A DNA stretch of 64,000 bases. Source: an uncultured Bacteroidales bacterium. GTDB taxonomy: Bacteria > Bacteroidota > Bacteroidia > Bacteroidales > GCA-2748055. The stretch is from positions 12,686 to 76,685 of the forward strand of contig CAVTBM010000011.1 in the NCBI GenBank assembly GCA_963732905.1. The letters are read 5' to 3'. A model generated the notes under the pieces. The model ran no database searches, was not told where the DNA came from, and saw only the letters and a program-made list of their open reading frames with translations. How positions within the stretch are numbered: position 1 is the first letter of the stretch; each line of letters opens with the position of its first letter. Shown here piece by piece: positions 1 through 64,000 of the stretch. The position numbers and the translations under genes are program-made.

Positions 1-1
1 T

Positions 2-3000
2 GACAAAAACGGAACAATATGGCTGGCCACCACCAATTGTGGCATCATTAATCTGGATCCTTCAGATCTTACCGTAAATAAACTCCTTGCTCCCACTGAT
101 GATCATCCCTACTCACTCTCCGGCAGCGAATTTAATACAGTTATAAGCGATAAGGATGAAAATGTCTGGATCGGATCAGTAAATGGTGCTATAAGCGTTT
201 ACGACAAAAATTCAGGACGATTCACCAGGTACAGGCCGGATACCAGGATTCCTCTAAACAGCTGGACTATAATCTCCATGTTTGAAGATTCAAAAAATGA
301 TATTTGGATTGGTTTCATTGGAGGCCTGGCAAAATACACGCCGACAGAAAAAGAAATAATTCATTATTACAGTAACCCAAACGATCCGGACGGCTTTCCA
401 AGTGATTATGTTAATTGCATCACAGAAGACAAATACCATAATTTATGGTTCGCTTCCTCAAATACGTACAAAGGTCTCGTTGTTCTTGAAAATGGATCAG
501 ACAGCTTTACCACTGTAAAATTAGTTGAACATGACAATCCTGTATCTGTCAAAACCATTTTTGCAGATGATACCATTCTGTGGCTGGGATCTGAACAGAA
601 AGGTCTTGTCAGGTTTGACATCAATACGCGAAAAATACTGAAGATTTATAATACAGAAGACGGCTTACCCAATAATAATATTTGCGGGATACTAAAAGAT
701 AAGAACAGTAACTTGTGGATAAGCACATTCAGGGGCATCTCAAAATTTAATATCCGGGAAAAATCATTTCGTAATTATACTGGCGACGACGGTTTACAAA
801 GCAATCAGTTTAACTATAACTCCTGCTGTGAATTCCCCGACGGCCGAATGGCTTTTGGTGGTGTAAAGGGTCTTAACATTTTCTATCCCGACAGTATCAG
901 GGATAATCCTTTTACCTCCAGGACTTATCTTACAGGGTTTAAAATATCCAATAAAACGATAAATCCGGGGGATACGGTCAATGGCAGGATTATTCTGAAA
1001 AAAAATATTGAAAACCTTAAAGAACTTCAACTGTCATACAAAGAATCAGATATCAGTTTTGAATTTGTCGGCTTGCACTATGCCTCGCCTAAAAACAATC
1101 AATACGCCTACATGCTTGAAGGTTATGATGAGGGATGGATCCCAACCCCTTCTTCCAAACGATATGTTACTTATACGAACCTGCCGGCAGGGAATTACAT
1201 CTTCCGCGTCAAATCTTCCAACAACGATGGCCTGTGGTGCAAACCTGAAGAAGAAGTTGCATTGAATATAACCATTACCCCTCCCTTCTGGAAAACCTTG
1301 TGGTTTAATGTAATGGCTGTATTGATTATTCTGGCATCAGTGTATAGCTGGTACTTATTGCGCACCAGGCATCTCAGGCTTCAGAAAATTGTTTTGGAAC
1401 GAATGGTTGAAGAACGTACAGCACTTATCAATGAACAAAAAGAAGAACTGATAAGTCAGAAAGAAGATTTACAGATGCAAAAAGAAGAATTGGCAACTCA
1501 GGCTGACAATCTTCAGGAAACCAATATCTTACTGAAGGAACACAGTGATGATCTGGAGGTATTCTCAAAAAAATTAAGGCAACAGGGCGAAGACTTAAGC
1601 AAGGCAAATGATGAACTCTTAAATCTGAATGCTACCAAGGACAGGCTTTTCTCTATCATTGCCCATGATCTCAGAAACCCGTTCCAGACCATCATTGGCC
1701 TCTCTGATAACCTGGTTCATAAGGTTAGTGAATTGGCGGAAGATAAAAAGCAGGAAATTCTGGGTAACATCAGCAATTCGTCCAGACATGCCTTCGACCT
1801 GCTTGAAAATTTACTGGAATGGGCCAGGTCCCAGACCAACAAGGTGAGATTCAACCAGGTCGATTTTACATTGCTGCCCGTTTGCCTGCGGGTCAAACAA
1901 TTACTGGCCCTGCAGACCTTAAAAAAGAATATCACTCTTGAGGTAAATGTCAGCGGGGAGACAATGGTGTACGGCGATTCTTCTATGGTTGAAACGATAA
2001 TCAGGAATATCGCAGGCAATGCTGTTAAGTTCACCCCGGATCATGGGAAAGTCAGTATAAATGCGGAAACTGTGGACGGATTCACGGTCATTTCGGTTAG
2101 TGATTCGGGATTAGGGATGACACAGGAGACTATCGACAAACTCTTCCGGATTGATGTAACGCATGTTGAAGCCGGAACTGCCGGAGAGAAAGGTACCGGC
2201 CTGGGATTAATCCTGTGTAAAGAATTTACAGAGCGGAATAACGGTGAGTTAACCGTGAAAAGTACACCGGGGAAAGGCAGCACCTTCAGCATCAGGCTTC
2301 CGGCAAGCAAACTGGTTGTTGATCAACTCCTGTCAACAAAGGATCACAATACACAGAATCCAACTATTTACCAGGAAATTCCGGAAGGACTTCAGGATAC
2401 TACCGGCAGGATCAAATACCGGGTGCTGATCGCTGAAGACAATGTAAACATCCGGAATAACCTGGTTGCCAATCTTGAAGAACGATTCTTTGTCATTACG
2501 GCCGATAATGGCGAAGAAGCGCTGCAATTAACCTATTCAGAAATGCCGGACCTTGTGGTCACAGATGTGATGATGCCGAAAATGGACGGCTTTGAATTGT
2601 GCAGCCATATTAAAAATGATCTGCAGATAAACCACATCCCTGTGATCATCCTTACAGCCAGGGTTTCTGTTAACAGTCAGATTGCCGGGTTCGGTATCGG
2701 GGCAGACGAATACCTTACCAAACCGTTCAACCCTTCATTATTAAATGCCCGGATTGTAAATATCCTTGAAACAAGACAAAAACTCAAAGAGAAGTTCCTG
2801 AGAGAAATAAGTCTGAGTGCCAGGGATATTGCGACCTCTTCAAAAGATGAAGAGTTTCTGAACAAGGTCATAAGCTGTATTGAAGAGCACATTGATGATC
2901 CGAATCTTAATTTCGATCAGCTGGCAATGAAAATGGGACATAGCAGATCCAATTTCTACAAAAAAATTAAAGCAGTGACCAATCTTTCAGCAAACCTTTT

Positions 3001-3169
3001 CATCAGGACCGTCAGGTTGAAAAAGGCAGCCATCCTTCTGTCTGAAAAAAAACACTCCATATCCGAAGTTGCTTATAAAACAGGATTCTCATCTGCCAAT
3101 TATTTTTCAAAGCTGTTCACTAACCAATTTGGAATGTCCCCTTCAGAATTCATAAAAAGAAACACATAA
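2..3169 (+). CDS. Hybrid two-component sensor kinase/response regulator with AraC-type HTH output (HTCS-like); 5' end lies outside the window
   Basis: The frame is open from nt 2 (DKNGTIWLATT...), so the listed Met at 278 is internal. Domains seen by eye: periplasmic propeller/Y_Y_Y-like repeats (NLWFAS, NLWIST, YAYMLEGYDEGW), one TM helix, a coiled coil, H-box FSIIAHDLRNP, G-box GTGLGL, a receiver (LIAEDN...DVMMPKMDG) and a C-terminal AraC HTH (SEVAYKTGFSSANYFSKLF). Confidence 0.9.
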   Translation, partial: DKNGTIWLATTNCGIINLDPSDLTVNKLLAPTDDHPYSLSGSEFNTVISDKDENVWIGSVNGAISVYDKNSGRFTRYRPDTRIPLNSWTIISMFEDSKNDIWIGFIGGLAKYTPTEKEIIHYYSNPNDPDGFPSDYVNCITEDKYHNLWFASSNTYKGLVVLENGSDSFTTVKLVEHDNPVSVKTIFADDTILWLGSEQKGLVRFDINTRKILKIYNTEDGLPNNNICGILKDKNSNLWISTFRGISKFNIREKSFRNYTGDDGLQSNQFNYNSCCEFPDGRMAFGGVKGLNIFYPDSIRDNPFTSRTYLTGFKISNKTINPGDTVNGRIILKKNIENLKELQLSYKESDISFEFVGLHYASPKNNQYAYMLEGYDEGWIPTPSSKRYVTYTNLPAGNYIFRVKSSNNDGLWCKPEEEVALNITITPPFWKTLWFNVMAVLIILASVYSWYLLRTRHLRLQKIVLERMVEERTALINEQKEELISQKEDLQMQKEELATQADNLQETNILLKEHSDDLEVFSKKLRQQGEDLSKANDELLNLNATKDRLFSIIAHDLRNPFQTIIGLSDNLVHKVSELAEDKKQEILGNISNSSRHAFDLLENLLEWARSQTNKVRFNQVDFTLLPVCLRVKQLLALQTLKKNITLEVNVSGETMVYGDSSMVETIIRNIAGNAVKFTPDHGKVSINAETVDGFTVISVSDSGLGMTQETIDKLFRIDVTHVEAGTAGEKGTGLGLILCKEFTERNNGELTVKSTPGKGSTFSIRLPASKLVVDQLLSTKDHNTQNPTIYQEIPEGLQDTTGRIKYRVLIAEDNVNIRNNLVANLEERFFVITADNGEEALQLTYSEMPDLVVTDVMMPKMDGFELCSHIKNDLQINHIPVIILTARVSVNSQIAGFGIGADEYLTKPFNPSLLNARIVNILETRQKLKEKFLREISLSARDIATSSKDEEFLNKVISCIEEHIDDPNLNFDQLAMKMGHSRSNFYKKIKAVTNLSANLFIRTVRLKKAAILLSEKKHSISEVAYKTGFSSANYFSKLFTNQFGMSPSEFIKRNT

Positions 3170-3318
3170 TCAATCCTTCATCTGGAAAAAACGGACAACC
3201 TGATAACCCCATTGCAGTTCAAAATCCTAAGCCGGGTAATGCTGCCGGCCATGATTAATTTTCACATCTGAAATTACTGTCCTAAATTTGGGAAACATAT
3301 ACTTTAAAACCCGGTATT

Positions 3319-4332
3319 ATGCGTTCAATAAAACATCTTCTTCTAACTGTCCTGATTTGTTTAATGTGCTCCTTTTCCTCAAATGCTCAGAGCAAAAGTG
3401 TATTGACGATCAAAGGAACCGGTTTTGAATTGAATGGAAAACCCTTTGAATTTACGGGTATCAGTTTTTTCAATGCTCTTTATAATCCTGAATTCAATAA
3501 ATCCAATGATAGTCGCCGGAAATGGATTCAGGAATTCAATAATTATGGCATAAATGTATTCCGGGTCTGGTGCCAGTGGGATAATGCCCGCGGATTCGTT
3601 GATGCCGGCAAAGATCAGACCATGTATATGCCGGATGGAACGATTAAACCCGGGCCGCTTTCGCGGTTAACAGACCTGCTAAAAATGGCAGATGAAGAAA
3701 ATACGGTAATCCTTTTAGTGCTTTTCTCCAAGGAAAGCTGGCAGGAAAATATCAGGCTGAGTAATGAAGCTTCGGATCAGGCTGTTGCAGCCCTCACAAA
3801 AGAGCTCAAGCCATTCAGGAACCTTATTTTTGAAGTATGGAATGAATTCGACAACAGGACACTGGATTATTTTAATATCATAAAAAGCATTGATCCTGAC
3901 AGAATCGTGACGAATTCCCCGGGTTATGCCGGAGAGCTGGGGAGCATGGCAGAAAACAGGTTACTCGACTACCTGTCGCCCCACACCACCCGCGAAGACG
4001 ATCGTCACTGGGAAGTAGCCGGCAAAGAAATTGAATATCTTATTGAGAAGTATAACAAACCCGTTGTGGATGATGAACCGGCCCGTAAAGGGACGCCAAA
4101 ATTCGGGGGTCCGAAAAGCCCTACCCTGCCGACAGATCAGATCATACATATTTATAACGTCTGGAAAGCAGGCGGCTACATCATCTATCATCATGATATG
4201 TTCCAAATCGGCACCGACAGAGAATCTGTTCCTCTTAACGGCATTCCGGCACCCGGATTCAGTGAATACCACGACCAGGTATTCAACTTTCTGAAAAATA
4301 AGGAGAGGTATTTAAAGGAAATCAGGAAATAA
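3319..4332 (+). CDS. Secreted glycoside hydrolase, clan GH-A TIM barrel (GH5-like)
   Basis: Signal peptide (LLTVLICLMCSFSSNAQS). Acid/base-type NE in IFEVWNEFDN and a second acidic motif VVDDEPARKG. Family assigned by eye only. Confidence 0.55.
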   Translation: MRSIKHLLLTVLICLMCSFSSNAQSKSVLTIKGTGFELNGKPFEFTGISFFNALYNPEFNKSNDSRRKWIQEFNNYGINVFRVWCQWDNARGFVDAGKDQTMYMPDGTIKPGPLSRLTDLLKMADEENTVILLVLFSKESWQENIRLSNEASDQAVAALTKELKPFRNLIFEVWNEFDNRTLDYFNIIKSIDPDRIVTNSPGYAGELGSMAENRLLDYLSPHTTREDDRHWEVAGKEIEYLIEKYNKPVVDDEPARKGTPKFGGPKSPTLPTDQIIHIYNVWKAGGYIIYHHDMFQIGTDRESVPLNGIPAPGFSEYHDQVFNFLKNKERYLKEIRK

Positions 4333-4346
4333 GTTCAGCCCTGCTA

Positions 4347-6827
4347 TCAATATACCGTGATCTTTGCGTAATAATAATGTCCGGAAGAACCTGCGATGAC
4401 CAGGTACATGCCTTTTTGAACCATACTGATATCCATTTCTCCATGACTTTCCAGGGCAGGGATTTCGCCAGTCGATAAAAGCTTTCCTTCCATCGTGTAA
4501 ACAAAGATCCTTCTATCCTTATTCTCAGGAAGCATGGAATAGTATAATCGACCGTTCGAATACCAGATTTTGACATCATCCATGTGATTTTCCCCTGCAG
4601 AACTTACCTGGTTCAGAAGGGTGACGGTTATTTCTCCGAAGATCTCCGGATCAGACTCCGATGTGGCTCTCACCGTTACCTGTCCGTTCTCCCCTCCGGC
4701 AGCTGTCAGCAGTCCGTATGGATCTATGATTGCAAGAGTCAGCCCTTCTGATACCGACCATACAACTTTTTTCGAGGATGCATTTTCCGGAAGGACGACG
4801 GCTTCAACCTGCAGGGATCCCATGAGGCTGTCAATAACCGTATCCGCAGCCGAGAGTTCAATTTCAGTAACCGGTACCTGGTTGGTGATCTGAACAGACA
4901 GCTCTTTGTAAATCCCCGAACCGTCCGTTGCCGATACCCTTACCGTTACATCCCCGTCACCGGTTCCGCTGGCCTGCAGCAAACCTTCCTGGTTGATGGT
5001 CGCTATCCCGCTGTCATTCATGATTTCCCAGATGAGGTCTTTATGATAAGCTCCTTCAGGCAAAACAGTAGCCGTAAACTGGATACTTCCCAGGCGTTCT
5101 TGTATAATCATGGCAGATGCTGCAACGGAAATGGATTCCACCAGCACCTGGTTGATTACGGTGATGGTTGTATCAGCATATTTTCCCGAACCGTCAGTTG
5201 CCATGGCCCTTAACGTTACCATACCATCAGCCGAACCTTTAGCAATAAGGAGTCCGTCCTGTGTGATCCCTGCGATCTGATCATTTTGAATAACCTGCCA
5301 GAAAAGAGCCTTGTCGGTAGCCCCGGCGGGAAAAACTTCCGCTTCGATCTGCACAGAATCAAGGCGTGTCTCAATGGTGTCGGAAACCGGATGTAAGATG
5401 ACGGAATCGACAGGAATAATTACCTGGGGTTCCTTCGAAAGGCTTAGGGAGAATGTTGCAATCGCTTTGGGTGAGATGTCCGTCAGTTTGTCTTTCTTAT
5501 CACCCTTATACTCACAATTCTCCGTTCCGGAAGTGACATACAGGTCCGCCCTGTCGATGGAATATCCCGGAATTTCCGGTTTACAGATGAGGTTATCACT
5601 CAATGAACGGTTTATAACGAGAACGGCAGCAGAATCTTCATCCCGGCTTATGAATGCAGCGACGACCGAATTTTCCCCTGTTATGGAAGCCGCGATCCGT
5701 TTCCATCCCGGGTGAATGAATGCCGAATATTGTTTGAAGGCGAAAAATTCCTTCGTCCGTGTGAAGCCGTAGGGATGTGTCCATTGGGAACGGTCCCACG
5801 GAAAATCCAGGCTGATGAGTCCGGAGCCGTCCCAGGCCAGGTCCCAGTACAGGTAAGCGGCCGCGTTTTCCACGGATAATGACATGTACATCATTCCCGC
5901 GACGGACCACCAGTCGCCACGGGAATATTCCGACTGAAAATGCGGTAGCTCAGAATGGTAGTTGCCCACCTTACTGAAATCTGTGCTTGTAAAAGGATTA
6001 TTTTCATCCACACCGTGGTAGAGGTGATGAGCTATGGCATAGATTTTTGACAGATCCATCGCATTACAGTAATTCTCCACTACATTGTAACCGATCCCGA
6101 TGGTCTCCGGTCCGATCAATTCAGGGATCACGGTTCTGGTCTGTATGGTGTCGTACACCGCTGAAAGCGCTTTATTGTATCCGGCGATGGTATCGGTGAA
6201 ATTGACGGTTTCAGAGGGATTCAGGCGGCAGGATTCATAGGACGCGGTCCAGTCGGGTTCATTCTGAATGCTTATGTAATCGGGGAAGATCCCATGGGCA
6301 TTGTATTCATCCAGGGAAGCGTTCCACCAGTGGGCAAAGCCGGCATAGTCAAACTCCACCTTCCCGCCGGTAACGGCATACTTAATGGTTCCCCCGTTAC
6401 TCCTGTTATTATTGCTTTTTAAAGATGCAGGAGGTCCCCACGAAGTTGAAAGCACGGCAATGGGTTTCCCGCGTACCGATTCAGCAGCCTGCACAAATTC
6501 GACTGCCCTGTCAATCATCCCCGGATCATAATCGTGAGCATTCCGGAGGCGCAGGATGTCCAGTCCCAGTTCACCAAACAGGGCATCATAGATCATGCTC
6601 TTGTTGGGATGGGCAGTCACCCAGCCTTCATAATATGCGAGGCTCCCTCCAAAACCCGTGATGGTCTGATACGTAACAGCCGTATCTATGGTGATGGTAT
6701 CATAAGACTGGCAATTGGATGGAACGGAAAATAAAAAGAAAAGAACCGGAATCAACACGAATGATCTGGTCTTCAAAAACAAGCCCTTAATTTTGGGGAA
6801 CAGTTTCATCATGAATAGCAGTTTCAC
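4347..6827 (-). CDS. GH30-family glycosidase with three Big_2-like Ig repeats and a T9SS C-terminal sorting domain
   Basis: Signal peptide. ITGFGGSLAYYEGW and ISIQNEPDW motifs are typical of GH30. Three ~85-aa repeats (A.VLP..A..K...W.V.......I...GLL.A.G.GDG.VTVRA.ATDGSG). Beta-rich tail ending GMYLVIAGSSGHYYYAKITVY resembles a Por/T9SS CTD. Confidence 0.8.
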   Translation of the reverse strand: MKLLFMMKLFPKIKGLFLKTRSFVLIPVLFFLFSVPSNCQSYDTITIDTAVTYQTITGFGGSLAYYEGWVTAHPNKSMIYDALFGELGLDILRLRNAHDYDPGMIDRAVEFVQAAESVRGKPIAVLSTSWGPPASLKSNNNRSNGGTIKYAVTGGKVEFDYAGFAHWWNASLDEYNAHGIFPDYISIQNEPDWTASYESCRLNPSETVNFTDTIAGYNKALSAVYDTIQTRTVIPELIGPETIGIGYNVVENYCNAMDLSKIYAIAHHLYHGVDENNPFTSTDFSKVGNYHSELPHFQSEYSRGDWWSVAGMMYMSLSVENAAAYLYWDLAWDGSGLISLDFPWDRSQWTHPYGFTRTKEFFAFKQYSAFIHPGWKRIAASITGENSVVAAFISRDEDSAAVLVINRSLSDNLICKPEIPGYSIDRADLYVTSGTENCEYKGDKKDKLTDISPKAIATFSLSLSKEPQVIIPVDSVILHPVSDTIETRLDSVQIEAEVFPAGATDKALFWQVIQNDQIAGITQDGLLIAKGSADGMVTLRAMATDGSGKYADTTITVINQVLVESISVAASAMIIQERLGSIQFTATVLPEGAYHKDLIWEIMNDSGIATINQEGLLQASGTGDGDVTVRVSATDGSGIYKELSVQITNQVPVTEIELSAADTVIDSLMGSLQVEAVVLPENASSKKVVWSVSEGLTLAIIDPYGLLTAAGGENGQVTVRATSESDPEIFGEITVTLLNQVSSAGENHMDDVKIWYSNGRLYYSMLPENKDRRIFVYTMEGKLLSTGEIPALESHGEMDISMVQKGMYLVIAGSSGHYYYAKITVY

Positions 6828-6854
6828 TTACCGTCAGTAGTTTCGTACCCAGGA

Positions 6855-7241
6855 GTGCGGGGTTTAGAAGCCAAGATAATAAAATATAAAAGATTTAAAA
6901 ATTTGAGGAACCAATTTGGCACCTTAAGTTGGGGTGGCGTTCGTTATGCCCCAATGGCTTTTACAGAACAGGGTGTAGCCATGCTATCAAGTGCTTTAAA
7001 CAGCCAAAGAGTCATCGCTGTAAACATCCAAATTATACGGATCTTCACTAAAATGCGGGAGTTGTTTTCTACTCATAAAGAAATCCTTCAAAAACTTAAA
7101 CAGCTGTAGAAAAAAGACATAGATCAGGATGAAAAGATCATATTGATTTTTGAATATCTAAAGCAACCGGAAAAAGCCAAACAGGAAGAACCGGACCAAA
7201 AAAATCGCACCTCCATAGGTTACAAGCAAAACAAAAAGTAA
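6855..7241 (+). pseudogene. ORF6N-domain gene fragment: 5'-truncated, with an in-frame TAG
   Basis: WGGVRYAPMAFTEQGVAMLSSALNSQRVIAVNIQIIRIFTKMRE matches the ORF6N core. The N-terminal ~60 aa are missing because the fragment abuts the GH30 start. After TAG at 7107-7109 the same frame continues (KKDIDQDEKIILIFEYLKQ...) to TAA 7239-7241. Confidence 0.65.
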
Positions 7242-7525
7242 TAGTCACCCCCTTCACCTTCCACATATCCGACCCTTCTGCCCCCGATCCCTATCAGGGT
7301 TAGCTTTGGATGTTGCTTAAGAGGTGAAAATGAGGTGGTGCGTTCAGATGATCCGGAGATGAGTTCCTGGATTTTTTCTTTTAACTAAACGGCTAAGCCC
7401 TCATAGCCTGCCCCATTTTAACGGGGAACACCCCTAAAAAATCAATGAAAAGATGAATAACTAATTAAAAACACACAAAAATCTTCAGTTAAAGAGCTCA
7501 ATTAAAAGTCTTCTTGCGATAAAGC

Positions 7526-7556
7526 TTTGGCAGATATTAAAAAAATGCTAATTTTA
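7526..7556 (+). promoter_or_regulatory. Promoter-like box TTTG-N19-TAATTTTA
   Basis: TTTG at 7526-7529 and TAATTTTA at 7549-7556, a 7/8 match to the Bacteroidota -7 consensus TAnnTTTG, with a 19-nt spacer. Identical in all three module copies. Confidence 0.35.
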
Positions 7557-7577
7557 ATCTACGATAGTGTTCGTCCC

Positions 7578-7610
7578 AAACCTGACAGGTTTTAAAAACC
7601 TGTCAGGTTT
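7578..7610. promoter_or_regulatory. Perfect 15-bp stem / 3-nt loop hairpin AAACCTGACAGGTTT-TAA-AAACCTGTCAGGTTT
   Basis: Arms 7578-7592 and 7596-7610 are exact reverse complements. The hairpin lies 21 nt after the -7-like box and 23 nt before ATG 7634. Confidence 0.85.
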
Positions 7611-7633
7611 AGGATGTACTGTTTGATGAAGGC

Positions 7634-8646
7634 ATGATCAACATGAAAAACCAAACGCCTGAATACGAGTATTTTTTAAGGTACCATCCCGGCAATACAC
7701 GTGTTGTATTGAATACAGAAGCACAATTTGTAGAACAACACGATTATTACCCGTTTGGTATGGAGTTCGCCGGACGACAGGGAGGGGATATCAAATACCG
7801 CTATGACGGTAAGGAGCTGCAGGATATGGAAATCGGGGGAAAAGGATTGGATTGGTACGATTACGGGGCACGATTTTATGATTCCCGCATGGGGAAGTGG
7901 AATTCTCAAGAACCTAAAGCCGAATGTTATTATCAACAATCTTTATATATTTATTCAGGGAATAATCCAATATTATTCCATGATTTTGATGGGAATGATT
8001 ACGGCGTTACCATTGATCAAGGGTCAAAAACCATTACCATCAGTGCAGTATATTTATCCGACAAAAAAGGCATGCCAACATTAAGATGATCAGTTAATGA
8101 AATTAATAATTTAAGTGGCAAATATGTTTTTGTGCCAGGTGGAAAAGCTGCAATCAAGACTGGGCAGACAAATGCATATTCTGTCAATTTTCAACTTACT
8201 ACCGACATAGCTGAAGAAAATGCAACTTTTACCGACCAAAATACTGGAGAAACAGTTACATATGGATCCCAAGCGGACAAAATAGCAACTGACGATAACT
8301 CCGGGGTAGTAAATAGCTATAATATCGTTGAGAATGACGATACACCTAAAGCTGGGGGAGCTGGATCAAATCAAATAGATGTTGAATTATCATCCTCAAA
8401 ATCAACTTCGTTTCTAAGCATGAAATTGGACATACTTTAGGAATGGGGCATAGTTCTGGTATTATGGCTCCAGTAGGAGCTGCTGGAAATTTTGATGCGG
8501 GACAAATTCAACAAACCTTGTCAGGTGTAAATATTGGTGGCAACAAACGAAGTGATCCAAATGCCCCTGGAATTGGTAAGATGCTCGGTGGTCAAACAAA
8601 TGAAGGACTTGAAAATGGTCGAGTAATGTCTACAAAAAGACGATGA
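7634..8646 (+). pseudogene. Orphan Rhs/YD C-terminal tip 1 with a metzincin-like metallopeptidase toxin domain (nonsense plus frameshift)
   Basis: RHS core end: EYEYFLRYHPGNTRVVLNTEAQFVEQHDYYPFGMEFAGRQGGDIKYRYDGKELQD...[13 protein letters not shown]. In-frame TGA at 8087-8089, after which the same frame continues to 8440. A frame switch near 8390-8415 leads into the 8389-8646 frame, which encodes HEIGHTLGMGH (8419-8451), an exact HExxHxxGxxH motif. Confidence 0.75.
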
Positions 8647-8675
8647 AAGATTAATGAGAAGATATAAACGGAAAA

Positions 8676-9187
8676 ATGAAAATTAATCATCTTAGAACAA
8701 TCTTAATGTCTGTATTATTAAGTACAGTTAACAATTTTACTTCAGGTCAAACAATATTTGTACCTGAACAAAATGCACTGTTTTTTTTATGGACTCTGTT
8801 TGTCCTGACTATATTAGTACCGATTCAAGAATTTTATTTAATGGAATCGTTAGTCCTAAGCTATCTTATTTTCCAAAACCTTATGGTTGTTTTAACGATA
8901 AAGCATTATTCATTGGATTATTAATAAATTCTCAAAAAAATGATTCATTGAACTATACTAAAAGTATTATCGAATTTCAAGATAAAAAATACTCTTTGTT
9001 AAAATATTCTAAAAAAAGTAATTTAAGAAGACGGCAGTTTGTTATGAAAATTTATCGATCTTCAAAATATAACGAAAATGAATATGTTTTAATTCGTCTT
9101 CAACGTATTGGAGAAACTCTTGATTTCTTTTTTGAACTGAATAAACATGGAAGAGTAATTAGATGGTGTCAAGGCGGCAAATTTTAA
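8676..9187 (+). pseudogene. Immunity-like secreted protein for tip 1, split at a T8 tract
   Basis: The signal-peptide-like start MKINHLRTILMSVLLSTVNNFTSGQ runs into T8 at 8781-8788. The remainder (MDSVCPDYISTD...GRVIRWCQGGKF) is in another frame. One extra T would fuse them into a single ~170-aa protein. Confidence 0.55.
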
Positions 9188-9293
9188 ATATTATTTTTTT
9201 TGTATGGAAATAGCCCTTTCCCAAGGTAGGATATTAAGTATCGTAATTTTGATAGAAAGTTATAAGATTATTTGCTTAATCGCTAAGCCAGGG

Positions 9294-9980
9294 GTGTATG
9301 ATTATGGGTTCCGGTTCTACGATCCTGCAATTGGTCGATTCCCGAGCCTGGATCCCAAAGGCAGATGAGTTTGAAAATCTTTCACCTTACAATTATGCTA
9401 GCAACAATCCCATTACCTGCATTGATTTATGGGGTTTGCAAGGCAAACCCGTAAATGAAATTCGAGATAAAAATGGGAATATTACGGCAGCGACAACTAC
9501 TGCGCAACAGACAACATATATCCCCCCTATTGTGGAATTTGATGTTCCTTTAAGTCAAAATTCTGGAGATAATTTCATTGATAAGGTTTCCGATAATTTA
9601 GGAAATTCATCATCTTTAGTTGAAGCCACTGGAATGATACTTGAAAATACTACCGTAACAAAAACTGGAGCAACTGCTGGAGCCGTAGTTGCTATTGTTA
9701 AAACTTCAGCTGATGCCGCTACAACAGATTTTAGTAATAGCGAAGAAACCGCTGATTTTTTTGAAAACACCACCCAAACTGCTGTTGAAACAGAGCCGGG
9801 CCATTGTGAGCAGCTGTAGATGTAATACTTGAAAATGGAAAAGATAAAAATGGATTGACAAATTTAGACATTGATAGAAAGGATGATGCCTATAGTACAA
9901 ATAAGGACCGACTGGATGCTTACAGTATAATTATGCAATACAACTCTTCAGGCGGATCAGATAAAGATAAGGAAAAATAA
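9294..9980 (+). pseudogene. Orphan Rhs tip fragment starting at (V)YDYGFRFYDP, frameshifted
   Basis: VYDYGFRFYDPAIGRFPSLDPK, then a 1-nt insertion relative to tip 3 (CCCAAAGGCAGAT vs CCAAAAGCAGAT), then ADEFENLSPYNYASNNPITCIDLWGLQGKPVNEIRDKNGNITAATT. TAG at 9817. A third frame is open from 9810 to the TAA at 9978-9980, which abuts the next ATG. Confidence 0.7.
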
Positions 9981-10355
9981 ATGAAAATCGTTGACGCTGT
10001 TTATTATCTCTATTACAGATATTATCGAATTATCAGGAGTATAAGCTTAAAAACCAGCTATTATCAGGTTCGTGTAGTCTTATTTTTCTCGATGATTACA
10101 GGATTTAACATTGTCTCAGTAATTAAGATTCTAGATTTAGAAATAGATTTTAATAGATATTATACTATAGCTATTGCATTAATGTGGTTCTTTTTTTGGT
10201 TACTCTTTTTTTCGAAGTCAACCCGTTTAGAAAGTATATTAAAACATTTTGAAAAAGAAAGTAAAACTCATCAATTGGTTGGCGGAATAGGGGTAATTTT
10301 ATATTCAATAGTTTCTTTTATTATATTTATTACTGTTTTAGGTAATCCATCTTGA
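9981..10355 (+). CDS. Immunity-like small membrane protein (about 3 TM helices)
   Basis: The ATG directly follows the tip stop codon (TAAATG). Hydrophobic segments: VVLFFSMITGFNIVSVI, IAIALMWFFFWLLFF, VGGIGVILYSIVSFIIFITVL. AT-rich. Confidence 0.6.
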   Translation: MKIVDAVYYLYYRYYRIIRSISLKTSYYQVRVVLFFSMITGFNIVSVIKILDLEIDFNRYYTIAIALMWFFFWLLFFSKSTRLESILKHFEKESKTHQLVGGIGVILYSIVSFIIFITVLGNPS

Positions 10356-10606
10356 ATTAAGGCAAAATCTTGATGATTTTGATATCCCGCAAGAAGCACG
10401 AAACTTTCTCACCGGATTGTCCAAAAAGGCCCCATCGGGGTCAGAGAGCGATAGAATAATTGACAGGTAAGGTTCCCCGGCGCCCCATAGGGTGTGCAAC
10501 CAATTTTGAAAAGAGAATAAAGGAAATCTAGATGAAATTCCATAATCTTTGAAAAGAGGGGGCTTGCTTTTAAATTGTATTTTAATACAGGAGAACAGGA
10601 TATGTA

Positions 10607-10946
10607 TTCGATTTTTTATTGTAAAAACCTGAAACCCTCACGCTGATTTTTTCCTCTTTTTCCCATTAATTGGTGAAGCATTCCCGGACAGTTACTTCGT
10701 GTAGTTGCTTTCTAAAGTTATAAAACATTGGTGCGAAAGATTGAAAGCACCCTGATTGTGCGGCGGATATCCAGGCCGGGTCGATTACTGATGGCTGAAG
10801 AATTACAATTCCGGCAGGTACAGTATATGGCAGGGCAAAAGTATGTGAGTTCGACTGAACGGTACCAGCTGAATAACCTGCGTAAATTGCAGAGCAAAAT
10901 AGATAAACCACATCCTTTAGGGAAAATTGAAGATCACAATTTGTGA
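10607..10946 (+). pseudogene. Tyrosine recombinase/integrase 3'-end remnant, copy 1
   Basis: Encodes ...LQFRQVQYMAGQKYVSSTERYQLNNLRKLQSKIDKPHPL, the catalytic-Tyr region of Bacteroidota-type integrases with His replaced by Gln. The frame is broken upstream at ACTGATGGCTGAAGAATTACAAT. Homologous to 16760-17081 and 19890-20222. Confidence 0.7.
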
Positions 10947-11016
10947 CCTCCAACCTGATTCGCAAAATGCGATACCAGGATTAAAAAGTTATTCTCTGTA
11001 ATAAGAATTAAAGAAA

Positions 11017-12051
11017 ATGAGAAAAGCAGTTACCCCTTCATTTGAAGACTTCTACAAAAGGATAAAAGAAATCCTGGAAACAACTCGTACCAGGATCTAC
11101 CAAACGGTAAATTTTGAAATGGTACAGGCCTATTGGAACATAGGCCGGATTGTTGTTGAAGAGGAGCAAAAGGGCAAAGAAAGAGCTGAATACGGCAGCT
11201 ATTTAATAGAAACTCTTTCAGAAAGGCTTACCAAGGAATATGGGAAAGGATTTACAAAGAGCAATTTAAAGTATATGCGACAGTTTTATCAGACTTTTGA
11301 AAAAAGTCACGCACTGCGTGGCGAATTATCCTGGACCCATTATCGCCTGTTGTTAAAAGTTGAAAATAAAAGTGCCCGTGAGTTCTATATCGAAGAAACC
11401 ATAAGGGGGAACTGGAGCACCAGGCAACTTGAACGGCAGATCAACTCTTTGTACTATGATCGCACATTAATGAGCCGGGATAAAAAGGGAATGATCATGG
11501 ATGGGCGGGCGTTGCAGGATAAAATGCAGCCGGAAGATATTATCAAGGACCCATATGTTTTAGAGTTCCTCGATGTAAGAGAAAATGAGAAACTCGCAGA
11601 ACGGGAGCTGGAGTTTGCTCTTATTGAAAAACTACAGCATTTATTACTTGAATTGGGTACTGGTTTTTCTTTTATCAGGCGTCAATACAGAATTACAGCA
11701 GATACAGATCATTTTTTTATTGACCTGGTTTTTTACAATTACATTTTAAAATTCTTTTTACTGATCGATCTTAAAATAGATAAGCTAAGTCACCAGGACA
11801 TAGGACAGATGGACTTTTATGTACGCTTCTTCGAGGAAAATGTAAAACAGCCCGGGGATAATCCAACAATAGGGCTTATTCTCTGTACCGAAAAGAATAA
11901 AACAATTGTTAAGTACAGTCTACTCAATGAAAGCAGGCAGATCTTTGCATCAAAGTATCAGATGTATTTACCAACGGAGAAACAGTTAAAAAAAGAGATC
12001 CAACGAGAGAAAGAACTGATTGAGCAGGAAAAAAAGCTCTCAAAAGAATAA
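11017..12051 (+). CDS. DUF1016/YhcG-family PDDEXK nuclease-like protein
   Basis: N-terminal YQTVNFEMVQAYWNIGRIVVEEEQKGKERAEYGSYLIETLSERLTKEYGKGF and C-terminal nuclease core ELGTGFSFIRRQYRI...FFIDLVFYN...LIDLK are characteristic of this family. Confidence 0.8.
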   Translation: MRKAVTPSFEDFYKRIKEILETTRTRIYQTVNFEMVQAYWNIGRIVVEEEQKGKERAEYGSYLIETLSERLTKEYGKGFTKSNLKYMRQFYQTFEKSHALRGELSWTHYRLLLKVENKSAREFYIEETIRGNWSTRQLERQINSLYYDRTLMSRDKKGMIMDGRALQDKMQPEDIIKDPYVLEFLDVRENEKLAERELEFALIEKLQHLLLELGTGFSFIRRQYRITADTDHFFIDLVFYNYILKFFLLIDLKIDKLSHQDIGQMDFYVRFFEENVKQPGDNPTIGLILCTEKNKTIVKYSLLNESRQIFASKYQMYLPTEKQLKKEIQREKELIEQEKKLSKE

Positions 12052-12134
12052 TTTTCATGTTGTATAAAAACTGCAACTACCGGTTATACAATTTAATTCA
12101 TTAACCAATCACCCTCCCCGCATCCAACCCTTCT

Positions 12135-12242
12135 GCAGCGGTTTTTTGTCATGATTTATCTGCTGGATTTTTTATGCAGGCAGTCCTTTTGCAGTTGCCG
12201 ATTGGGCCGCATATGGCAAAAGCCACGCCCGGAAAGTGCTGC
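12135..12242. repeat. Long imperfect palindrome (cassette-end element), copy with a 31-nt insertion
   Basis: GCAGCGGTTTTTTGTCATG...CCTTTTGCA / TGGCAAAAGCCACGCCCGGAAAGTGCTGC. The inner stem CTTTTGC/GCAAAAG and the outer GCAGC/GCTGC are complementary. Confidence 0.6.
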
Positions 12243-12413
12243 GCCTGATACTTAACAGGGTTGACTTTGGGGCTTACCTAAGTGATTAAAAATGCAGTGG
12301 TCTGTTCAAATAATCCGGGAACAGTCTGGATTTTTTTCTCTTAATTGAAGTAATTGAAAACACAGAAAAATCTTCAGTTAAGGGCTCAATTAAAAGTCTT
12401 CATGCGCTAGAGC

Positions 12414-12444
12414 TTTGGCAGATATTAAAAAAATGCTAATTTTA
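12414..12444 (+). promoter_or_regulatory. Promoter-like box TTTG-N19-TAATTTTA (copy 2)
   Basis: TTTG at 12414-12417 and TAATTTTA at 12437-12444. Confidence 0.35.
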
Positions 12445-12465
12445 ATCTACGATAGTGTTCGTCCC

Positions 12466-12498
12466 AAACCTGACAGGTTTTAAAAACCTGTCAGGTTT
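12466..12498. promoter_or_regulatory. Perfect 15-bp hairpin (copy 2)
   Basis: Same sequence as 7578-7610. Confidence 0.85.
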
Positions 12499-12594
12499 AC
12501 GATGTACTGTTTGATGAAGGCATGATCAACATGAAAAACCAAACGCCTGAATTCGAGTATTTCTTAAAGAGACCATCCCGGTAATACAGGTGTT

Positions 12595-13509
12595 GTGCTG
12601 AATACAGAAGCACAATTTGTAGAACAACATGATTATTACCCGTTCGGTATGGAGTTCGCCGGACGTCAGGGAGGGGATATCAAGTACCGCTATAACGGGA
12701 AAGAACTGCAGGATATGAAAATCGGGGGAAGAGGTTTGGATTGGTACGATTATGGGGCGAGGTTCTATGACCCGGCATTAGGTAGGTGGAATGTTCAAGA
12801 TCCCTTGGCGGAATATCACTTTAACCAATCTCCATATAACTACGTAGAAAATAATCCTTTGCTTTATATTGATCCCTTTGGACTAAATAAAGAAGATCGT
12901 CAAGAAAGAAGAAGACAGAGAAGAGCTAAAAGAAGGAATCAAAAAGTTCCAGAGGACCTAAGATATGATCTACCAGGAGTGGATTGTGTCGGCTCAGCTC
13001 CAAGTACTCCCAAACCCATTGATCCAAAAAATTTAGCTAACAAAGGTGGAACTGTACCTGGGGGCATCTTTCTCTGGAGTATTTTTGGTGAAGGTTCAGC
13101 TGGCATCGGAACTACCAACAAAGATGTCGAAAGCCTTAATCTTGATTGGTTGCTTATTTTGCTTATAGCTCAGCATGGGAGTATCCCCACTGAGAGAATT
13201 GAGGCAATAAATGAAGCAATTGCCAAGGCAAAAAATGCTATAGAGGAAGCTACAGTAACTTCGGATGAAGAGATTTATGAGAAGAATACAGGTAATTCTA
13301 AGGCTGCTAGTCCTCAAAAGAAGACAATTGTGAAAACATATTCAGAGAAATCAAATAAAGAAGTTGTTTCTAAGCGGGGATTTTATAATCGATTTAACAA
13401 GGATACAACCAAACTCTACGAGGTTCGTCCAAAATCAGGTGATACCATTTGGGTATGGCCGACCAATCCTGATGGGACTGTCAAAAATCCACCTGAACCA
13501 TATAAATAA
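12595..13509 (+). CDS. Orphan Rhs/YD C-terminal tip 2 (canonical PxxxxDPxGL, unknown toxin domain)
   Basis: YYPFGMEFAGRQGGDIKYRYNGKELQD...[27 protein letters not shown]...NNPLLYIDPFGL, then an Arg-rich linker RQERRRQRRAKRRNQK and ~190 aa with no motif I recognise. The module ATG at 12522 is out of frame because of a 1-nt insertion (AAAGAGACC vs AAAGGACC) and stops at 12582-12584. Confidence 0.75.
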   Translation: MLNTEAQFVEQHDYYPFGMEFAGRQGGDIKYRYNGKELQDMKIGGRGLDWYDYGARFYDPALGRWNVQDPLAEYHFNQSPYNYVENNPLLYIDPFGLNKEDRQERRRQRRAKRRNQKVPEDLRYDLPGVDCVGSAPSTPKPIDPKNLANKGGTVPGGIFLWSIFGEGSAGIGTTNKDVESLNLDWLLILLIAQHGSIPTERIEAINEAIAKAKNAIEEATVTSDEEIYEKNTGNSKAASPQKKTIVKTYSEKSNKEVVSKRGFYNRFNKDTTKLYEVRPKSGDTIWVWPTNPDGTVKNPPEPYK

Positions 13510-13516
13510 ATTGGTA

Positions 13517-14314
13517 ATGAAAAAAAATTCGTTAATTATTATATTTATTGTTATTGTAAGTAGTTGTCAATGTAATAAGAAAAAGGAATATTATTCTGAC
13601 GGATCGATTAAGATTGAGAAAATTTATTGTAAGAACAACGAACATATTAAAACGATCGAGCACTATCGAAATGGTCTCGTTTCATCGATTACATTTGAAA
13701 ATGTCAAAGGTAATTTAGATGGAAAATGTTCCTATTTTGATAAAAACGGTAATATCGAAAGTTCAGTTGTTTATAAAGATGGTATTTCAGATGGTATAGC
13801 AAAATGGTTTTATCCTAATGGCAAAATAATGGAAGAAGTGTATATAATAAATAAAGAAAGAGTTGGACCTCATATATATTATGATTTATCTGGAAATATA
13901 GTAAGAAAAAACTTTTATATTTTAATAAATAATAAATCATTCTTCAATGGGTATCTAGTTTATAATAAATTTGGAAATATTATTCCCGATTCGTCTATGT
14001 ATGTATTTTTAAAAACTGATAAGGACACAGTTAATATTAACGATACTATAACCTATTGGTTTAATCAATATCTATCAAAAGGGATTCAAGTTAAAGCCAT
14101 TATAGGTAATATTGATAAAAATTTCAATATCGTTGATTCAACCACAATTAAATATGTAAACCCAAATTTAAAAAACAAGTTTTCACCCACAAAAGTTGGA
14201 AATGATACAATTAGGATCATTTATGAATTGAAAAAAGAAACAGCAAATAATACTATTGATAAGATATATAAAGGCCGTATATTACTTGAAAAGATTTTAA
14301 ATGTTAGAGAGTAA
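13517..14314 (+). CDS. Immunity-like lipoprotein with MORN-variant (YwqK-like) repeats
   Basis: Lipobox MKKNSLIIIFIVIVSSC. Repeats YYSDGSIKIEKIY, YFDKNGNIESSVVYKDGISDGIAKWFYPNGKIMEEVY. The YwqK/COG2849 family is a known antitoxin/immunity family. The start is taken at ATG 13517, 8 nt after the tip stop. Confidence 0.65.
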   Translation: MKKNSLIIIFIVIVSSCQCNKKKEYYSDGSIKIEKIYCKNNEHIKTIEHYRNGLVSSITFENVKGNLDGKCSYFDKNGNIESSVVYKDGISDGIAKWFYPNGKIMEEVYIINKERVGPHIYYDLSGNIVRKNFYILINNKSFFNGYLVYNKFGNIIPDSSMYVFLKTDKDTVNINDTITYWFNQYLSKGIQVKAIIGNIDKNFNIVDSTTIKYVNPNLKNKFSPTKVGNDTIRIIYELKKETANNTIDKIYKGRILLEKILNVRE

Positions 14315-14829
14315 ACTGGTATGATTACGGGGCAAGGTTTTATGATCCGGCGATTGCAAGGTGGAATAAAAAAAGACAACAAGACATAAATGATGAATTG
14401 CGACTTCTTTCAATGGTACATAATAAAATAGTTAATAATAATACAGGGAATAATAATGATAAATATCCTGGATGGTCTGGATTAATAGGAATTTCGCTAG
14501 GCAGTCTCGATTTGTGGAATAATATGAAGGATAATTTATTGGCATCAAAATCAATCATAGAAAATCAAATTGAGGAGATTAATGAAAGATTAAAGAACAA
14601 GAATGCATCTTCTTCAGAGGTTGATAAATTACAAAACAATTTGAATGATTTGGTTAAGAAACAAGCTCAAATTGATTCGGTTATTGAAGCTGTCATAAGA
14701 GTTATTGATAATTCTAAAAAATATCAAGAACAATTAACTTCTCCAAGAGATGTCACAAGAACTAGTTCTTCTGGTGAAAATGATTATAAAAAAAGTCTTG
14801 ATATCGTTAAGAAATGGGGAAATGAATAA
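14308..14829 (+). pseudogene. Orphan Rhs tip fragment starting at [11 protein letters not shown], with no start codon of its own
   Basis: The frame opens at 14308, overlapping the stop of the preceding gene: (RVN)[31 protein letters not shown].... It then has an Asn-rich and coiled-coil-like tail (NQIEEINERLKNKNASSSEVDKLQNNLNDLVKKQAQ). The first ATG is at 14398. Confidence 0.65.
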
Positions 14830-14852
14830 AATTGAATTAATTATAGTTAGTT

Positions 14853-15245
14853 ATGAAGCAAGACTATGACGATATTCAGAATATTCTAACGGATTATTAC
14901 TTAAATGATGATTACATTAGTGTAATAAATACATGGGAATCTAAGATAAATTATAAATTATTACCTAAATTCGATAATAAATTACGAAATGAAGTACTTC
15001 ATGCGTTAATTATAAGTTATAAAAAAACCGAGAATATTAAACAGAGCATTTTTTATATAAATAAATATATTAATAAATTGTTAAATAATCATCAAAATGA
15101 AAACTTTGATGAAGAATTGCTTTTCTGTTTTACAGTTCTCGCATCAATATATGCATCTAAACAAAATTATCTAAAAGAATTAAAAACGCTATATAAATAT
15201 AATAAATTTAATAACAAAAATAAAAAAAACAAAAAACCTAATTGA
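14853..15245 (+). CDS. Immunity-like small cytoplasmic protein (helical, Lys/Asn-rich tail)
   Basis: 130-aa ORF 23 nt after the tip stop. Very AT-rich. No recognisable motif. Confidence 0.45.
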   Translation: MKQDYDDIQNILTDYYLNDDYISVINTWESKINYKLLPKFDNKLRNEVLHALIISYKKTENIKQSIFYINKYINKLLNNHQNENFDEELLFCFTVLASIYASKQNYLKELKTLYKYNKFNNKNKKNKKPN

Positions 15246-15261
15246 TGATTTAGAAGTACAT

Positions 15262-15492
15262 TTGTTTAATAAATTTCAGATGATGAACAAATTTTATTCT
15301 TACATATTTATTTCTTTGATAATTTTACATTTGATAATTGAAAATTTTTTTTCAATATCAATTAGTAATAAATTCTTTCTTGTGTTGTGGACAGCTTTTA
15401 TTATATTTTCTATGATATGGATTGTAATCACATTGCTAAATAAAAAACTTGCCTTAAAATTTTTTAGATTTCTTATCAGTGTTGTCCAGTAA
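15262..15492 (+). CDS. Small 2-TM membrane protein (possible second immunity gene)
   Basis: YSYIFISLIILHLIIENFF and FLVLWTAFIIFSMIWIVITLL are hydrophobic helices. The start is uncertain (listed TTG at 15262, ATG at 15280). Confidence 0.4.
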   Translation: MFNKFQMMNKFYSYIFISLIILHLIIENFFSISISNKFFLVLWTAFIIFSMIWIVITLLNKKLALKFFRFLISVVQ

Positions 15493-15605
15493 AACCGGAA
15501 GTTACTAATATTTTACAATCAAATGCCTGAAAATCAATCATACATTTTTCATTTTTCAAAAGCAAGCCCACCTCATTTCCGGGAATAAGGAATTTTCATA
15601 CTCAT

Positions 15606-15701
15606 TCGCTCGTTGTTTGTAAGCCTTCGGCTAACTGCATCTTGAAATAATACCTTCTACCAGTTAGCTTTGTTGCAAAGCAAGCCTTCGGCTAACGAGC
15701 G
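15606..15701 (+). other. Intergenic element: 15-bp direct repeat AAGCCTTCGGCTAAC x2 enclosed by an 8-bp stem
   Basis: Direct repeats at 15621-15635 and 15682-15696. CGCTCGTT (15607-15614) pairs with AACGAGCG (15694-15701). GCTAACTG (15630-15637) pairs with CAGTTAGC (15661-15668). Confidence 0.3.
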
Positions 15702-15868
15702 CCTTTGGTTTCATAGCGTAATGGATCCCTCAAAGAGAATAGCCAGTTCAGACTTTGGTTATTCTTACTCCCTCAATGTCAAGATGTTTTAGCTCCACGA
15801 TTATTGAGTGAAACAAATTTATTTCTAAAGATTTATCTTTACATTTGTAAAACAATGCTTGGAAGATC

Positions 15869-16096
15869 ATGAGGACAATACTGATAAAAATACCCGATAG
15901 TGTTGATATGTCAGACTATGACTTTTCAATGATGATTGCTGCAAAGCTTTATGAAGATAGAAAACTGTCTTCCGGTCAAGCTGCCGAAATGGTTGGTTTA
16001 ACCAAAAGAGCTTTCATAGAAATTCTCGGAAAATACGGAGTTTCGTTGTTCAGCAATTCAATTGATGATCTTCATTCAGATATAGCAAATGCCTAA
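15869..16096 (+). CDS. UPF0175-family antitoxin
   Basis: LSSGQAAEMVGLTKRAFIEILGKYGVSLF is the typical UPF0175 core. There is an 8-nt overlap with the downstream PIN-like gene. A perfect TAnnTTTG box (TACATTTG) sits at 15840-15847. Confidence 0.75.
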   Translation: MRTILIKIPDSVDMSDYDFSMMIAAKLYEDRKLSSGQAAEMVGLTKRAFIEILGKYGVSLFSNSIDDLHSDIANA

Positions 16097-16559
16097 GGTC
16101 ATTATTTCCGATACCAGTGTTCTGAATCTATTTCAAAAAATCAGCAGACTCGACCTGCTTCACGGAATTTATGAAGAGATCATTACAACGCCTGAAGTCG
16201 CAGAGGAATATGGGGACGAGTTACCTATATGGATAAATATTCAAGTAGTTACCGACAGAAAATATCAGGAACTATTGGAATTACAGGTTGACAAAGGTGA
16301 AGCCAGTGCCATCGCACTGGCTAAAGAATATTCAGATGTATTATTATTGCTCTATGATTTAAAGGCCAGGAAATTAGCTACTAAATTGAATTTGAAATAT
16401 ACCGGGACACTTGGTATTATAACGAAGGCAAAGAATAAAGGCTTAATTGAAAAGGTTAAACCTGTCCTGGATAAAATTCAAAAGACAGATTTCAGGATAT
16501 CAGAAAAGATACTTAAAGAGATTCTTTTACTGAATGACGAAGACGTGCAAGAGAGATAA
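16089..16559 (+). CDS. DUF3368-type PIN-like nuclease toxin
   Basis: VIISDTSVLNLF...GEASAIALAKEY...LLLLYDLKARKLATKLNLKYTGTLGIITKAKNKGLI matches the DUF3368 pattern. Note LLYD where LLDD would be typical. Confidence 0.7.
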   Translation: MPKVIISDTSVLNLFQKISRLDLLHGIYEEIITTPEVAEEYGDELPIWINIQVVTDRKYQELLELQVDKGEASAIALAKEYSDVLLLLYDLKARKLATKLNLKYTGTLGIITKAKNKGLIEKVKPVLDKIQKTDFRISEKILKEILLLNDEDVQER

Positions 16560-16622
16560 ATCACATTTGAGCAAGTTATACCTAGGATTGGTATCTGAAT
16601 TTCATCAAGTCTCAAAAAAAAT

Positions 16623-17081
16623 CATTGGTATGATTACGGGGCACGGTTCTATGAACCCCGGCTGGGTAGGTGGCATGTGATTGTTCCGGCCACTGAGGCC
16701 AATCACTTTGAATGGTAACGTTCATATGCCGGGCCTTAAACACATGAGCTCATCACACAAATTCGATTTTTTATTGTAAAAAACCTGAAATCCTCACGCT
16801 GATTTTTTCCTCTTTTTCCCATTAATTGGTGAAGCATTCCCGGACAGTTACTTCGTGTAGTTGCTTTCTGAAATTATAATAAACTGGTGCGAAATCTAGA
16901 ATGCAACCAGATTATGCGGCGGATATCCGGGCCGGGTCGATTTTTGATGGCCGAAGAATTACAATTCCGGAAGGTGCAGTATATGGCAGGTCATAAGTAC
17001 GTGAGTTCTACGGAACGGTAACAGCTGAATAACCTGGATAAGTTGCAGGAACGGATAAACAAATATCACCCGCTGAGTTAA
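16623..17081 (+). pseudogene. Rhs junction stub plus tyrosine recombinase 3' remnant, copy 2
   Basis: [31 protein letters not shown] (16623-16718), then ...KVQYMAGHKYVSSTER*QLNNLDKLQERINKYHPLS*. The catalytic Tyr codon is TAA. Near-identical to 19751-20222. Confidence 0.75.
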
Positions 17082-17131
17082 ACTAAAAGTGAATTTTAAT
17101 CGTTAAATTTGTGTACATAATGAGAGTAAAT

Positions 17132-17368
17132 ATGAATCTTCAGTCCAAAAAATTAGAGCTGGTTCAGCTTATACTGAATACTAAAAAACCCTCTATCCTT
17201 GCCAGGGTTGAAGCTGTACTAAAAGGGAAAGCTGTCGATTGGTGGGATGAGATAAGCCCGGAGGAACGGGAAGCCATAGAAAAGGGCTTATCAGAGGCAG
17301 ATAAAGGAGAGCTTATACCTCATGAAGAAGTCATGAAAGAAGTAAGGGCAAAATATAAGCTCGACTAA
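17132..17368 (+). CDS. Antitoxin partner of the RelE/ParE-family toxin
   Basis: Small acidic protein (WWDEISPEEREAIEKGLSEADKGELIPHEEVMKEV). TAATG overlap with the toxin gene. The start could also be 17111 or 17120. Confidence 0.6.
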   Translation: MNLQSKKLELVQLILNTKKPSILARVEAVLKGKAVDWWDEISPEEREAIEKGLSEADKGELIPHEEVMKEVRAKYKLD

Positions 17369-17664
17369 TGAAGATTAGTTGGACTCCCACAGCAAGAAGG
17401 ACTTATTTTAAAGTTCTCGATTATTTAGCGGAGAACTGGACCAAAAGAGAAGTTGCCCATTTTATAAGCGAAGTTGAAAGCTTATTGAATCAGATCACCA
17501 ACAATCCTGAAATGTTCCAGGCCTCCAGAAAAAAGAAAAGCGTCAGAAAGGCTCTAATCACGAAACACAACGCGCTTTATTACAGGATAAAACCCAGAAA
17601 AAAAGAACTAGAGCTAATCACCTTCTGGGATAATCGCCAAAACCCCAATAAATTAACTTATTAG
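17368..17664 (+). CDS. RelE/ParE-family type II toxin
   Basis: 98 aa. WTPTARRTYFKVLDYL...ALYYRIKPRKKELELITFWDNRQNP is a typical ParE/RelE fold signature. Confidence 0.7.
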   Translation: MKISWTPTARRTYFKVLDYLAENWTKREVAHFISEVESLLNQITNNPEMFQASRKKKSVRKALITKHNALYYRIKPRKKELELITFWDNRQNPNKLTY

Positions 17665-17694
17665 TTATCCACCCTCCCCGCCTCCAACCCTTCT

Positions 17695-17770
17695 GCAGCT
17701 GTTTTTGTCATGCCTTTTGCCGTTGCCGATTGCACCGCGTATGGCAAAAGCCACGCCAAAAAACTGCTGC
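17695..17770. repeat. Long imperfect palindrome (cassette-end element)
   Basis: GCAGCTGTTTTTGTCATGCCTTTTGCC (17695-17721) against GGCAAAAGCCACGCCAAAAAACTGCTGC (17743-17770). About 80% complementary, with a 21-nt loop. Confidence 0.7.
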
Positions 17771-17997
17771 CCCAGGCAACGGTACATAATGTGTCGGTAT
17801 TTGAAACCCTCCACCAGAAACGGGATCTTCCTTCCAACCGGAATTTTTTCTTTTAACTGAACGGCGAAGCCCTCATAGCATACACTGTTTTGACTTGTAG
17901 CACCTCTAAAAAATCAATTAATAGGTAAATAACAAACTGAAAACTCGGAAAAATCTTCAGCTAAAGGGCTCAATTAAAAGTCTTCGTTTGCTAAAGC

Positions 17998-18028
17998 TTT
18001 GGCAGATATTAAAAAAATGCTAATTTTA
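17998..18028 (+). promoter_or_regulatory. Promoter-like box TTTG-N19-TAATTTTA (copy 3)
   Basis: TTTG at 17998-18001 and TAATTTTA at 18021-18028. Confidence 0.35.
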
Positions 18029-18047
18029 ATCTACGATCGTTCGTCCC

Positions 18048-18080
18048 AAACCTGACAGGTTTTAAAAACCTGTCAGGTTT
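18048..18080. promoter_or_regulatory. Perfect 15-bp hairpin (copy 3)
   Basis: Same sequence as 7578-7610. Confidence 0.85.
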
Positions 18081-18103
18081 ACGATGTACTGTTTGATGGA
18101 GGC

Positions 18104-19003
18104 ATGATCAACATGAAAAACCAAACGCCTGAATACGAGTATTTCTTAAAGGACCATCCCGGTAATACACGTGTTGTGCTGAATACAGAAGCACAATTTG
18201 TAGAACAACACGATTATTACCCGTTTGGTATGGAGTTCGCCGGACGACAGGGTGGAGATATCAAGTATCGGTATAACGGAAAGGAAATGCAGGATATGAA
18301 AATCGGGGGGAGAGGGTTGGATTGGTACGATTACGGATTTAGATTTTACGACCCGGCTTTAGGTCGGTTCCCAAGCCTGGATCCAAAAGCAGATGAGTTT
18401 GAAAATCTCTCTCCATACAACTATGCCAGTAACAATCCGGTAACATGTATTGATCTATGGGGAATACAAGGCCGGCCAGTAAATAAAGTTCGAGATCAGA
18501 AGGGAAATATTACAGCTGCTACAACCAGTGCTCAACAGTCAACGTATATTTCTACAATGGAGCCAAAAACTATTAGTAATAACTCAATTGAATTTAAACC
18601 GACAAATGAGTCTATATATCAGAGTGCAAATTGGTGGGAACTTACAACTGCTCCAGATATACAAGAATGGTTAAAAGTTGACAAAGTTCCATCGGCTGTA
18701 GCTGTAGGAGGACTTATAACTGTTCTAAGCGCAGCTGTTCCAGAAGTCATTTCAGGTATAACAGATTTCGGTTCTAATGTCACTTTAAATATTTCTACAT
18801 CAATTGAATCTTCAACAACAATTGCAGTCGGAACTGGTGTGGTAGTGGGTGCTGCTAAAACATTAACTGATGCCCCACCTGATACGCCTGAAATACCTAA
18901 CCCGGTAATAGAGGTTTCTTCAGAAATGACTGAATATATTATTCAATCTACACACGAGTTTATGAAAAATATTCAAAATTCAAATGATAAAAAGTCTAAA
19001 TAG
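18104..19003 (+). CDS. Orphan Rhs/YD C-terminal tip 3 (intact ORF) with a Gly/Ala/Val-rich hydrophobic C-terminal domain
   Basis: MINMKNQTPEYEYFLKDHPGNTRVVLN...YYPFGMEF...GLDWYDYGFRFYDPALGRFPSLDPKADEFENLSPYNYASNNPVTCIDLWGIQG. The tail contains VPSAVAVGGLITVLSAAVPEVISG and TTIAVGTGVVVGAAKTL. Confidence 0.8.
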   Translation: MINMKNQTPEYEYFLKDHPGNTRVVLNTEAQFVEQHDYYPFGMEFAGRQGGDIKYRYNGKEMQDMKIGGRGLDWYDYGFRFYDPALGRFPSLDPKADEFENLSPYNYASNNPVTCIDLWGIQGRPVNKVRDQKGNITAATTSAQQSTYISTMEPKTISNNSIEFKPTNESIYQSANWWELTTAPDIQEWLKVDKVPSAVAVGGLITVLSAAVPEVISGITDFGSNVTLNISTSIESSTTIAVGTGVVVGAAKTLTDAPPDTPEIPNPVIEVSSEMTEYIIQSTHEFMKNIQNSNDKKSK

Positions 19004-19047
19004 AGTTAGAAATAAATTTGTATTTTTAATTCATCAACTCATAATTT

Positions 19048-19269
19048 ATGTGTTTTTTGGATAAAAAAAGGCTTAAATATATCTATTTTTATTTTATGAT
19101 TCTTTGTTTTCAAATTATATTGGTGAGAATATTTGGTGAACCTGATTTATTAAAAACACCAAGCTCATCACAAACTTGGGGAGAAAGTATTAATGATTTT
19201 CCAATATATATGATAACATCGTTATTCTTAACGTTAATATTCTATTTTTTTGATCGCTTCTCTAAATAA
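19048..19269 (+). CDS. Immunity-like 2-TM membrane protein
   Basis: YIYFYFMILCFQIILVRIF and FPIYMITSLFLTLIFYFF helices. AT-rich. 44 nt after the tip 3 stop. Confidence 0.5.
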   Translation: MCFLDKKRLKYIYFYFMILCFQIILVRIFGEPDLLKTPSSSQTWGESINDFPIYMITSLFLTLIFYFFDRFSK

Positions 19270-19284
19270 TAATTACAATGCAAT

Positions 19285-19728
19285 ATGACAAACTTTAGGA
19301 ATATTCGAAATTTAAATATTGTATTTTCATTTATTCTTATAGTTATGTATTTTCGTTCATTACGATATTTAATAATGATTATAACTCATTATAATGTATT
19401 TTTTAAGAGAAGTTACTTTCAAATATTGTTCCTTTCACCTAGATTAGTTGTGTTTATTAATACTTTTAATATAATTATTGGAGTATGTATATTAATAAAT
19501 GCTTTTGCTCTATTAAATAAAATGCAAAAAAGTATAATATTTATTAAAATATTACTTCCAATAAGTGCTATACTAAATTTACCATTTTTCTATAAAAATA
19601 TAATAGACTATGAGGATAATTTACATAAATATGTTAGCCTTGGAATTACAATGTTGATTTATATAATTTATTTAACCACATATCTTTTTTACAATAGTCG
19701 TAAAATCAAGCTTTTATTTACGAATTAA
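19285..19728 (+). CDS. Immunity-like polytopic membrane protein (about 4 TM)
   Basis: Four hydrophobic segments, e.g. NIVFSFILIVMYF, VVFINTFNIIIGVCILINAFALL, VSLGITMLIYIIYLTTYLF. AT-rich. Confidence 0.5.
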   Translation: MTNFRNIRNLNIVFSFILIVMYFRSLRYLIMIITHYNVFFKRSYFQILFLSPRLVVFINTFNIIIGVCILINAFALLNKMQKSIIFIKILLPISAILNLPFFYKNIIDYEDNLHKYVSLGITMLIYIIYLTTYLFYNSRKIKLLFTN

Positions 19729-19750
19729 CATATAATACAAAAAGGATGTA

Positions 19751-20222
19751 AACTGGTACGATTACGGGGCACGGTTCTATGATCCACGCCTAGGTAGGTG
19801 GCATGTTATTGTTCCGGCCACTGAGGCCAATCACTTTGAATGATATCGTTCATATGCCAGGCCTTAAACACATGAGCTCATCACAAAAATTCGATTCTAT
19901 ATTGTAAAAACCTGAATTCCTCACGCTGATTTTTTGCTCTTTTTCCCATTAATTGGTGAAGCATTCCCGGACAGTTACTTCGTAGTTGCTTTCTAAAGTT
20001 ATAATAAACTAGTGCGAAATCTTGAATGCACCCTGATTGTGCGGCAGATATCCGGGCCGGGTCGATTACTGATAGCCGAAGAATTACAATCTCCGGCAGG
20101 TTCAATATATGGGAGGGCATAAGTATGTGAGTTCTACGGAGCGGTATCAGCTCAATAACCTGGGTAAGGTACAGAGCAAATTGGAGAAATATCATCCATT
20201 GTCACATAATAGTCGCAAATAA
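19751..20222 (+). pseudogene. Rhs junction stub plus tyrosine recombinase 3' remnant, copy 3
   Basis: [30 protein letters not shown] (to 19843), then ...KNYNLRQVQYMGGHKYVSSTERYQLNNLGKVQSKLEKYHPLSHNSRK* ending at TAA 20220-20222. The frame is closed upstream by TAG in ACTGATAGCCGAAG. Confidence 0.75.
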
Positions 20223-20262
20223 GTTACCCTAATTGGTAACTTTGAATTAAATTTGTACTTGT

Positions 20263-20574
20263 ATGAGAATAATAAAAGAGAAAACTCTCATTGAATATTG
20301 CCGGAAGAGTAAATACAAGAAGGCGGAGGAATCCTTGAAATCCTGGGTTTATGAGGTAAAATACTCTACCTGGAATAATGTGAATCAGCTGAAACTGAAA
20401 TATAGAAATGCCAGCGTAATAAGTTCAAAAAGAGTAGTTTTCAATATCAAAGGCAATGATTACAGGTTAATCGTAGATATCGAATACAAACTAAAAATAA
20501 TTTTCATTGTCTGGTTTGGGACACATGAGGAATATGTTAGGATAGATGCAAAAACAATAAGATATGAATATTAA
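20263..20574 (+). CDS. higB: HigB-family type II toxin (mRNA interferase)
   Basis: 103 aa. LKSWVYEVKYSTWNNVNQLKLKYRNASVISSKRVVFNIKGNDYRLIVDIEY...FIVWFGTHEEY is the HigB_toxin pattern. Confidence 0.8.
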   Translation: MRIIKEKTLIEYCRKSKYKKAEESLKSWVYEVKYSTWNNVNQLKLKYRNASVISSKRVVFNIKGNDYRLIVDIEYKLKIIFIVWFGTHEEYVRIDAKTIRYEY

Positions 20575-21001
20575 AATATTGAAAACAGAAGAGGAATATA
20601 ACACAGCCTGTGAAAGAATTTATGAGCTGATACATAGTACAGAACAGTCTATTGAGCCTGATAGTCCAAAGGGAGAAGAACTGGAACTTTTGTCCTTACT
20701 TGTAGAAAAATATGAGCAGGAACATAATTATATGGATGCACCGGACCCGGTGGAAGCTATAAAGTTCAGAATGGAACAGATGAATTTAAAGCAAAAGGAT
20801 GTTGCTCCATTATTTGGAGGAAAGACACGAGTGTCAGAAGTCCTTCATGGGAAAAGAGCATTAACGCTTAAGATGATTACTTTATTAAACCGATATCTTG
20901 GCATCCCCCTGGATTCATTAATTAGTGGGAATAAGGACATAAAACTTGAAGCTGAAAATAAAGAGAAGTTACTAAAATATCATCCATCCAGGATTACCTG
21001 A
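20564..21001 (+). CDS. higA: HigA-family HTH antitoxin
   Basis: 11-nt overlap with higB. EEYNTACERIYELI...PDPVEAIKFRMEQMNLKQKDVAPLFGGKTRVSEVLHGKRALTLKMI (Xre-type HTH). Confidence 0.8.
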   Translation: MNIKILKTEEEYNTACERIYELIHSTEQSIEPDSPKGEELELLSLLVEKYEQEHNYMDAPDPVEAIKFRMEQMNLKQKDVAPLFGGKTRVSEVLHGKRALTLKMITLLNRYLGIPLDSLISGNKDIKLEAENKEKLLKYHPSRIT

Positions 21002-21062
21002 AAAGATCTAGGGCCACAATGATTTAAAAATCCACCACTACCCCACTCCCAATCCTTCTGAA

Positions 21063-21133
21063 GCAGTATTTTGGTGTGGCTTTTGCTATGCTCGACGCCA
21101 TCTGCAACTGTAATAGCCACACCAAAATACTGC
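21063..21133. repeat. Cassette-end palindrome, perfect 19-bp arms (fourth, partial module 21031-21140)
   Basis: GCAGTATTTTGGTGTGGCT (21063-21081) is the exact reverse complement of AGCCACACCAAAATACTGC (21115-21133). It is preceded by the leader variant TCCACCACTACCCCACTCCCAATCCTTCTGAA. Confidence 0.85.
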
Positions 21134-21198
21134 ATCACCAGTCTATGTTAACATAATATAAACAGCTGTAATCCTAAAAAGCTTATCTTTGTGTTACT

Positions 21199-21483
21199 AT
21201 GGATCGCAATGAAATAAATACACGGATCATTAAATACCTTAAGCCCTTCGAACCCGAAAAAATTGGCATATTCGGATCTTATGCCAAAATGGAGGAAAAA
21301 CCGGGAAGTGATATTGATATCCTGGTAAAGTTTAAGAAAACCATAACATTGCTTCAGCTTGCCCAAATTCACAGAGAACTTTCTCAAATCCTGGGGAAAA
21401 AAGTTGATTTGGTCACAGAGCCATCCCTAAAAAATGAACGGCTCCGAAAATATATTTACTCTGATCTTAAGATCATCTTTTAA
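21199..21483 (+). CDS. mntA: MNT-type nucleotidyltransferase antitoxin
   Basis: IGIFGSYAKMEEKPGSDIDILV is the minimal nucleotidyltransferase GS...DxD motif. TAATG overlap with the HEPN gene. TATCTTTG -7 box at 21186-21193. Confidence 0.8.
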   Translation: MDRNEINTRIIKYLKPFEPEKIGIFGSYAKMEEKPGSDIDILVKFKKTITLLQLAQIHRELSQILGKKVDLVTEPSLKNERLRKYIYSDLKIIF

Positions 21484-21818
21484 TGAAAGACGACCGGATT
21501 TACATTGACCATATACAGCAAAGTATCGAGAGAATTGAATCTTATTTATCCGGGAAAGATCATGATTCATTTTCTGATGACTATTTAACACAGGATGCAG
21601 TCGTAAGACAATTGGAAATAATTGGAGAAGCGACTAAAAGGATTTCAATGGAATTCAAAAGAGAGAATCCCCAGGTACCCTGGCTTGATATGGCTGGGAT
21701 GAGGGATGTGCTTATTCATGGTTAGATTGATGTGGATCTGGATATCATATGGAAAACCGTTTCGGAAAGCATCCCTGTCCTAAAACTGCTGCTCAAAAAC
21801 CTGAAGTATATAGGTTAA
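21483..21818 (+). pseudogene. hepT: HepT/DUF86 HEPN toxin with a premature TAG
   Basis: RQLEIIGEATKRIS...MRDVLIHG then TAG (21723-21725) where Tyr is expected. The same frame continues IDVDLDIIWKTVSESIPVLKLLLKNL to TAA 21816-21818. Confidence 0.7.
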
Positions 21819-22014
21819 ATTTTATCTGGTATGATGATAAGAACCAGAATCCAGGATATTGAAATCTCCCAAAAAAAGGAATGGCCTGTGAATAAGGGAA
21901 TATCCGCTGAGGAAACAATTCTTCTCCCTGCTGAACGGGGGCATGGAAAAGGCCGGTGACAGAGGAATGGTTTTCATAGCACTTATCTTTTAAGGTTGGG
22001 GTTGAAAAACGGCC

Positions 22015-22812
22015 TCACAAATACCTCTTCACAATATCCCTCCTCGAAAACGGCGCCGTCAAAAACCGTTTCATCACCTTTGCCTTCGTCAGCCAGGCGA
22101 TCTTCGCGCCGTTCTTACTGTTATCGATCATCTTTTCAACCAGCCAGGGAGCGACGGTTTCCGGCTCTTCAGCCAGGATATTATAAATACGTATTGCATC
22201 TCTGTTCTTTTCCGGATCCTTTTTGACGGGTTCAAGCAACAAGTCGGTAAGGACCATGCCCGGACTGATGGTTCCTACGATCACCGGACCCCCCTCCACC
22301 TCTTTTGCGAAGGCATCTGTGAAATACCGGACAGCCCTTTTTGTCGTGCCATAGGGGATCAGCCCCGGGACAGTCCTGCCGTCGCTGCCAAGACCTTCCA
22401 TATTGTAAATGGCACCCTGACCCTGTTCCAGCATCCGGTTATAAACAAAATGCGTCGCCAGCATCAGCCCTGTCAGGTTGGTATCGATAATCCGCATTAT
22501 CTTCTCCCGGGAAATTTCGTTGAATGGCAACCTGTCACTGGTCGTCCCGGCATTGTTCACCCAGATACCGACCTTCCCGAATTTCCTGATAGCTTCCGTC
22601 CATAGGTTTTCCAGATCTTCCTCACGGGACACGTCACATTTCATGGCAAGGTACTTCTCATCCGAGAACCTGCCCATGATCTCCTTTCGTGAGTTTTCAA
22701 CAGACATTTCGGTGGTTCCGCACCAGACCACCTTCCATCCCCTGATGAGAAACGCTCTCACCATGCCGGCACCGATTCCCCGGGTACCCCCTGTAATAAC
22801 TGCTATTTTCAT
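22015..22812 (-). CDS. Short-chain dehydrogenase/reductase (SDR)
   Basis: MKIAVITGGTRGIGAG (TGxxxGxG) and PYGTTKRAV (YxxxK). The start is taken at ATG 22812 rather than the listed 22872. Confidence 0.8.
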   Translation of the reverse strand: MKIAVITGGTRGIGAGMVRAFLIRGWKVVWCGTTEMSVENSRKEIMGRFSDEKYLAMKCDVSREEDLENLWTEAIRKFGKVGIWVNNAGTTSDRLPFNEISREKIMRIIDTNLTGLMLATHFVYNRMLEQGQGAIYNMEGLGSDGRTVPGLIPYGTTKRAVRYFTDAFAKEVEGGPVIVGTISPGMVLTDLLLEPVKKDPEKNRDAIRIYNILAEEPETVAPWLVEKMIDNSKNGAKIAWLTKAKVMKRFLTAPFSRRDIVKRYL

Positions 22813-22997
22813 ATTTTTAAAATTGTTGTCAGTATGGACAGGCTGCAACCAGTCCATACAGACAAAGACCATTGTAAAATTAATAAATTTCGCACTAGTG
22901 ACCGTTCACAACCGGCTACAACAAATTGCCCTTCATCATTTATTTTAATATCTTGTGTTCGGACGGATCGAAACCTGTCCCTCAAACAAGTTAAGCC

Positions 22998-24854
22998 ATG
23001 ATGCATATTAAGAAACAACAGCTGATCCCGGTTTTCGTTCTGATCTCATTGACTGTTTCTGCACAGCAGTGGAAACCGGTTGGCGATAAAATGATGACCC
23101 GCTGGTCCGCACAGGTCAATCCCCAAAATGCCTGGCAGGAATACCCACGTCCCCAGATGGAAAGAGCCGACTGGCTAAATCTTAACGGATTATGGGATTA
23201 CGCCGTCCAGCCAGGTAACATGCCGGCGCCAAAAAAATTCCAGGGGAAGATCCTGGTACCGTTCTGCATTGAATCAGCCCTTTCCGGAGTGGGAATATCT
23301 TTTATGCCGGGTGAGCGGCTCTGGTATAAAAGAGAATTCAGCCTTCCGGCAGGCTGGGCATCAAAAAAGATCATCCTTCACTTTGAAGCCGTCGACTGGT
23401 CAGCCATGGTTTGGGTGAACGGCGCTTTTGCCGGTTCCCATAAAGGATGTTACGATGCTTTCTCATTTGACATTACACCCTATTACAAACCGGGACAGAA
23501 ACAGGTAATTCTTGTTGCTGTCGACGATCCGACCAGTGACGGAAGTCAGCCCAGAGGAAAACAACTCCTCCATCCGAACAGTATCTGGTATTCCCCGGTG
23601 AGCGGGATATGGCAAACCGTGTGGATGGAAGCCGTCCCGAAGGAAACTTTTATCGAAGATCTGGATATCGTTTCCGATCCCGGGAAATCCATCGTGACAA
23701 TCCTTCCATTATTACATCAGCCACATAACTTTGATTACAAGGTACTGATCAGGGTCCTGGCCGGAAATTCTGAAATCGTTTCAGATACCGTACCGGGTGA
23801 TCATACCGCCGAACTGAAAATTGATCACCCTGAACTTTGGTCGCCCGGCCATCCTTTCCTGTATGATCTGGATCTTCAGCTGATCAATCCTGAAGGGCAG
23901 ATTATTGACAGGGTGAAGAGCTATTTCGGGATGAGAAAGATCAGTATGGGTGACTATGACGGCAACATGGTGCTGTTACTGAACGACAAACCTTTATTTC
24001 AATACGGCCCGCTCGACCAGGGATGGTGGCCCGACGGCCTGTATACCCCACCTGATGAAGAGGCCATGAAGTATGATCTTCAGATGACGAAAAACATGGG
24101 ATTCAATATGATCCGTAAACATGTCAAGGTTGAAAATAAACGCTGGTATTACTGGTGTGATAAGATGGGCATCCTGGTTTGGCAGGATATGCCTTCGGGG
24201 ATGGTTGTCATGGATGTTGAAAACAAGGATCGTCCCCTTGAAGTTGAACGGGTCAGGCCCGGAGGAGAGGATCTCAACAGGGCACCCACAGAAACCACAC
24301 AGTTTGAAACCGAGCTCAGGCGGATGATCCTTCAGCACCGGAATTCACCGGCCATCGTCGTCTGGGTCCCGTTCAACGAAGGCTGGGGCCAGTATGCCAC
24401 CTGCCGGATTACAGGCATGATAAAAGCGCTGGATCCCACCCGACTTGTCGATCCTGCCAGTGGTTGGGAACGGCACGTCTGCGGAGATCTTTATGATATT
24501 CACACTTACGGCACCACGGTGGACATTCCTCCATTATGCACCGACCGGGCCTCGGTTATAGGCGAATACGGAGGGATAGGTTTTCCCGTCGAAGGGCACT
24601 TGTATAATCCGGATATGAAACACTGGGGCTACCAGACCTACCCTTCCCCGGAAGAATTGCTGGAACATTACAAAGCAAAATTTGAACAGATCGTGGAAAT
24701 GAAGAAAACGAAAGGGCTTTCCGCTGCCGTTTACACGCAGACTACCGACGTGGAAGGGGAAATAAACGGGCTGATGACCTATGACCGGGCAGTGGTCAAG
24801 ATGCCGGCCGATACGTTGATGCGGCTTCATTCGGTGCTGTATTTGGGGAAGTGA
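22998..24854 (+). CDS. Secreted glycoside hydrolase family 2-like enzyme
   Basis: Signal peptide. Sugar-binding-like N-terminus (WQEYPRPQMERADWLNLNGLWDY), TIM-barrel motifs NMIRKHVKVENKRWYYWCDKMGILVWQDMP and WVPFNEGWGQ. Confidence 0.7.
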   Translation: MMHIKKQQLIPVFVLISLTVSAQQWKPVGDKMMTRWSAQVNPQNAWQEYPRPQMERADWLNLNGLWDYAVQPGNMPAPKKFQGKILVPFCIESALSGVGISFMPGERLWYKREFSLPAGWASKKIILHFEAVDWSAMVWVNGAFAGSHKGCYDAFSFDITPYYKPGQKQVILVAVDDPTSDGSQPRGKQLLHPNSIWYSPVSGIWQTVWMEAVPKETFIEDLDIVSDPGKSIVTILPLLHQPHNFDYKVLIRVLAGNSEIVSDTVPGDHTAELKIDHPELWSPGHPFLYDLDLQLINPEGQIIDRVKSYFGMRKISMGDYDGNMVLLLNDKPLFQYGPLDQGWWPDGLYTPPDEEAMKYDLQMTKNMGFNMIRKHVKVENKRWYYWCDKMGILVWQDMPSGMVVMDVENKDRPLEVERVRPGGEDLNRAPTETTQFETELRRMILQHRNSPAIVVWVPFNEGWGQYATCRITGMIKALDPTRLVDPASGWERHVCGDLYDIHTYGTTVDIPPLCTDRASVIGEYGGIGFPVEGHLYNPDMKHWGYQTYPSPEELLEHYKAKFEQIVEMKKTKGLSAAVYTQTTDVEGEINGLMTYDRAVVKMPADTLMRLHSVLYLGK

Positions 24855-25000
24855 GGAGGTGAGGAAGTTATGAGGTTATGAGGTTATGAGGTTATGAGGT
24901 TATGAGGTTATGAGGTTATGAGGTTATGAGGTTATGAGGTTATGAGGTTATGAGGTTATGAGGTTATGAGGTATATGAAGTTATGAGGTTATGAAGTTGG
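24851..25000. repeat. 8-bp microsatellite (GAGGTTAT)n, 12 perfect units plus degenerate flanks
   Basis: Perfect units span 24872-24967. Degenerate units (GAGGAGGT, GAGGAAGTTAT, GAGGTATAT, GAAGTTAT, GAAGTTGG) lie on both sides. The repeat begins at the GH2 stop codon (TGA 24852-24854). Confidence 0.95.
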
Positions 25001-25039
25001 AAGACAGGAAAGAAGGAAACCGGAAAACCGAACGTAGAT

Positions 25040-25212
25040 GTGATGCTTCACGTCTCTTCGGAAAAACGAAACCGGAATATCCATTGAGAACTAGAGACGT
25101 GATGCTTCACGTCTCTTCGGAAAAACAAAACCGGTATATCCATTGAAAACCGGAACGTAGATGACGTGATGCTTCACGTCTCTTCGGAAAAACGAAACCG
25201 GAATATCCATTG
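25040..25212. repeat. Three tandem ~47-nt repeats, each with hairpin AGACGTGA-TGCT-TCACGTCT
   Basis: GTGATGCTTCACGTCTCTTCGGAAAAACGAAACCGGAATATCCATTG at 25040-25086, 25099-25145 and 25166-25212. The spacers are 12 and 20 nt. Confidence 0.9.
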
Positions 25213-25362
25213 GAAACCCGGACCGTATAAGGAAAAAAATGGTTCAAATGCCATGGAGTGATGATTTCCCTATACAAAAAACGCCTGAAATATTATTGCA
25301 GTAAGGGAAAAAATTGCATCAGGTTTCAGACTTTCATCAAAAAGCATATCATTATTTTGGGT

Positions 25363-25500
25363 GAGTTGATAACTTTTCGTCAAAAAGGTGAATCAGGGGC
25401 GCTGAGATTTTGGGGATGTTTGCTATTAAGGCCGGACGGTTGGACGGCGGGGGTGGGATCCCTGTTCAATTAAAGACCTCTTAAGATAAACGAAACCCCG
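25363..25500 (+). repeat. Conserved ~137-nt intergenic element, copy 1 (candidate structured RNA)
   Basis: GTTGATAACTTTTCGTCAAAAAGGTGAATCAGGGGCGCTGAGATTTTGGGGATGTTTGCTATTAAGGCCGGACGGTTGGACGGCGGGGGTGGGATCCCTGTTCAAT... aligns over its full length with 32630-32768. Confidence 0.6.
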
Positions 25501-25896
25501 GACTCTGCCCGGACTTTAAATGATTCCGGGCGAAAGCGGAGAAAATATCGCTGAAGGTTAAGAGTCTGATAGCTTAATAGCATTGGAGAACAGGACAATC
25601 ATCCTAACTGTTGGATCAGAAATTAATATCTTTGTGCTGTGGACACCTCCCGATAATAAGAGCCGGAGTAACACCGGTTTTTAAATGGTTATTATCCGAA
25701 GGTGAACCCCGAAGTTTTCAGGCAAAAGAGCCGAAGCTTCTGACTGATATGAATGATGATGTCCCGAAGGTCTGATTAAAAACGGTCGCCCGCGCAGGGT
25801 ACCTGTTGTCTTTCATGCAGGGATGGACTGACCAATGAAGAATCACATCTTTGTGACAGCCTCGAATGAGAGGTAGAATGACAGAAAGTTTAAAAG

Positions 25897-26562
25897 ATGA
25901 CACAGACGAAAAATGCCGGACAAAACCTTCAACGTGTTGTTTTGCCGGAACCCGTTGCCGGTAATGAAACATCGGTGATGCGAGCCTTACAATTGAGGAA
26001 AACTACCCGTGAGATCAGCGACAAAAAACTGCCGTTGCAAATCCTTTCAAATCTGCTTTGGGCAGCTTACGGGGTGAACCGCCAGACCGGCCCGTTTGGT
26101 ATCCAGGGCAGAACAGCGGCCAGCGCCAGTAATTCTCAGGAAATTGATATTTACGTGGCCCTGGAGGAAGGGATCTATCTCTATGAAGCTAAACCCCACC
26201 AACTCTCCCCGGTTTTGAAAGGTGATTTCCGTTCGCTTGCCATCGGTGCCGGACAGTCCGGTTTTGGTGCAACGGCTCCCGTACAGTTCATCTATGTGGC
26301 CGACGTATACCGACTCACACATACATCCGGATTCCAGGAACCTGGCCTGCAGGATCCGGAGGTTCAGAAATCCTATTTTTTTGCCGATACCGGGCTTATC
26401 GCAGGTAACGTCTATCTTTATGCCGCTTCTGCCGGACTTGCCGCCTGGTTTCATAACTGCAACAAACCAAAACTCATGGAAATGCTAAACCTTCGGGCGG
26501 ATCAACGGGTGTTGTTCGGACAGACGGTCGGATATCCTGAACACCCCGGGCCTATCTCTTGA
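25897..26562 (+). CDS. Nitroreductase-fold (SagB-type-like) protein
   Basis: LSNLLWAAYGVNR...SASNSQEIDIYVALEEGIYLY...FADTGLIAGNVYLYAASAGLAAW fits the nitroreductase/SagB-like fold. Confidence 0.6.
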   Translation: MTQTKNAGQNLQRVVLPEPVAGNETSVMRALQLRKTTREISDKKLPLQILSNLLWAAYGVNRQTGPFGIQGRTAASASNSQEIDIYVALEEGIYLYEAKPHQLSPVLKGDFRSLAIGAGQSGFGATAPVQFIYVADVYRLTHTSGFQEPGLQDPEVQKSYFFADTGLIAGNVYLYAASAGLAAWFHNCNKPKLMEMLNLRADQRVLFGQTVGYPEHPGPIS

Positions 26563-26711
26563 ATTAACACCCTTACTTTTTTCCGAAAGAAATTGGTCTG
26601 AATTTTAGCCGGCTTCTATGATAATTTATAGGAAATATCTATATATTTGCTTCGTGGTGTTACTATATTATATATTGGTAACACGAAATATTCCAGCCGT
26701 TATCTTGTACC

Positions 26712-29093
26712 ATGGGAAAATCTATTTTTGTTCTCCTGATTTCAGCCTGGTCTCTCTCCTCCCTCGCAAACAATTCCGGCAATCTGACCGGAACCGTCAC
26801 GGATACCAAAACCGGTGATCCGGTGATTGGTGCCAACATATATTTCAAGGGAACCATTATTGGCACCATCAGCGACATCAAAGGAAAGTATGAACTTAAA
26901 AATCTTAAGACCGGACCTTACGATGTTGTGTGTTCAGATATCGGCTATACATCGATTCAGCAGACCATCCTGGTAAGGGAAAATGATACCACCGTGGTGA
27001 ATTTTGCCCTTCAGGAAACCACAACCAACCTGCAGGCCGTTACTATTGCAGGTTCACTCCCCATGTCGGCAGCATCTTCCATGGAGATCAGGAAAATAGA
27101 TATGCAGCTCCGGCCTTTCAGAACAACACAGGATATGCTGAGGCTGGTACCCGGACTGGTCATAGCACAGCATGCCGGCGGAGGCAAGGCCGAACAGATC
27201 TTTCTCAGGGGCTTTGATTGTGATCATGGCACGGATGTTTCGGTGAATGTTGACGGAATTCCGGTTAATATGGTTTCACATGCTCATGGTCAGGGCTATG
27301 CCGACCTGCACTATGTCATCTCCGAAACGGTCGGCAACATTGATGTTAACAAGGGACCGTATTTCACAAGGTTTGGTGATTTTGCCACTGCAGGAGCAAT
27401 ATCTTTCACCACCAAAGACGTTTTGGATAACAACCTGGTCAAGCTGGAAGCCGGTCAGTTTAATACCCAAAAATACACTCTGCTTTGCCAACTTGATAAT
27501 GGTGGCGCTGAGCAGAACGGTTACATCGCTGCCCAGTATTACCATACCGACGGTCCTTTTGACAATCCACAAAAATTGCAAAGGATGAATCTCTTCGGAA
27601 AATATTTCATCCGGTTAACGCAAAACTCCAGGCTGGCTTTCTCCGTGGGGGGATATTCTTCGGCCTGGAATGCCTCTGGACAAATCCCGACCCGTGCGGT
27701 GGAAGAGGGTCTCATCAACCGTTTTGGCAATCTGGACAATACCGAAGGCGGCGCTACCGATAGGGAGAATATCAATCTTGACTATAAATTCAGAAGTGAA
27801 TCGGGAAATGAGCTTGACATTCGGACCTACGCCACTAACTATAATTTTAAATTATTCTCGGATTTTACCTTTTTCCTAACCGACAGTATCAACGGCGACA
27901 TGATCGAACAAACTGAGCATCGGAATATGTCCGGTGTCAATGCTACATATAGTTTTTCATCCAAATTTCAGAACATTCACATCATCAACCGGATTGGGAG
28001 TGGATACCGGGGTGATAACATCAGTCCGCAGCTCTGGCACAGCCCTAACCGCAACCGGATGAATGAGCTTACCAGCGACCTGATTCACCAGCATAACTTT
28101 TACGTTTGGGGTGAGCAGGAAATGGCTCTCAGTCCGAAGGTGAAAATGATCTGGGGCCTCAGGCATGACTTTTTCACTTTTATTAAAGACGATCAGGTAG
28201 GTAATGCACTGGACACAACAAACAACGGGCTTCCCCATGCATCCGGTTATGCCTGGCAGTCGGTCTTCAGCCCAAAGCTCAATTTCATTATTCAACCTAT
28301 GCGCAACCTGGATATTTACCTTAATTTTGGCCAGGGCTTTCATTCAAATGATGCCAGGGATGTGGTGATTGGAGAAAAAGTTAATGAACTGACATCACTC
28401 TGGAAACGGGAAGGACTTTCTGATCAGCAGGTAAACAGTAACCTGGCGAAATTTAATTTTGATCCCCGGCAGCGCAGTACGGGCACTCTTCCAAAAGCCA
28501 CCGGAAGTGAGATAGGGATACGCACAACCTTAGTCCATAGGCTTCACCTGGGACTGGCAGCCTGGTATCTGTACCTTCAGAAAGAAATTGTATATGCAGG
28601 TGACGGGGGCACTACAGAGATCAGCAATCCGACACAGCGTAAAGGCATTGATGCGGAAGCCAGATACGCGTTAGCCTCCTGGCTCTGGCTCGACGGAGAT
28701 CTGAGTGCATCGAAGGGCAGGATCCTGAATGTTCCTGCTGATGATAGTCATATTCCACTCGCGCCTACACTAACAGCCTCTGGAGGAATAAGTGTGATCC
28801 GGCAAAAAGGGTTGAATGCTTCGCTCCGAGTCCTTCATATCGGTGACCGCCCCGCCAATGAGCAGAATACACTAACCGCTCAAGGATATACCCTTTTTAA
28901 TGTAAACATTTTTTATAAACTGGGGAAGATCACCTTCTCGGTTTACGGAGAGAATTTAATGAATGCCGACTGGAACGAGGCACAGTTCGCCACGGAAACC
29001 CGACTAAAAGGTGAAACCGAAGGAAAAACGGATATATGCTTCACACCTGGCAACCCCAGGAATTTTCAGTTCAGCGTGGCATTTGAATTCTGA
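26712..29093 (+). CDS. TonB-dependent outer-membrane receptor with an N-terminal CarboxypepD_reg domain
   Basis: Signal peptide. GTVTDTKTGDPVIGANIYFKGT, plug region (IFLRGFDCDHGTD), long beta-barrel and a terminal aromatic residue (...FQFSVAFEF). Confidence 0.85.
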   Translation: MGKSIFVLLISAWSLSSLANNSGNLTGTVTDTKTGDPVIGANIYFKGTIIGTISDIKGKYELKNLKTGPYDVVCSDIGYTSIQQTILVRENDTTVVNFALQETTTNLQAVTIAGSLPMSAASSMEIRKIDMQLRPFRTTQDMLRLVPGLVIAQHAGGGKAEQIFLRGFDCDHGTDVSVNVDGIPVNMVSHAHGQGYADLHYVISETVGNIDVNKGPYFTRFGDFATAGAISFTTKDVLDNNLVKLEAGQFNTQKYTLLCQLDNGGAEQNGYIAAQYYHTDGPFDNPQKLQRMNLFGKYFIRLTQNSRLAFSVGGYSSAWNASGQIPTRAVEEGLINRFGNLDNTEGGATDRENINLDYKFRSESGNELDIRTYATNYNFKLFSDFTFFLTDSINGDMIEQTEHRNMSGVNATYSFSSKFQNIHIINRIGSGYRGDNISPQLWHSPNRNRMNELTSDLIHQHNFYVWGEQEMALSPKVKMIWGLRHDFFTFIKDDQVGNALDTTNNGLPHASGYAWQSVFSPKLNFIIQPMRNLDIYLNFGQGFHSNDARDVVIGEKVNELTSLWKREGLSDQQVNSNLAKFNFDPRQRSTGTLPKATGSEIGIRTTLVHRLHLGLAAWYLYLQKEIVYAGDGGTTEISNPTQRKGIDAEARYALASWLWLDGDLSASKGRILNVPADDSHIPLAPTLTASGGISVIRQKGLNASLRVLHIGDRPANEQNTLTAQGYTLFNVNIFYKLGKITFSVYGENLMNADWNEAQFATETRLKGETEGKTDICFTPGNPRNFQFSVAFEF

Positions 29094-29384
29094 GTAAAAT
29101 CAACCTTGTCTCTCAGAATCACCACAAATCGTATTTCCTTGTCCCATCACAGATTAAGACCTGGGCCCAACCAATGGGCTAAAACTCTGGTTTCATAAGA
29201 GGAATCAATGCACTCCCGTGGCTAAAACGGGTTTTATGGAATTTATTATGAACCCCGAATAATCTGGAGTGAAACTGTCAATGGCCATGATTAAATTAAA
29301 AGGAAGCTCCAAATTGGACGAGAGGCCAGATCAATTATTTCATGCAACATAAATTTTTCCTCTGTCTGAACAGACAAATTAACA

Positions 29385-29434
29385 TTTTGACGAAAACACT
29401 GATTTATTCCACGAACGTCTGTTTTTCGTCAAAA
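29385..29434. promoter_or_regulatory. 12-bp inverted repeat TTTTGACGAAAA / TTTTCGTCAAAA upstream of the PKD gene
   Basis: Arms at 29385-29396 and 29423-29434. A separate 14-bp palindrome TGTCTGAACAGACA sits at 29363-29376. Confidence 0.5.
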
Positions 29435-29570
29435 GAATGGCGATTTTAACAAACTAACCCTCCAAAAAGGAAACCCAAAATAATTTATTCACGTTCTAAT
29501 AATCGAGTCAACGCTGGAACAAGAACTACAGGCCTTTCAAGCTTTTTTAATTTGATTTAAGCTTACAATC

Positions 29571-32489
29571 GTGAAGAAGAGAATATTTCTGGCGTCTTTA
29601 GTTATCTCTTTGCTGACCTCCTACCTGTCCGCACAGGATTGTAGTATAATCTCCAAAGCAAATGATATTACACCGGACCGTCTATGTTCACCAGTCACGG
29701 TAAACTGGGACGTTACTTTGCGGGGTGTCAACGATGGCGGCAAACGTGTCCAGATAAAATACGACTGGGATGATGGTTCGGTCGAAGTATACGATGCGGT
29801 CAATACTGATCCGGCACCGGCCGTTCGTGAATGGGGCTATACCGCTTCTCACGTTTATACGTCAACCGGTGACAAATGCAATTACCATCCGAGAACCACC
29901 CTTATCGTTGATGGCCAGGAATGCAGTTCCTCCACCCAGGAACAAATTGTGACGGTCTGGGATAAGGACAATAAAAACGGTGGAAAACTGACCATTAATC
30001 CGAAGGTCTACCCGATATGTTTCGGACATGCCGCAGATGTGCGTTTCCGGGATGTTACTTTGTTCAATTGTGTGCCACCCCAGGAAAATGACGTCCCCAA
30101 CCTGAGTACCCGCTGGATTCAGTGGGTTTACGGGACAGACATCACCATGACGGGGACTCCGGTGACCATCAATGGTAATCCACACGCTTTTCCGTATTAT
30201 GGATCCATCATCATGCTACCCGGCCCGGTTTCCGGATCCGGCATTTTCAGTGACATCATGAATGTGGCCAATGATAAACTCATTGGTCAGTATTTTGAAG
30301 TCACTCTCCGTTACTGGAACTATTGCAACCCGTATGATGACCCACTCATCCCCGGTCCGCCGGCCGATCCGGTGAACGGTGACAATGCCCCGGTGACCAC
30401 AACAGCCATCATCCTGATCGTACCGTATCCCGATGCAACAATTGATCCGGTACCTCCTGTTTGCTTGTATGCCGATGCCTTTCATTTATCGGCAGCTGAT
30501 GGCGGTGGAAAATGGAGTGGTGACGGAATAGTGAACAGCAACACCGGAAAATTTGATCCGGCCACAGCAGGCCCCGGTAATCATATTATCCGTTACGATA
30601 TTACCGATGGTAACCATTGCAGTAACTGGGATACTGTTGTTGTTTCGGTAATGTCCGCCCCCGATGCCAGCATTGATCCGGTTGCTGATCAATGTACTTA
30701 TAATCCTGCTCTCAGTCTGAAATCAGTAACTTCTGCAGGAACATGGTCAGGAACAGGAATCACCGATAGTATTAGCGGACTCTTTGATCCGTCCGTTGCA
30801 GGCCAGGGTCGGCACCGGATAGCATTCTTCACCCTCCCTGATGCGAATGGTTGTATTGGGGAAGATACCGTTGACATCCAGGTAAACAAACCCCCTGATG
30901 CCCGTTTTTTAACCCCCGACACTTCATGGTGCCAAACCTACGATAATACCTCCTATGCACAAATTAAAATAGACGGTACCAATGATCTCGATTATGAAAT
31001 GATATGGGAGGTAAACGGGAACCCGGATACCCTTTTTCATATAGGTAATGACACGCTGCAGACACTTCTCATGAACAAAGCAGGAATGAACCAGTATGTG
31101 CTCAGAAAAATAATTGAAAATTTTGATCACAATTCATGTGCGACGGATCTCAATGAAGAACTTAGGATCCATGTTCTGCCTTTGCCAGCAATGAACCTGG
31201 CACTGGTTACCGACGGAGTCTGCAGTCCGGTGAGTGCTTTTATTACCTCAACGGGGGGAAAGAATTACTCATATTCCTGGTATTTCAGCGACGGTACAAG
31301 CATTGATAGTGACTCCTCATTTGTTGGCCATACATTTTACAATACGGGAATCACAGACACATCCTACAAGGTGAAACTGATATTAAAAACCCCTGACGGA
31401 TGTATTGACAGTATCAGTAAGAATCTGGTTGTTTACCCCAGACCGAGGGCCGACTTTTTAGTTTCGCCTACGATTCAGGATTATCCTTCCACAAATGTCA
31501 CTTTGACTAATTTTTCCAGTGCAGGAAACTGGGAATATTTATGGAGATTTGGTGATGGAGATACTTCCCAAACTAAACAACCCGGGGGCCATAGTTATGT
31601 AAACTACGGTGATTACAGTATCAGCCTGAAAACATTCAGCGAGCATTGCTATGATACGATCTACAAGATTATCCATATCCTCCCGCCCCCTCCTGTGGCA
31701 GGCTTCCGTCCGGATACAGCTGGCTGCAGCCCCCTGGCCATTCACTTTAACAACACCAGTCTTTACGCGCAATCCTTCGTATGGGATTTTGATGACGGTA
31801 CGTATTCGGCGGAAGAAAGCCCGGACCACACTTTCTATACCAGCAGGGATTATGAAGTGAAATTACTGGCCTCGGGGATAAAAGGAAGTGATGAAGCCAA
31901 GCACTATATCAGGGTTTTCCCTTCTCCGCGAGCGGAATTCAATGCCTATCCCGATTCATCAAGCCGCACCGACCAGGTCTTCAAGTTTCTCAATACATCG
32001 GAAAAGGCTGTCAGTTACGAATGGGATTTTGGTGACGGATCTTCCTCTTCTGAAAAGAACCCTTCCCATGTCTACGGGAAGGAAGGCCTTTTTGACATTT
32101 CTTTATATGTCAGGAGTGAGAATAATTGTCCGGATACGCTAACCCGTGAAAGATATATTAAAGTCATCGCAGGAGAAGGGAACATTGCTTTTCCCAATGT
32201 TTTCAGGTGGAACGGATCCGGTCCTACCGGCGGGTACTGGTCGCCCGGCGAGATTGACAACACCGTTTTTCATCCCTTCTTTGAAAATGTAGAGGAGTTT
32301 AAGCTTCTTATCTATAACCGTTGGGGCGAGCTGATGTATACATCCGACGACATTTATAAAGGCTGGGATGGCTATATCATGAAGAATGGCGAACGTGCCA
32401 CCCAGGGTGTCTATGTATACAAGGCCTGGATAAAATATGTAGACGGGAGAACGGAAGTGAAGGTCGGCGATGTGACATTTTTGTATTGA
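29571..32489 (+). CDS. Large PKD-repeat surface protein with a T9SS type-B (gliding-motility CHU_C-like) C-terminal domain
   Basis: GTG start and signal peptide. PKD signatures YLWRFGDGDTSQTKQPGGHSY, FVWDFDDGTYSAEESPDHTF, YEWDFGDGSSSSEKNPSHVY. Tail: FPNVFRWNG...FHPFF...LLIYNRWGELMY...WDGY...QGVYVYKAW. Confidence 0.85.
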   Translation: MKKRIFLASLVISLLTSYLSAQDCSIISKANDITPDRLCSPVTVNWDVTLRGVNDGGKRVQIKYDWDDGSVEVYDAVNTDPAPAVREWGYTASHVYTSTGDKCNYHPRTTLIVDGQECSSSTQEQIVTVWDKDNKNGGKLTINPKVYPICFGHAADVRFRDVTLFNCVPPQENDVPNLSTRWIQWVYGTDITMTGTPVTINGNPHAFPYYGSIIMLPGPVSGSGIFSDIMNVANDKLIGQYFEVTLRYWNYCNPYDDPLIPGPPADPVNGDNAPVTTTAIILIVPYPDATIDPVPPVCLYADAFHLSAADGGGKWSGDGIVNSNTGKFDPATAGPGNHIIRYDITDGNHCSNWDTVVVSVMSAPDASIDPVADQCTYNPALSLKSVTSAGTWSGTGITDSISGLFDPSVAGQGRHRIAFFTLPDANGCIGEDTVDIQVNKPPDARFLTPDTSWCQTYDNTSYAQIKIDGTNDLDYEMIWEVNGNPDTLFHIGNDTLQTLLMNKAGMNQYVLRKIIENFDHNSCATDLNEELRIHVLPLPAMNLALVTDGVCSPVSAFITSTGGKNYSYSWYFSDGTSIDSDSSFVGHTFYNTGITDTSYKVKLILKTPDGCIDSISKNLVVYPRPRADFLVSPTIQDYPSTNVTLTNFSSAGNWEYLWRFGDGDTSQTKQPGGHSYVNYGDYSISLKTFSEHCYDTIYKIIHILPPPPVAGFRPDTAGCSPLAIHFNNTSLYAQSFVWDFDDGTYSAEESPDHTFYTSRDYEVKLLASGIKGSDEAKHYIRVFPSPRAEFNAYPDSSSRTDQVFKFLNTSEKAVSYEWDFGDGSSSSEKNPSHVYGKEGLFDISLYVRSENNCPDTLTRERYIKVIAGEGNIAFPNVFRWNGSGPTGGYWSPGEIDNTVFHPFFENVEEFKLLIYNRWGELMYTSDDIYKGWDGYIMKNGERATQGVYVYKAWIKYVDGRTEVKVGDVTFLY

Positions 32490-32629
32490 AAAGGATAGAG
32501 AATCAGTGAAAATTTCTTATGCCACTCAGAACTATCCTGCACCTGTAATTCCACTGAAATTTTATTGCAGTCAGCCCATTTTTTTCAGAAGAATCTAGTC
32601 ATTCATAAAAATGGCCCTCAACTTTTAGA

Positions 32630-32768
32630 GTAGTTGATAACTTTTAATCAAAAAGGTTAAAACGGGACGCTGAGATTTGGGGGGTGTTTCCCATTAAGGG
32701 CGGACGGTTGGAAGGTGGGGGTGGGATACCCTATTCAATCTAAGACTTCTTAAAAATAACGAAGCCCC
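32630..32768 (+). repeat. Conserved ~137-nt intergenic element, copy 2
   Basis: Roughly 85% identical by eye to 25363-25500, in the same orientation. It lies between convergent genes. Confidence 0.6.
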
Positions 32769-32882
32769 TTATTGCGTCCTTCCGGCAAATTCTCCTGATT
32801 TAAGATCCTGCTTATGGGAGATGTAACAAGGTGATGGCGGCTGTCTAAAAAGATCTTTAAATAAGGATTCAAGTTACAAAGT

Positions 32883-32930
32883 ATAACCGCCCTTCATCCG
32901 CCTGAGGCGGACGAAGGGCGGTTATATTTT
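32883..32930 (+). terminator. Strong rho-independent terminator-like hairpin (20-bp stem, 3-nt loop, T-run)
   Basis: ATAACCGCCCTTCATCCGCC-TGA-GGCGGACGAAGGGCGGTTAT followed by ATTTT. 19 of 20 positions pair. Confidence 0.75.
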
Positions 32931-33175
32931 GAAAGCAACCTGTTGACGGCCGCAACTTTCCGGACAGCCTCTTAGAATTCCTGAACCCATTGCTGTGACT
33001 TCCTCTCAGGACTTATTTTCCGAAAGGCATTACCCATGCATTGAGTATGGTCAACCCGGAAGGTTCGCCTTTCAAATTCAGGAAGAAATGATGATGAACC
33101 AGAGCCGGACTTCCTGGCGCCAGGAGATCAGGATTCCTGTCTCCGGTCCTCTCAGTCGTTCCTCCACATCCCCTG

Positions 33176-35401
33176 TCAATCCTTCAGATGTTTTCCCAAA
33201 AAGGTAATCAGCCTGTTTACAGACTTTTCGTAGTACAATCCAAGATTATGCGGGGTATCTGGAAGGATCATAACCTGATGGTCAATACCATTTGTCTCGA
33301 GGGTCCATGAAAATTCCTTGAACGCTTCGGGATGGTCTTTTTCGCCGTTAACCAGGAAGAAGCCAAAATTTTCCTTTTCCCATACCGGCAGAGCCTTATC
33401 AATTGCCTGTTCTGAGCTTTCATCATTGTTCCTGATTCCTCCTCCCATACTTCCCGCCGCACAGAAAAGTCCGGGATGCATGATGGCCAGGTAAACCGAG
33501 CCTGCCCCGCCCATGGAAAATCCGGCCAGGGCTCTGGATGAAGCCTCCGGGATGGTACGGTAATCCTTGTCGATGAGAGGTATCAGTTCGGTGGTGATCA
33601 TCTGTTCCACATCGCCCCTGTAACCACTCATACCTCCATTGGGAAATACACAAATAACGGGGGCAATGTTTCCGGCAGTGATGGCTTTGGAAACCCATTC
33701 GGAGAAGCCTCCGGCATCAGCCGATTCATTCCCCCCGGCACCATGAAGAAAATAGATGACCGGGTAATGGTTTTTGGTCTTTTTTGAATATCCCGGAGGA
33801 GTCCATACGCAATAGCCCACTTCATGCCCCATAACCTTGCTGTCGAGTACATGATGACTTAATCCCGGCATCTCTTTGATATCCGGATTAACCCATTTGA
33901 TCTCCCTCTGGCCACGTTCCGCGTTATTCTGTCCCTGCTGTGCAAAAAAGGTGGTCACGGATCCTGCCGGAGCTTCGTAGGTGAATTCTCCGTCCTTCAC
34001 TGCGAAGGATCCGATGGAAGCATACAGGTCTTTCTCATCCTCCGTAGTCCGGTATGCGTCGAAAGCCTCCGCCCTGCTTCCGCTGATCTTAATAATTACT
34101 GTTTTGGGAGTTTTCGAATTGATATTGGTTACCACAAAGGCGTCAGTTCCTCCATTGCGCCCTCTCCCAAAGGCGATCACCGGAATTTCCGTATCATTGG
34201 AGATGGTCCGGCATACCTGGGTACCAGGCTGTCCGGCACGTGTGACCTGTTTATAGAAATAATACCCCCGGCGCACCTTATAAGTACTGTCTTCGTTGAC
34301 GGTAAAAGCCGAACCCGGATTGGGATCTCCGCCTACCCATTGCACAGGGCGCTGTATACCAGCCCATGGGATGATGCCGTTAACCCTGGCCGTATAAATG
34401 TTGTCGTGCATCTCCATAATATTTTTCGCATCCATATTACTCCAGCTGGTTGAAGTTACCCAGGCGTGCAGGTCCGGCTTCTTCTCCCTGATCATCTCTG
34501 TACCAAGACAATCGTGGTCGCCAAACCACAGGCCGTAGTTCCCGTTATAAAACCCGTGAGAGGTGATCAGACCGAGATCTTTCACGGCCTCCGGATCTTC
34601 ACTGATGGCATCGGAATATCCCCAGTATGAAAAACGGTACCAGTTGCTGGTCTCTCCGGGAGTAACGCCCACATTGCCCAGACCGGCCGTCGCCAGACTG
34701 TCGTGCACGACTTTTATCATCTCCGCTACCAGCGCCGGGCTCCACCATAGATTGTAATCATGACCGCTGCCGATATTCGGATCACTGCCGTCGAGCGGCC
34801 AGCGTGTCCAGTCTTCGCCTTCGTTGTGCAGAGAGACATAGTTAATGGGTAATTGCTCCTTTTCACGTAAAAATTTAACCCATTCTGTCAGGTAATCTGC
34901 CAGGTCGCCTTTATGAGCCGGGTCCAGGTCCCTTCCCCGGATCTGTTTCTGAAGCGTCATGTATGCCGGTGGACCATAAAGGGTAGTCACGATGTCAAGG
35001 TCTCCACCCCTGCTCCTGGTTTTGGCAAGTCCCATCCTGACAAACTCACGCATATATTCCGTAGTGGTGGTATCATTGAAAGGGCCTCCTGCCTCCGTCT
35101 GGTGAAAGGGATCACAAAACATTTTGACAAGTCCCACCTTCAGTCCGTCTTCACCGAAAACCATATCAATGATCTCCGCTTTTTGTTTAGCGTTCAAAAG
35201 GCTGAACCCCCCGTATTCCTGAGGAAATGTTTTATAATCGGGAGTTTGGGCCGTCTCCACATAGTTGAAACCGAAACCGTCCCAGGGTCTTATCCGGTGG
35301 TCAAATTCGACTTTGACATTCACCCCTTTAATGACGGGGTATTGGGCATTCATATTGAAGGCCAGTAAGAAAATGGCGGGAAGCAGGATTAACTTTTTCA
35401 T
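33176..35401 (-). CDS. Secreted two-domain enzyme: N-terminal GH30-like glycosidase plus C-terminal alpha/beta-hydrolase esterase
   Basis: Signal peptide. WDGFGFNY and VSLHNEGEDW (GH30-like). C-terminal YPVIYFLHGAGGNES and GFSMGGAGS (GxSxG nucleophile elbow). Confidence 0.6.
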   Translation of the reverse strand: MKKLILLPAIFLLAFNMNAQYPVIKGVNVKVEFDHRIRPWDGFGFNYVETAQTPDYKTFPQEYGGFSLLNAKQKAEIIDMVFGEDGLKVGLVKMFCDPFHQTEAGGPFNDTTTTEYMREFVRMGLAKTRSRGGDLDIVTTLYGPPAYMTLQKQIRGRDLDPAHKGDLADYLTEWVKFLREKEQLPINYVSLHNEGEDWTRWPLDGSDPNIGSGHDYNLWWSPALVAEMIKVVHDSLATAGLGNVGVTPGETSNWYRFSYWGYSDAISEDPEAVKDLGLITSHGFYNGNYGLWFGDHDCLGTEMIREKKPDLHAWVTSTSWSNMDAKNIMEMHDNIYTARVNGIIPWAGIQRPVQWVGGDPNPGSAFTVNEDSTYKVRRGYYFYKQVTRAGQPGTQVCRTISNDTEIPVIAFGRGRNGGTDAFVVTNINSKTPKTVIIKISGSRAEAFDAYRTTEDEKDLYASIGSFAVKDGEFTYEAPAGSVTTFFAQQGQNNAERGQREIKWVNPDIKEMPGLSHHVLDSKVMGHEVGYCVWTPPGYSKKTKNHYPVIYFLHGAGGNESADAGGFSEWVSKAITAGNIAPVICVFPNGGMSGYRGDVEQMITTELIPLIDKDYRTIPEASSRALAGFSMGGAGSVYLAIMHPGLFCAAGSMGGGIRNNDESSEQAIDKALPVWEKENFGFFLVNGEKDHPEAFKEFSWTLETNGIDHQVMILPDTPHNLGLYYEKSVNRLITFLGKHLKD

Positions 35402-35746
35402 GTCCGTTTTGAATTATGATTACAATCGTTGTAAAGATATCAAATAATGCCAGGAAAATCTACCAGAAATACAGGCTGTCGACCTTTACCCTGGATACCT
35501 TATGATCAAGAGAATCCTCATGGATTCTTAGTACATGCACCGTTTGCCGAAGAAACCGTGTTCCCCGGGAAAATGACCCTGATCAGCGGCATATATTAGA
35601 TATATTAGGATCGTATTTTTATCCAGGCTCTCTTCTTTCCGAAATCTCATTTACCCTGCAAGATTTTATATTGAAAGGCCTGGAATGCAAACAATCATCA
35701 CTCGGGATGTTATCACTGAATACATCCCTGTCAACCAGGGAGTAAG

Positions 35747-38326
35747 CTATTTATCACTAAATCCCGCTAAAATGTTCTTCACCCCCTCTCCTTTGACCGA
35801 AAAAACCGCATATCCTGAATGTTCGATCGTATTGACAGAGTAATCAACAGCTTTACCATCACATTTTATGGAGCGGACCTGTTTGTTTTCCGGCAAAAGA
35901 AGTTTAATACGGGTATTTTTTGAAGTGCCTGTAAAATTCAGGCTTAAGTTATCACCCTCAAAATCATAGGCATAAGCAATATACCCGCCTGATGCCTCAT
36001 ATTTTACCGTGACCGTGGCCTTTTTTTCACCGGCAGCTTCCCAACGTGGTGCTATCAGTGCCGAATCGTAAGCCACACCCAGATCCTTGACGCCGGCCAG
36101 CCCTTCCACCAGCGCATAGGTTATGGCAGCTGCCGCCCAGTTGTCGGGAGCACCGAATGAGACTTTCGAAGGCATGAAAAACACAGGTTTATCGCTCAGT
36201 GTCATCCCTGCTACCATCCATTTCATATGCGTGTCAGCACCTTTGCATTCAAGTGAGGTTATGACTTTATCAGGAAACGGATTATTGAAGCCCGTAACAT
36301 ACATGCCGATGTCCGATTGTTCGGTGTTAGCCCCTTCCCAGGCAACTTCAAACAAATTTAATGACGCATACGTGGGCCATTCATATCTCCTGTGGGTTCT
36401 CGGAAAATGATACCATCCGACCTGGTCGTTGGTCAGGGACCGGGTATAGGATGTGCCGTCGGTGTAATGAAAAACGAGACTCCCCGCATAATACTTCCCG
36501 CTGGGTTCAGGCGAATGACTGATGGTGAAGGCAGGATCGTGCATCACATGCAGCAGGTAAACCGAAGCTGCTTTTTTGTTCACCGGTATGACGGCCTGTG
36601 AGAGATAACCGGGATCGCCGGATAAGCCAACACAAGCCTTCCCGTGGTTTTGCCGCGGGTCAATGATCCGGAACGGGATATCTTTGAAAGTCTTCTCACC
36701 TGTTGGAAACGAGGACAGGTCATCCGCTCCTTCATTGATCCACCCGGGAATGTCAGGATTTTTATTTTCACGTAGATCAGCATTGCTTACTGCCGACAAA
36801 TCCAGCGGGGTGAATGTCCTCTCAGGAACATCAGGCATGGCTCCACGGTAAACACATTTGATATTATATCCTGTGTTCACTGCCAGTTTATGGATCCTTC
36901 TCAGGATATCGACGGCATAGTCTTCATAACCGTTCTCAAAGGCTCCATGCGACAATTCCCCGGCCACGATCGGCGAAACACCCCCGTTCATATACTCCCA
37001 TTTATCCATGTGCCACCCCTTCTCATAGGGAGGATAGCACAGGTACCACTCACCGGGAGAGGATGCCGGCATTTCTTTCCTGATGTTCTGGTAGGACTGA
37101 ATGATCTTTACACACTTATCATGTGAAATTCCTTTGTTCAGCACATACGCATTCGAAAGGGTCACCTGTGTGGATTCATCTGTGCCGCCGAAATCATTTT
37201 TAAAGATGTTTTCGATGGGAATCCAGTGATCGTAGTACTTACCTGTCCAGCACATCGCATCGGTCCTTGCCCTCAAGCCTTCTCCCGTACTTTTTATTTT
37301 TGCAGCTTCTGCATTACGACCCGCATATTTCAGCATTTCGCTCAGGTAATCACATCCGACAGCTAAGCCGATATTATCGGCGTACAGGATGCCAAACTGG
37401 CTTTTATCGGGATAGGTCATCACGATCCTGTAGTCTCCAAACCTCCTGGCTTCGTCTTCCGGCAGAAAATCCCAGATATCGATGGTGTGGCCCCGTTTCA
37501 GGAGTTTGTACTGCTTCGACCACCTCATGGTATCCGAAGTGCAATAGTTTACGACTTTGATGGCATTATCGAGGCGGCTCTCCATCCATTTATCATCACC
37601 GGTAGCTTTCCAGGCATAGTACAAGCCTTCCAGGAAATGAAATTCACTCATATTCTCGATCGGAGTCCGGATGAAAAAACCGTCTGAGGGTATTTTATTG
37701 TCGGGTAAATTGAGGTACTGCTTCCCGTAACGCTGGGTATAATGCTTAATATTCTGTAAGTTCTCATGATAAAAATCGTATATCCTGCCATTGTTGGCCT
37801 GGCTGTTTGCATAAAAATCGATTCCCGGCTCCAGGTCGGCGTAGTAGTACTTCATGCCTTTCATGGTATGGATATGGTCCTGCTCCCATCCGGCAAAAGT
37901 ATTATAGATCTCGCCGTCAAAGCGGTTATATTCAGTTCCGGCATGGACCATGGTCCAGTAGGCAATATCCATCAGTTCACTGAATTCACCCTTCTCATCC
38001 TTTATGCCGGTTTTACAGTTTACATGAAAGCTTTCGGTTTTCAGCAGTTTCCCGGAATCGTCAACGTAAAACACGGTTTGTGTCCCCAGGGCCCCACCCA
38101 CCTGAAATTTCACTTCTTCCTTTACGGCCTGCCGGAAATATTCATTACCGTCCCCATCCTGAATGAAGACCGTACCTCCTGACAACGGCGCCAGTTTGAT
38201 CCATGCCAGCGGTTTGTATTCTTTCTGGTAATCTTTTATTAAAGATTGTGCCTGGATATTGATCCGTCCTGAAAAAACGATCAGGATGATGATCAGGCAT
38301 TTCACGACCAACTTTATTCTGTTCAT
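35747..38326 (-). CDS. Secreted 859-aa protein of unknown function (possible helical-barrel glycosidase)
   Basis: Signal peptide (LIIILIVFSGRINIQAQS). It sits in the glycan-degradation gene run. FHFLEGLYYAWKATGDDKWMESRLDNAIKVV looks like an (alpha/alpha)-type catalytic domain, but I cannot assign a family. Confidence 0.35.
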   Translation of the reverse strand: MNRIKLVVKCLIIILIVFSGRINIQAQSLIKDYQKEYKPLAWIKLAPLSGGTVFIQDGDGNEYFRQAVKEEVKFQVGGALGTQTVFYVDDSGKLLKTESFHVNCKTGIKDEKGEFSELMDIAYWTMVHAGTEYNRFDGEIYNTFAGWEQDHIHTMKGMKYYYADLEPGIDFYANSQANNGRIYDFYHENLQNIKHYTQRYGKQYLNLPDNKIPSDGFFIRTPIENMSEFHFLEGLYYAWKATGDDKWMESRLDNAIKVVNYCTSDTMRWSKQYKLLKRGHTIDIWDFLPEDEARRFGDYRIVMTYPDKSQFGILYADNIGLAVGCDYLSEMLKYAGRNAEAAKIKSTGEGLRARTDAMCWTGKYYDHWIPIENIFKNDFGGTDESTQVTLSNAYVLNKGISHDKCVKIIQSYQNIRKEMPASSPGEWYLCYPPYEKGWHMDKWEYMNGGVSPIVAGELSHGAFENGYEDYAVDILRRIHKLAVNTGYNIKCVYRGAMPDVPERTFTPLDLSAVSNADLRENKNPDIPGWINEGADDLSSFPTGEKTFKDIPFRIIDPRQNHGKACVGLSGDPGYLSQAVIPVNKKAASVYLLHVMHDPAFTISHSPEPSGKYYAGSLVFHYTDGTSYTRSLTNDQVGWYHFPRTHRRYEWPTYASLNLFEVAWEGANTEQSDIGMYVTGFNNPFPDKVITSLECKGADTHMKWMVAGMTLSDKPVFFMPSKVSFGAPDNWAAAAITYALVEGLAGVKDLGVAYDSALIAPRWEAAGEKKATVTVKYEASGGYIAYAYDFEGDNLSLNFTGTSKNTRIKLLLPENKQVRSIKCDGKAVDYSVNTIEHSGYAVFSVKGEGVKNILAGFSDK

Positions 38327-38505
38327 GGCACTGGATATTTAGTAACATTTATTACCTGTGTGGAATATGATAACACTTCTGTTCACCTCCCCCGCCCTGC
38401 TGCACGGTCAACATTCCGGATACACCCTTCAGTTGCAATGCCCGTTTAAAATGTCACCATTTCAATGAAGGCTTACCTGAAGGTTCGCAGGGTACATTCC
38501 TACTC

Positions 38506-39609
38506 CTACTTTTCCCCTGCCCCGGCCTTTTTCAGCAAGCCAACAATTTCCTTATGCCCGTTATCCCTGGCCCGGTCCATTGCGCTGAAACCGTCAGAAT
38601 CCCGGTAATACACATCTGCCCCTTTCTCCAGCAATTCCTTAACCTTAGGAAGATCACCTTCCCAGGAGGCTTTTAATAGTTCGGGGCCATATTTAAGACC
38701 GGTTGTATCTGTTTCAGGGTTTTGAGTACCCTCACTCACTTCTTCAGCCGGCAACTTACCATTTTCAAGGATATAACTGATCACCGGTTGTGCTGTCCTC
38801 TCAGCTATGTCAGCAGGCGTTTCTCCCTTATTATCGGTTTTTGATAAGTCAGCCCCCCGCGTAACCAGTTCGAGAACGATATCCCTGTACCCCATTTCAA
38901 CCGCATAATGTAATGGTGTTTTCCCGAATTTATCTGTCGAATTGATCTCGGCGCCTTTATCCAGCAGGAGTTTCACAACATCCGAATGCACTTCGGGCAG
39001 CCATGTGTAATAATAAAATCCCTGCAATGCAGCCCAATGCAGCGGTGTTCTGCCGTTCATGTCACGTGCTTCAACATCGGCACCGGCATGGAGGAGGTCA
39101 CGGATCCTGTTCAGGGACCAGTCCGGATCTTCACGCCAGGCTTTCATCGCATTGGCAACAGCAGCATGAAGCGGAGTCCAGCCATCCGTGGTGGTGGCAT
39201 TGATATCTGCACCGGCAGCGAGGACCATTTTAAATATGTCATATTTGGTGTAGTCCTTTAACCGGCCGGTCTTTTCGTGATTTCCGGCAAAGGTTGCTGC
39301 AGCCATATCCAAAGGTGTCCAGCCATCGTTTGCTTTCGCATTGATATCCGCACCATGGTCGATCAGCAATTTCACGGCATCCCCATCGCCGTTCAGAATG
39401 GCCGTATGAAGCCAGGTCCACCCGTTATGCATCCTTTCATTTTGTTTGCCGTCCTTAATAAGTTTTTGGACAATGGAGAAGGCACTGGTGTTACCACCGT
39501 CGGGAAGAAGCTGATAGGGCCTTTTACGGGGGAAGGGTGCATCATTGCCCCACTTCTCATTTTCTGTTCCCTCAGGAACCATCCATGACCTCGGGTAATG
39601 CAGGTTCAT
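38506..39609 (-). CDS. Ankyrin-repeat protein
   Basis: Multiple GWTPLH.A...G....V.LL...GADINA repeats. The start may be the internal ATG at 39582. It overlaps the 3' end of the upstream GH30 gene by 11-38 nt. Confidence 0.85.
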   Translation of the reverse strand: MNLHYPRSWMVPEGTENEKWGNDAPFPRKRPYQLLPDGGNTSAFSIVQKLIKDGKQNERMHNGWTWLHTAILNGDGDAVKLLIDHGADINAKANDGWTPLDMAAATFAGNHEKTGRLKDYTKYDIFKMVLAAGADINATTTDGWTPLHAAVANAMKAWREDPDWSLNRIRDLLHAGADVEARDMNGRTPLHWAALQGFYYYTWLPEVHSDVVKLLLDKGAEINSTDKFGKTPLHYAVEMGYRDIVLELVTRGADLSKTDNKGETPADIAERTAQPVISYILENGKLPAEEVSEGTQNPETDTTGLKYGPELLKASWEGDLPKVKELLEKGADVYYRDSDGFSAMDRARDNGHKEIVGLLKKAGAGEK

Positions 39610-40966
39610 TCTTCAGGGTCACCAGCCGCCGGCTTTTAGCCTGCAGGGTGATTATGCTGTGTGGCGGGACGGTAAGCATGCTACCCCTGGCCAGCTTACC
39701 CGTATGTTCACAATGAAGGGAATCTGTTGATTGGTAAATATCAAATTTATACCTGGTATTCACCAGTGTTTGTACAGCCGAATCGCTGTTGTTTATGATC
39801 ACTGAAGTCAGGGTGCCGTCATAGGGCTGATGGAATGCAGAAACTTCAAGCCTGGCATCACCTGATTCGGCTCTCACCCTTACAGCTCCAGGTCTTATAA
39901 AATGGTAAAACTGTTTGGAAGCGTAATATTTTGGGCCGGGCTTGCCGTCAATAAGAATGGAAAAGCTGCTTGCATCACCGGCAGCACCCGATAGCTGCCA
40001 GTAAATCCAGGCGCTGAAATTGCCGTAAACCAGGTAATCCTGGATATCCGTGGCCATTTTCATGGCGCCCTTCCAGTTCTGGGCATGGCCTGATGTTTCT
40101 GTCATCCAGTTCTGCCGCTGGTATTGCTGTGTTTCAGCTTCCCATTTGGTCAGATCTCCCTTCCCTCCCTGACGGTGGGTAGAAAACTCACCGTAAAAAT
40201 TCCGGGTTTCCGGGTCATTCATCGTTGGCTGAATATTATAGAGCATCCTGTCGGCAAACATCATGTCTTCAGGTATCAGGATCTTTGTACGGATGCCTTC
40301 TTTTTTAAATTTATGCATCAAAGCCCTGACGGTTTCTTTCAGAACCCAGGGATTATAAACACAGGACCTGTAGAACTCCGGGAAAAGCAGCTCGTTCTGT
40401 ACACTCACCCAGTTGAGATCGATGCCAAAATCCTTTTTCGCCAGGATGATCTGTGCGGCCATATATTCGGCAAATTCGTCCATGAGGTCGGCTCTGAGGA
40501 ATCCTCCCTGGATAGGTGCCCGGTTGGTTTTTAAAAAGTCGGGCGGCGACCAGGGAGTGCCCATGAATCTCGAAACGCCGCGTTTTTTAAATTCCTGCAT
40601 AAGCTTCATGGAACTGGCAAGTCCTTTCCTGTCGATATTGTCGCCCAGCCAGAAACCATCCCAGTTGAAATGATCCGGGTTGTCATCGTCATTGCGCCAT
40701 TCGGTATGTTCCATCAAAGGCACCCGCACGATGCTCAGCCCCAGGTCATTCACCACCAGGTCGAAAAAGGCAGGATCGGAATATTCCGGCGGGAATTCCT
40801 TATAATTCGTGATGCAGCTTCCGAAACCCTCAATGGTCTGATACTTTTTCTTAAGATCGAAGCTGATGCCGTCGCCGGCATTTGTCCGGTTAAGCTTACA
40901 TCCTGCTGAAAAGATCACCGCAACAGTGATCAGAACAGCAAACCCATAATTCAGATATTTTTTCAT
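39572..40966 (-). CDS. GH30-family glycosidase
   Basis: Lipoprotein-like signal (VIFSAGC). IEGFGSCITNY and WVSVQNELLFPEFY motifs, with a C-terminal beta-sandwich-like tail. Confidence 0.7.
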   Translation of the reverse strand: MKKYLNYGFAVLITVAVIFSAGCKLNRTNAGDGISFDLKKKYQTIEGFGSCITNYKEFPPEYSDPAFFDLVVNDLGLSIVRVPLMEHTEWRNDDDNPDHFNWDGFWLGDNIDRKGLASSMKLMQEFKKRGVSRFMGTPWSPPDFLKTNRAPIQGGFLRADLMDEFAEYMAAQIILAKKDFGIDLNWVSVQNELLFPEFYRSCVYNPWVLKETVRALMHKFKKEGIRTKILIPEDMMFADRMLYNIQPTMNDPETRNFYGEFSTHRQGGKGDLTKWEAETQQYQRQNWMTETSGHAQNWKGAMKMATDIQDYLVYGNFSAWIYWQLSGAAGDASSFSILIDGKPGPKYYASKQFYHFIRPGAVRVRAESGDARLEVSAFHQPYDGTLTSVIINNSDSAVQTLVNTRYKFDIYQSTDSLHCEHTGKLARGSMLTVPPHSIITLQAKSRRLVTLKNEPALPEVMDGS

Positions 40967-41300
40967 AATAGTGAAAAATCAGGAAGGTATAGTGTATATC
41001 TTTTGCATGATTCATACAGCTGTCCGATAGTCAAAAGAGTATTTATTACCGCAGGGAAAACCTGTGTGAATATACAAATCAATTCAGGCCGGTGCAATTT
41101 TCTTTTCTGCAAACGACCATTTTTCCAGGAAGGAACCCGCTGAGGGTGTGACCTCAGGCTCAAAGATTGATACCGGCTGTTACCGGGAGGAAAGGAGCTG
41201 GTGAATAACGCGATTACTTTACGAATGAAGTACAGACGGATCATTTATAAAACACTGTAATGTTCAACCAAAGGGCAGTGGAGGGAAGGGGAATCATTCC

Positions 41301-42002
41301 TTACGAAAAATGCCTGATCACCTCGTAGAATTTTTCCCTGTAGGGTGTGCTTACCGGGATATATTTATCATCAATCAGGATCCGGTGACGGCTGATGGAT
41401 GTAATGCCGCTAAGGGAAATAATATATGAGCGGTGTACCCTGATAAAATTCTCTTCCGGCAGCTTTTCCTCAATAGAAGACATACTCATCAGGGTGAGGA
41501 CCTGCGTTTTGCCTGTTCGTATTTTAATGTAATCCTTCACGGCTTCTACATAGAGAATGTCGTCAAACTTTATCTTCACCAGTTTATAATCCGCTCTGAC
41601 AAAAAGGAAGTCATGGTCTGAAGGATTACTCGTGTTCCTTTGCCTGATATAATCATTGGCCTTATTCACAGCTTTCAGGAATCGATCAAATTCAATGGGT
41701 TTCAGAAGATAATCCAGTACTTCCAGGTCAAATCCTTCAATGGCATATTCCCTGAAAGCGGTTGTAAGGATAACAGCGGGCTTATTCTTCAGGCTCCTGA
41801 GAAACTGTATCCCGGAAATATCCGGCATATTGATATCCAGAAACAGGAGCTGAATGTCCTGATCCTGCATGATCTGAAGGGCCTCAACGGCAGTCTCGCA
41901 ACGGCCCGCCAGCTTCAGGATCGTCACCTTGCTGATGTAATCCTGAAGAATATCGAGTGCAAGCGGTTCGTCATCAACGATGATACAATTTATGTGGTTC
42001 AT
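41301..42002 (-). CDS. LytTR-family response regulator
   Basis: Receiver (CIIVDDEPLAL...LLFLDINMPDISG) and LytTR DNA-binding domain (FIRVHRSYIISL). Confidence 0.9.
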   Translation of the reverse strand: MNHINCIIVDDEPLALDILQDYISKVTILKLAGRCETAVEALQIMQDQDIQLLFLDINMPDISGIQFLRSLKNKPAVILTTAFREYAIEGFDLEVLDYLLKPIEFDRFLKAVNKANDYIRQRNTSNPSDHDFLFVRADYKLVKIKFDDILYVEAVKDYIKIRTGKTQVLTLMSMSSIEEKLPEENFIRVHRSYIISLSGITSISRHRILIDDKYIPVSTPYREKFYEVIRHFS

Positions 42003-43174
42003 GTCTCTGTCTTCAGGTATGCAATGAAAAGGTTATCCTTCTGTGTCAAAGTAAGTTCATGCCTTCCGGGGTATATCAGCTCAAGTCTTTTCCTTACATT
42101 ATCCAGTCCGATGCCTTTATATTGTGTTTCCAGGGAAGAAGGAGAAATAAAATTCCTGACTTCAAATTCAATGGTCCTTCCTGTCACGGTCAATTTTATG
42201 GTGATCTCCGAAGGTTGCGCATAGCTGACTCCGTGTTTGAAAGCATTTTCAACGAATACAATGAACAATACCGGAGCAATCATCAGGTCCTGCTCACCCT
42301 TCTTCACCTCAAAACGGACAGGGACTTTCCCCGACAGCCTGAGCTTTTGCAGTTCCACGTAATTTTCGAGATATAAGATTTCCTCGCTCAAAGGAACCAG
42401 GTCGGCTCCTGCTTCATAAATCATATAGCGCATCATCTGAGAGAGCTTCAGTATGGCAGTCTCAGTGTATTCCGATTTCATGTGTGCAAGGGAGTACAAA
42501 GAATTGAGGGTATTGAACAGAAAATGAGGGTTAATCTGTGATTTAAGCAATGATAATTCAGCATCGAGCCGGGATTTCTGAAGGTCTTTCTGTTGCCGTT
42601 CCAGGAGGGTCCACTCTTTGGACATCCTGAAAAATCCGCCAAGCGCCAGGACGATGGCTCCCGAGGAAAGAGTTTTTCTCAAAGCAAAGGGATTCAGAAA
42701 ATGTCTTCCAAAAGGTCCACCGGGTTCCTGCAGAATATGCTGTCCGAGCCCGGAGAAGCCGGGAAGACTGTCATGTCTCATAAAATTGGCATCCGGGAGA
42801 TAAAAGCGGGGTCTTATATCGTGGAAAGGGGTGCCCTGTTCTGTCATCATCCTGAGCGGATTTCGATCCATGATGGAGAAAAGAACCTGATTTGCAAGGT
42901 ATTCGCTAAGGTAGATCGTCATGAGCATCAGGATCACCAGGCTGAAATAGATAAGATAATGGTTCCGGGCGAAATATTTAGGTATCAGGACATAGATATT
43001 CAGATAGAAAACCGCCGCCAAAACTACCCCGGTAATGGCTGGCTTCAGAATGTAAAGAGGCTCTAGGATACGTATATCCAGGGAAAGGAAGGGGTAAAAA
43101 ATAAACAGGCTCCATGCTGCAATATGAGCCAGGGGAATAAGTGTCTTTTTCAGTATTTGCCGTTTTTTTACCAA
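41999..43174 (-). CDS. LytS/YehU-type membrane sensor histidine kinase
   Basis: N-terminal TM helices, the His_kinase motif QINPHFLFNTLNSLYSL and an ATPase region. 4-nt overlap with the regulator gene. Confidence 0.85.
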   Translation of the reverse strand: MVKKRQILKKTLIPLAHIAAWSLFIFYPFLSLDIRILEPLYILKPAITGVVLAAVFYLNIYVLIPKYFARNHYLIYFSLVILMLMTIYLSEYLANQVLFSIMDRNPLRMMTEQGTPFHDIRPRFYLPDANFMRHDSLPGFSGLGQHILQEPGGPFGRHFLNPFALRKTLSSGAIVLALGGFFRMSKEWTLLERQQKDLQKSRLDAELSLLKSQINPHFLFNTLNSLYSLAHMKSEYTETAILKLSQMMRYMIYEAGADLVPLSEEILYLENYVELQKLRLSGKVPVRFEVKKGEQDLMIAPVLFIVFVENAFKHGVSYAQPSEITIKLTVTGRTIEFEVRNFISPSSLETQYKGIGLDNVRKRLELIYPGRHELTLTQKDNLFIAYLKTET

Positions 43175-43268
43175 CCGCCGGATTTATGATTTTCAGGAAT
43201 TTCCTGATCCCTGTTAAAACGCAGAGGAAACGAATTTCTTATGTTCATTTACTTCAATCCTTCCACAC

Positions 43269-44273
43269 TTAATCATTGCTCGTATAATCGTCGAGAGGTT
43301 TGAATTCCCAGATGTCATCGAATTCATAACTTGTGCTTCTTCCTGTTGCCACGAATCCGCGGCTGCCGTCGAGGGAGAAACTGACTGCATCGAGGCGGGC
43401 CGCACCTTCAAAAGCGGTTTTTTTGTCCCAGAGATCGGTTGCCGGGTCATATTCCCAGGTGTCTCCCAACAGGGAACCGTTCGTACCTGTTGTAATATAC
43501 GCCTTACCGTTAATTACGAAAGCTGTTGCGTTACTCCTGACAATCGAATAATCATTATCATAGCTTTCATCGCTCACATTGGCTATTTTGCGTTTCTCTG
43601 TCCATAAGCCGGTGGCCGGATCGTATTCTGAAAGGTCGTTTTCATAACTCCCATTATTTATACCAGTGCAAATATAGCCTTTCCCGTTCAATACAAACGC
43701 AACGGCATCACGGCGTTTTGCGCCTATTACGCTGACGATCTGCTGCCATGAATCAGTTCCCGGATCATACTCCCAGAAATCCTTCAGGTAGTTCCCGTCA
43801 TACCCCGTACCCATGTAACCCTTGTTGTCAATGCTGAAACCTACAGCGCCATACCGTGCCGTCCCGGGAAAATCAGCCTTTTGCGTCCACTGGTCTGTTG
43901 CCGGATCATATTCCCAGAAGTCCTTCATCTTGTCGGTGCCGCTATAACCCGTACCAACATAACCCTTCCCATTGATGCTGAAAGCTATCGCCGAGTTCCT
44001 TGCGTCTCCCGGCAGATCGGCAATTCTAATCCAGTAATTTTTGTCACTGTCATAGGCCCAAAAATCCTTCAGTCTGTTCAGCCCGTCATATCCTGTACCA
44101 ACATATCCGAATTTACCAATGGTAAATGAAACGGCATCGTTGCGGCTTACGCCCTCAAAATCGGATTCCTGAACCCAGTTCCCAATCAGCGTCTCCGTTG
44201 AATTATCTTTCTTGCATCCACCTGTCACAACCGCAATGAATAAGGGTAACCAATAAAAGGATTTAAATTTCAT
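43269..44273 (-). CDS. Kelch-repeat beta-propeller lipoprotein
   Basis: Lipobox (AVVTGGC). Six repeats of G..Y.GTGY.G....KDFWEYDP..D.W. Confidence 0.7.
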   Translation of the reverse strand: MKFKSFYWLPLFIAVVTGGCKKDNSTETLIGNWVQESDFEGVSRNDAVSFTIGKFGYVGTGYDGLNRLKDFWAYDSDKNYWIRIADLPGDARNSAIAFSINGKGYVGTGYSGTDKMKDFWEYDPATDQWTQKADFPGTARYGAVGFSIDNKGYMGTGYDGNYLKDFWEYDPGTDSWQQIVSVIGAKRRDAVAFVLNGKGYICTGINNGSYENDLSEYDPATGLWTEKRKIANVSDESYDNDYSIVRSNATAFVINGKAYITTGTNGSLLGDTWEYDPATDLWDKKTAFEGAARLDAVSFSLDGSRGFVATGRSTSYEFDDIWEFKPLDDYTSND

Positions 44274-44490
44274 GATATATGATTTAGAATTTATGAATTG
44301 AAGGCCTCCAAATATACCGGGTAATAACAGGGGTGTAAAACTATTTAGCCGGAGACATCAATTATACCGACGGATTGGATCTTTTTATCTGCCAAACTAC
44401 GATTCTGAGGTTGACAGATTCTTATTTCCAACTGGTCGATAAATACTTTGAATCTGTCATGAATTCCCGTTAACCGGTATAATTTATTTT

Positions 44491-45843
44491 TTGAGCCGTT
44501 TCATGGGATATTACTTTACTGTCAGATTAAAAACCCCGATTATGGCCAGGTATGCATTTCTTTTCCTGTCCTGTATGGCCCTGATGTCGTGCAGCAAGGA
44601 TGAATCGGCTTATGATATTGGAGAGGACTTTGTTTCCCTGAACACGAATCTGCACTATGTCGATACGTTTTCTATAAACAGTTATACCGTCAAGCTTGAT
44701 TCCATTACCTCCTCGGGATATGGAAAGATCCTGGTCGGAAAATATTCAGACAGTGAACTGGGGACCCTCCGGTCGCACAGCTTCTTTCAGCTTGGTCTTC
44801 CGTATATCTATGCTATCCCTGATAACTCCGAATACGATAATGCTCAGTTAATCCTGGTTTCTGACGGGTATTCAGCCGGTGACACGCTATCCCGGTTCAG
44901 CATGAGTCTTCACCGGTTATTGTCCCAGCCTTCGACTGTTGAAAACGGATACTTCTACAACACTTCGAATGTACCATATGAACCGGAACCAGCTGGTGAA
45001 ATTTCTGTCTATCCACGCCCTTCACTGCTGGATACCTTAAAAATGCCGATGGACAATACCCTGGGTAAAGACCTCTTCACCAAATTTTCTAACCATGATG
45101 ATGAAGTTTCGAGTGAATCCTCCTTCCTAAACTACCTTAAAGGTTTTGCACTACTGGAGGACAACACTGATCAGTCGGTTATGAGATTCAGTGCAACCGA
45201 TTCATCCCTTTACCTGCGAATCAATTTTCATTACCCCTCGTATGAAACGATGCACAGTTATCTCGATCTTCCCTTGTACAATTCAGCCGACCAGTTTAAT
45301 TATACCGGGAGGGAGAATTCATTTCTTGACAGCCTTTCAAATCAGCGGGTGATGTTTCCTTCATCCACGACCGGAGACGTGACCTTCGTTCAGGGAGGCA
45401 ACCCGGTTGTCACCCGGCTTGAATTTCCCTCTCTCAATAAGCTGCCCGAAAATTTCCATAATATAAAAGTAGTAAAGGCCGAAATAATCCTGGTACCTGA
45501 AAAGAACACCTATAAAAATATACCGCTCCCAGCTGAACTCGCCCTGTATGAGACCGACAATTATAACCGTTTCGTCAGCGGGATCCTGGATAATACCGGA
45601 AGTCTCGAAACGGGTGTACTGAACATTGACGATATGTTCAACGAGCAGACCACCTATACGTTTGATGTCACACAATGGGCCGACGTTGAGATCCATAACC
45701 ACTCCGACAACATTCCGGCACTTCTGGTTACACTTCCGCCAGGTAACGGGCTGAACTCCAGTTTCAGCCGGGTTGTTCTCAATGCCTCCCGGCATGCGGA
45801 ATATGCGCTCAGGCTAAAAATATACTATATCAATTATGACTAA
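44491..45843 (+). CDS. Lipoprotein of unknown function (possibly DUF4270-like)
   Basis: The likely true start is ATG 44542 (MARYAFLFLSCMALMSCSKDES, lipobox). 8-nt overlap with the downstream beta-barrel gene. Confidence 0.5.
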   Translation: MSRFMGYYFTVRLKTPIMARYAFLFLSCMALMSCSKDESAYDIGEDFVSLNTNLHYVDTFSINSYTVKLDSITSSGYGKILVGKYSDSELGTLRSHSFFQLGLPYIYAIPDNSEYDNAQLILVSDGYSAGDTLSRFSMSLHRLLSQPSTVENGYFYNTSNVPYEPEPAGEISVYPRPSLLDTLKMPMDNTLGKDLFTKFSNHDDEVSSESSFLNYLKGFALLEDNTDQSVMRFSATDSSLYLRINFHYPSYETMHSYLDLPLYNSADQFNYTGRENSFLDSLSNQRVMFPSSTTGDVTFVQGGNPVVTRLEFPSLNKLPENFHNIKVVKAEIILVPEKNTYKNIPLPAELALYETDNYNRFVSGILDNTGSLETGVLNIDDMFNEQTTYTFDVTQWADVEIHNHSDNIPALLVTLPPGNGLNSSFSRVVLNASRHAEYALRLKIYYINYD

Positions 45844-47095
45844 ACCCGGATTGATAAAACACCTTGCCATATCCGCACTCCTCATTGTATGTCTCTGCAA
45901 TATGGTTTTTTCTCAGGAGAGTTCACATCTCCCCTACTCGATTTTCGGCATAGGCGAATTGACACCTAAGGGATTCAGCCGCAATGCGGCTTTGGGCAAG
46001 ACAGGAATAGCACTTCCTTCGAATTTGGGGCTGAATGATGTGAATCCCGCCTCTCTTTTCCCGATTGATAGTATATCCTTTTTCCTTGACCTGGGACTTG
46101 CCGGAGATTTTGTGAAGTACAGCACCAGCAGTCAATCGCAGAAGGCAAGTAACGTGAACTTTCAGAATATCGCCTTTGGTTTTCCGGTTAATAACTGGTG
46201 GAAAAGCAGTTTTGGCATGGTACCTTACAGCATGGTCGGATATAAAGTAGCCATACAGCGAATGATTGAGGGGACCACCGATCCTTATAATTCCATCATA
46301 ACCGGCAACGGTGGAATAAGCAAACTTTACTGGCAGAATACAGTCACCCCATTCCGCAATCTCCATCTGGGGGTCAGCTTTGGCTATCTTTTCGGAAGCA
46401 TCAGGAATAACGAATCTACCAGTTATTCCCTTTTCAGTAGTAGCATAATAACGGAAGAAACCAACTATCTCAATTCGTTTAATGTTGATTTTGGTTTAAT
46501 GTACCGGCTTGCATTATCCGGCAAATCGGAAGTTCTGCTGGGAATGACCTATGGTCCGGGCCAGTCACTGAATTTCAGAAAAGAAAAGTTTATCACCCAG
46601 GGCTCCGACACCATCCTGGCAAATGAAACCACATACACAGGCTTATTTCATTCCCCGATGCATTATGGCGGCGGGATTACCGTAAATCTGTCCGGCCAGA
46701 TCCTTCTGACCGGCGACTATGAATTTTCCAACTGGTCCAAAACGAAATCGGACAACCAGGACTACATCTTTGCAAACACCAATGCGTTCAGGGGAGGGAT
46801 TGAATACACACCCAAAAAACAGCTTAACGCGGGATACTTTAGAAGAATGACTTACCGTGCAGGAGGGTTCAGTGAGGACTACTATTTGAAAATAAACGGC
46901 GTTGCCACAAAAAATACCGGCTTTACCTTTGGCTTCAGTTTTCCGATGCCGGGCAATACATCATCGATCAATCTTTCGTTCACGGAAGGAAGACTGGGGA
47001 CAACGGATAAGGGTCTTATCCTGAAAAACTATTCCTCAGTCTTCCTTGGTTTTACTTTGCACGACTGGTGGTTTATCAAACATAAGTTCGATTAA
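45836..47095 (+). CDS. Outer-membrane beta-barrel protein, function unknown
   Basis: Signal peptide, alternating beta-strand pattern, aromatic-rich C-terminus (LHDWWFIKHKFD). Confidence 0.5.
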   Translation: MTKPGLIKHLAISALLIVCLCNMVFSQESSHLPYSIFGIGELTPKGFSRNAALGKTGIALPSNLGLNDVNPASLFPIDSISFFLDLGLAGDFVKYSTSSQSQKASNVNFQNIAFGFPVNNWWKSSFGMVPYSMVGYKVAIQRMIEGTTDPYNSIITGNGGISKLYWQNTVTPFRNLHLGVSFGYLFGSIRNNESTSYSLFSSSIITEETNYLNSFNVDFGLMYRLALSGKSEVLLGMTYGPGQSLNFRKEKFITQGSDTILANETTYTGLFHSPMHYGGGITVNLSGQILLTGDYEFSNWSKTKSDNQDYIFANTNAFRGGIEYTPKKQLNAGYFRRMTYRAGGFSEDYYLKINGVATKNTGFTFGFSFPMPGNTSSINLSFTEGRLGTTDKGLILKNYSSVFLGFTLHDWWFIKHKFD

Positions 47096-47114
47096 ACCCG
47101 GCACTGAAATCATT

Positions 47115-50100
47115 TCAGATCAGGGCCCTGATAATATCCGCCGTGACTTTGTTCATGGCGTCAATATCTGCCGCTCCTTCCAATGCTGCCGTGGCTTTTC
47201 CGCTCAGCCCCTTCCCTACATAAAGATTTCCCCGGAAAGGCACCAGGCTGAAAATGACCTGCAGCGCATCGTTGCCCAGGGGATACCTCTGGATATACAT
47301 CGGATCGCCCGGACTCCTGGGAATAAAGGCATTATCCCGTTTTGCCAGGGAGAAAGACAGTCCGCGCTGAAACATCTCCTGGAGTAGGTCCAGAGGTGAG
47401 TAATCGAACGTCACTGAAGGCTTGATGCCGGGGTAGGCAAAATACTCCACTTCGGGATGGATGATATGTACGCCGACGGTCTTCAGGTCAAAGTAGATAT
47501 CGAATACCCGGTCTGAGAGTTTCAGCAGGTCGAGTTTCCCGCTTTCCTGGTCGAAACCGCCGAAGCCGATCTCCGTTGAAACCTGTCCGGCAAACGCAAA
47601 TTCCATTTTGTCTGGGATCCTCTTATCATCTTTTTTAAACGTGAAACAAATCCTCACATCATCGAAAAAAGTGGTGGCATAATACCCGCCCTCAGAAGCA
47701 GGACGGGGAGTGAACAACGTACGGGGTGGCACTGCCGGCCATAGCCCGGCCTTCACCTGTTCATCGTTGAGAGGGTTCAGCACAGGGAAGGCCAGCTTCA
47801 GAAATTTGAACAAATCTGCGGTCTCATCCGGTGTAAAATCATAATTGAAAAGAAACTGGCGCCACAGCACATAGATATAATCATTGATGAAATTCTGCGA
47901 AAGGACGGTACCCAGGTAGTACCTCGCCACACTGGTAATATCTGTAGAGACCCAGCCCAGAAGACTCCCGGCCGCTGTAAAGGCATCCACAGGATCGGTG
48001 AACTCTGACTTATATTCTTCCCGAAGGATCATGATATTGGGCTTCACCACCGAATCGATTTGGGTAATATAGGGATTGATGACGCCCATCAGCCCGGCGT
48101 TCAAAGCCTGTTCGATATAGCCGTGATCATCCGCAGCAAATTCAACATCATTGCTTATTCCTGCAAGCGGTACCGGACCAAAATCCGGCGGATAAGTGAT
48201 CTTCAGATCATCTTTCAGGTACTTGTTAAGTGCATCCTGCAGTTGTGATTCAAGGTTGTTGATCACCAGGTCGGTAGCATCCAGCACTATGGTGTAGATG
48301 AGGGAAAGGATCTGGTGGATGCCTGTTGGGACGACGCTGATATAGGATGCACTGACATCCGCATCAAGGGTCAGTTGCACGTCGGGCTGCAAAACATTGG
48401 AAGGATTGGGTACCAGCCGTATATGACTGTCAACTTTCAGTTTGGCAAGTTCAAGCGATACATAAGCCAGGTCAAGTCCGATGAAAATACCCACAAGTAT
48501 GGCCATACCCATAAGGAAGCAGGTAAAGGGAAACAGGAAGCAGGCAATAGCGGTGATAGCGGTGACCGCAAGATATTTACCGGTCACCCAACGCGAAACC
48601 CATGCATTTCCGCTGGCATCGGGCAGGTCAATTACCAGGTGGATACTGTCGCTGTCAAAATCCAGTGTACTGAATACTTCCGTATTGTTTATCCTGATAT
48701 CAAAATCTATATCGTTAAGCTTTACTTTGAGAAGATCATAAAAAATGGTAAACGAAGAGGTAGATGACGGATAGTTGAGGCTAATGGTACCAATACCCTT
48801 AAAAACATAAGCATCTACGAGCAGTCCCCTCTGGTCTTCAGGCAAGCTGGAGAAGCGGTCCTCCGCAGCAATGGCCCCATTGGCGATCACATTGTCCACA
48901 ACGGCCTGGAGGGCCGGCGACAGATGCAGGGAAGCAAGATTATTGCCTGATGCCAGGAGTTTGCTCAATGAAGAAACCGCCAGCTTATCGAGCATTCCCA
49001 GTTTCTGGGTATAGGTGACACTGGTGGCATGCTCATCATGAAGAAGATCATAAAGGCCTCCGCCCGGATCGCCGGCTCCGAGAGCGTCGGCATGGGCTTT
49101 AAACTGATCCATCCAGGTAATAGGGAGATTTCCGTTGTTGCCACTGAACCCCGAAAGTCTTTTACTGATACCGTTGGCGATATATTTGATGTCATCGAGT
49201 AGTTTCTCGTCGACAAGGCTTGACAGCAGAGCACCATACGTTTCAGGCAGGCAAGACGGGAATCTCAGTCCCCCGGCTTCCCTGTTAATGGCGTTATCCT
49301 TTGTCTGGTCAGCCGTTGTATCATCCCCACAACATTCCTGGTCGCCGGGAGGATAGACTCCAGTATACCCGCCTCCCGCAGGACTCCGTCCAACGTGTCT
49401 CCGGTGAGCGGATAACTGCACCGACGGACCGAAATACGTACGCTGGTCATTCCGTTTGTCGCGCTGGTCGGCATCCCTCAGATCCTTGTATCCCCCGGGA
49501 ATACTGAACATATCGTCCTTTGATTCGACAAGCCGAAGATCCGAGACCGTAAAGGAAGACATCTTTTCCCAGGTCTGCATGCCTCTTTCCATAAACACTT
49601 CGCCTTTCACCGGGATGCCTGTTTCAGCCACAGCCGAAAGATCGAGACCGGCTTTGCTCATCCGGTCACTACACCCGATAAGCATGCAGGCAGCTTCCTG
49701 CCTGAATGGGGCCCACTGTTCGCCGGTGTCGAGTTCCAGAAGATATTTCAGTTTAAAGGGAGCCGTGACCACAATTTCTGCGACCGCATTTCCTGCCTTC
49801 TGATCCTTTCTAATTCCGGCCTTTCCGGTCAATCTTTCAGCAAAGCCAAGAGCGGTCATGCTGCTATCAGGCATCCTGAGAAAGGTCTTACTGGTCTTAT
49901 CGCAAAACAGGAAGCCGTTGGCCTTGTCTGTTATATAAATAAAGTTCTCCCCGTGAATGCTCTTCCCGTTACATTCAACCCTGGAATTTTCTGCAGACAG
50001 TAAGACTGCCAGATTGCCTTCCGGCGTATCATGAGCAAAAACCTGATGGTTGCGTGTTAGCGATCGGATGTAATCAAGCTGGTTCGTCTCGGCTGAAAAT

Positions 50101-50306
50101 TCAACATTAAAAGATAAGACATGCTTCCCGACGGCCGTTGAAGGTTTCCAGGCTTTCAGGGCGGGTTGAAGGATGCAATCTTTCATTGAGTCATACGAAT
50201 GTTTCTCCATGAAGTCCCCAAAAACCTCATGAGGGAGCTGTTGTTCCGGTGATGTTGCTTTCATAATGATAGTTTTAGTTGTTTTAAAACTGGTCGGACC
50301 CTGCAT
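47115..50306 (-). CDS. 1063-aa orphan protein with a central TM hairpin; no recognisable catalytic motif
   Basis: Long uninterrupted ORF with no signal peptide. A hydrophobic stretch YLAVTAITAIACFLFPFTCFLMGMAILVGIFIGLDLAYV is encoded around 48470-48590. The start could be ATG 50264 (MKATSPEQQ). Confidence 0.6.
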   Translation of the reverse strand: MQGPTSFKTTKTIIMKATSPEQQLPHEVFGDFMEKHSYDSMKDCILQPALKAWKPSTAVGKHVLSFNVEFSAETNQLDYIRSLTRNHQVFAHDTPEGNLAVLLSAENSRVECNGKSIHGENFIYITDKANGFLFCDKTSKTFLRMPDSSMTALGFAERLTGKAGIRKDQKAGNAVAEIVVTAPFKLKYLLELDTGEQWAPFRQEAACMLIGCSDRMSKAGLDLSAVAETGIPVKGEVFMERGMQTWEKMSSFTVSDLRLVESKDDMFSIPGGYKDLRDADQRDKRNDQRTYFGPSVQLSAHRRHVGRSPAGGGYTGVYPPGDQECCGDDTTADQTKDNAINREAGGLRFPSCLPETYGALLSSLVDEKLLDDIKYIANGISKRLSGFSGNNGNLPITWMDQFKAHADALGAGDPGGGLYDLLHDEHATSVTYTQKLGMLDKLAVSSLSKLLASGNNLASLHLSPALQAVVDNVIANGAIAAEDRFSSLPEDQRGLLVDAYVFKGIGTISLNYPSSTSSFTIFYDLLKVKLNDIDFDIRINNTEVFSTLDFDSDSIHLVIDLPDASGNAWVSRWVTGKYLAVTAITAIACFLFPFTCFLMGMAILVGIFIGLDLAYVSLELAKLKVDSHIRLVPNPSNVLQPDVQLTLDADVSASYISVVPTGIHQILSLIYTIVLDATDLVINNLESQLQDALNKYLKDDLKITYPPDFGPVPLAGISNDVEFAADDHGYIEQALNAGLMGVINPYITQIDSVVKPNIMILREEYKSEFTDPVDAFTAAGSLLGWVSTDITSVARYYLGTVLSQNFINDYIYVLWRQFLFNYDFTPDETADLFKFLKLAFPVLNPLNDEQVKAGLWPAVPPRTLFTPRPASEGGYYATTFFDDVRICFTFKKDDKRIPDKMEFAFAGQVSTEIGFGGFDQESGKLDLLKLSDRVFDIYFDLKTVGVHIIHPEVEYFAYPGIKPSVTFDYSPLDLLQEMFQRGLSFSLAKRDNAFIPRSPGDPMYIQRYPLGNDALQVIFSLVPFRGNLYVGKGLSGKATAALEGAADIDAMNKVTADIIRALI

Positions 50307-50694
50307 AATGTCCGCGACTTATAACAAGTCTCATCAACAGGTATTTCTGTAAAAAGTTAATAAGGAATCCTGATGTTATTCCACATAACATCAAAGAGAA
50401 ATCGTTCAGGCAGGAAGGCAAATATATTACATTGGTAAGCTGAAAGTCAAGGTTATAAGCGACTTTCTTGCAGTTTTCGGGTCCGTAATGGCATTTATAT
50501 CCATTTCACAAAGTAAAACGGGAAAAATTTCGGGTAAGGATCAGCTTTGAGGTTAAGTTCATGACCATAACGTTTTTGATTTTCAAATCCCTTCCTCACA
50601 CTCTTTCCATTTATTCACCAGTCATCCCCCCGCCTCTTTCGTTTCTTCAAAATATTACCTTTGTAAATTATAAAATAACTGAAAAATCATCTTC

Positions 50695-52083
50695 ATGATA
50701 AGGAAAACTATAACCATCCTGCTTTTCTTCAGTCTGATGATTGCCGGGCTGTCCTGTACGCATCGTCCTTCCCCCGGACTCATTCTCCACCCGGTGAAGG
50801 GATCGGCATGGCAGGTACAGGTCACCGATACCGATGGTGACGGCCATGACGAACTGGTCTATTCGACCTATGGAGGAAAGGTTTACTGCCAGAATCCATC
50901 TGATGACCGTATCCTCTGGTCTTACGATCCTGGCAGCTTTGTTTTTGACCTGAAGGTAGCTGACCTTGACGGGGACGGTCGGTCTGAGATCCTTACTGCC
51001 GGTTCTGATGGCCGGCTGACCTGCATTGACCACCATGGGAAGCTGAAGTGGAGATTCGATACCCCCTTACCGTTGTACAATGTGATATGCGGCCATTTCA
51101 CCGGCACAAACACCCTTTCTGTCGCATGTGGTGGTATCAGCCGGGAAGTATATCTGCTGGATAAGGATGGAAGGCTTATCGCAAGATCCGGAAAAACGGG
51201 GCGGCTGGTGCATCGTATGGCTGCCGGTAACCTCGATGACGATCCCCTGGACGAGATCTTTGTAATGACAGATAAAATGCAGGCGGCATGCATGAGCTTC
51301 AGGGATGGTAAGCTTCTAACAGACTGGGAAAAGCCATTGAAAGTACCGGAGAAATATATCAACTGGGAAAACCCCGGCGGATATTTCTATGTTTTCTCAG
51401 TGAAGATCGATGACCTGGATGGTGATGGCACCAACGAGATCATCATGGGTGACACCTATTTCAATAAGCAGGCTGTGATGGTAACCGACAACCGGGCACG
51501 GCCGCTATGGGTCAGCACTGAAGAAAATTTCATCCAGCCTGACAAATACAGGAATACAGATTTTTACAGCACTGCTTTCGTTGAAACGGCCGACCTCAAC
51601 AACAATAGTCAGGGTAAAGAGATCCTCTCCGTTGCCGGGGGGACGTTAAGAGTGTATGATCATTACGGGAATATCCTTTCCCAGGCAATGGCCACGACAG
51701 GGTTTACAGACCTGAAGGTTTCAGACGGTTCCGCCTGGCTCGGATCTTCACCCAACGGCGACGAAACCGTTTACCAGCTCAGGCTTCAGCCCGGCTTCGA
51801 GAGCACGTTCCGTTCGATTGAAAGAGCCGGAATGGTAAGGGATATCGGAGTCACCATCGACAGCATAAGGGTCCGTGCCAGCAGACTGAACATGGACAGT
51901 CTTCATACCGGGCGGGATTACGAGGTAATCCCCGGATTCCGCTTCAGTATGGGAAAGAGTGGTTCGGCTGAATGGCAAAGACAGACAGACTGGTGGAGAT
52001 CCATCTTTCCCTACGGAAAATATAAGACTTGCCAGTTCGGTCAAAGTGATCGAGAAGGATCCGCCGCTAAATGCTTCCGGTGA
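50695..52083 (+). CDS. FG-GAP/VCBS-repeat beta-propeller protein (may be the N-terminal part of a split gene)
   Basis: Signal/lipoprotein-like start (LLFFSLMIAGLSC). Repeats DTDGDGHDELVY, DLDGDGRSEILTAGSDGRL, NLDDDPLDEIFV, DLDGDGTNEIIMGD. Confidence 0.7.
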   Translation: MIRKTITILLFFSLMIAGLSCTHRPSPGLILHPVKGSAWQVQVTDTDGDGHDELVYSTYGGKVYCQNPSDDRILWSYDPGSFVFDLKVADLDGDGRSEILTAGSDGRLTCIDHHGKLKWRFDTPLPLYNVICGHFTGTNTLSVACGGISREVYLLDKDGRLIARSGKTGRLVHRMAAGNLDDDPLDEIFVMTDKMQAACMSFRDGKLLTDWEKPLKVPEKYINWENPGGYFYVFSVKIDDLDGDGTNEIIMGDTYFNKQAVMVTDNRARPLWVSTEENFIQPDKYRNTDFYSTAFVETADLNNNSQGKEILSVAGGTLRVYDHYGNILSQAMATTGFTDLKVSDGSAWLGSSPNGDETVYQLRLQPGFESTFRSIERAGMVRDIGVTIDSIRVRASRLNMDSLHTGRDYEVIPGFRFSMGKSGSAEWQRQTDWWRSIFPYGKYKTCQFGQSDREGSAAKCFR

Positions 52084-53479
52084 ACCCTGGTCGGAGCAGA
52101 GATGGAAGATCGATGCCATCAATGGCACCATGAGCATTGACAGTATCCTGAAGATTGCCGAATATATCGAAGAGAACAAGATTCCCACGGTTTTCTATAT
52201 CGGTCATTCGGTGATGCCTTTCATCACACTGGAAACCGCTTATAAAATTGCCCTGACTGCACCTCATTACTGTCTTGGTTTCAGAACGGCAGAAGATGAA
52301 GATTTCGGGAGGATACCGGATTATATGCAACAGTACTTCGCTCCCCTGAGCCACTTCTGTGCCCGGCACGGGATGGAATTTTCCACCACGAACAAAAACG
52401 CATGGTGGGCAGCTGTTACCGCCTATCCGGAGGTGGCGCAATACCTGTTTACCGATGATACAAAAAAGACACTGAGTGCCTCGACCGAGGACTCCAATTC
52501 GCGCACACCGGAGATCAACCTGATGGCACGGTACGGGCTTTATCTTGCCGGTGAAGTTAACGGGTTAACTGTAAATGTTCACCAGGATATGTTCTCCTTC
52601 AACCGGTTTTTTCAATGGGAATACCCGAAACACGGCCATCCTTTCCTGCGCCTGATGATGGCACACACCCTTCTGGGAGGCAGAAGTTACAACCTGAGAA
52701 TCCCCTACAAATATAAAGACAGCAATGGTGATATAGCTTTTACCAGGCTCGGGGAAGAAAGCGTGGAGCCGTTTATGGAACTTTTAGGAAAAGGCATTGT
52801 TTTTTGTCCCCGTCCAGATGAAATAGCCGGGACATCGGAAATCGGAATCGCTTTTGAACCTCCCTCCGGGAAATGGCTGAAGGATGCTATTAACGGCCAT
52901 TCGCCCGAGACCTGGGAAGCCGACAGCGAAATGCAACATGCCATTATACCATTTAACGGCTGTGAATGGGGTATGACACCAACCCCCGGCTTCGCCATGC
53001 AGAAGGTGCTTTTCCATAAGGACAGGCAATTCGGCCTTTTCATCCCACCCACACCATACGGGCTTGTCCCAATCATGCCGGCTAATCAGGACCTTCGCCG
53101 GGCGGCAGGAGTGAATCGCTGGATCCACACCGACGGGATCTATCTTTGGGAAGATGAGAATCATAAAATGACGGGGCAGGACGCTGCTGATTTTCTTAAA
53201 AATATTTTTGAAGAAGCAGCAAAAAACCTGGCATTCAGGACGTCAGGGGATGACGTTTTCACACAGGTGCTGAAACTCCGGGACGGACAGTACCGCCTTT
53301 TCCTTATCGATCCCGGATGGCTTGACCCTGCCGACAGACAGGTCATTATTTTCAATCAGACACATCACTCCTGCAGGTTGAAGGATGTGCTAACAGGTGA
53401 AGAAACCGTTGCCTCTGCAACCGGAAATTTTAAGGTAAAGATCCCGGCCGGCGCATTCAGGATTCTCGAAACATTTTGA
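51959..53479 (+). CDS. Unknown 506-aa protein overlapping the FG-GAP ORF by 125 nt (likely its C-terminal part)
   Basis: GTG start only. The frame overlaps the 50695-52083 tail. No signal peptide of its own. Confidence 0.5.
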   Translation: MVRLNGKDRQTGGDPSFPTENIRLASSVKVIEKDPPLNASGEPWSEQRWKIDAINGTMSIDSILKIAEYIEENKIPTVFYIGHSVMPFITLETAYKIALTAPHYCLGFRTAEDEDFGRIPDYMQQYFAPLSHFCARHGMEFSTTNKNAWWAAVTAYPEVAQYLFTDDTKKTLSASTEDSNSRTPEINLMARYGLYLAGEVNGLTVNVHQDMFSFNRFFQWEYPKHGHPFLRLMMAHTLLGGRSYNLRIPYKYKDSNGDIAFTRLGEESVEPFMELLGKGIVFCPRPDEIAGTSEIGIAFEPPSGKWLKDAINGHSPETWEADSEMQHAIIPFNGCEWGMTPTPGFAMQKVLFHKDRQFGLFIPPTPYGLVPIMPANQDLRRAAGVNRWIHTDGIYLWEDENHKMTGQDAADFLKNIFEEAAKNLAFRTSGDDVFTQVLKLRDGQYRLFLIDPGWLDPADRQVIIFNQTHHSCRLKDVLTGEETVASATGNFKVKIPAGAFRILETF

Positions 53480-53632
53480 ATATGCAGGGAGCGGATGAAG
53501 GTGAAAATATGTACTAAAATTTTAAACTTACCCAACAATCTGAAACGTTATGGGGTTTTATTTAGTTGAATGGTGACGCATGGAATGTTAAACCCGTTTT
53601 ACCCTTGAAACCTGTCAACTGAAAAAAGACCA

Positions 53633-56494
53633 ATGGCTCTAAGAAACTCTGGGAAAGAACAACAAAAATGGTCCAGGATTAATTCGCTGCTTCATAAACT
53701 CCGGTCTGATATCCCTGAAAACGAAACCCTTAAAGACCTGGAAAGGGAATTGTATCAACTTTCTCAGCCTTATAACATCCGGGAAGAACAGGATAACCAC
53801 CTCTCACAAAATCTACCGGTTATCTCTGAAATACTTAAGCCCCTGGGATTAGCTTCCCTGGAAGTAAACCAGGATTTCAGTATCCTGAAAAGTAACGAAA
53901 ATGCGTTACGTATTATAGGCATAGGTCAGGGCAAAGCCGGTGGGTATAATTTCTTGAATCTTATTCTTCCCGAATACAGGGATTTGTTCAAAAACAGGGT
54001 TGCCTACCTTCTGAAATCAGAAAATCCCCAGGCGGTTCGCATAACCATAACCGACAGCACAGATAAAATCCACAGCCTTTTTCTTTACCTTACAATCCCT
54101 GAACCTAAGGGAGAAGAGTTAAGGATCAGAATACGGTTTATTGATTTTGAGGAATTACTGCATCATCTGTTTCCCCGGCTCGTAAAAGATGCCGATATCT
54201 TTGGCACCTCCGGATCGCATTCCCTTTCACTGGTTTATGAACTCGATAACCAGGGCCGTTTTCTGAAGGTAAACCAGACTTTCGAGGAAGTTCTCGGATA
54301 TAAGGCTTCCGAAGTTATCGGTTTAAAATATGACACATTCATCCATCCCTCAGAAAAACCCGGACAAATCCTCGAATTTAACGACCTTACAAAAAATGAA
54401 AATCTTTCCATTAAAAATTACCGGATCAGACATAAATCCGGCTACTGGAAAATTTTTAACTGTACTTCATTCATCAGCTTAAGAGAAAACGGGGAAAAAT
54501 CCGTAGTCATCATTTCCGACGAGATCCTGAACGGTTTGCATTCTGAGGCTGAAATTAAAAGGGTTAAACTGTACCAGGACATTATTTTCAACCATCTTCA
54601 GGGAATGGATGTGCTCCTGATTGATAAAGATATGCGTTTTCTTTACTCCGCCGGGCATGAAAAGAACCGATTTAACCTCAGCGATGAGGACTTTACCGGA
54701 AAGTCATTCCATGAAGTCCTGACGCCCCGCGTACGAAAAACATTGTTACCCGTTCTGGAGGCAGCCCTGGAAGGCCGGTCCCTCAGTAAAGTGAACCGGT
54801 ATTCGGGGCAGATCTTTGAAATTTTTGCAAGCCCGGTGAAGAGTCAGAACGGTGAAATCCTGGCAGTGGCAGTCACAATCAAAAATATCACCCGGGAAAA
54901 AGCAGACAAGGCTCAGTTGCGAAAAGCCAAACGGGAAGCTTTGGCCGCGGACAAAGCCAAGTCACTTTTCCTGGCCTCAATGAGCCATGAGATCAGAACA
55001 CCACTGAATACCATCATCGGTTTTGCAAACCAGTTGTCCAAAACCGGCCTTGACGCAGAACAGAAAAAATATGTCCGGCTGATACAGGATTCTTCAGACC
55101 ATCTCATCAACGTGGTCAATGAACTGCTCATCATCTTCAAAATCGGTATGGGAAAGGTTTTTATCGATGAAAAACCCTTCAGCGTAAGGGAACTCTTTAG
55201 TGAGATCGGAGAAATCTTCAGGCCGGAAGCCGGAAACAAATCGATCAGGTTTGAATTATCTGTCTCACAGAAAGTCCCTGAAATGATCATCGGGGATCCT
55301 TTCAGGGTAAAGCAGGTCCTGATGAACATCACCGGGAATGCAGTGAAATTTACTGAACAAGGATTTGTCAGGCTTACATGTGACGTTGCGGAAGACAAAA
55401 AAAGGAAGGTCATCCTTGCCTTCACGATTGAAGATACCGGTATAGGTATTCCTGCAGAGGAGGTGTCATATATCTTTGATGAATTCAGGCAGGCGCAAAA
55501 TCTGGAAGACAAACAACAGAACGGGACCGGGCTCGGCCTCACGATCTCAAAGAAACTTGTCGAACTGCAAAAAGGGAAAATCCATGTGAAGAGCATACTT
55601 AACAAAGGAACGACGTTCACCGTGCAGCAACCCTTTTTGAAATCAAACAGGAAGATCATCCCGGCTTTACAAAACTCCTTTAATCTCAAACATAAGCTTC
55701 TTGCAGGAAAACGTCTTTTGCTTGTCGACGATGACGAACAGAACCTGATGCTGGCAGATGTGGTGTTCAGGGAGTGGGGTTTACACTACGATACCACCTC
55801 AAATGCGCATGACGGTTTCGAACTTTCAATGATCAACAAATATGATATCATTATGCTCGATATCCATATGCCGAAGATCAGCGGCATGGAGCTGATGCGG
55901 ATGATCCGGCAGGATCCCAAAAATCCAAACCGCGAAACGAAAATGATCACCATTACCGCTAACATCCTGCGAAGCGACCTTAAGAAATATCTGAACAACG
56001 GTTTTGATGGTTACATACTTAAACCATTCAGGGAGAATGAATTGTATAACAAAATATGCAATATTCTCAACATCGGAAAAGAGACTGCAGAAACAGAAAT
56101 GCAGAATGAACATCCTGAGCATTTTGAAGAGACGAACCACAACCATATGAATTACAGTCTGTCAGAACTCAAAGCCGCAGCCAAAGGAGATCGTGACTTC
56201 ATCAACCGGATGATCCAGACCTTCTTTAAAAATACGAGGAATTCCGTTAGTATCATCGAAAATTCCCTTGCAGAAAAAAACTGGAAAGAAATCGGAGAGG
56301 CTGCACATAAAATGATCACTGCTTTTCGTTACTTTAAATGCCATAAGATCGTGGAAAATCTTTTGGCCATCGAAACCAAAACGTTGTATACCGGGGAATT
56401 TACATCAATACCCGAACTGGTTAATGAAACCATACCTTTAATTGATAAAACACTGGAAAATATAAACAAAGAATTCAATTTTCAGACAATTTAA
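53633..56494 (+). CDS. Cytoplasmic PAS-domain hybrid histidine kinase (HisKA-HATPase-REC-HPt)
   Basis: H-box FLASMSHEIRTPLN, G-box GTGLGLTISKKL, receiver LLLVDDDEQN...LDIHMPKISG, C-terminal HPt (AAHKMITAFRYF). Confidence 0.9.
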   Translation: MALRNSGKEQQKWSRINSLLHKLRSDIPENETLKDLERELYQLSQPYNIREEQDNHLSQNLPVISEILKPLGLASLEVNQDFSILKSNENALRIIGIGQGKAGGYNFLNLILPEYRDLFKNRVAYLLKSENPQAVRITITDSTDKIHSLFLYLTIPEPKGEELRIRIRFIDFEELLHHLFPRLVKDADIFGTSGSHSLSLVYELDNQGRFLKVNQTFEEVLGYKASEVIGLKYDTFIHPSEKPGQILEFNDLTKNENLSIKNYRIRHKSGYWKIFNCTSFISLRENGEKSVVIISDEILNGLHSEAEIKRVKLYQDIIFNHLQGMDVLLIDKDMRFLYSAGHEKNRFNLSDEDFTGKSFHEVLTPRVRKTLLPVLEAALEGRSLSKVNRYSGQIFEIFASPVKSQNGEILAVAVTIKNITREKADKAQLRKAKREALAADKAKSLFLASMSHEIRTPLNTIIGFANQLSKTGLDAEQKKYVRLIQDSSDHLINVVNELLIIFKIGMGKVFIDEKPFSVRELFSEIGEIFRPEAGNKSIRFELSVSQKVPEMIIGDPFRVKQVLMNITGNAVKFTEQGFVRLTCDVAEDKKRKVILAFTIEDTGIGIPAEEVSYIFDEFRQAQNLEDKQQNGTGLGLTISKKLVELQKGKIHVKSILNKGTTFTVQQPFLKSNRKIIPALQNSFNLKHKLLAGKRLLLVDDDEQNLMLADVVFREWGLHYDTTSNAHDGFELSMINKYDIIMLDIHMPKISGMELMRMIRQDPKNPNRETKMITITANILRSDLKKYLNNGFDGYILKPFRENELYNKICNILNIGKETAETEMQNEHPEHFEETNHNHMNYSLSELKAAAKGDRDFINRMIQTFFKNTRNSVSIIENSLAEKNWKEIGEAAHKMITAFRYFKCHKIVENLLAIETKTLYTGEFTSIPELVNETIPLIDKTLENINKEFNFQTI

Positions 56495-56577
56495 AAGACT
56501 AAATCGTCTGAATTTTAGAAAAAAGCAGTAACTTGTATGCGCTTTGTTATTCATTTTTGCAAGACAAGAACCGGGAA

Positions 56578-57930
56578 ATGAACAGAATATTAATTATTGA
56601 CGATGACACCTTTATCTGCAATATCCTTGAGAAGCTCCTTTCTGATGATGGCTTTAAGGTTGAATCTGCCTTTTCGGCATCGAGTGCTGATAAATTTCTA
56701 AAGAAAACCAAATACGACCTTGTTATTTGTGATTTCCGGCTTCCCGACAGTGACGGTATTAAAATGCTGGAAAAGATCAAAGGATATAACCCTGAGACTT
56801 CGGTCATCATCATCACTGCTTATGCCGATGTGCGCGTAGCTGTTAAACTGATGAAGATGGGTGCTTCCGACTATGTTACCAAACCTCTGCAGCAGGATGA
56901 ACTGCTGGAGATCGTAAACAAAACGATCACAAGGAGAAAAAGTGACAGCCGGGAGACATTTCCTGAAAATTCATTTATCATGGGTCAGAGCCAGACTATA
57001 AAGAATGTCATGCGTCTGGCCGAAACGGTCGCCCCAACCGACCTGGCCGTAATCATCGAGGGTGAGACAGGTTCGGGTAAAGAGTATATTGCCAGGTATA
57101 TCCATTCCCGCAGTCCCAGAAAAAACCATCCCTTTGTGGCACTTGATTGCGGTGCCATTCCTAAGGACCTGGCAAATAGTGAGCTCTTTGGGCATATCAA
57201 AGGATCTTTTACCGGCGCGATAAAGGATAAAACGGGTGTATTTGAAGAAGCCCACGGAGGCACACTCTTTCTCGATGAAATTGGGAACCTCTCGTACGAC
57301 ATACAGGTTAAACTCCTGCGATCCCTGCAGGAAAAATCGATTACCCGCCTTGGCGATACCAAAAACAGGCATGTTGATGTCCGCATTATCTCCGCCACCA
57401 ACGAAAACCTTATCAGGGAAGTAGAACAGAATAATTTCAGGGAAGACCTGTACCACCGCCTCAATGAATTTAAAATCCAACTTCCGCCGCTTCGTGAACG
57501 GACAGATGATATCATGATCTTTGCAGACTATTTCATTAAAATGGCAAATACTCGTCTGAACAAGGATATCCAGGGTATTGAAGATAGGCTTATCCCTGTC
57601 CTGAAAAAATACCCCTGGTACGGTAATCTTCGGGAACTCCGGAACGTAGTCAACAGAGCCGTGCTGATGTCAACCAACAGTCATATCGACTTCAGTTGCC
57701 TCCCACCCGACATCATCCATCATGAACAGCATGCCGAGGTGGAACTCGTCGAAACATTCACCGAAGAAGGAACGAACCGGCTTAAAGATGCCTCCAATGA
57801 GTTTGAAAAACAACTGATTATCAATACACTCAAAGAAACAAATTTCAATAAATCGAAAGCCGCCAGACTGCTGAAAATCGACCGTAAAACTCTCTATAAT
57901 AAAATCAAACAGTATAATATCAATGTGTGA
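56578..57930 (+). CDS. Sigma-54-dependent response regulator (NtrC family)
   Basis: Receiver (ILIIDDD...CDFRLPDSDG), AAA+ (GETGSGKE, ELFGH, GSFTGA, LFLDEIG), C-terminal Fis-type HTH. The start is taken at ATG 56578. Confidence 0.9.
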   Translation: MNRILIIDDDTFICNILEKLLSDDGFKVESAFSASSADKFLKKTKYDLVICDFRLPDSDGIKMLEKIKGYNPETSVIIITAYADVRVAVKLMKMGASDYVTKPLQQDELLEIVNKTITRRKSDSRETFPENSFIMGQSQTIKNVMRLAETVAPTDLAVIIEGETGSGKEYIARYIHSRSPRKNHPFVALDCGAIPKDLANSELFGHIKGSFTGAIKDKTGVFEEAHGGTLFLDEIGNLSYDIQVKLLRSLQEKSITRLGDTKNRHVDVRIISATNENLIREVEQNNFREDLYHRLNEFKIQLPPLRERTDDIMIFADYFIKMANTRLNKDIQGIEDRLIPVLKKYPWYGNLRELRNVVNRAVLMSTNSHIDFSCLPPDIIHHEQHAEVELVETFTEEGTNRLKDASNEFEKQLIINTLKETNFNKSKAARLLKIDRKTLYNKIKQYNINV

Positions 57931-58196
57931 AGGACTCTCTCTCTAATCCCTTCCTTCATCTTCTCCCCTTGTTAAAATTCAGAATCTTTGGCTTGCCCGG
58001 TTGTGGTTGGTATGGATATTGATCCACGGTTTGAAGATCACACCGACAGCTTTGGCTAACCCAGTTCATCTAAAAATAATGAGACTGACAAAGCATGAGT
58101 TATTTTGGATGCTGTAGACAAAGCCGGGAGGAATTATTACGAGGATCGATTGCCGGATTAGTTGAAATCTATTATCATTTCAATAAATAATTCACA

Positions 58197-58601
58197 GTGA
58201 AGCACCACAATTTTGTATTACAGATCGATGATGACCATTTCGTGACCGAAAATCAGAAAATGTTAGCCATGAAGAAGGACCTTTCCAGCTATTTCATGAC
58301 CATTCATGATGCGGTCAGAGCACTAAAACTGCTTGAAAACATGGAAATCAACGGGGAAACATTTCCCCGATATATTATTCTTGACCTCAAAATGCCCGGA
58401 ATGCACGGCATTGAATTCCTGGAGGCTTTCGACAACCGGTTCCCCCGTAAAAAATATGAAACCGAAGTGATAGTTGCATCAAGCCATATCTCCCCTGCAG
58501 AACTCAATAAGATCAATCATTACCTGTTTGTCAGTGACTGTATCACGAAACCCATACCGGAAGATTACGTGGAGAAGCTGATAAACGGGGTCAACGGGTA
58601 A
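58197..58601 (+). CDS. Stand-alone receiver-domain protein (atypical)
   Basis: ILDLKMPGMHGIEFLEAF and a CITKP-type K box. GTG start. The N-terminal acidic pocket is degenerate (LQIDDD). Confidence 0.6.
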   Translation: MKHHNFVLQIDDDHFVTENQKMLAMKKDLSSYFMTIHDAVRALKLLENMEINGETFPRYIILDLKMPGMHGIEFLEAFDNRFPRKKYETEVIVASSHISPAELNKINHYLFVSDCITKPIPEDYVEKLINGVNG

Positions 58602-58766
58602 TATCTTTCCCATTCCGTGTGGATGATTCTTCTCACTAACCTGTTTTTTATATCGAAACTCTTTCCATCTTATAATAACTTTTGGGTGATATTGATCATA
58701 GTTGCCGTTTGGATTGTTTAACTCTACTGAGGCACATATTGCTCGGATTTATTCATTCTATTCATT

Positions 58767-59684
58767 ATGCTAAACTTCATCATCATGCTGGAAGCGATCC
58801 ATAATGCTTTTGAAAAAACGTATAGTAAACTAAGTGGCTGGATCTCTCATGCGATTGAAATGCTGCCAAATATTGTGGTAGCCGCTCTTTTATTCTTCCT
58901 TTTTATAATACTGGCCCGGCTTATCGACCGGTTTCTCAGAAAAACCCTTTCACGTTTTCTAAAAAATGAGGCCGTTAACAGCCTTATCGCATCGATCAGT
59001 TCAACAGCCATGGTGATCCTTGGCATTTTCATCGGTCTCGATATTCTGAACCTCGACAAAACCGTTACATCCCTCCTGGCTGGAATCGGGATCGTTGGTC
59101 TGGCTTTAGGTTTTGCTTTCAAGGATGCGGCTTCAAACTTCATTTCAGGGATCTATATGGCGATTAAAAGCCCGATCAATCCGGGTGATTTGATCTCATA
59201 CGAGAATGTATACGGAACGGTGAAGGAAATAGGTTTACGGGCCACCACGATCACTTCGCTGCAGGGCCAGGATATCGTTGTTCCAAACCGCCTTATCATA
59301 GAAAATATCTACACCCACTATACTGCCAACCGAAGCCGGAGAGTTGAACTGGCCATCGGCGTTTCGTACGGTGACGATCTTGAAAAGACAGAGAGCGTCA
59401 CCCTTGCCGCCATTAAAAAAATCGATTACATCCTGAAGACCAAACCGGTTGATCTGTATTTTACTGACTTCGGGGATAGCGCAATCCATCTTACGGTGAG
59501 GTACTGGGTGAATTTCAGGAAAGAAACTGATTACCTCAGGGCTCTAAGCGACGGGATCAAAAATATTAAGAAAGCCTACGACGAGAACGGCATTACGATC
59601 ACCTTCCCGATACGCACCCTCGATTTTGGTATTAAAGGAGGAAAAAATCTTGCTGATATGATCAAAGAAGCAAAGGAGGAATGA
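58767..59684 (+). CDS. MscS-family mechanosensitive channel
   Basis: Three TM helices followed by GDLISYENVYGTVKEIGLRATTITSLQGQDIVVPN. Confidence 0.85.
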   Translation: MLNFIIMLEAIHNAFEKTYSKLSGWISHAIEMLPNIVVAALLFFLFIILARLIDRFLRKTLSRFLKNEAVNSLIASISSTAMVILGIFIGLDILNLDKTVTSLLAGIGIVGLALGFAFKDAASNFISGIYMAIKSPINPGDLISYENVYGTVKEIGLRATTITSLQGQDIVVPNRLIIENIYTHYTANRSRRVELAIGVSYGDDLEKTESVTLAAIKKIDYILKTKPVDLYFTDFGDSAIHLTVRYWVNFRKETDYLRALSDGIKNIKKAYDENGITITFPIRTLDFGIKGGKNLADMIKEAKEE

Positions 59685-59701
59685 GACAAAACCTCCCCGT
59701 C

Positions 59702-60199
59702 TTATTCCTTCAACGGGCTGATACTTTTAGCAACTTTCACCAGGAGTTTCTGATTCCGGCCGATCCATCCTGCTTTGCCGGATTCGACACTGAAAACAAC
59801 AAACTTGTTTTCTCCCAGCTTTCTTTGAACCATAAAATCATTCAGGCCTGTCAGGGCTTGCCCCTCTGTCCCATCAGAAAAACGGAATACCTTCCGGGTA
59901 TCCTTTACGGCGTCACCCTTGTTCAGTGGCTCAAAACTGCCATATATCCTGATGTCAGCTGATACCGTATCTATGCCGGGTAACCGTAGGATAAAACCAT
60001 CGCCGTTATCACCGGGTTCAGTTACAATCCAGTCATCGGGTATCATGGCTTTGAAACCAAAACGAAGGTTTTCAATCTTTTTAAATTTCTGGGGAGTCTC
60101 ATTGAGCACCTGCGGATGTCCCGAATCACGGTGGTTCCCGGAGTGACAACCGGTCAATAGGACCGGAACTAACAGAATAAAAAGCAGTAAGGCTTTCAT
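59702..60199 (-). CDS. Lipoprotein, function unknown
   Basis: MKALLLFILLVPVLLTGCHS lipobox. The start is taken at ATG 60199. Confidence 0.55.
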   Translation of the reverse strand: MKALLLFILLVPVLLTGCHSGNHRDSGHPQVLNETPQKFKKIENLRFGFKAMIPDDWIVTEPGDNGDGFILRLPGIDTVSADIRIYGSFEPLNKGDAVKDTRKVFRFSDGTEGQALTGLNDFMVQRKLGENKFVVFSVESGKAGWIGRNQKLLVKVAKSISPLKE

Positions 60200-60375
60200 G
60201 GTTGTGACACGATTAAATAAAACCAACCCTGATCAAAAACGGGGAAAAGCGTTCATTTCCCCGACGGAGAACTTTCCGCCTTTCAGGCTTTATTCTCCAC
60301 CCCCCCGGCAGATGGCCCAACCATACTGCCGAGGCTCTAGGGGACAGAGCAAAGATACGTAAAAACCAGGGAAAC

Positions 60376-61503
60376 TTATTTTTTACCAGTACCGTTGTTG
60401 GAATCCGCCGGTTTGCCAAGCTTCGCACTGATCTTTTTTCGAAATCCTGCCATTTTCACATCCGGGTCACCAAAATGACTACTCAGGAGCACTCCGTAAG
60501 GCCTTAACCCGTCTATATTGTCAAACAGAACCTTCAGTACGGCCATCATCGGGATGAACAGGATCATGCCGGCAATACCCCATATGATCCCACCCGTGAA
60601 CAGGGCGATAAGGGCAAATAAAGGATTGAGACTGACTTTCGATCCTACGATTTTTGGGGTAAGCACATTTCCTTCAAGCATCTGAACGGAAAGATAAAGC
60701 AAAACGACCAGGACGGGCATCCAGACACTGTTATAATTGATGATGGCATACAGTGTAGGCAGCAGGCCGCCGATAAATGTGCCGATATATGGGATCACTG
60801 CAAGCAGCGCGGCAAAATAACCGAAAAGAAAGGGATAATCGAGACCGATGATCCACAGACCGGTTCCGTTGAGAGTCCCAAGTGTGAGAATAACGAGGAT
60901 CAATCCGAAGAAGTAATTCTGAGCTACTTTCTGGATGGTGCTAACGACTTTTTCAGCCTCCTGCTGTTTCCGTCCCTTAAAGTGAAGAATGATAAAGTTC
61001 TTGAAGGATCCCCGATACAACAGAAAAAGAAAAGTGAACACGATCACCAGGGCAAGGCTGATAAAAAAATTGGTTGATAAGGTCAGCGTTTTCTCAATAA
61101 TCCGTGTAGAACCCAGGATGCCTTTTGAACCCGCGCCATAGAGGTCCTTTAACTGGTACTTCCCTTTAAGAATATGTTCATTGATGAAGGTAATCCCGTT
61201 ATCCAGAAGCTCACTTATATTCTTTCCAAAGCTTTTAATATTTTGGAAGAGATGGTAGAACTGGGTACCAAAAAAAAACAGAGTACCGCTAATGACAATA
61301 AGAACACCAAGGAAAACAAGAATTATGGCGAATAACCGGGAGATTCCCAATTTTTCAAGAAAACGGGTTGCTGGGTAGAGCAGCATGGAAAGAAAAAAAG
61401 AGAATGCCAGGGGTATAAGGATCGGACTGCCAAAATATAACATGGCTATTCCAAAGGTGATAAGGATGATCAACCGTGATATTTTATCAAGGGATAATTC
61501 CAT
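60376..61503 (-). CDS. AI-2E (PerM/UPF0118) family transporter
   Basis: Eight or so TM helices and the conserved C-terminal LEGNVLTPKIVG motif. Confidence 0.8.
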   Translation of the reverse strand: MELSLDKISRLIILITFGIAMLYFGSPILIPLAFSFFLSMLLYPATRFLEKLGISRLFAIILVFLGVLIVISGTLFFFGTQFYHLFQNIKSFGKNISELLDNGITFINEHILKGKYQLKDLYGAGSKGILGSTRIIEKTLTLSTNFFISLALVIVFTFLFLLYRGSFKNFIILHFKGRKQQEAEKVVSTIQKVAQNYFFGLILVILTLGTLNGTGLWIIGLDYPFLFGYFAALLAVIPYIGTFIGGLLPTLYAIINYNSVWMPVLVVLLYLSVQMLEGNVLTPKIVGSKVSLNPLFALIALFTGGIIWGIAGMILFIPMMAVLKVLFDNIDGLRPYGVLLSSHFGDPDVKMAGFRKKISAKLGKPADSNNGTGKK

Positions 61504-61744
61504 CAGATGGGGTTTAAAGACTTTCTGATCAAAAAGAACACCAGATTATACTGAAGCCTGAAGATGCTGTAGACCGTTCAAAGGAATGGTCACAGCGTGT
61601 ATATTGTTCTACATATCCCGATTTTGGCTAGTGAATATTATTCTACAACACCATCCTGTATCAGGCTCCAGACGTGGCTTCAGGTTTATGGCAGGGTTTT
61701 TTCACTAATTGGGTCAAATGTTTAACCTTTAAAATCATAAAACC

Positions 61745-62056
61745 ATGGGAAAAGCTTCAAATACAATTGCAGGCTTTCTGATTGGAGCTGCAGCCGGAGC
61801 TGTTGCCGGTATCTTATTCGCGCCCGACAAAGGGCTTAAAACCCGGAAAAAAATCCAGAAAAAAGCCAAAAAATTCAGCGATGAAATGCAGGGTAACCTC
61901 AACGATCAGGTTGATAATCTGAAAGAATACATCAATGATTTTGTGGGTGACGTGAAGGAAAAGTTTGAGAAACTTGAAGATGATGTAAAATCCAAAATTA
62001 AAGATAAAGCCGCACATGCAGCAGGCAAGGCTGAGGAAAAAGTCAAAGAAGCCTGA
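61745..62056 (+). CDS. YtxH-domain protein
   Basis: GFLIGAAAGAVAGILFAPDKG followed by a charged helical tail. Confidence 0.75.
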   Translation: MGKASNTIAGFLIGAAAGAVAGILFAPDKGLKTRKKIQKKAKKFSDEMQGNLNDQVDNLKEYINDFVGDVKEKFEKLEDDVKSKIKDKAAHAAGKAEEKVKEA

Positions 62057-62109
62057 GCCGGGGAATCTTTTTTGAGGTCAGTAAAATTTGAAAATCAAAT
62101 TCCTGTCTA

Positions 62110-62481
62110 ATGGAAAAAAATCCACTGTCGGAAAATCTCACTGAAATCACAGCTGCTGTAAAAAGTTACATCAACGCCAGGATCGATCTGCTAAAGCTCA
62201 CGTTACTGCAGAAAATAACCAAAGCAGGAACTTTTATGCTGACGTTCGTATCTGTCCTGGTCTCTCTTTTCTCTGTTATGATCTTTTTAATGTTCGCTTT
62301 CAGCTTCTGGTACGGACAAAAAACAGGAAACCTGGCGCAGGGATTTCTTATCTCGGCCGGCATTTTCCTTATCCTCCTGGTTCTGATCTACCTTTTAAGA
62401 AGAGTGATATTTTCAAATACCCTGGTCAAAATTTTCTCTAACATCCTCTTTTCTGACGAGGACCAAAAGCCCGGAACATGA
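62110..62481 (+). CDS. Holin-X-like 2-TM membrane protein
   Basis: Two TM helices after an amphipathic N-terminus. This is a typical neighbour of YtxH genes in Bacteroidota. Confidence 0.5.
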   Translation: MEKNPLSENLTEITAAVKSYINARIDLLKLTLLQKITKAGTFMLTFVSVLVSLFSVMIFLMFAFSFWYGQKTGNLAQGFLISAGIFLILLVLIYLLRRVIFSNTLVKIFSNILFSDEDQKPGT

Positions 62482-62705
62482 TGCCCAACAGAATAGATCA
62501 CCGCGAGTTAAAGACAGTGACTGACGTAAGGATCGTAAAGGAGAGAATCCGTTACGAAGTGGCTATCAGCGAAAAGGCATTGACTTCCTCTGTCGCCGGA
62601 CTGGGCGTTTCTCTCGGCAGGACGCTGAAGTCAACTGCGTACAGTATGGGCATTAAATTGGCTTATGCTGTGGTTATCCGTCTGCTTCAGCGACGGCGAA
62701 AGTGA
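62478..62705 (+). CDS. Small hypothetical protein completing the YtxH/holin-like trio
   Basis: 4-nt overlap (ATGA) with the preceding gene. 75 aa. Confidence 0.4.
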   Translation: MMPNRIDHRELKTVTDVRIVKERIRYEVAISEKALTSSVAGLGVSLGRTLKSTAYSMGIKLAYAVVIRLLQRRRK

Positions 62706-62980
62706 CGGTTTCTTCATAACGTGGTCAGGCAACACAACCCTCATTTCAAATCAAAGAGACCATATATCCTTCTTTTATTTAAACGGCCGGCCCGTTGGAC
62801 CTGCGGAGACGTTGTCATGTAGATATACACGCCTCCGCCTGCCCCAGTAATACCCTGACTCATCCTGGATCTGACGCACCGGGTAACCGGAATCATCCGC
62901 CGGTTGATCGCTGAGAGACAGGACTGCCTGCCCGTCTCGGAACTTTGCAATGGTCCATCCCCTTATACCGACCCAAATAT

Positions 62981-63025
62981 AAAAAAGCCGGACCCTTTTC
63001 AATCGAAAAGTGTCCAGCCTTTTTC
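62981..63025. terminator. Bidirectional terminator-like hairpin between convergent genes
   Basis: A6-GCCGGACCCTTTT-CAATCG-AAAAGTGTCCAGC-CTTTTT. 11 of 13 stem positions pair. Confidence 0.6.
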
Positions 63026-63065
63026 CTAAATTGCCTGGAAGAGAGTCTATGACCAGAATGGCTCC

Positions 63066-63557
63066 TTAGTATGATTGGCGGAAATCTTTGAGTTTTTTCC
63101 TTGCCATGAAGATCCTGCTTTTCACGGTACCAAGCTTGAGGTGCATGATGTCGGCAATCTCTTCATATTTATAACCGCTTATGTAAAGCTGCAGAGGATA
63201 ACGGAATTTATATTCCAGGTCGTTGACCAGGCCGTCGATTTCCTTAATCGACATCCAGCTTTCGGTGTCCATCTTTACCGAAAAAAGAGTATCGTTTGCT
63301 TTGACAAGTTCATCATAACGCTGACCCTGTCTTTTTTTCTTCCGGTAGAGATTGATATACGTGTTTTTGGTGATGGTAAAGATCCATGCCTTGAAATTGC
63401 TGTAGTCACGGTACTTATCCCGGTTTTTTAATGCTTTGAGATAAGTATCCTGCATGAGGTCTTCAGCATCCTGTGCATTAGAAGTAAGGGTAAGAGCAAA
63501 GCCTCTGAGCTGATTATTCAGGCTCATCAACTGGTTGTTAAATTCCATGTACGTCAT
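63066..63557 (-). CDS. ECF-type sigma-70 family sigma factor
   Basis: Region 2 (DAEDLMQDTYLKALKNRDKY) and region 4 (GYKYEEIADIMHLKLGTVKSRIFMARKKL). Confidence 0.9.
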   Translation of the reverse strand: MTYMEFNNQLMSLNNQLRGFALTLTSNAQDAEDLMQDTYLKALKNRDKYRDYSNFKAWIFTITKNTYINLYRKKKRQGQRYDELVKANDTLFSVKMDTESWMSIKEIDGLVNDLEYKFRYPLQLYISGYKYEEIADIMHLKLGTVKSRIFMARKKLKDFRQSY

Positions 63558-64000
63558 ATCCTGATTTTTTTTGGGTTGTTACGGTTTAGTATTATTCATA
63601 TTGTATACCAAGCTCGCCGGCTAAAACGGATCCGGGCTGACAGTATTAACACTTATGTCAGGTTTTCAATGCATTATGAAAAATGTCGGGATAACTTCCA
63701 GCTGGAAAAAGGGTTCCTGTGCCATAATCCAGATCTTCAGGATGACCTATTTATGTTGAGAATTATCTACAACATGCAACAATTCGTCTACAACACCTCT
63801 ACAGGTTGTCTCTCCGGGGAGGGCAGTACCTGCGGAGAAAAAAAATACTGTAAAACCGGACGAGATTATAGCGGATCGCTGTTGAAGAGGGTATGGTCAG
63901 AGCATTTATTCTGGTTGCGGAATCGTCACTCGCGATCATCCGGCCTTCTGCCACGAGGCATTACTGAATGCAGGAATGAACAAAAGTGAGTTCTTTGGAG

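Follow-up and report, generated by a model that had tools for sequence, protein, structure and literature searches.

A decayed island of Rhs toxin-tip and immunity cassettes, most likely accreted in tandem, in an uncultured Bacteroidales bacterium

The window, i.e., the whole 64-kb stretch of DNA analysed here, comes from an uncultured Bacteroidales bacterium and probably from a metagenome-assembled genome (MAG). Positions 6855-21818 form an island with a GC content of 35.3%, against 44.4% in the left flank and 46.3% in the right one. The left flank contains a weak GH30 match with Big_2 domains, a GH5 gene and a hybrid two-component system, and the right flank SDR and GH2 genes, in agreement with a preliminary description of this DNA that reported an AT-richer stretch between GH30 and SDR genes, with ordinary chromosomal genes on both sides. 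In addition to Rhs tips and immunity-like genes, the island contains three remnants of recombinase genes, part of an ORF6N gene, five pairs of toxin-antitoxin or defence type, and three conserved leaders of about 450 nt, none of which the preliminary description had reported. All the features described below lie on the plus strand.

The Rhs content was analysed with TIGR03696 (Rhs_assc_core; cutoff, 32.5 bits), and three fragments exceeded the cutoff, with 43.3 bits at 7634-8086, 58.3 at 12595-13506 and 57.5 at 18104-19000, in support of the earlier claim that the segment shared by the fragments is the end of the RHS core; the region 9298-9816 gave a sub-threshold score of 17 bits. When three full-length Rhs proteins were compared with the window by tblastn, they matched at seven places of the island, through their last ~130 core residues only, and no match was found outside the island in the 64 kb. 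Moreover, no window ORF of at least 150 aa was found to carry an Rhs or YD domain, and both searches thus upheld the earlier statement that the 64 kb contain neither a full-length rhs gene nor a YD-repeat shell.

Four real tips were recognised, T1, T2, T3 and T6, all with a linker and a D(P/L/F)xG motif. T1 (7612-8646; the 43.3-bit fragment) contains 95 core codons and site S1 (7853); its tip (HEIGHTLGMGH) is metallopeptidase-like and, after frame repair, gave weak Peptidase_M10 and Reprolysin_5 matches. T1 is disrupted by a TGA at 8087 and a frameshift near 8420. T2 (9270-9819), which begins at site S2 (GVYDYGFRFYDP), lacks a start codon and has a frameshift at ~9360. T3 (12500-13509; 58.3 bits) contains a core end, site S3 (12742), a canonical IDPFGL, and an unknown tip of 200 aa, and is frameshifted by one extra base past the MINMKN start; the proposal that MINMKNQTP is a start was abandoned, as the same stretch is internal to the Rhs of a longer relative, P0121. 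T6 (18104-19003; 299 aa; 57.5 bits) combines a core end and site S6 (18323) with a tip rich in Gly, Ala and Val; it is the sole intact ORF of its kind, and an identical protein is recorded as P0001. The toxin parts are therefore mostly broken, as first reported. The region 14311-14829 (T4) was also considered and was rejected as a tip: at site S4 (GTAAACTGG followed by TATGATTACGG), a short Rhs stub of 16 codons is joined to an ORF with weak coiled-coil matches and no DPxG cleavage motif. The five C-terminal fragments of the preliminary description are then reduced to these four, and their domains are not all fully different, because T2 and T6 share 84% identity in the first 56 residues past the core. 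The proteins of T1, T2, T3 and T6 are present in the searched databases (P0001, P0007, P0061 and P0122), and all 120 relatives listed in one protein search were of 515 aa or less.

The tips are accompanied by small immunity-like genes. Gene 1 (8676-9187), whose product has a signal peptide, contains a frameshift near 8790, where two frames overlap, and gene 2 (9981-10355) encodes about three transmembrane helices; neither had a Pfam match. Gene 3 (13517-14314) encodes a MORN-repeat lipoprotein with a VSSC lipobox (Pfam MORN_2, 4.9e-14). Two small genes at 14853-15492, encoding a soluble protein of 130 aa and one of 76 aa with two transmembrane helices, had no significant Pfam match, and two multi-transmembrane genes at 19048-19728 (73 and 147 aa) had none. 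The earlier statement that most immunity-like genes are intact stands for most of these small downstream genes, with gene 1 as an exception, and the Pfam search matched none of them to a named immunity family.

The island also contains three to four relics without enzymes, all from one integrative element, with one or two tip/immunity cassettes between relics. A relic consists of four parts: the final ~100 codons of a gene for a Xer-like recombinase (dInt2); a cargo that varies and can be a toxin-antitoxin pair, DUF1016 or ORF6N; a non-coding leader, which is conserved; and some 95 Rhs core codons. The dInt2 repeats (10606-10960, 16737-17080 and 19864-20230) align with the final ~40 codons of Int2 in the related loci L002-L005, with 79-81% nucleotide and 77-83% protein identity, and have upstream in-frame stops common to all three copies. 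Neither an intact recombinase nor an intact primase was found in the window. The left edge of the island lies just upstream of a 5'-truncated ORF6N gene (6855-7229; Pfam ORF6N, E=1.4e-7), the cargo of unit 0, which at 6888-7229 matches residues 66-178 of the L002 ORF6N with 48% identity (tblastn). It is followed by leader A (7230-7611), a right-arm remnant in which a promoter-like TTTG-N19-TAATTTT is accompanied by a perfect 15-bp hairpin (7578-7610; fold z=-5). In unit 1, dInt2 #1 (10606-10960) is a pseudogene remnant, the 3' end of a tyrosine recombinase gene, with 79% nucleotide identity to the L002 Int2 and 77% identity by tblastn to its residues 283-321 of 323; the cargo is a YhcG/DUF1016 PDDEXK nuclease gene (11017-12051; YhcG_C, 1.2e-55; DUF1016_N, 3.5e-48), and leader B (12052-12499) carries a hairpin at 12466-12498. 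A UPF0175 antitoxin and DUF3368 (PIN-like) toxin pair (15869-16559; Pfam 5.3e-18 and 3.5e-16) precedes stub 5, with site S5, which sequence comparison showed to be fused to dInt2 #2 (16617-17080). This junction is common to stub 7 (92% identity, repeat D8) and to the related locus L086 (90%). Unit 2 then has an antitoxin and ParE-family toxin pair as cargo (17111-17664; ParE_toxin, 2.2e-7) and leader C (17665-18081; hairpin 18048-18080). By the same comparison, stub 7, with site S7 (GTAAACTGG followed by TACGATTACGG), is fused to dInt2 #3 (19745-20230), and the cargo of unit 3 is a HigB/HigA pair (20263-21001; HigB_toxin, 4.2e-26; HTH_3, 2.3e-6). The leaders correspond to the three-copy repeat families D6, D10 and D12, and their hairpin was found nowhere else; the promoter-like pattern is not enriched in the window.

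Seven YDYG-encoding sites (S1-S7) delimit the cassettes, and an eighth, the half-site TGGTATGAT (21827-21835), marks the right edge of the island, where it abuts unrelated chromosomal DNA; this junction is identical in an independent contig (L169). The motif TGGTAYGAT has seven matches in the 64 kb, where 0.92 were expected, and the seventh is the half-site. In 17 cases from many genomes, three of them in the window, an orphan was found to start precisely at (W)YDYG, with a stop codon 0-18 codons before it, and many orphans keep just ~35 nt of core, with the stop at or directly before the W codon.

Intact relatives of the element contain a divergent HTH repressor gene, a primase-helicase of ~920 aa, the recombinases Int1 and Int2, a cargo slot in which ORF6N, a nuclease or a toxin-antitoxin pair is found, and a right arm that is non-coding and ends in GCGTAAGnTGG, hard against the YDYG codons at the Rhs core end. 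Int1 and Int2 gave XerC/XerD-like scores, under the equivalog cutoffs. In the loci L031, L042 and L046, which have full-length Rhs ORFs, the intact module lies about 1-2 kb past the tip and immunity gene of the ORF; in the last two, an orphan tip starting at YDYG is found downstream of the module, and in L031 there was none in the ~2.4 kb downstream. The 5' part of leader C (17667-17791) is homologous to the segment 3' of the cargo in intact elements, with 76% identity to L042 17291-17405 and L046 17819-17946. In the three leaders of the window, the right arm meets the rhs core at a point ~95 codons upstream of YDYG, away from the canonical junction.

The junctions were surveyed in 80 metagenome loci chosen by Int2 homology alone. 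Among the 18 primase N-termini for which 3.5 kb or more of upstream sequence was available, 12 had a same-strand YDYG site 1.5-2.9 kb upstream, in four cases within ORFs open for at least 877 aa. For the Int2 ends, a YDYG site was located 1.2-3.9 kb downstream in 9 of the 15 with enough flank; six upstream and six downstream flanks had no recognisable site. The downstream junctions were GCGTAAG/AnTGG directly followed by TAYGAYTAYGG, or a close variant, in 28 of 29 cases, most of them also with a conserved TTTTGGAGCAGGTAAG box ~40 nt upstream, and no YDYG copy was found at the left end of the element. The elements of L090 and L091 are near-identical and their upstream cassettes differ, and any assignment of the unit of movement is therefore tentative.

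The preliminary description had regarded the locus as departing from the usual arrangement, and this view had to be given up, since stand-alone arrays are common in the clade: of the 45 related loci for which the whole 10 kb upstream was available, 21 had no long Rhs ORF. Tandem elements and relics were also found in L098, L159, L155 and the isolate Roseimarinus sediminis (L051), which has two dInt2 remnants. The cassette comparison between relatives that had been suggested was informative in L086, whose positions 1240-3435 share 96% identity with window 10606-12803, a segment covering dInt2, DUF1016, leader and core; just past the site, it bears a different tip (P0003) and a DUF922 gene.

The island is most likely a decayed relic stack of Rhs toxin-tip/immunity cassettes accreted in tandem. 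We consider it probable that the array arose as integrative elements of one family inserted repeatedly, and that it now contains orphan immunity genes and toxin-antitoxin cargo. One cassette and the element would probably move together as a unit. By recombination at the YDYG-coding site in an rhs gene already present, the incoming tip and immunity gene would be joined to the shell of that gene, and the displaced tip would end up downstream, behind the element; all the enzymes and the shell would have been deleted from the island. From the sequence comparisons, site-specific recombinase catalysis at the YDYG site is a plausible step, and the direction of events proposed here and promoter activity of the leader motif are likewise predictions. 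Homologous recombination over the conserved ~35-nt stretch could give many of the same boundaries. Other points that count against this reading are the lack of intact enzymes in the window, the non-canonical position of the leader joints, the left end with no YDYG copy, the flanks with no recognisable site, the differing cassettes of L090 and L091, the unenriched promoter-like motif, and the small genes that match no named immunity family. Elements inserting at one fixed spot at rhs ends may represent a site-specific route of toxin-tip swapping.

Other origins were weighed against this one. In Enterobacteria such as Salmonella, orphan rhs-CT/immunity modules (PMC3967940), or toxin cassettes (PMC3482391), are, like those of the island, toxin-immunity pairs that retain a core-coding piece, mostly have no translation start of their own, are exchangeable at the core/tip border, and carry inactivating mutations in the toxin parts. 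Tip transfer by recombination via the shared core is established for the Salmonella modules (PMC3967940), and a silent store, whose tips recombine onto a full-length rhs gene elsewhere in the genome, would agree with the 95 core codons kept in three copies, the YDYG stretch kept in all cassettes, and the other tip behind the same core in L086. We regard it as rather unlikely: inactivating mutations are present in three of the four real tips, T4 was rejected as a tip, and no long Rhs with a near-identical core end was among the matches listed in two protein searches, the nearest in 1.8 billion representative proteins being P0121 (832 aa, 79% identical), although this absence is weak evidence because the source genome is a MAG. 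The island differs from modules found downstream of main rhs genes in having no such gene at the locus, in the many cassettes that keep ~35 nt of core with a fixed start at the YDYG codons, in the recombinase-gene remnants, conserved leaders and toxin-antitoxin pairs that lie between its cassettes, and in the driver proposed here, a recombinase-bearing element beyond homologous recombination alone. That homologous recombination and deletion sufficed, the recombinase/primase elements being unrelated mobile DNA that favours AT-rich rhs regions, seems improbable. It is common for arrays to contain long, near-identical stretches of core with no recombinase in the vicinity (L025, L065, L062 and L073), and homology is expected to stop at tip divergence; against this, the right end abuts the same codons in nearly all junctions, from elements as diverse as 45-80% Int2 identity, many orphans stop at or right before the W codon, and the island edge is a half-site against non-homologous DNA. 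A full-length rhs gene or more repeats collapsed out of the locus by the assembly is very improbable. Such a collapse would be favoured by the island's 300-500-nt repeats, 85-95% identical to one another, and by the probable metagenomic source, but these repeats are divergent enough for assembly, a contig assembled independently from another sample (ERZ25039495 contig_79482) matches 14850-21884 at 99.3% identity with identical order and right junction, and similar arrays occur in the isolate L051 and the multi-megabase contigs L025 and L065.

The preliminary description also called the locus rAID-like. rAID-1 is defined by an intact recombinase homologous to BF9343_RS08045 that heads an immunity-gene array (10.1101/471110; PMC12247911), and the island shares with these gut Bacteroidales loci the phylum Bacteroidota, a link to tyrosine (Xer-like) recombinases, here as remnants within the array, repeated intergenic sequences, a likely orphan-immunity role, and co-oriented, short, AT-rich genes, with cassettes of 24-36% GC, under the 41% criterion (PMC12247911). 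The broken toxin parts beside mostly intact small genes would also suit an array selected for orphan immunity genes, with toxin fragments as incidental passengers. We nevertheless find a true rAID-1-type island improbable. The recombinase connection that the label implies stands; the published definition does not apply, since there are just three 3' remnants of a different-looking recombinase and no intact one at the head, and toxin tips and toxin-antitoxin modules belong to an array that in rAID-1 contains immunity genes only. The intact relatives have paired Xer-like recombinases and a primase-helicase behind functional, full-length rhs genes, whereas rAID-1 has a single XerD-family gene (10.1101/471110), and no gene of the island matched a named immunity family. 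Heterogeneous polyimmunity loci near XerC/D recombinases likewise have tandem small genes beside Xer-type recombinases, and recombinase-mediated accumulation has been suggested in each case, but those loci are stated never to be interrupted by toxin cassettes (Zhang et al. 2012, PMC3482391), as the island is.

Integrons combine a tyrosine recombinase, a platform promoter and a cassette array. Like them, the island has a short recurring site that bounds the cassettes, a platform upstream of the first site, here a leader with a promoter-like motif and start codon, and a proposed growth by insertion at the platform-proximal site. In contrast to integrons, its site lies inside a protein-coding motif with no folded attC, the recombinases are Xer-like, with NCBIfam integron-integrase scores far under the cutoff, and the element carries a primase-helicase and probably moves whole.

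The locus should be unable to deliver a toxin, as it has no shell and no trafficking domain. Its present function, as predicted from gene content, is most likely orphan immunity, with the toxin-antitoxin pairs as further cargo: the undamaged small genes for membrane proteins and lipoproteins would probably confer orphan immunity, the pairs probably contribute to the stability or the defence of the island, and the cassettes may still be exchangeable at the YDYG sites. Toward the right edge, an MNT nucleotidyltransferase gene and a HepT-like HEPN gene were recognised by Pfam matches (21199-21818), and the latter has a TAG nonsense codon at 21724 that is also present in the independent contig L169.

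The AT-rich island at window 6855-21818 had a GC content of 35.3%, against 44.4% and 46.3% in its flanks; single cassettes ranged from 24 to 36% GC, and every island gene was on the + strand, which fits one criterion of rAID-1, the recombinase-associated system of Bacteroidales for acquired interbacterial defence. The model of the RHS repeat-associated core, TIGR03696 (NCBIfam cutoff 32.5 bits), recognised three of the toxin tips, T1 (7634-8086), T3 (12595-13506), and T6 (18104-19000), with 43.3, 58.3, and 57.5 bits, respectively. When three full-length Rhs proteins from related genomes were used in tblastn, only the last ~130 core residues (equivalents of residues ~813-1012) were matched, at seven places within the island, and there were zero matches elsewhere in the 64 kb. 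The long YD-repeat shell (PF05593 repeats, ~1000 aa or more) was absent, the tips gave no Pfam RHS match, none of the long ORFs of the window had an Rhs domain, and no N-terminal trafficking or secretion domain was found, with ORFs beginning at most 20 codons before DH(L/P)GN or at YDYG. There was no main rhs gene directly upstream of the array either, as the 64-kb window contained no shell and a glycoside hydrolase gene borders the array on the left. Having neither shell nor trafficking domain, the locus cannot deliver a toxin. It has kept core homology usable for recombination, i.e., seven YDYG sites (S1 to S7, the cassette borders encoding the (W)YDYG motif), at three of which 95 codons of core are retained. 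The flanking genes were ordinary carbohydrate-utilisation and SDR genes. Collectively, these data confirmed what had been observed in the preliminary description, an AT-rich stretch of RHS core ends lying between ordinary chromosomal genes with no full-length rhs gene in the window, and its interpretation was partly supported. The arrangement itself, which had been considered out of the ordinary, turned out to be common in this clade: among 45 related loci whose 10-kb upstream flank was complete, 21 likewise had no long Rhs ORF, and 5 of these contained three to eight tips.

An independent metagenome contig from another sample (ERZ25039495 contig_79482) showed 99.3% identity to window 14850-21884; gene order, the HepT nonsense codon, and the right junction all agree. 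Therefore, this part of the island is not an assembly artefact, and the idea that a full-length rhs gene had been collapsed during assembly found no support there. The 'GH30' label of the left neighbour (4347-6827, - strand) corresponded to a sub-threshold Pfam Glyco_hydr_30_2 match (25.7 bits, cutoff 27) plus three Big_2 domains, and because the left edge of the island is within ~60 nt of the start of this gene, its promoter region may be island DNA. No convincing matching half-site was detected in 6828-6890, at this left edge; Rfam gave only sub-threshold hairpin matches on the island, and no tRNA genes were found in window 1-30000. Two large ORFs outside the island (47115-50306 and 35747-38326, both on the - strand, of 1063 and 859 aa) had no Pfam family at E ≤ 0.001, and tblastn indicated that they are not Rhs.

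Of the readings considered, the best is that the island is a relic left by elements that repeatedly inserted cassettes. Besides the YDYG sites, repeat analysis and alignments revealed two more repeat classes, leaders and recombinase remnants. The latter are three repeats of ~340 nt (10606-10960, 16737-17080, and 19864-20230), here named dInt2, in which the 3' end of a gene for a tyrosine recombinase survives as a remnant. They showed 79-81% nucleotide and 77-83% protein identity to the last ~40 codons of Int2, a Xer-like recombinase gene found in four metagenome loci (L002-L005), covering residues ~280-321 of 323. Upstream in-frame stops are common to all three copies, indicating that the pseudogene is older than its triplication. 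The leaders A, B, and C are non-coding segments of ~450 nt (7230-7611, 12052-12499, and 17665-18081) that end in a perfect 15-bp hairpin (AAACCTGACAGGTTT / AAACCTGTCAGGTTT; window 7578-7610, 12466-12498, and 18048-18080, and also 3099-3131 of the sister-sample locus L086). This hairpin, restricted to these leaders among 168 loci, marks the exact point where rhs-coding homology begins; it might be a scar of the junction, serve in regulation, or act as a binding site. Directly 3' of it, the sequence encodes YDVLFDEG-MINMKNQTPEYEYFLKDHPGNTRVV, which the related protein P0121 (832 aa) carries internally (...LDYVLFDEGLINMKNQTPEYEYFLKDHLGNTRVV...); thus, the leader is joined to a truncated rhs gene ~95 codons before YDYG. 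Each of the three leaders had a Bacteroidetes-type promoter-like motif, TTTG-N19-TAATTTT, ~75 nt ahead of the start codon. Since this pattern was unenriched in the window (7 matches vs. 4.8 expected), a leader promoter is put forward as a suggestion only.

With these repeats, the island could be parsed into four relic units, i.e., remains of elements devoid of enzymes. Unit 0 comprises an ORF6N gene, 5'-truncated at the left edge of the island, leader A, and a core piece, followed by S1 with cassette T1 and S2 with cassette T2. Unit 1 contains dInt2, a DUF1016 gene, leader B, and core, then S3 with cassette T3 and S4 with cassette T4 plus a PIN toxin-antitoxin pair. Unit 2 has the S5 stub, dInt2, a ParE pair, leader C, and core, and then S6 with cassette T6, and unit 3 the S7 stub, dInt2, HigBA, and MNT-HepT, after which a half-site and the chromosome are found. 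The window cargo between each remnant and the next leader is thus a DUF1016/YhcG nuclease, a ParE pair, or HigBA with MNT/HepT. A cargo slot was apparent between the Int2 stop and a conserved segment of ~125 nt, with content differing from copy to copy (window 10961-12090, 17081-17666, 20231-21818, and 6855-7229; L042 16688-17277; L002 8968-9516). The cargo types were ORF6N, HicAB, ParE pair, DUF1016/YhcG nuclease, and HigBA plus MNT/HepT, and the slot resembles a hotspot in which the element carries toxin-antitoxin and defence genes. Moreover, the post-cargo segment of unit 2 (17667-17791) was homologous to the post-HicAB segment in two full-length Rhs loci, L042 and L046. In the MNT/HepT pair, the HepT-like HEPN gene (21483-21818) is interrupted by a TAG nonsense codon at position 21724 (LIHG*IDVDLDIIW). 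Because the independent assembly has it too, it is no sequencing error; either the gene is a true pseudogene or the codon is recoded.

Frame reading gave four real tips (T1, T2, T3, and T6) and three stubs, and not the five tips and two stubs previously proposed, because T4 (14311-14829) is a stub, a 16-residue segment that runs into a coiled-coil ORF. T1 is HEIGH metallopeptidase-like and has a nonsense codon and a frameshift, T2 is frameshifted and has no start codon, T3 carries one extra base right behind its start codon, and T6 is the sole intact core-end/tip ORF. Small ORFs with a signal peptide, a lipobox, or transmembrane segments come after the tips. Only the first immunity-like gene among them is frameshifted; the intact ones comprise a MORN lipoprotein and several ORFs with multiple transmembrane segments. 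The proposal of mostly broken toxins next to mostly intact immunity-like genes stood, with T6 and the first small gene as exceptions. T3 had the canonical PxxxxDPxGL cleavage motif (IDPFGL), variants of it were seen in T2 and T6 (IDLWG) and T1 (HDFDG), and T4 and the stubs had none. The five C-terminal domains had been described as all different, but T2 and T6 were 84% identical across the first 56 post-core residues. Pfam searches of the tips and most small genes yielded no families apart from a weak metallopeptidase signal in T1, and no island gene matched a named immunity (Imm) family. T2 (9355-9819), T6 (18383-19003), and the related protein P0010 (L002 10001-10831) have a common 56-aa linker followed by divergent Gly/Ala/Val-rich, glycine-zipper-like tails, and multi-transmembrane small ORFs adjoin them on the 3' side, a hint that these toxins may target membranes and be paired with immunity proteins of the membrane. 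The window copies read DHPGN at the position of DHLGN, and in a Prolixibacteraceae array (L043; 6076, 8062, and 10226) proline/glycine-rich insertions were found within DHLGN (KDHPPVVGQVPPTVGQVPGNTRV).

The intact form of the element was found in L002-L005, in the order HTH gene (opposite strand), primase-helicase (921 aa, with Zn-ribbon DnaG, Toprim, and P-loop), Int1 (312 aa), Int2 (323 aa), ORF6N, and a short Rhs tip with a small gene. Both paired recombinases scored as XerC/XerD-like, well below the equivalog cutoffs; Int1 reached 104-106 bits on the IntI-type integrase model TIGR02249 (cutoff 265) and scored higher on the XerD/XerC models, while Int2 gave no integron-integrase match. We also analyzed 80 loci from species-representative genomes, retrieved by the core-end peptide. 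In L031, L042, and L046, full-length Rhs ORFs with their tip and immunity gene were followed, after ~1-2 kb, by the intact module, and in the last two an orphan tip beginning at YDYG comes after the module; in L031 there was none within ~2.4 kb downstream of it. Of this element, the window keeps dInt2, cargo, and a partial right arm, each three times, plus one ORF6N fragment, and since the HTH-primase-helicase-Int1-Int2 order is lost, it holds relics and not members of the family. Partial forms were also found elsewhere, with truncated primase fragments in four loci (L012, L017, L053, and L064) and dInt2 remnants in L051 and L057. Tandem primase-Int1-Int2(-ORF6N) elements were present in the metagenome loci L098, L159, L155, L093, and L100, some with a single YDYG cassette between them, and these are living counterparts of the relic stack in the window. 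An IMG/VR scan with the Int2 alignment returned no relatives, giving no support for a phage or satellite identity of the element.

To remove the bias of an Rhs-based start, a further 80 metagenome loci were picked through Int2 homology alone. A same-strand YDYG site was found 1.5-2.9 kb upstream of 12 of the 18 primase N-termini with at least 3.5 kb of upstream sequence, four of these sites being in ORFs open for at least 877 codons, and a YDYG site was found 1.2-3.9 kb downstream of 9 of the 15 Int2 ends with at least 4.5 kb downstream. At 28 of 29 downstream junctions, the element ended in ...AAAAAnnnGCGTAAG/AnTGG abutting TAYGAYTAYGG, or a close variant, and most had a conserved TTTTGGAGCAGGTAAG box ~40 nt upstream; the same point in main rhs genes reads TTGGAYTGG before TAYGAYTAYGG. 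Site-specific integration at YDYG is argued mainly from this conserved element end, which abuts the same codons in elements whose Int2 identity is 45-80%. In the window, S4 and S7 keep only GTAAACTGG of the element right end (...GCGTAAGnTGG abutting TAYGAYTAYGG), and at S1, S3, and S6 the flank is of the rhs type, TTGGATTGG, and comes after the 95-codon core piece. (W)YDYG is the exact starting point of 17 orphans from many genomes, three of them in the window; a stop is found 0-18 codons upstream, and in several it replaces the W codon. The window contained seven copies of TGGTAYGAT vs. 0.92 expected; six are S-sites with the W codon kept (S2 reads GTGTATGAT), and the seventh is 8 nt past the HepT stop, exactly at the right edge of the island, joined to unrelated DNA. 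From these sequence patterns, we infer that TGGTAYGAYTAYGG is candidate recombination-site DNA that also encodes a protein motif, where Int1 and Int2 would be the catalysts. Moreover, a strain comparison resting on P0001 and P0003 showed that a cassette was replaced between close relatives: L086 had 96% identity to window 10606-12803 (dInt2, DUF1016, leader B, and core end) and, just beyond YDYG, a different tip (P0003) with a DUF922 gene.

How the cassettes move can be read in more than one way. Exchange of Rhs and polymorphic-toxin tips is usually ascribed to homologous recombination with displaced cassettes, and homologous recombination at the conserved stretch of ~35 nt could explain part of the junction pattern. 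The window leader-to-core junction is unlike the canonical element junction. The element left end consists of a terminator hairpin beside the HTH gene and has no YDYG copy, so that in the simplest Campbell-type model the upstream cassette is part of the moving unit. Against this, the elements of L090 and L091 were 92-94% identical and their upstream cassettes different. Insertion of the element without cargo between cassettes may occur but is not adopted here, since a left end without a YDYG copy fits Campbell-type integration poorly. Three independent loci had identical tips (100%) on either side of the element (L042, 10240-11395 and 19199-20354, over >1.1 kb; L158, 3637 and 13457; L167, 3362 and 10620), which suggests tandem cassette-plus-element multimers or integration by homology. 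We give about even chances to the broader proposal that widespread Bacteroidota integrative elements, with a primase-helicase, a Xer-like pair, and a slot for defence or toxin-antitoxin cargo, use the DNA encoding the YDYG motif of Rhs proteins as attachment site, each integration loading a new tip and immunity gene on the resident shell and pushing the old tip downstream. If true, Rhs toxins in the phylum would diversify, and orphan and immunity arrays grow, through site-specific recombination in an integron-like manner, beyond homologous recombination alone, and the window would be a fossil record of at least three such integrations.

Compared with known systems, the island works like both an orphan rhs cassette array and a recombinase-associated immunity island, and is a member of neither as defined. 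Unlike the former, it has no main rhs gene. The likeness to rAID proposed earlier holds for co-orientation and low GC, and the leaders and YDYG sites are repeats that may correspond to the conserved intergenic motifs of rAID-1. However, rAID-1 has an intact tyrosine recombinase homologous to BF9343_RS08045 at the array head, where the island has only three pseudogene remnants, and in rAID-1/polyimmunity loci the immunity genes are uninterrupted by toxin cassettes, whereas here four tips and three stubs are interleaved. Integrons have an IntI-type integrase with attI/attC sites, and Int1 and Int2 are Xer-like; the analogy (platform, short site, and cassette array) is functional only. The assembly of Bacteroidales immunity arrays has been stated to be unknown (PMC12247911). 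A primase/Xer-pair element targeting rhs core ends was not described in the literature searched, and as coverage was incomplete, this silence is a weak sign of novelty. A site-specific mechanism of Rhs tip exchange that can be tested is suggested by the related intact elements; together with the locus, they offer a candidate made up of a defined element, a defined site of ~20-30 bp inside a coding motif that is conserved, and circular intermediates as a prediction. Should it be confirmed, it would link Rhs toxin diversification, orphan/immunity islands, and toxin-antitoxin/defence cargo hotspots, now described separately. For the window itself the meaning is more modest: the locus is a relic that does not deliver, and it probably serves the cell through immunity and toxin-antitoxin cargo. 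Judging from context and the rAID/orphan-immunity literature (10.1101/471110; PMC12247911; PMC3482391), the functions now under selection are most likely those of the intact small membrane and lipoprotein genes as orphan immunity and of five toxin-antitoxin/defence-type pairs.

Relatives of T6 in a search of 5.8 billion proteins were 165-515 aa long in all 120 matches listed. The exhaustive search of representatives also returned long Rhs proteins, the closest only 79% identical in the core end, and a genome-contig scan gave relatives at ≤59%. Exact-protein look-ups of the SDR and DUF1016 ORFs found none on record, and the called starts probably differ. A stand-alone array in a cultured isolate, Roseimarinus sediminis DSM 28824 (L051, 9794-19992), contained three core-end tips, immunity-like genes, toxin-antitoxin pairs, two dInt2 remnants, an ORF6N gene, and a 1.5-kb direct repeat of 96.8% identity, and this organism would be experimentally tractable. 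Finally, in Bacteroidales bacterium KA00344 (L061, 3243-10752), a full-length Rhs and three orphan tips were followed by a distant same-strand tyrosine recombinase with 24% identity to Int1, which may represent a different recombinase/Rhs association in a host-associated lineage.

What the first reader, a model, noticed from the sequence alone, without database searches (positions are those of the whole stretch)
7245..18360. Self-contained restart modules: promoter-like box, perfect hairpin and ATG placed in front of each RHS core end
Each long tip (7634, 12522/12595, 18104) is preceded by the same non-coding block.
- TTTG-N19-TAATTTTA, a 7/8 match to the Bacteroidota -33/-7 consensus TTTG...TAnnTTTG.
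- 21 nt later, a perfect 15-bp stem with a 3-nt loop (AAACCTGACAGGTTT-TAA-AAACCTGTCAGGTTT).
- 23 nt after that, ATGATCAACATG.

In-frame stops (a TGA inside the hairpin, and an additional TAG in copy 1) show the ORF cannot extend further upstream. These are therefore not simply 3' ends cut out of a longer gene. They look built to express a short core-end-plus-toxin protein, or at least the downstream immunity gene, on their own.

The hairpin would lie in the 5' UTR, where it could act as a regulator, an RNA-stability element or a protein/recombinase binding site. Alternatively it could terminate read-through from the upstream cargo.
Basis: partly seen in the sequence, partly recalled or inferred. 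Interest (0 to 1): 0.6.

Follow-up and report, generated by a model that had tools for sequence, protein, structure and literature searches.

The report
Shared leader on orphan rhs tips
Three leftover toxin-gene ends in a Bacteroidota genome island share one slowly evolving non-coding leader (a promoter-like box plus a hairpin from a widespread mobile repeat family), which probably keeps the toxin tip and immunity genes transcribed: a variation on known orphan toxin arrays.

Summary
The exact 33-nt hairpin, the TTTG-N19-TAATTTTA box and ATGATCAACATG occur three times, each in front of an rhs core end.

- The ATG is not a purpose-built start. It is the conserved internal Met of the rhs core ('EGM-I/V-D'). 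Coding homology runs 18 nt upstream of it and stops 6 nt from the hairpin foot. All copies therefore descend from one truncation of a longer gene.
- The hairpin is not rhs-specific. Its core occurs in at least 120 genome loci from several phyla, mostly just after stop codons. In four loci it brackets REP-associated tyrosine-transposase-like genes, so it is a REP/REPIN-type element.
- In the window only one of three tip ORFs is intact.

The leader nevertheless looks functional. It varies as little as codon positions 1 and 2, about four times less than third positions (p = 7e-6). A close relative (L203) carries the same leader and head joined to a different, intact tip.

Best reading: headless orphan rhs-CT/immunity cassettes in a low-GC, co-oriented island. 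A conserved leader plus truncated core end serves as transcription platform and recombination acceptor. Promoter activity is inferred, not shown. This is a new variant of a known kind, of moderate interest.

The parts
6850..21990 (+). Low-GC island. All genes are co-oriented. It holds orphan rhs tips, immunity-like genes, toxin-antitoxin pairs and recombinase remnants. It lies between a GH30-like gene (4347-6827, minus strand) and an SDR-like gene (22015-22872, minus strand).
   Evidence: GC is 26-41% inside the island and 44-50% in the flanks. ORFs are listed.
7366..7633 (+). Leader block, copy 1. The conserved core is 7477-7633.
   Evidence: Repeat families D2, D7 and D11. Alignments A1 and A4. 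There are 0-4 differences per 30 nt.
7526..7556 (+). Promoter-like box, copy 1 (TTTG-N19-TAATTTTA).
   Evidence: The sequence is identical in all 4 copies. Function was not tested.
7578..7610 (+). REP/REPIN-type hairpin, copy 1 (15-bp stem, 3-nt loop).
   Evidence: Family membership is shown.
7611..7633 (+). Junction and remnant of rhs coding sequence upstream of the ATG ('(Y/*)DVLFDEG').
   Evidence: tblastn with P0002 and P0003 starts at 7616.
7634..8089 (+). Head 1 (rhs core end, complete TIGR03696 domain) plus tip 1. It is interrupted by an in-frame TGA at 8087, and the reading continues to about 8440.
   Evidence: NCBIfam TIGR03696, E = 3.8e-11.
9297..9819 (+). Displaced short tip. It starts at 'YDYGFRFYDP', is frameshifted, and is related to the tip 3 domain.
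   Evidence: Repeat D10.
10581..10946 (+). Remnant of the 3' end of a tyrosine recombinase gene (about 70 codons), copy 1.
   Evidence: Repeats D3-D6. Alignment A3. Translation. 109 short XerD-annotated homologues.
11017..12051 (+). Cargo gene: YhcG/DUF1016 PD-(D/E)XK nuclease family.
   Evidence: Pfam PF06250 and PF17761.
12090..12521 (+). Leader block, copy 2. Box at 12414-12444, hairpin at 12466-12498.
12522..13509 (+). Head 2 plus tip 2. A +1 frameshift near 12570 stops the ATG frame at 12583, and the ORF resumes at GTG 12595.
   Evidence: TIGR03696, E = 7.9e-16.
13364..14314 (+). MORN-repeat protein downstream of tip 2. It is a candidate immunity gene.
   Evidence: Pfam MORN_2. The immunity role is inferred from position.
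14311..14829 (+). Displaced short tip. Only '[12 protein letters not shown]' of the core end remains.
   Evidence: Repeat D8. tblastn.
16624..17074 (+). Short tip remnant fused to recombinase 3' remnant, copy 2.
   Evidence: Repeats D8 and D9..
17111..17664 (+). Cargo: ParE-family toxin with an upstream small antitoxin-like ORF.
   Evidence: Pfam ParE_toxin.
17650..18103 (+). Leader block, copy 3. Box at 17998-18028, hairpin at 18048-18080.
18104..19003 (+). Head 3 plus tip 3, an intact 299-aa ORF starting at the shared ATG.
   Evidence: TIGR03696, E = 1.4e-15.
19048..19728 (+). Two small hydrophobic ORFs downstream of tip 3. They are candidate immunity genes.
   Evidence: The role is inferred from position.
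19748..20200 (+). Short tip remnant fused to recombinase 3' remnant, copy 3.
20263..21725 (+). Cargo: HigB/HTH antitoxin pair and MntA/HepT pair.
   Evidence: Pfam and NCBIfam hits.

Best explanation
Each module is the head of a 'headless' orphan rhs cassette.

**Origin (shown).** One ancestral event joined a non-coding leader to the last ~120 codons of an rhs core. The leader holds a Bacteroidota-type -33/-7 promoter-like box followed by a REP/REPIN-type hairpin. The retained core piece is the complete RHS-associated core domain. The join lies within 6 nt of the hairpin foot. An internal Met codon of the core, 18 nt further on, became the first in-frame ATG.

**Spread (shown).**
- The leader-plus-head unit was multiplied in a low-GC, co-oriented island. 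Its copies exchange sequence with one another, because the L203 copy is a mosaic of the window copies.
- The toxin tip and immunity genes behind the head are swapped by recombination in the core end. A close relative has a different tip behind the same head.
- Older tips are pushed downstream as short remnants.

**Function (inferred).**
- The leader supplies transcription for the tip-immunity operon without a full-length rhs gene.
- This keeps immunity genes expressed, and possibly a shell-less toxin that acts like a toxin-antitoxin pair.
- The hairpin then lies in the 5' UTR, where it could modulate transcript stability or read-through.
For: - **Presence.** There are three exact hairpins and identical boxes.
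- **Junction.** The junction and the internal Met are mapped by homologues.
- **Domain.** The complete TIGR03696 domain is present in each head.
- **Substitution pattern.** Differences between copies in the core end are mostly synonymous, 18 synonymous to 4 non-synonymous between copies 2 and 3.
- **Leader constraint.** Leader variability is 8.9% of columns, and 4.6% from the box to the ATG. Third positions are at 33% and positions 1+2 at 7.9%; Fisher p = 7e-6.
- **Relative L203.** It is 96% identical from window 10606 to 12803, then diverges into a different, intact 337-aa tip that starts at the same ATG. Its module is a mosaic of window copies 1-3.
- **Island character.** The island is low in GC and co-oriented.
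- **Independent parallel.** A separate gut-metagenome family of orphan rhs modules has its own conserved leader with a perfect TTTG-N19-TATATTTG and a fixed ATG.
- **Precedent.** Transcription starts inside main and orphan rhs genes that express the CT and immunity are shown experimentally in Salmonella (PMC7043789).
Against: - No transcription data exist, so promoter activity is inferred from a 7/8 consensus match in AT-rich DNA.
- Two of the three window modules have broken toxin ORFs. The short protein itself is therefore not strictly maintained.
- Only 4 non-independent copies from 2 genomes underlie the constraint test. Gene conversion focused on the leader, or import of coding differences with swapped tips, could mimic constraint.
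- A strong hairpin between promoter and ORF could reduce expression rather than help it.
- Of 56 orphan core ends in metagenome loci, only one family (12 modules) has a strict consensus promoter upstream. A promoter is therefore not a general orphan feature.
Confidence: 0.55

Rival explanations
1. The modules are pure relics. One truncated rhs fragment was duplicated with its flanking DNA. The leader has no function, and its conservation reflects recent duplication or gene conversion.
For: - All copies share one junction.
- Two of three tips are disrupted.
- The mosaic pattern shows ongoing gene conversion.
- The island is full of other decayed tips.
Against: - The leader is about 4 times less variable than adjacent third codon positions within the same ~400 nt. 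Uniform conversion would not produce that.
- The same leader and head persist in a second genome with a different, intact tip.
Confidence: 0.22
2. The hairpin does what REP elements usually do. It ends or stabilises the transcript of the upstream cargo genes and insulates cassettes from each other. The promoter-like box is then coincidental.
For: - In 130 occurrences elsewhere the hairpin sits mostly 2-30 nt after stop codons. Contexts were +hp+ 33, +hp- 31, -hp- 17 and divergent only 9.
- REPs are described as affecting termination and mRNA stability (PMC3733652 abstract).
Against: - In the window the nearest upstream stop codon is 330-415 nt away.
- There is no T-run after the stem, and the terminator scan does not call it.
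- The box is placed upstream of the hairpin, so a terminator would also stop transcripts from the box.
- This rival does not explain the constraint on the rest of the leader.
Confidence: 0.13
3. The hairpin or leader is a recombination site. A Y1 transposase (RAYT) or the tyrosine recombinase whose 3' remnants recur in the island would cut there to capture or move cassettes, as in an integron.
For: - The rhs fragment is joined within 6 nt of the hairpin foot.
- The hairpin family is linked to RAYT-like genes.
- Three recombinase 3' remnants sit at equivalent places in the array.
- Arrays in the window and in L203 share constant parts but differ in cassettes.
Against: - There is no RAYT and no intact recombinase in the 64-kb window.
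- The observed exchange point between the window and L203 is at the end of the core end (about 12803), not at the hairpin.
- L204 has the same island type without any hairpin.
- Homologous recombination in the core end is enough to explain tip swapping.
Confidence: 0.1

Closest known systems
Orphan rhs-CT/rhsI modules and C-terminal displacement in Enterobacteria (Poole et al. 2011, PMC3150448; Salmonella orphan with internal promoters, PMC7043789)
   Same: - A core-end fragment plus a variable toxin tip plus immunity, without the shell.
- Tips are exchanged by recombination in the conserved core end.
- Older tips accumulate downstream.
- In Salmonella, the CT and immunity are transcribed from starts of their own.
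   Different: - No full-length rhs lies within 64 kb.
- Three heads share one truncation junction and a non-coding leader outside the coding sequence. In Salmonella the promoters lie inside the conserved coding region, 89 nt before the PxxxxDPxGL-coding sequence.
- A REP-type hairpin sits between the box and the ATG.
rAID-1, recombinase-associated acquired interbacterial defence clusters of Bacteroidales (Ross et al., bioRxiv 10.1101/471110)
   Same: - A low-GC, co-oriented array of orphan immunity-type genes with repetitive intergenic sequences.
- A link to a XerD-like tyrosine recombinase.
- Bacteroidota hosts.
   Different: - Only ~70-codon 3' remnants of a recombinase are present here, in three copies inside the array. 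There is no intact gene at the 5' end.
- Identity to the rAID-1 recombinase was not tested.
- The array also carries rhs core ends and toxin-antitoxin cargo, and the repeats are different.
REP/REPIN elements with RAYT transposases (PMC3116915, PMC3337134, PMC5581495)
   Same: - A short palindromic hairpin, present in several copies per genome and mostly extragenic.
- It flanks single RAYT-like genes.
- Single 15-mers and inverted doublets both occur.
   Different: - The same 27-33 nt sequence is found in several phyla, whereas REPIN-RAYT systems are described as lineage-specific and vertically inherited (abstracts).
- No GTAG or CGTC tag was seen at the foot.
- In this window it occurs only inside the three duplicated leaders.
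Bacteroidota housekeeping promoter consensus (-33 TTTG / -7 TAnnTTTG; from my own knowledge of Bayley et al. 2000, not retrieved here)
   Same: TTTG, a 19-nt spacer, then TAATTTT: 7 of 8 specified bases at the canonical spacing.
   Different: The last base is A, not G. No transcription start has been mapped.

Membership tests
Orphan rhs-CT/immunity module | Carries the 3' end of the rhs core (RHS-associated core domain) followed by a variable C-terminal domain | tested here: met
   TIGR03696 hits above the cut-off in all three heads. The tips differ after the core end.
Orphan rhs-CT/immunity module | Lacks the N-terminal delivery/shell part and is truncated relative to full-length homologues | tested here: met
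   An in-frame stop lies 19 codons before the ATG. Homology to longer homologues starts at 7616 and 18086.
Orphan rhs-CT/immunity module | Lies downstream of a full-length rhs gene | tested here: not met
   All core-end hits lie in the island and none follows a long ORF. No RHS domains occur in the large ORFs of the window. The rest of the genome could not be read.
Orphan rhs-CT/immunity module | A cognate immunity gene follows the tip and neutralises the toxin | not testable with these tools
   Small co-oriented ORFs follow each tip. Their function is unknown.
REP/REPIN element | Short palindrome able to form a stable hairpin | tested here: met
   Perfect 15-bp stem, z = -7.
REP/REPIN element | Many copies per genome, mostly extragenic | tested here: inconclusive
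   Met in other genomes, for example 5-6 loci each in several Beggiatoaceae MAGs, with most copies intergenic. In the source lineage only the leader copies were seen, in 64 kb plus 9 kb.
REP/REPIN element | Flanks a RAYT (REP-associated tyrosine transposase) gene | tested here: met
   9 of 120 loci carry a RAYT-like gene, bracketed by hairpins in L004, L066, L075 and L110. NF047646 gives E = 1e-14 to 4e-16 but scores below the 80-bit cut-off. No RAYT is in the window.
rAID-1 cluster | Intact 5' XerD-like recombinase with more than 44% identity to BF9343_RS08045 | tested here: not met
   Only 3' remnants with stops are present. Identity to the reference protein was not tested.
rAID-1 cluster | Two or more co-oriented downstream genes with GC of 41% or less, and repetitive intergenic sequences | tested here: met
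Bacteroidota -33/-7 promoter | TTTG and TAnnTTTG about 19 nt apart | tested here: inconclusive
   7/8 match at N19, identical in 4 copies. The last base differs from the consensus.
Bacteroidota -33/-7 promoter | A transcription start a few bases downstream of the -7 box | not testable with these tools
   No transcript data are available.
Intrinsic terminator | GC-rich stem followed by a T-run | tested here: not met
   The scan of 7200-7700 does not call the hairpin. Only the TTT that belongs to the stem follows it.
Integron attC site | Imperfect hairpin with extrahelical bases, next to an IntI integrase | tested here: not met
   The stem is perfect, and no intact integrase is in the window.
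Known RNA family (Rfam) | Match at the gathering score | tested here: not met
   No hit in the whole window. Only sub-threshold hairpin noise appears in 7200-7700.

The most novel reading that the evidence does not exclude
The island may be a recombinase-linked 'tip integron' for rhs toxins.

- A conserved leader (promoter plus REP hairpin) fused to a truncated core end would act as a fixed expression and capture platform.
- Incoming tip-immunity cassettes would recombine into this platform, so a cell could express a library of immunity genes without owning a full-length rhs gene. It might also express shell-less toxins that behave as addiction modules.
- The recurring recombinase 3' fragments and the hairpin would mark the cassette junctions.
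- The tRNA-Lys-linked tandem modules in gut metagenomes would be an independent second example of the same design.
Probability: 0.2. Interest if true: 0.7.

Novelty: new variant of a known kind. Interest (0 to 1): 0.42.

Why it matters
Orphan toxin tips are usually treated as silent spare parts that need a full-length gene to be used.

If this leader is an active promoter, Bacteroidota would maintain free-standing, transcribed tip-immunity units that swap cargo by recombination. That would explain how immunity to neighbours' Rhs toxins is kept without the weapon itself. It would also link rhs orphan arrays to the acquired interbacterial defence arrays described in gut Bacteroidales.

The finding also shows a REP-type mobile hairpin built into such a leader. 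The same hairpin occurs across phyla, which is unexpected for REPIN-RAYT systems.

Tried and rejected
- **Rfam.** There is no family at gathering score in the window. An E-value scan of the leader gave only sub-threshold miRNA-type hairpin matches.
- **Literature search by hairpin sequence.** It returned only unrelated primer hits.
- **RHS next to the hairpin elsewhere.** None of the 120 genome loci with the hairpin has a core end. The rest of the leader matches nothing in 200 loci, so similarity is confined to the 33 nt.
- **Close relatives in the metagenome scan by protein.** The best was 64% identity, so no ancestral full-length gene was recovered.
- **Leader as decayed rhs coding sequence.** Rejected. 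There is no homology upstream of the hairpin, and the sequence is AT-rich with stops in all frames.
- **Conserved upstream small ORF.** The ORF from ATG 7546 to TAA 7594 is rejected, because the 2-nt deletion in copy 3 and L203 changes its frame.
- **Operator for an MqsA-like antitoxin.** The ACCT-N3-AGGT resemblance was only a recalled lead. No such gene was identified among the window proteins scanned, and the RAYT link explains the element better. This was not tested further.
- **Sigma-70 promoter scan.** Not informative for Bacteroidota.
- **Organism name.** It could not be obtained.
- **Genome-wide questions.** The source genome's full-length rhs genes, RAYT gene and REP copy number therefore could not be examined.

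Full report
**1.

The 33-nt hairpin sequence occurs exactly three times, at 7578-7610, 12466-12498 and 18048-18080, with none expected by chance. The three copies align over about 130-270 nt of non-coding DNA plus about 280 nt of coding DNA.

The box TTTG-N19-TAATTTTA is identical in all copies. The hairpin starts 21 nt later, or 19 nt later in copy 3. ATGATCAACATG follows 23 nt after the hairpin. The in-frame TGA inside the hairpin and the extra TAG in copy 1 are both real. As RNA, the region folds far better than shuffled controls (z = -7).

**2. The ATG is an old internal codon, and the junction sits at the hairpin foot**

Related proteins read '...GIDYVLTSEGMVDKNTSSIEYHYFLKDHLGN' and '...KLDYVLNPEGMIDINGSTSEYQYYLRDHLGN'. 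The window, read in frame from just after the hairpin, gives 'YDVLFDEGMINMKNQTPEYEYFLKDHPGN'.

tblastn places the start of homology at 7616 and 18086. That is 18 nt before the ATG and 6 nt after the hairpin. Nothing upstream of the hairpin resembles rhs.

The modules are therefore 3' ends of a longer gene. All copies share a single breakpoint, and the 'start codon' is the conserved Met of the core. Each head still contains the complete RHS-associated core domain (TIGR03696).

**3. The hairpin is a REP/REPIN-type element and is not rhs-specific**

- **Distribution.** They come from Flavobacteriales, Bacteroidales, Saprospiraceae, Anaerolineae/Caldilineae, Beggiatoaceae, Rhodothermales, Balneolaceae and others. 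Several genomes hold several copies.
- **Variation.** The loop varies. The outer stem varies with matching changes on both sides (AGA..TCT, AAA..TTT, ACA..TGT, ATA..TAT). The flanks are unrelated.
- **Context.** Most copies lie just after stop codons. None lies near an rhs core end.
- **Link to a transposase.** The largest family of neighbouring genes is a Y1/HUH protein. It matches NCBIfam 'REP-associated tyrosine transposase' at E = 1e-14 to 4e-16, below the family cut-off. Nine of the 120 loci carry it, and in four the gene is bracketed by hairpins.
- **Basic unit.** Single 15-mers occur in tandem arrays in L011, L027 and L062.
- **In this window.** There is no such transposase gene, and the only full hairpin copies are the three in the leaders.

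**4. The leader looks constrained**

| Region (4 copies: 3 window + L203) | Variable columns |
|---|---|
| Leader | 14 of 158 |
| Box to ATG | 5 of 108 |
| Third codon positions of the core end | 27 of 82 |
| Codon positions 1+2 | 13 of 164 |

The leader differs from third positions with Fisher p = 7e-6. Differences in the core end are mostly synonymous.

This fits a functional leader. The copies are few and related, however, and they exchange sequence with each other. The test is therefore suggestive rather than decisive.

**5. Context**

The modules lie in a 15-kb island of 26-41% GC, within DNA of 44-50% GC. All island genes are on the plus strand. Besides the three heads, the island holds:

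- four shorter displaced tips, at 9297, 14311, 16624 and 19748;
- immunity-like ORFs;
- toxin-antitoxin pairs and a YhcG nuclease;
- three copies of the last ~70 codons of a tyrosine recombinase gene.

The array reads as three units. Each unit runs: leader, head, tip(s) with immunity, short tip remnant, recombinase remnant, cargo.

No full-length rhs gene is in the window. Tip 1 has an internal stop and head 2 a frameshift. Only tip 3 is intact.

**6. A relative shows tip exchange behind a fixed head**

Contig L203 is from an ENA metagenome assembly. It is 96% identical to window 10606-12803, which covers the recombinase remnant, YhcG, the leader, the hairpin, the ATG and the core end. After that point it diverges into a different, intact 337-aa tip that starts at the same ATG, followed by a different downstream gene. 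Its leader and head are a mosaic of window copies 1, 2 and 3.

Another Bacteroidales genome (L204) has the same island type without the hairpin.

**7. Other orphan core ends**

Among 56 orphan-type core ends in metagenome loci, truncation points vary, and most have no consensus promoter upstream.

One independent family stands out. Its modules sit in tandem next to tRNA-Lys, each preceded by a repeat of the tRNA 3' end. They share their own leader with a perfect TTTG-N19-TATATTTG and a fixed ATG. This is a second case of a leader-plus-head design.

**8. Mechanism**

*Shown:*
- a single ancestral fusion of a REP-ended leader to an rhs core end;
- multiplication of this unit and exchange of sequence between its copies;
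- tip exchange at the core end.

*Inferred:*
- the leader drives transcription of the tip-immunity operon;
- the hairpin lies in the 5' UTR.

The Salmonella work, in which CT and immunity are expressed from starts inside main and orphan rhs genes, is the nearest experimental precedent.

The rivals are pure relic, REP acting as a terminator or insulator, and recombination site. Each is weighed in the rival section of this report. None is excluded, and the terminator and promoter readings could both hold in part.

**9. Placement**

The modules work like orphan rhs-CT/immunity cassettes and resemble rAID-1 arrays in layout. They fail one defining feature of each class: there is no upstream full-length rhs and no intact recombinase.

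I rate this a new variant of a known kind, of moderate interest. The cross-phylum REP family and the widespread ~70-aa recombinase fragments are side observations worth separate follow-up.

Noticed in passing
L001-L120 (genome loci), e.g. L004 767/1450, L066 4929/5526, L075 4915/5670, L110 788/1180/1490: The same 27-33 nt REP-type hairpin occurs in Bacteroidota, Chloroflexota, Beggiatoaceae, Rhodothermales and Balneolaceae. It brackets RAYT-like genes. REPIN-RAYT systems are described as lineage-specific and vertically inherited, so this cross-phylum identity is unusual.
   Followed up: partly
L003, L067, L075, L110 (RAYT-like ORFs): In several RAYT-like genes the 33-nt hairpin lies inside the ORF, in frame (translated 'LTGFQNLSGL'), in a variable loop that the L004 protein lacks. 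This looks like a REP inserted into its own transposase gene.
   Followed up: partly
L148, L150, L162, L164, L166, L167, L174, L180 (metagenome loci; e.g. L164 5511-10611): Tandem orphan rhs modules sit next to tRNA-Lys. Each is preceded by a repeat of the tRNA 3' end and a hairpin, then a conserved leader with a perfect TTTG-N19-TATATTTG, then an ORF starting 'MGSIVPPQSTNVALTLKTDYCGNMIYENG'. The layout suggests site-specific tandem integration.
   Followed up: partly
window 10581-10946, 16737-17074, 19864-20200; P0023-P0131: The recombinase 3' remnant has 109 database relatives, all short (44-141 aa, many 69-72 aa). They come from Marinilabilia, Saccharicrinis, Salinivirga and Bacteroidales MAGs. 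A recurring truncated form suggests it is part of a repeated junction rather than random decay.
   Followed up: partly
window 12110-12136 and 17670-17696: The motif CACCCTCCCCGCNTCCAACCCTTCTGC follows the stop codon of two different cargo genes, 59 nt after YhcG and 6 nt after ParE. A weaker version is at 7253-7281. It may be a cassette boundary.
   Followed up: partly
window 24832-24988 and 25037-25223: There are about 19 tandem copies of the 8-nt unit GAGGTTAT directly after a GH2-family gene. They are followed by three ~61-nt repeats spaced 59-67 nt apart (GACGTGATGCTTCACGTCTCTTCGGAAAAAC...).
   Followed up: no
window 6855-7240: A truncated ORF6N-domain gene fragment marks the left edge of the island.
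   Followed up: no
window 35747-38326 (-) and 47115-50306 (-): Two large ORFs (859 and 1063 aa) have no Pfam match at E <= 1e-5.
   Followed up: no
L209 12951-13079 (viral contig IMGVR_UViG_3300032401_000165): Three copies of the hairpin lie 51 nt apart on a predicted viral contig. Six viral contigs carry the hairpin in all.
   Followed up: no

Follow-up and report, generated by a model that had tools for sequence, protein, structure and literature searches.

Arrays of orphan rhs toxin and immunity genes are known from Jackson et al. 2009 and Koskiniemi et al. 2014, as cited in PMC5727410, and the literature ascribes such arrays to recombination in the core region (PMC5727410). Integrase-like genes have also been seen near Rhs loci, with their role left open (Steele et al. 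2017; PMC5727410). A second related system is rAID-1, recombinase-associated acquired interbacterial defence (Ross et al.; 10.1101/471110; PMC12247911), which has one recombinase, at its 5' end; the preprint mentions no primase, RHS tail motif or toxin fragments, and 'Rhs' occurs 0 times in its text (10.1101/471110). In this work, we analysed a window of 64,000 nt (the whole stretch of DNA under study) together with metagenome loci, and we consider it probable that a motif encoding WYDYG serves ~8-kb elements as the crossover (attachment) site for their integration into rhs genes. We found no published description of such an element, rhs C-terminal displacement and rAID-1 being the nearest.

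The motif copies lie in an island of low GC at 6855-21900 (20-41%, as against ~50% in the flanks), which contains no full-length rhs gene, no intact recombinase and no primase. The earlier note had listed seven copies, and all of them are present. Six match TGGTAYGATTAYGG with 0 mismatches (7853, 12742, 14317, 16626, 18323 and 19754), and the copy at 9294 (copy 9297 below) has 2 mismatches (GTG TAT GAT TAT GG), its Trp codon being gone. When up to 2 mismatches are allowed, the window holds 9 matches, where 1.51 +/- 1.16 are expected by chance and 0 of 100 shuffles reach 9. Every copy is on the + strand; there is no minus-strand copy in the window, and hence no attC-like inverted repeat, nor was dyad symmetry found around the motif.

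Similarity borders of the copies were determined by ungapped X-drop extension starting from TGG. The long copies (7853, 12742 and 18323) have 170-284 nt of common sequence to the left of TGG, which is RHS core, whereas pairs including 9297, 14317, 16626 or 19754 show a left similarity of 0-6 nt and no more. These results bear out the description of three copies with core upstream and four that start abruptly 0-110 nt past the preceding stop (the nearest upstream stop codons of the four lie at ~107, 2, 66 and 25 nt, respectively), and the left borders coincide at the motif instead of being scattered. GTAAAC stands directly 5' of the motif at both 14317 and 19754 (from 14311 and 19748), and the TAA of the YwqK-like gene falls inside the first of them, as had also been described. 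Compared with the wider family, the short copies retain 6-17 nt of a conserved non-RHS leader (GCGTAAGT / GTGTAAAT type) 5' of the motif; therefore, the coincident border is largely inherited from one element-borne junction and does not reflect four independent events.

It might be argued that the copies are independent rhs remnants without any role in recombination and that the coincident border is an artefact of coding conservation, since the rightward similarity decays codon-wise, as purifying selection would give. We regard this as very improbable. A hidden core would not fit upstream of three of the four short copies, where the prior stop is 2-66 nt off and the bases in between match the leader and not the core. 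Moreover, copies 9297 and 18323 share a tip, yet the core tail is present in one and absent from the other, and population variants (see below) differ precisely at the motif, which contradicts the argument.

To the right of the motif, the claim that each copy diverges into a different tip does not hold: 9297 and 18323 belong to one tip family (D9; 80% over 167 nt, with a right extension of 67 nt), and 16626 and 19754 carry one stub (repeat family D8; 92% identity over 157 nt). As the earlier note had seen, the latter two encode WYDYGARFY(E/D)... and then pass into a recombinase-like remnant. Nor is the motif the place where tips begin. In 7853, 9297, 12742 and 18323, it is followed by ~45 further RHS-core-like codons that end at a DPxG-like site, and in TIGR03696, the RHS-associated core domain of 76 positions, it aligns at about position 30, which means that the last ~46 core residues come with each cassette. 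Judging from this domain match, we reject the motif as the border between RHS core and tip and place it inside the core domain.

The island is a series of three tandem remnants of one unit, each consisting of post-cargo block, promoter, core tail, tips, stub, 3' remnant of a recombinase gene (rec2) and cargo. All features given below are on the + strand, except for a strandless palindrome. The left end, where GC falls, is an ORF6N gene remnant with an internal stop (6855..7240; Pfam ORF6N), the cargo of the leftmost remnant; the ORF6N cargo of locus L163 matches 6888-7229 with 48% identity over 116 aa (tblastn). Post-cargo block copy 1 (7243..7400; CACCC..CCGACCCTTCTGC; motif search, repeat families D6/D12) ends in a terminator-like hairpin and T-run, and this block also stands after the cargo in L078, L105 and L164. 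Promoter-like region 1 (7497..7556) was detected by a regular expression (CTCAATTAAAAG, -33 TTTG at 7526-7529, 19 nt, -7 TAATTTTA at 7549-7556). It is a putative Bacteroidetes-type promoter by the TTTG/TAnnTTTG consensus of such promoters, and a CAATTAAAAG..TGCTAYTTTTG block stands at the head of the leader in about 25 metagenome loci. Between promoter and core tail lies a perfect 33-nt palindrome (7578..7610, also 12466-12498 and 18048-18080), which is absent from the other fetched loci with the sole exception of L001, from the same population.

Long copy 1 of the RHS core tail (7634..7852; TIGR03696 match) leads into motif copy 1 (7853..7866; long type) and the frameshifted tip A (7867..8646; ORF list, motif search), which has a metzincin-type motif, HEIGHTLGMGH, at 8419-8451. 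A putative immunity gene for tip A (8789..9187; no Pfam match) is so called from its position after the tip alone. Motif copy 2 (9294..9307; short type) is followed by tip B' (9308..9980), a frameshifted homologue of tip B, a putative membrane immunity gene (9981..10355; ORF, no family match), and rec2 3' remnant copy 1 (10581..10946; families D2-D5, tblastn with residues 282-321 of full-length rec2). The cargo position after rec2 is taken by a DUF1016/YhcG PDDEXK nuclease gene (11017..12051; Pfam), a homologue of which takes the same place in L100, where rec2 is intact.

Post-cargo block copy 2 (12090..12340; terminator-like hairpin at 12312-12332), promoter-like region 2 (12385..12444; regular-expression coordinates), core tail long copy 2 (12595..12741; ORF, TIGR03696), motif copy 3 (12742..12755; long type), and the core domain remainder (to IDPFGL) with tip C (12756..13509; ORF, TIGR03696) come next. 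The YwqK-like gene, a MORN-repeat putative immunity gene (13517..14314; Pfam MORN_2), has its stop inside the 6-nt leader remnant GTAAAC of motif copy 4 (14311..14330; short type). Behind this copy lie tip D (14331..14829), which is coiled-coil-like, lacks a DPxG site and matches TIGR03696 weakly at model positions 30-69 only, and two small AT-rich ORFs (14853..15492; GC 20-27%), putative immunity genes. A UPF0175 / DUF3368 toxin-antitoxin (TA) pair (15869..16559; Pfam) precedes motif copy 5 with its 30-codon stub ending in HFEW and a stop (16626..16715); in L078, this pair likewise stands before a short-leader motif, at 4091. After rec2 3' remnant copy 2 (16737..17080; TERY codon now a stop), an antitoxin/ParE-type TA pair is in cargo position (17111..17664; Pfam ParE_toxin), as is a ParE pair in L105.

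The last stretch comprises post-cargo block copy 3 (17650..17860), promoter-like region 3 (17969..18028; regular-expression coordinates), core tail long copy 3 (18104..18322; ORF, TIGR03696), motif copy 6 (18323..18336; long type, WYDYGF), the core domain remainder with tip B (18337..19003), two membrane-protein ORFs that are putative immunity genes (19048..19728; GC 23-26%), motif copy 7 with a ~16-nt leader remnant CAAAAAGGATGTAAAC and a stub ending in HFE and a stop (19738..19843), the frameshifted rec2 3' remnant copy 3 (19864..20204), a HigB/HigA TA pair in cargo position (20263..21001; Pfam), and post-cargo block copy 4 (21030..21130), after which an MNT/HepT-like pair (21199-21725) precedes the island end. 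All three units are without the HTH gene, primase and rec1 of the intact unit, which they have lost along with most of rec2; the window retains promoters, five tip families, putative immunity genes and TA/DUF1016/ORF6N cargo.

The remnant does derive from a recombinase, as the earlier note had proposed, and it can now be assigned to the 3' end of rec2, the second member of the pair of tyrosine recombinase genes in a ~8-kb element. Its family in the window's form consists of ORFs of ~69 aa (82 matches, all 42-121 aa) and corresponds to the C-terminus of tyrosine recombinases of 280-340 aa (1764 matches). Homologues of rec2 at E<=1e-20 number 2270, and at least 5 paralogues among the matches listed lie on one contig of 6.25 Mb. 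Both rec1 and rec2 are Xer-like by profile match, and the primase matches dnaG below the cut-off. The earlier note drew no connection between the recombinase remnant and the motif.

The anatomy of the intact unit, ~8 kb long, was read from L105, L154 and L159-L174. The motif is followed by the last ~46 core residues and the toxin tip, an immunity gene, a divergently transcribed cI-like HTH gene, a DnaG-type primase gene, adjacent rec1 and rec2, a cargo slot (TA pair, ORF6N or DUF1016), a terminator-like block, a promoter, and a ~110-nt leader ending in GCGTAAGT directly 5' of the next motif. The leader precedes 18 of 18 motifs situated 0.5-1.8 kb downstream of an intact rec2, and its end is at least 90% conserved over 30 distinct sites. 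Motifs 5.4-6.7 kb upstream have RHS core, as is often the case, or another leader in front. In L105, for example, the gene upstream of the unit's motif encodes a 1261-aa RHS protein whose core the motif follows. The leader-motif and core-motif sides thus form an attL/attR-like asymmetry. In the 6.25-Mb contig, at least 5 units, all of leader type, form a tandem array. The element, which is widespread and mobile, has apparently not been described before.

Some observations speak against this reading. A pattern-matching motif was found downstream in only 9 of the 23 intact rec2 genes that have at least 2.5 kb of downstream sequence, and in L078 the same repeat blocks form arrays that lack the motif altogether; the recombinases are thus not necessarily confined to it. 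Unit-length contigs with terminal overlaps do speak for the element, L090 having exactly one leader-motif junction, but such circular-looking contigs could be collapsed tandem copies. As for the window, its RHS tail is at most 60% identical to those of the relatives on which the case rests, and in the long copies 220 nt of RHS core occupy the place expected for the leader, so that an additional event is needed.

Evidence for mobility is the presence of one element at two chromosomal sites that are unrelated to each other; its two copies agree over 7784 nt with 99.8% identity, and both ends are in the motif. Identity begins 12 nt before one motif and ends 71 nt past the next; since the right-hand motif at the second site retains the target T at position 12, the crossover lies to the left of that position. 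Tandem-copy variants at one locus in related populations break inside the motif as well. The extra unit of L160 has both ends in GT/TGGTACGATTATGGGGC (19 nt), the hybrid junction of L161 switches between positions 6 and 15, L168 has two copies against one in L163, L163 and L164 diverge at position 14, and the two units of L154 share 99.7% identity between the primase ATG and motif+32. On this mapping, the crossover window is the first 14-19 nt of the motif, although mismatch repair or gene conversion may have blurred the breakpoints that were mapped by single SNPs. The proposed common crossover in a core-coding piece is thus supported in its role but not in its length of ~35 nt.

Alternatively, these events may be classical C-terminal displacement, in which the motif is simply the longest near-identical stretch of divergent rhs genes and is used by RecA-dependent homologous recombination, the primase and recombinase genes being passengers or movers via another site. 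Coding constraint keeps the motif strongly conserved in both contexts, and short motif copies occur without detectable element genes in L009, L020 and L060. In addition, recombinase-free orphan arrays with 90-400 core codons predominate among the genome loci, and in this group homologous recombination within the core is clearly at work, in line with the published view of such arrays. However, the identity at the mapped events is just 16-19 nt, a poor substrate for RecA, and in L161 it is 8 nt between flanking SNPs. Furthermore, the leader-motif junction is nucleotide-exact across rec2 proteins of 63-94% identity and lies 0.5-1.8 kb from the recombinase pair, a fixed spacing that is the layout of an integrase beside its att site, and an identical element has both ends in the motif at two sites. 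We therefore consider displacement alone a rather unlikely explanation of the junctions.

A fixed capture platform of the integron or rAID type, with analogues of intI, Pc and attI, is a more doubtful alternative; recombinase, promoter and leader-motif would stay in place, tip-immunity cassettes cut out of rhs loci elsewhere would be captured at the motif, and the platform itself would not be the mobile unit. A recombinase, a promoter and co-directional small genes of low GC are the rAID-1 layout (10.1101/471110; PMC12247911), and backbone-free cassettes bounded by motifs occur both in the window (7853-9297 and 12742-14317-16626) and in L163 (13296, 14315 and 18295). On the other hand, the tandem-duplicated and second-site unit comprises tip, immunity gene, primase and both recombinases together, and arrays carry the full backbone with every cassette. 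The platform and element models are compatible, and backbone-free cassettes may arise by motif x motif recombination in either.

The mobile-element reading shares with rhs C-terminal displacement the arrays of rhs genes truncated to their 3' ends, which are each followed by an immunity gene and have only core sequence in common, the old tips pushed downstream by new ones and re-usable later, and the full-length rhs at the 5' end of related loci (L105, L159). It differs in that the common segment may shrink to the motif plus 6-17 nt of non-RHS leader, that the border is 46 residues short of the core domain end, that each unit has a primase, two tyrosine recombinases, TA or other cargo and a promoter, and that the window has no full-length rhs. 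Like rAID-1, the units have a XerD-like tyrosine recombinase with small, co-directional genes of low GC behind it (orphan immunity genes among them), conserved intergenic motifs, a Bacteroidales host and proposed active gene acquisition; two recombinases and a primase per unit, retained tips and a unit that is itself mobile set them apart from rAID-1 as described.

Integration within a gene whose 3' end is then replaced by one from the element is known from e14 and phage 21 in icd. Similarly, the integrase genes here adjoin the attachment site, a short core is common to both junctions, and the target remains in frame because the element carries a substitute 3' coding end. Unlike in e14 and phage 21, this end is a new toxin with its immunity gene and not a near-copy, and the target, a conserved coding motif, exists in multiple copies, so that tandem arrays accumulate. 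Phage genes are absent, and an IMG/VR search gave no matches. As in two-recombinase systems, such as Tn554 and XerC/XerD at dif, a Xer-like pair suits an asymmetric site. Integrons resemble the units in their promoter-proximal site, co-directional promoterless cassettes, TA cassettes in long arrays and tyrosine recombinase, but there is no integron-type integrase (rec1 is far below the cut-offs of integron-integrase models), and the recombination site is a protein-coding motif without an attC-like inverted repeat. Gamma-mobile-trio (GMT) islands, too, are multi-recombinase mobile units that carry antibacterial toxins along with defence cargo. They have three recombinases, occur in Gammaproteobacteria and have no rhs-motif target; NCBIfam GmtY matches rec1 weakly (32 against a cut-off of 340 bits).

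The earlier observation is thus confirmed and its interpretation partly supported: the seven copies are probably scars of element events at the WYDYG-coding motif. In the mechanism that we propose, recombination in the first ~14 nt of the motif, probably catalysed by rec1 and rec2, would attach a new tip to the resident RHS core in the right reading frame. The previous tip would move downstream together with its immunity gene, to a place behind the promoter and leader of the element, and tandem arrays would accumulate through repeated events. With no intact recombinase, primase or full-length rhs, no such activity is possible in the window, which counts against the element reading there, and with no full-length rhs gene the locus is at most an immunity/TA island and a reservoir of tips. 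If, as its consensus suggests, the promoter is active, and if the small ORFs are immunity genes, as their position suggests, displaced immunity genes behind promoter and leader could still be transcribed.

The WYDYG-coding motif TGGTAYGATTAYGG occurs without mismatches at 7853, 12742, 14317, 16626, 18323 and 19754 of the window, and a seventh copy at 9297 (the match starts at 9294) has two mismatches and has lost the Trp codon, in agreement with the seven copies listed in an earlier note on this sequence. All of them are on the plus strand, and a search of the window for an inverted copy on the minus strand, which might serve as an attC-like partner, found none. When up to two mismatches are allowed, there are nine matches against 1.5 expected, a number reached in 0 of 100 shuffles. 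We aligned the seven sites with 150 nt on either side and started ungapped X-drop extensions at the TGG. Similarity extends leftward for 170-284 nt among the long copies, which have RHS core upstream (7853, 12742 and 18323), whereas it extends for just 0-6 nt in any pair that includes a short copy (9297, 14317, 16626 or 19754). Rightward similarity is 11-67 nt, and 157 nt in the pair 16626/19754. Judging from these extension lengths, the left borders coincide, as the earlier note had described for four copies, and scattered borders are found on the right side only. The same note had each copy diverging into a different tip (the toxin-type end that follows the motif). This has to be narrowed, since 9297 and 18323 lead into one tip family (D9; tips B', 9308-9980, and B, 18337-19003), and 16626 and 19754 lead into one common stub (D8), which the note had itself pointed out.

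The island that contains these copies (6855 to ~21900) lies between a putative glycoside-hydrolase-like ORF (4347-6827, minus strand) and an SDR gene (22015-22872, minus strand). Its genes are on the plus strand throughout, and its GC content is 20-41% in almost every 600-nt window, compared with ~50% in the flanks. The island consists of three tandem units. Each is composed of a conserved block that starts with CACCC..CCAACCCTTCTGCAGC and ends in a terminator-like hairpin, a promoter-like sequence (TTTG-N19-TAATTTTA), a 33-nt palindrome, about 220 nt of RHS core tail followed by the motif, one or two modules of a tip and a small ORF with short motif copies between them, a motif stub, a recombinase-like remnant of ~350 nt, and a cargo gene, which is DUF1016/YhcG, a ParE pair or HigBA. 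An ORF6N remnant is located at the left end of the island and an MNT/HepT-like pair at the right end. There is no intact recombinase within the island; compared with full-length relatives, the remnants are 3' pieces of ~42 codons only. As in an rhs orphan array, truncated rhs 3' fragments share only the core, and each is followed by a small putative immunity gene; the island does not, however, lie directly downstream of a main full-length rhs gene.

Toxin and immunity roles were assigned from gene position alone, and Pfam and NCBIfam searches of the tips and small ORFs were informative only for MORN_2 (13517-14314) and TIGR03696. The putative immunity partner of tip C (12756-13509) is this MORN gene, and that of tip B is at 19048-19728. 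A sigma-70 scan gave 76 promoter-like sites against 59 expected, which is uninformative for Bacteroidetes, and the sole useful feature of the promoter and terminator scan was a hairpin at 12312-12332. No Rfam model matched 6800-22000 at the gathering threshold, and therefore the GC-rich post-cargo block is no known RNA.

Several further features of the island were recorded. The palindrome, AAACCTGACAGGTTTTAAAAACCTGTCAGGTTT, is perfect over 33 nt and is found in all three units between the promoter-like box and the core tail (7578-7610, 12466-12498 and 18048-18080). Apart from the same-population contig L001, it is absent from the 171 other loci fetched, and it may represent either a local regulator or a small hairpin insertion. 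The frameshifted tip after the first motif copy (tip A, 7867-8646) encodes HEIGHTLGMGH at 8419-8451, a metzincin-type HExxHxxGxxH zinc-protease motif, so before it decayed this tip probably acted as a metallopeptidase toxin. Upstream of the UPF0175/DUF3368 pair, 376 nt (15493-15868) are non-coding and include a 64-nt match of 81% to the opposite strand of another fetched locus (L002, 18545-18608). In unit 1 the motif stub is absent, and the 225 nt ahead of its recombinase remnant (10356-10580) match nothing else fetched.

With respect to the RHS protein, the motif falls at about position 30 of the 76 positions of TIGR03696, the RHS repeat-associated core domain, in the NCBIfam alignment. The cut-off of this model (32.5 bits) is passed by the ORFs at 12595-13509 (58.3 bits), 18104-19003 (57.5 bits) and 7634-8089 (43.3 bits), and the segment 14317-14829 matches model positions 30-69 only, at 19.9 bits, under the cut-off. 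In four copies, core-like protein runs ~45 residues past the motif, up to a DPxG-like site (IDPFGL, IDLWGI, HDFDGN). The motif is therefore situated inside the core domain rather than at the junction of core and tip. Core homology in the window ends 73-80 codons upstream of the motif, and no full-length RHS toxin gene with a long N-terminal YD/RHS repeat region is present, the longest ORF in 6855-21900 being at most 344 aa. Full-length genes do occur in related loci, such as one of 1261 aa with DUF6443 (L105) and one of 1599 aa (L159).

A scan with the core tail over one genome per species (GTDB representatives) identified 76 loci, with a best identity of 60% (Bacteroidales, Prolixibacteraceae MAGs). 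They contain 147 motif copies, which fall into three classes by the open codons upstream: full-length (>800 codons), classical orphan (90-400 codons) and short, with a stop within 20 codons upstream, the last comprising about ten copies. One Bacteroidales MAG (L004) mirrors the layout of the window, including a recombinase fragment, TA pairs, short motifs, and the stub followed by the same remnant sequence. Separately, tip B together with its core end has 106 database relatives, all of 125-395 aa and none a full-length RHS; in the public data on this lineage, short forms are far more numerous than full-length carriers.

The recombinase remnants belong to a family of ~69-aa ORFs, whose 82 matches are all 42-121 aa long. 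A profile of these ORFs retrieved 1764 proteins, many of which are tyrosine recombinases of 280-340 aa with a C-terminus that matches the remnant. Scanning metagenomes with the fragment alignment gave 80 loci, where 65 of 95 fragment matches sit in ORFs open for at least 200 codons. Although these loci were fetched by the recombinase only, 30 of the 80 also contain the RHS motif.

Intact loci (L105, L154, L159-L174 and L090) define a recurring unit of 7.6-8.3 kb. It begins with the motif, the core end with its tip, and an immunity-sized ORF, at times followed by a TA pair; then come a cI-like HTH gene on the minus strand, a DnaG-type primase of ~900 aa, and two Xer-like recombinases, rec1 (~292 aa) and rec2 (~322 aa), the latter from the family of the window's remnant. 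The cargo slot after rec2 holds ORF6N, DUF1016 or ParE, all of them kinds that also occur in the window, and is followed by the CACCC block, the promoter, a leader and the next motif. A motif that fitted the search pattern was found downstream of intact rec2 in only 9 of the 23 genes with enough downstream sequence. Homologues of rec2 at E<=1e-20 number 2270, and five among those listed share one 6.25-Mb contig. Geofilum rhodophaeum, a cultured species, is another carrier of a rec2 homologue (P0449). On the 6.25-Mb contig (L173 and L174; ENA ERZ25039495 contig_49773, 5.296-5.341 Mb, which is from the sample of L001 too), a tandem array comprises at least five intact elements, each with a different tip, one being a Tae4 amidase domain, and the end of the array adjoins IS elements. 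A differently built array occurs in L078 (ENA ERZ25039483 contig_10288, 5400-15900), where repeats of ~700 nt, each comprising the CACCC block plus the final third of rec2, stand between co-directional TA, ORF6N and Fic cassettes, and where no RHS motif lies between one cassette and the next; this implies a second route to arrays from the same element parts.

In these loci, short motifs follow a leader, a non-RHS sequence of ~110 nt of the form CAATTAAAAG-AAAAAAG.TGCTAYTTTTG ... GTTCTTTGAAC ... AAAAANNGCGTAAGT directly before TGG, and its final eight bases are at least 90% conserved over 30 distinct sites. The head of the leader is the same block as the promoter of the window. Motifs 0.5-1.8 kb downstream of intact rec2 are leader-type in 18 of 18 cases, whereas those 5.4-6.7 kb upstream of rec2 are preceded by RHS core or by another leader, the upstream gene in L105 being the 1261-aa RHS. 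This asymmetry is the one expected of attL and attR. In the relatives, as in integrative elements, a recombinase adjoins one end and the same short core is found at both junctions: TGGTAYGATTAYGG is present at each, and the rec1-rec2 pair lies 0.5-1.8 kb from the right-hand motif. The window does not show this arrangement. Of 12 positions, 6 are identical between the left arm of the attR type, ATTGGCGTAAGT, and that of the attL type, TTTGGGTTGGAT, which agrees with a common binding arm but is weak evidence for one.

The short copies of the window keep the end of this leader, 6 nt (GTAAAC) at 14317 and ~16 nt (CAAAAAGGATGTAAAC) at 19754. At 16626 the leader is shortened, as it also is behind the same TA pair in L078. 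The coincidence of left borders in the window therefore goes back mostly to a single element-borne junction, and an independent origin of the left borders of the short copies was rejected once the conserved leader had been found.

Leaders also vary in coding content. One variant contains a conserved peptide of ~31 aa, MGC.KLA....LRCVW....K..VN, in frame with WYDYG (L154, 7468-7560; L163, 12102-12194; also L098, L102, L140, L142 and L146), through which displaced tips may be translated as proteins of 260-290 aa. The other variant has an in-frame stop five codons ahead of the motif. In several loci, the Trp codon of the motif is ATG, TTG or CTG.

The earlier note had proposed a search of population data for alternative cassettes joined at the motif, and related populations contain variants that differ there (L159-L161, L163-L165 and L168). 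Loci L159-L172 derive from JGI samples 3300066524, 3300071339, 3300071356, 3300070205, 3300071173, 3300071334, 3300071336, 3300071367 and 3300071270. L163 and L165 carry one element, identified by its rec2 (P0345), at chromosomal positions that are unrelated and differ in both flanks. Over 7784 nt the two copies agree at 99.8%, from 12 nt before the left motif to 71 nt beyond the right one. The right motif of the second site has the target's TAT at positions 10-12, where the element's own motif has TAC, and therefore the exchange took place left of position 12. L163 and L164 are common through motif position 13 and wholly different beyond it, and L168 has two copies where L163 has one. At the locus of another rec2 (P0375), L160 has one unit copy more than L159, the repeat ends lying within GT|TGGTACGATTATGGGGC (19 nt). 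The junction in L161 is a hybrid of the TGGTAT of one parental motif and the GGCACGG of the other, with the switch between positions 6 and 15, in GATTATGG. In L154, two units are 99.7% identical from the primase ATG to 32 nt past the motif, and the tips between them are unrelated. These data show the motif to be the border of the exchanged units, with breakpoints within its first 14-19 nt. A primase and two tyrosine recombinases belong to the units and lie at a fixed distance from the conserved leader-motif junction, and one and the same unit can be found at more than one site and with differing numbers of tandem copies. One population variant (L161, ~4070-4122) also has a full-length rhs with an internal deletion, in which ..KDHLGNTRVVMDQT is joined to the motif and ~45 core codons are lost.

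Four contigs of unit length or slightly above it have terminal direct overlaps of 93-127 nt: L090 (8901 nt), L141 (8900 nt), L100 (10927 nt) and L089 (13792 nt). L090 contains exactly one leader-motif junction and one full gene set, the layout predicted for a circular form; terminal overlaps of this type fit a circle and collapsed tandem copies alike. The DUF1016 cargo of L100 is homologous to 11017-12051 of the window. An empty target site was not recovered among the fetched loci.

A possible alternative is RecA-dependent homologous recombination at the best-conserved nucleotides of the motif, a process that is certainly at work in many classical orphan arrays with long core fragments. It accounts poorly for a leader junction that is precise to the nucleotide, for the fixed position of the recombinases and for exchanges inside 8-19 nt. 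A fixed capture platform, similar to an integron or to rAID-1 (recombinase-associated acquired interbacterial defence; 10.1101/471110, PMC12247911), is likewise compatible with the backbone-free cassettes in the window and in L163, and not mutually exclusive with a mobile element, but it is the full unit that moves and duplicates.

On this evidence we lean towards an undescribed, large family of small replicative-integrative elements in Bacteroidota whose att site is a coding motif in the RHS core domain, and which combine a DnaG-type primase, an Xer-like recombinase pair, a cargo slot and a promoter-leader; integration would replace the resident toxin domain with the tip and immunity gene that the element carries, and transcription of the immunity gene so displaced would continue from the promoter of the element. 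In this scheme, rec1 and rec2 would catalyse site-specific recombination at the motif, integration would join the incoming tip in frame to the resident RHS, the promoter would keep the displaced immunity gene transcribed, and the primase would replicate the excised form. The mechanistic evidence comes entirely from relatives, and none of it from the window itself.

If such elements exist, the window would be a decayed tandem array of them. The junction of stub and rec2 remnant, which is common to 16626, 19754 and L004, looks like a propagated deletion derivative, from which tip, immunity gene, HTH gene, primase and rec1 are missing along with two thirds of rec2. The long copies, where RHS core takes the place of the leader, require one further event. 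An alternative interpretation, in which the window was simply an array of the rAID-1 or integron-like type whose inter-cassette repeats were 3' ends of recombinases, was dropped when the intact units were found.

The arrays described here belong to the rhs C-terminal displacement type (Jackson 2009 and Koskiniemi 2014, as cited in PMC5727410). Steele et al. (PMC5727410) mention integrase-like genes close to Rhs loci, with their role left open. The elements resemble rAID-1 in having an XerD-like recombinase, low-GC co-directional small genes and conserved intergenic motifs. As described, however, rAID-1 has no primase, second recombinase or RHS motif. The island itself has at least two co-directional downstream genes with a GC content of at most 41%, as in rAID-1; a 5' XerD-like recombinase with at least 44% identity to BF9343_RS08045 is absent from the window, where only 3' remnants occur. 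Neither an integron-type integrase nor attC sites were found: rec1 scores 106 bits against the integron-integrase model (cut-off 265), rec2 has no such match, and there is no inverted motif copy. Scans of IMG/VR with rec2 and with the fragment alignment gave no relatives, so there is no evidence of a link to phages or satellites. In the literature covered, which was incomplete, no account was found of recombinase elements whose site is an rhs coding motif, so novelty is unproven.

For the window itself, the practical message is modest: its array is dead and supplies immunity and TA functions at most. The site and the recombinase pair could possibly be used for in-frame domain swapping. RHS and other polymorphic toxins diversify through exchange of C-terminal tips, and the insertion of a new tip with its immunity gene, and the pile-up of old ones downstream, have so far been attributed to unspecified core recombination. 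If the proposed elements are real, tip exchange in Bacteroidota would be active and element-driven, acting at a defined site (roughly 14-30 bp) with two enzymes as candidates. The element could then be read as a package that delivers a new weapon with its antidote, keeps the old antidote expressed through its promoter and is retained by means of a TA pair. The origin of orphan-immunity islands like that of the window would be explained. This would supply the missing enzymatic mechanism of rhs C-terminal displacement in Bacteroidota, and rAID-like immunity arrays would be decayed tandem insertions.
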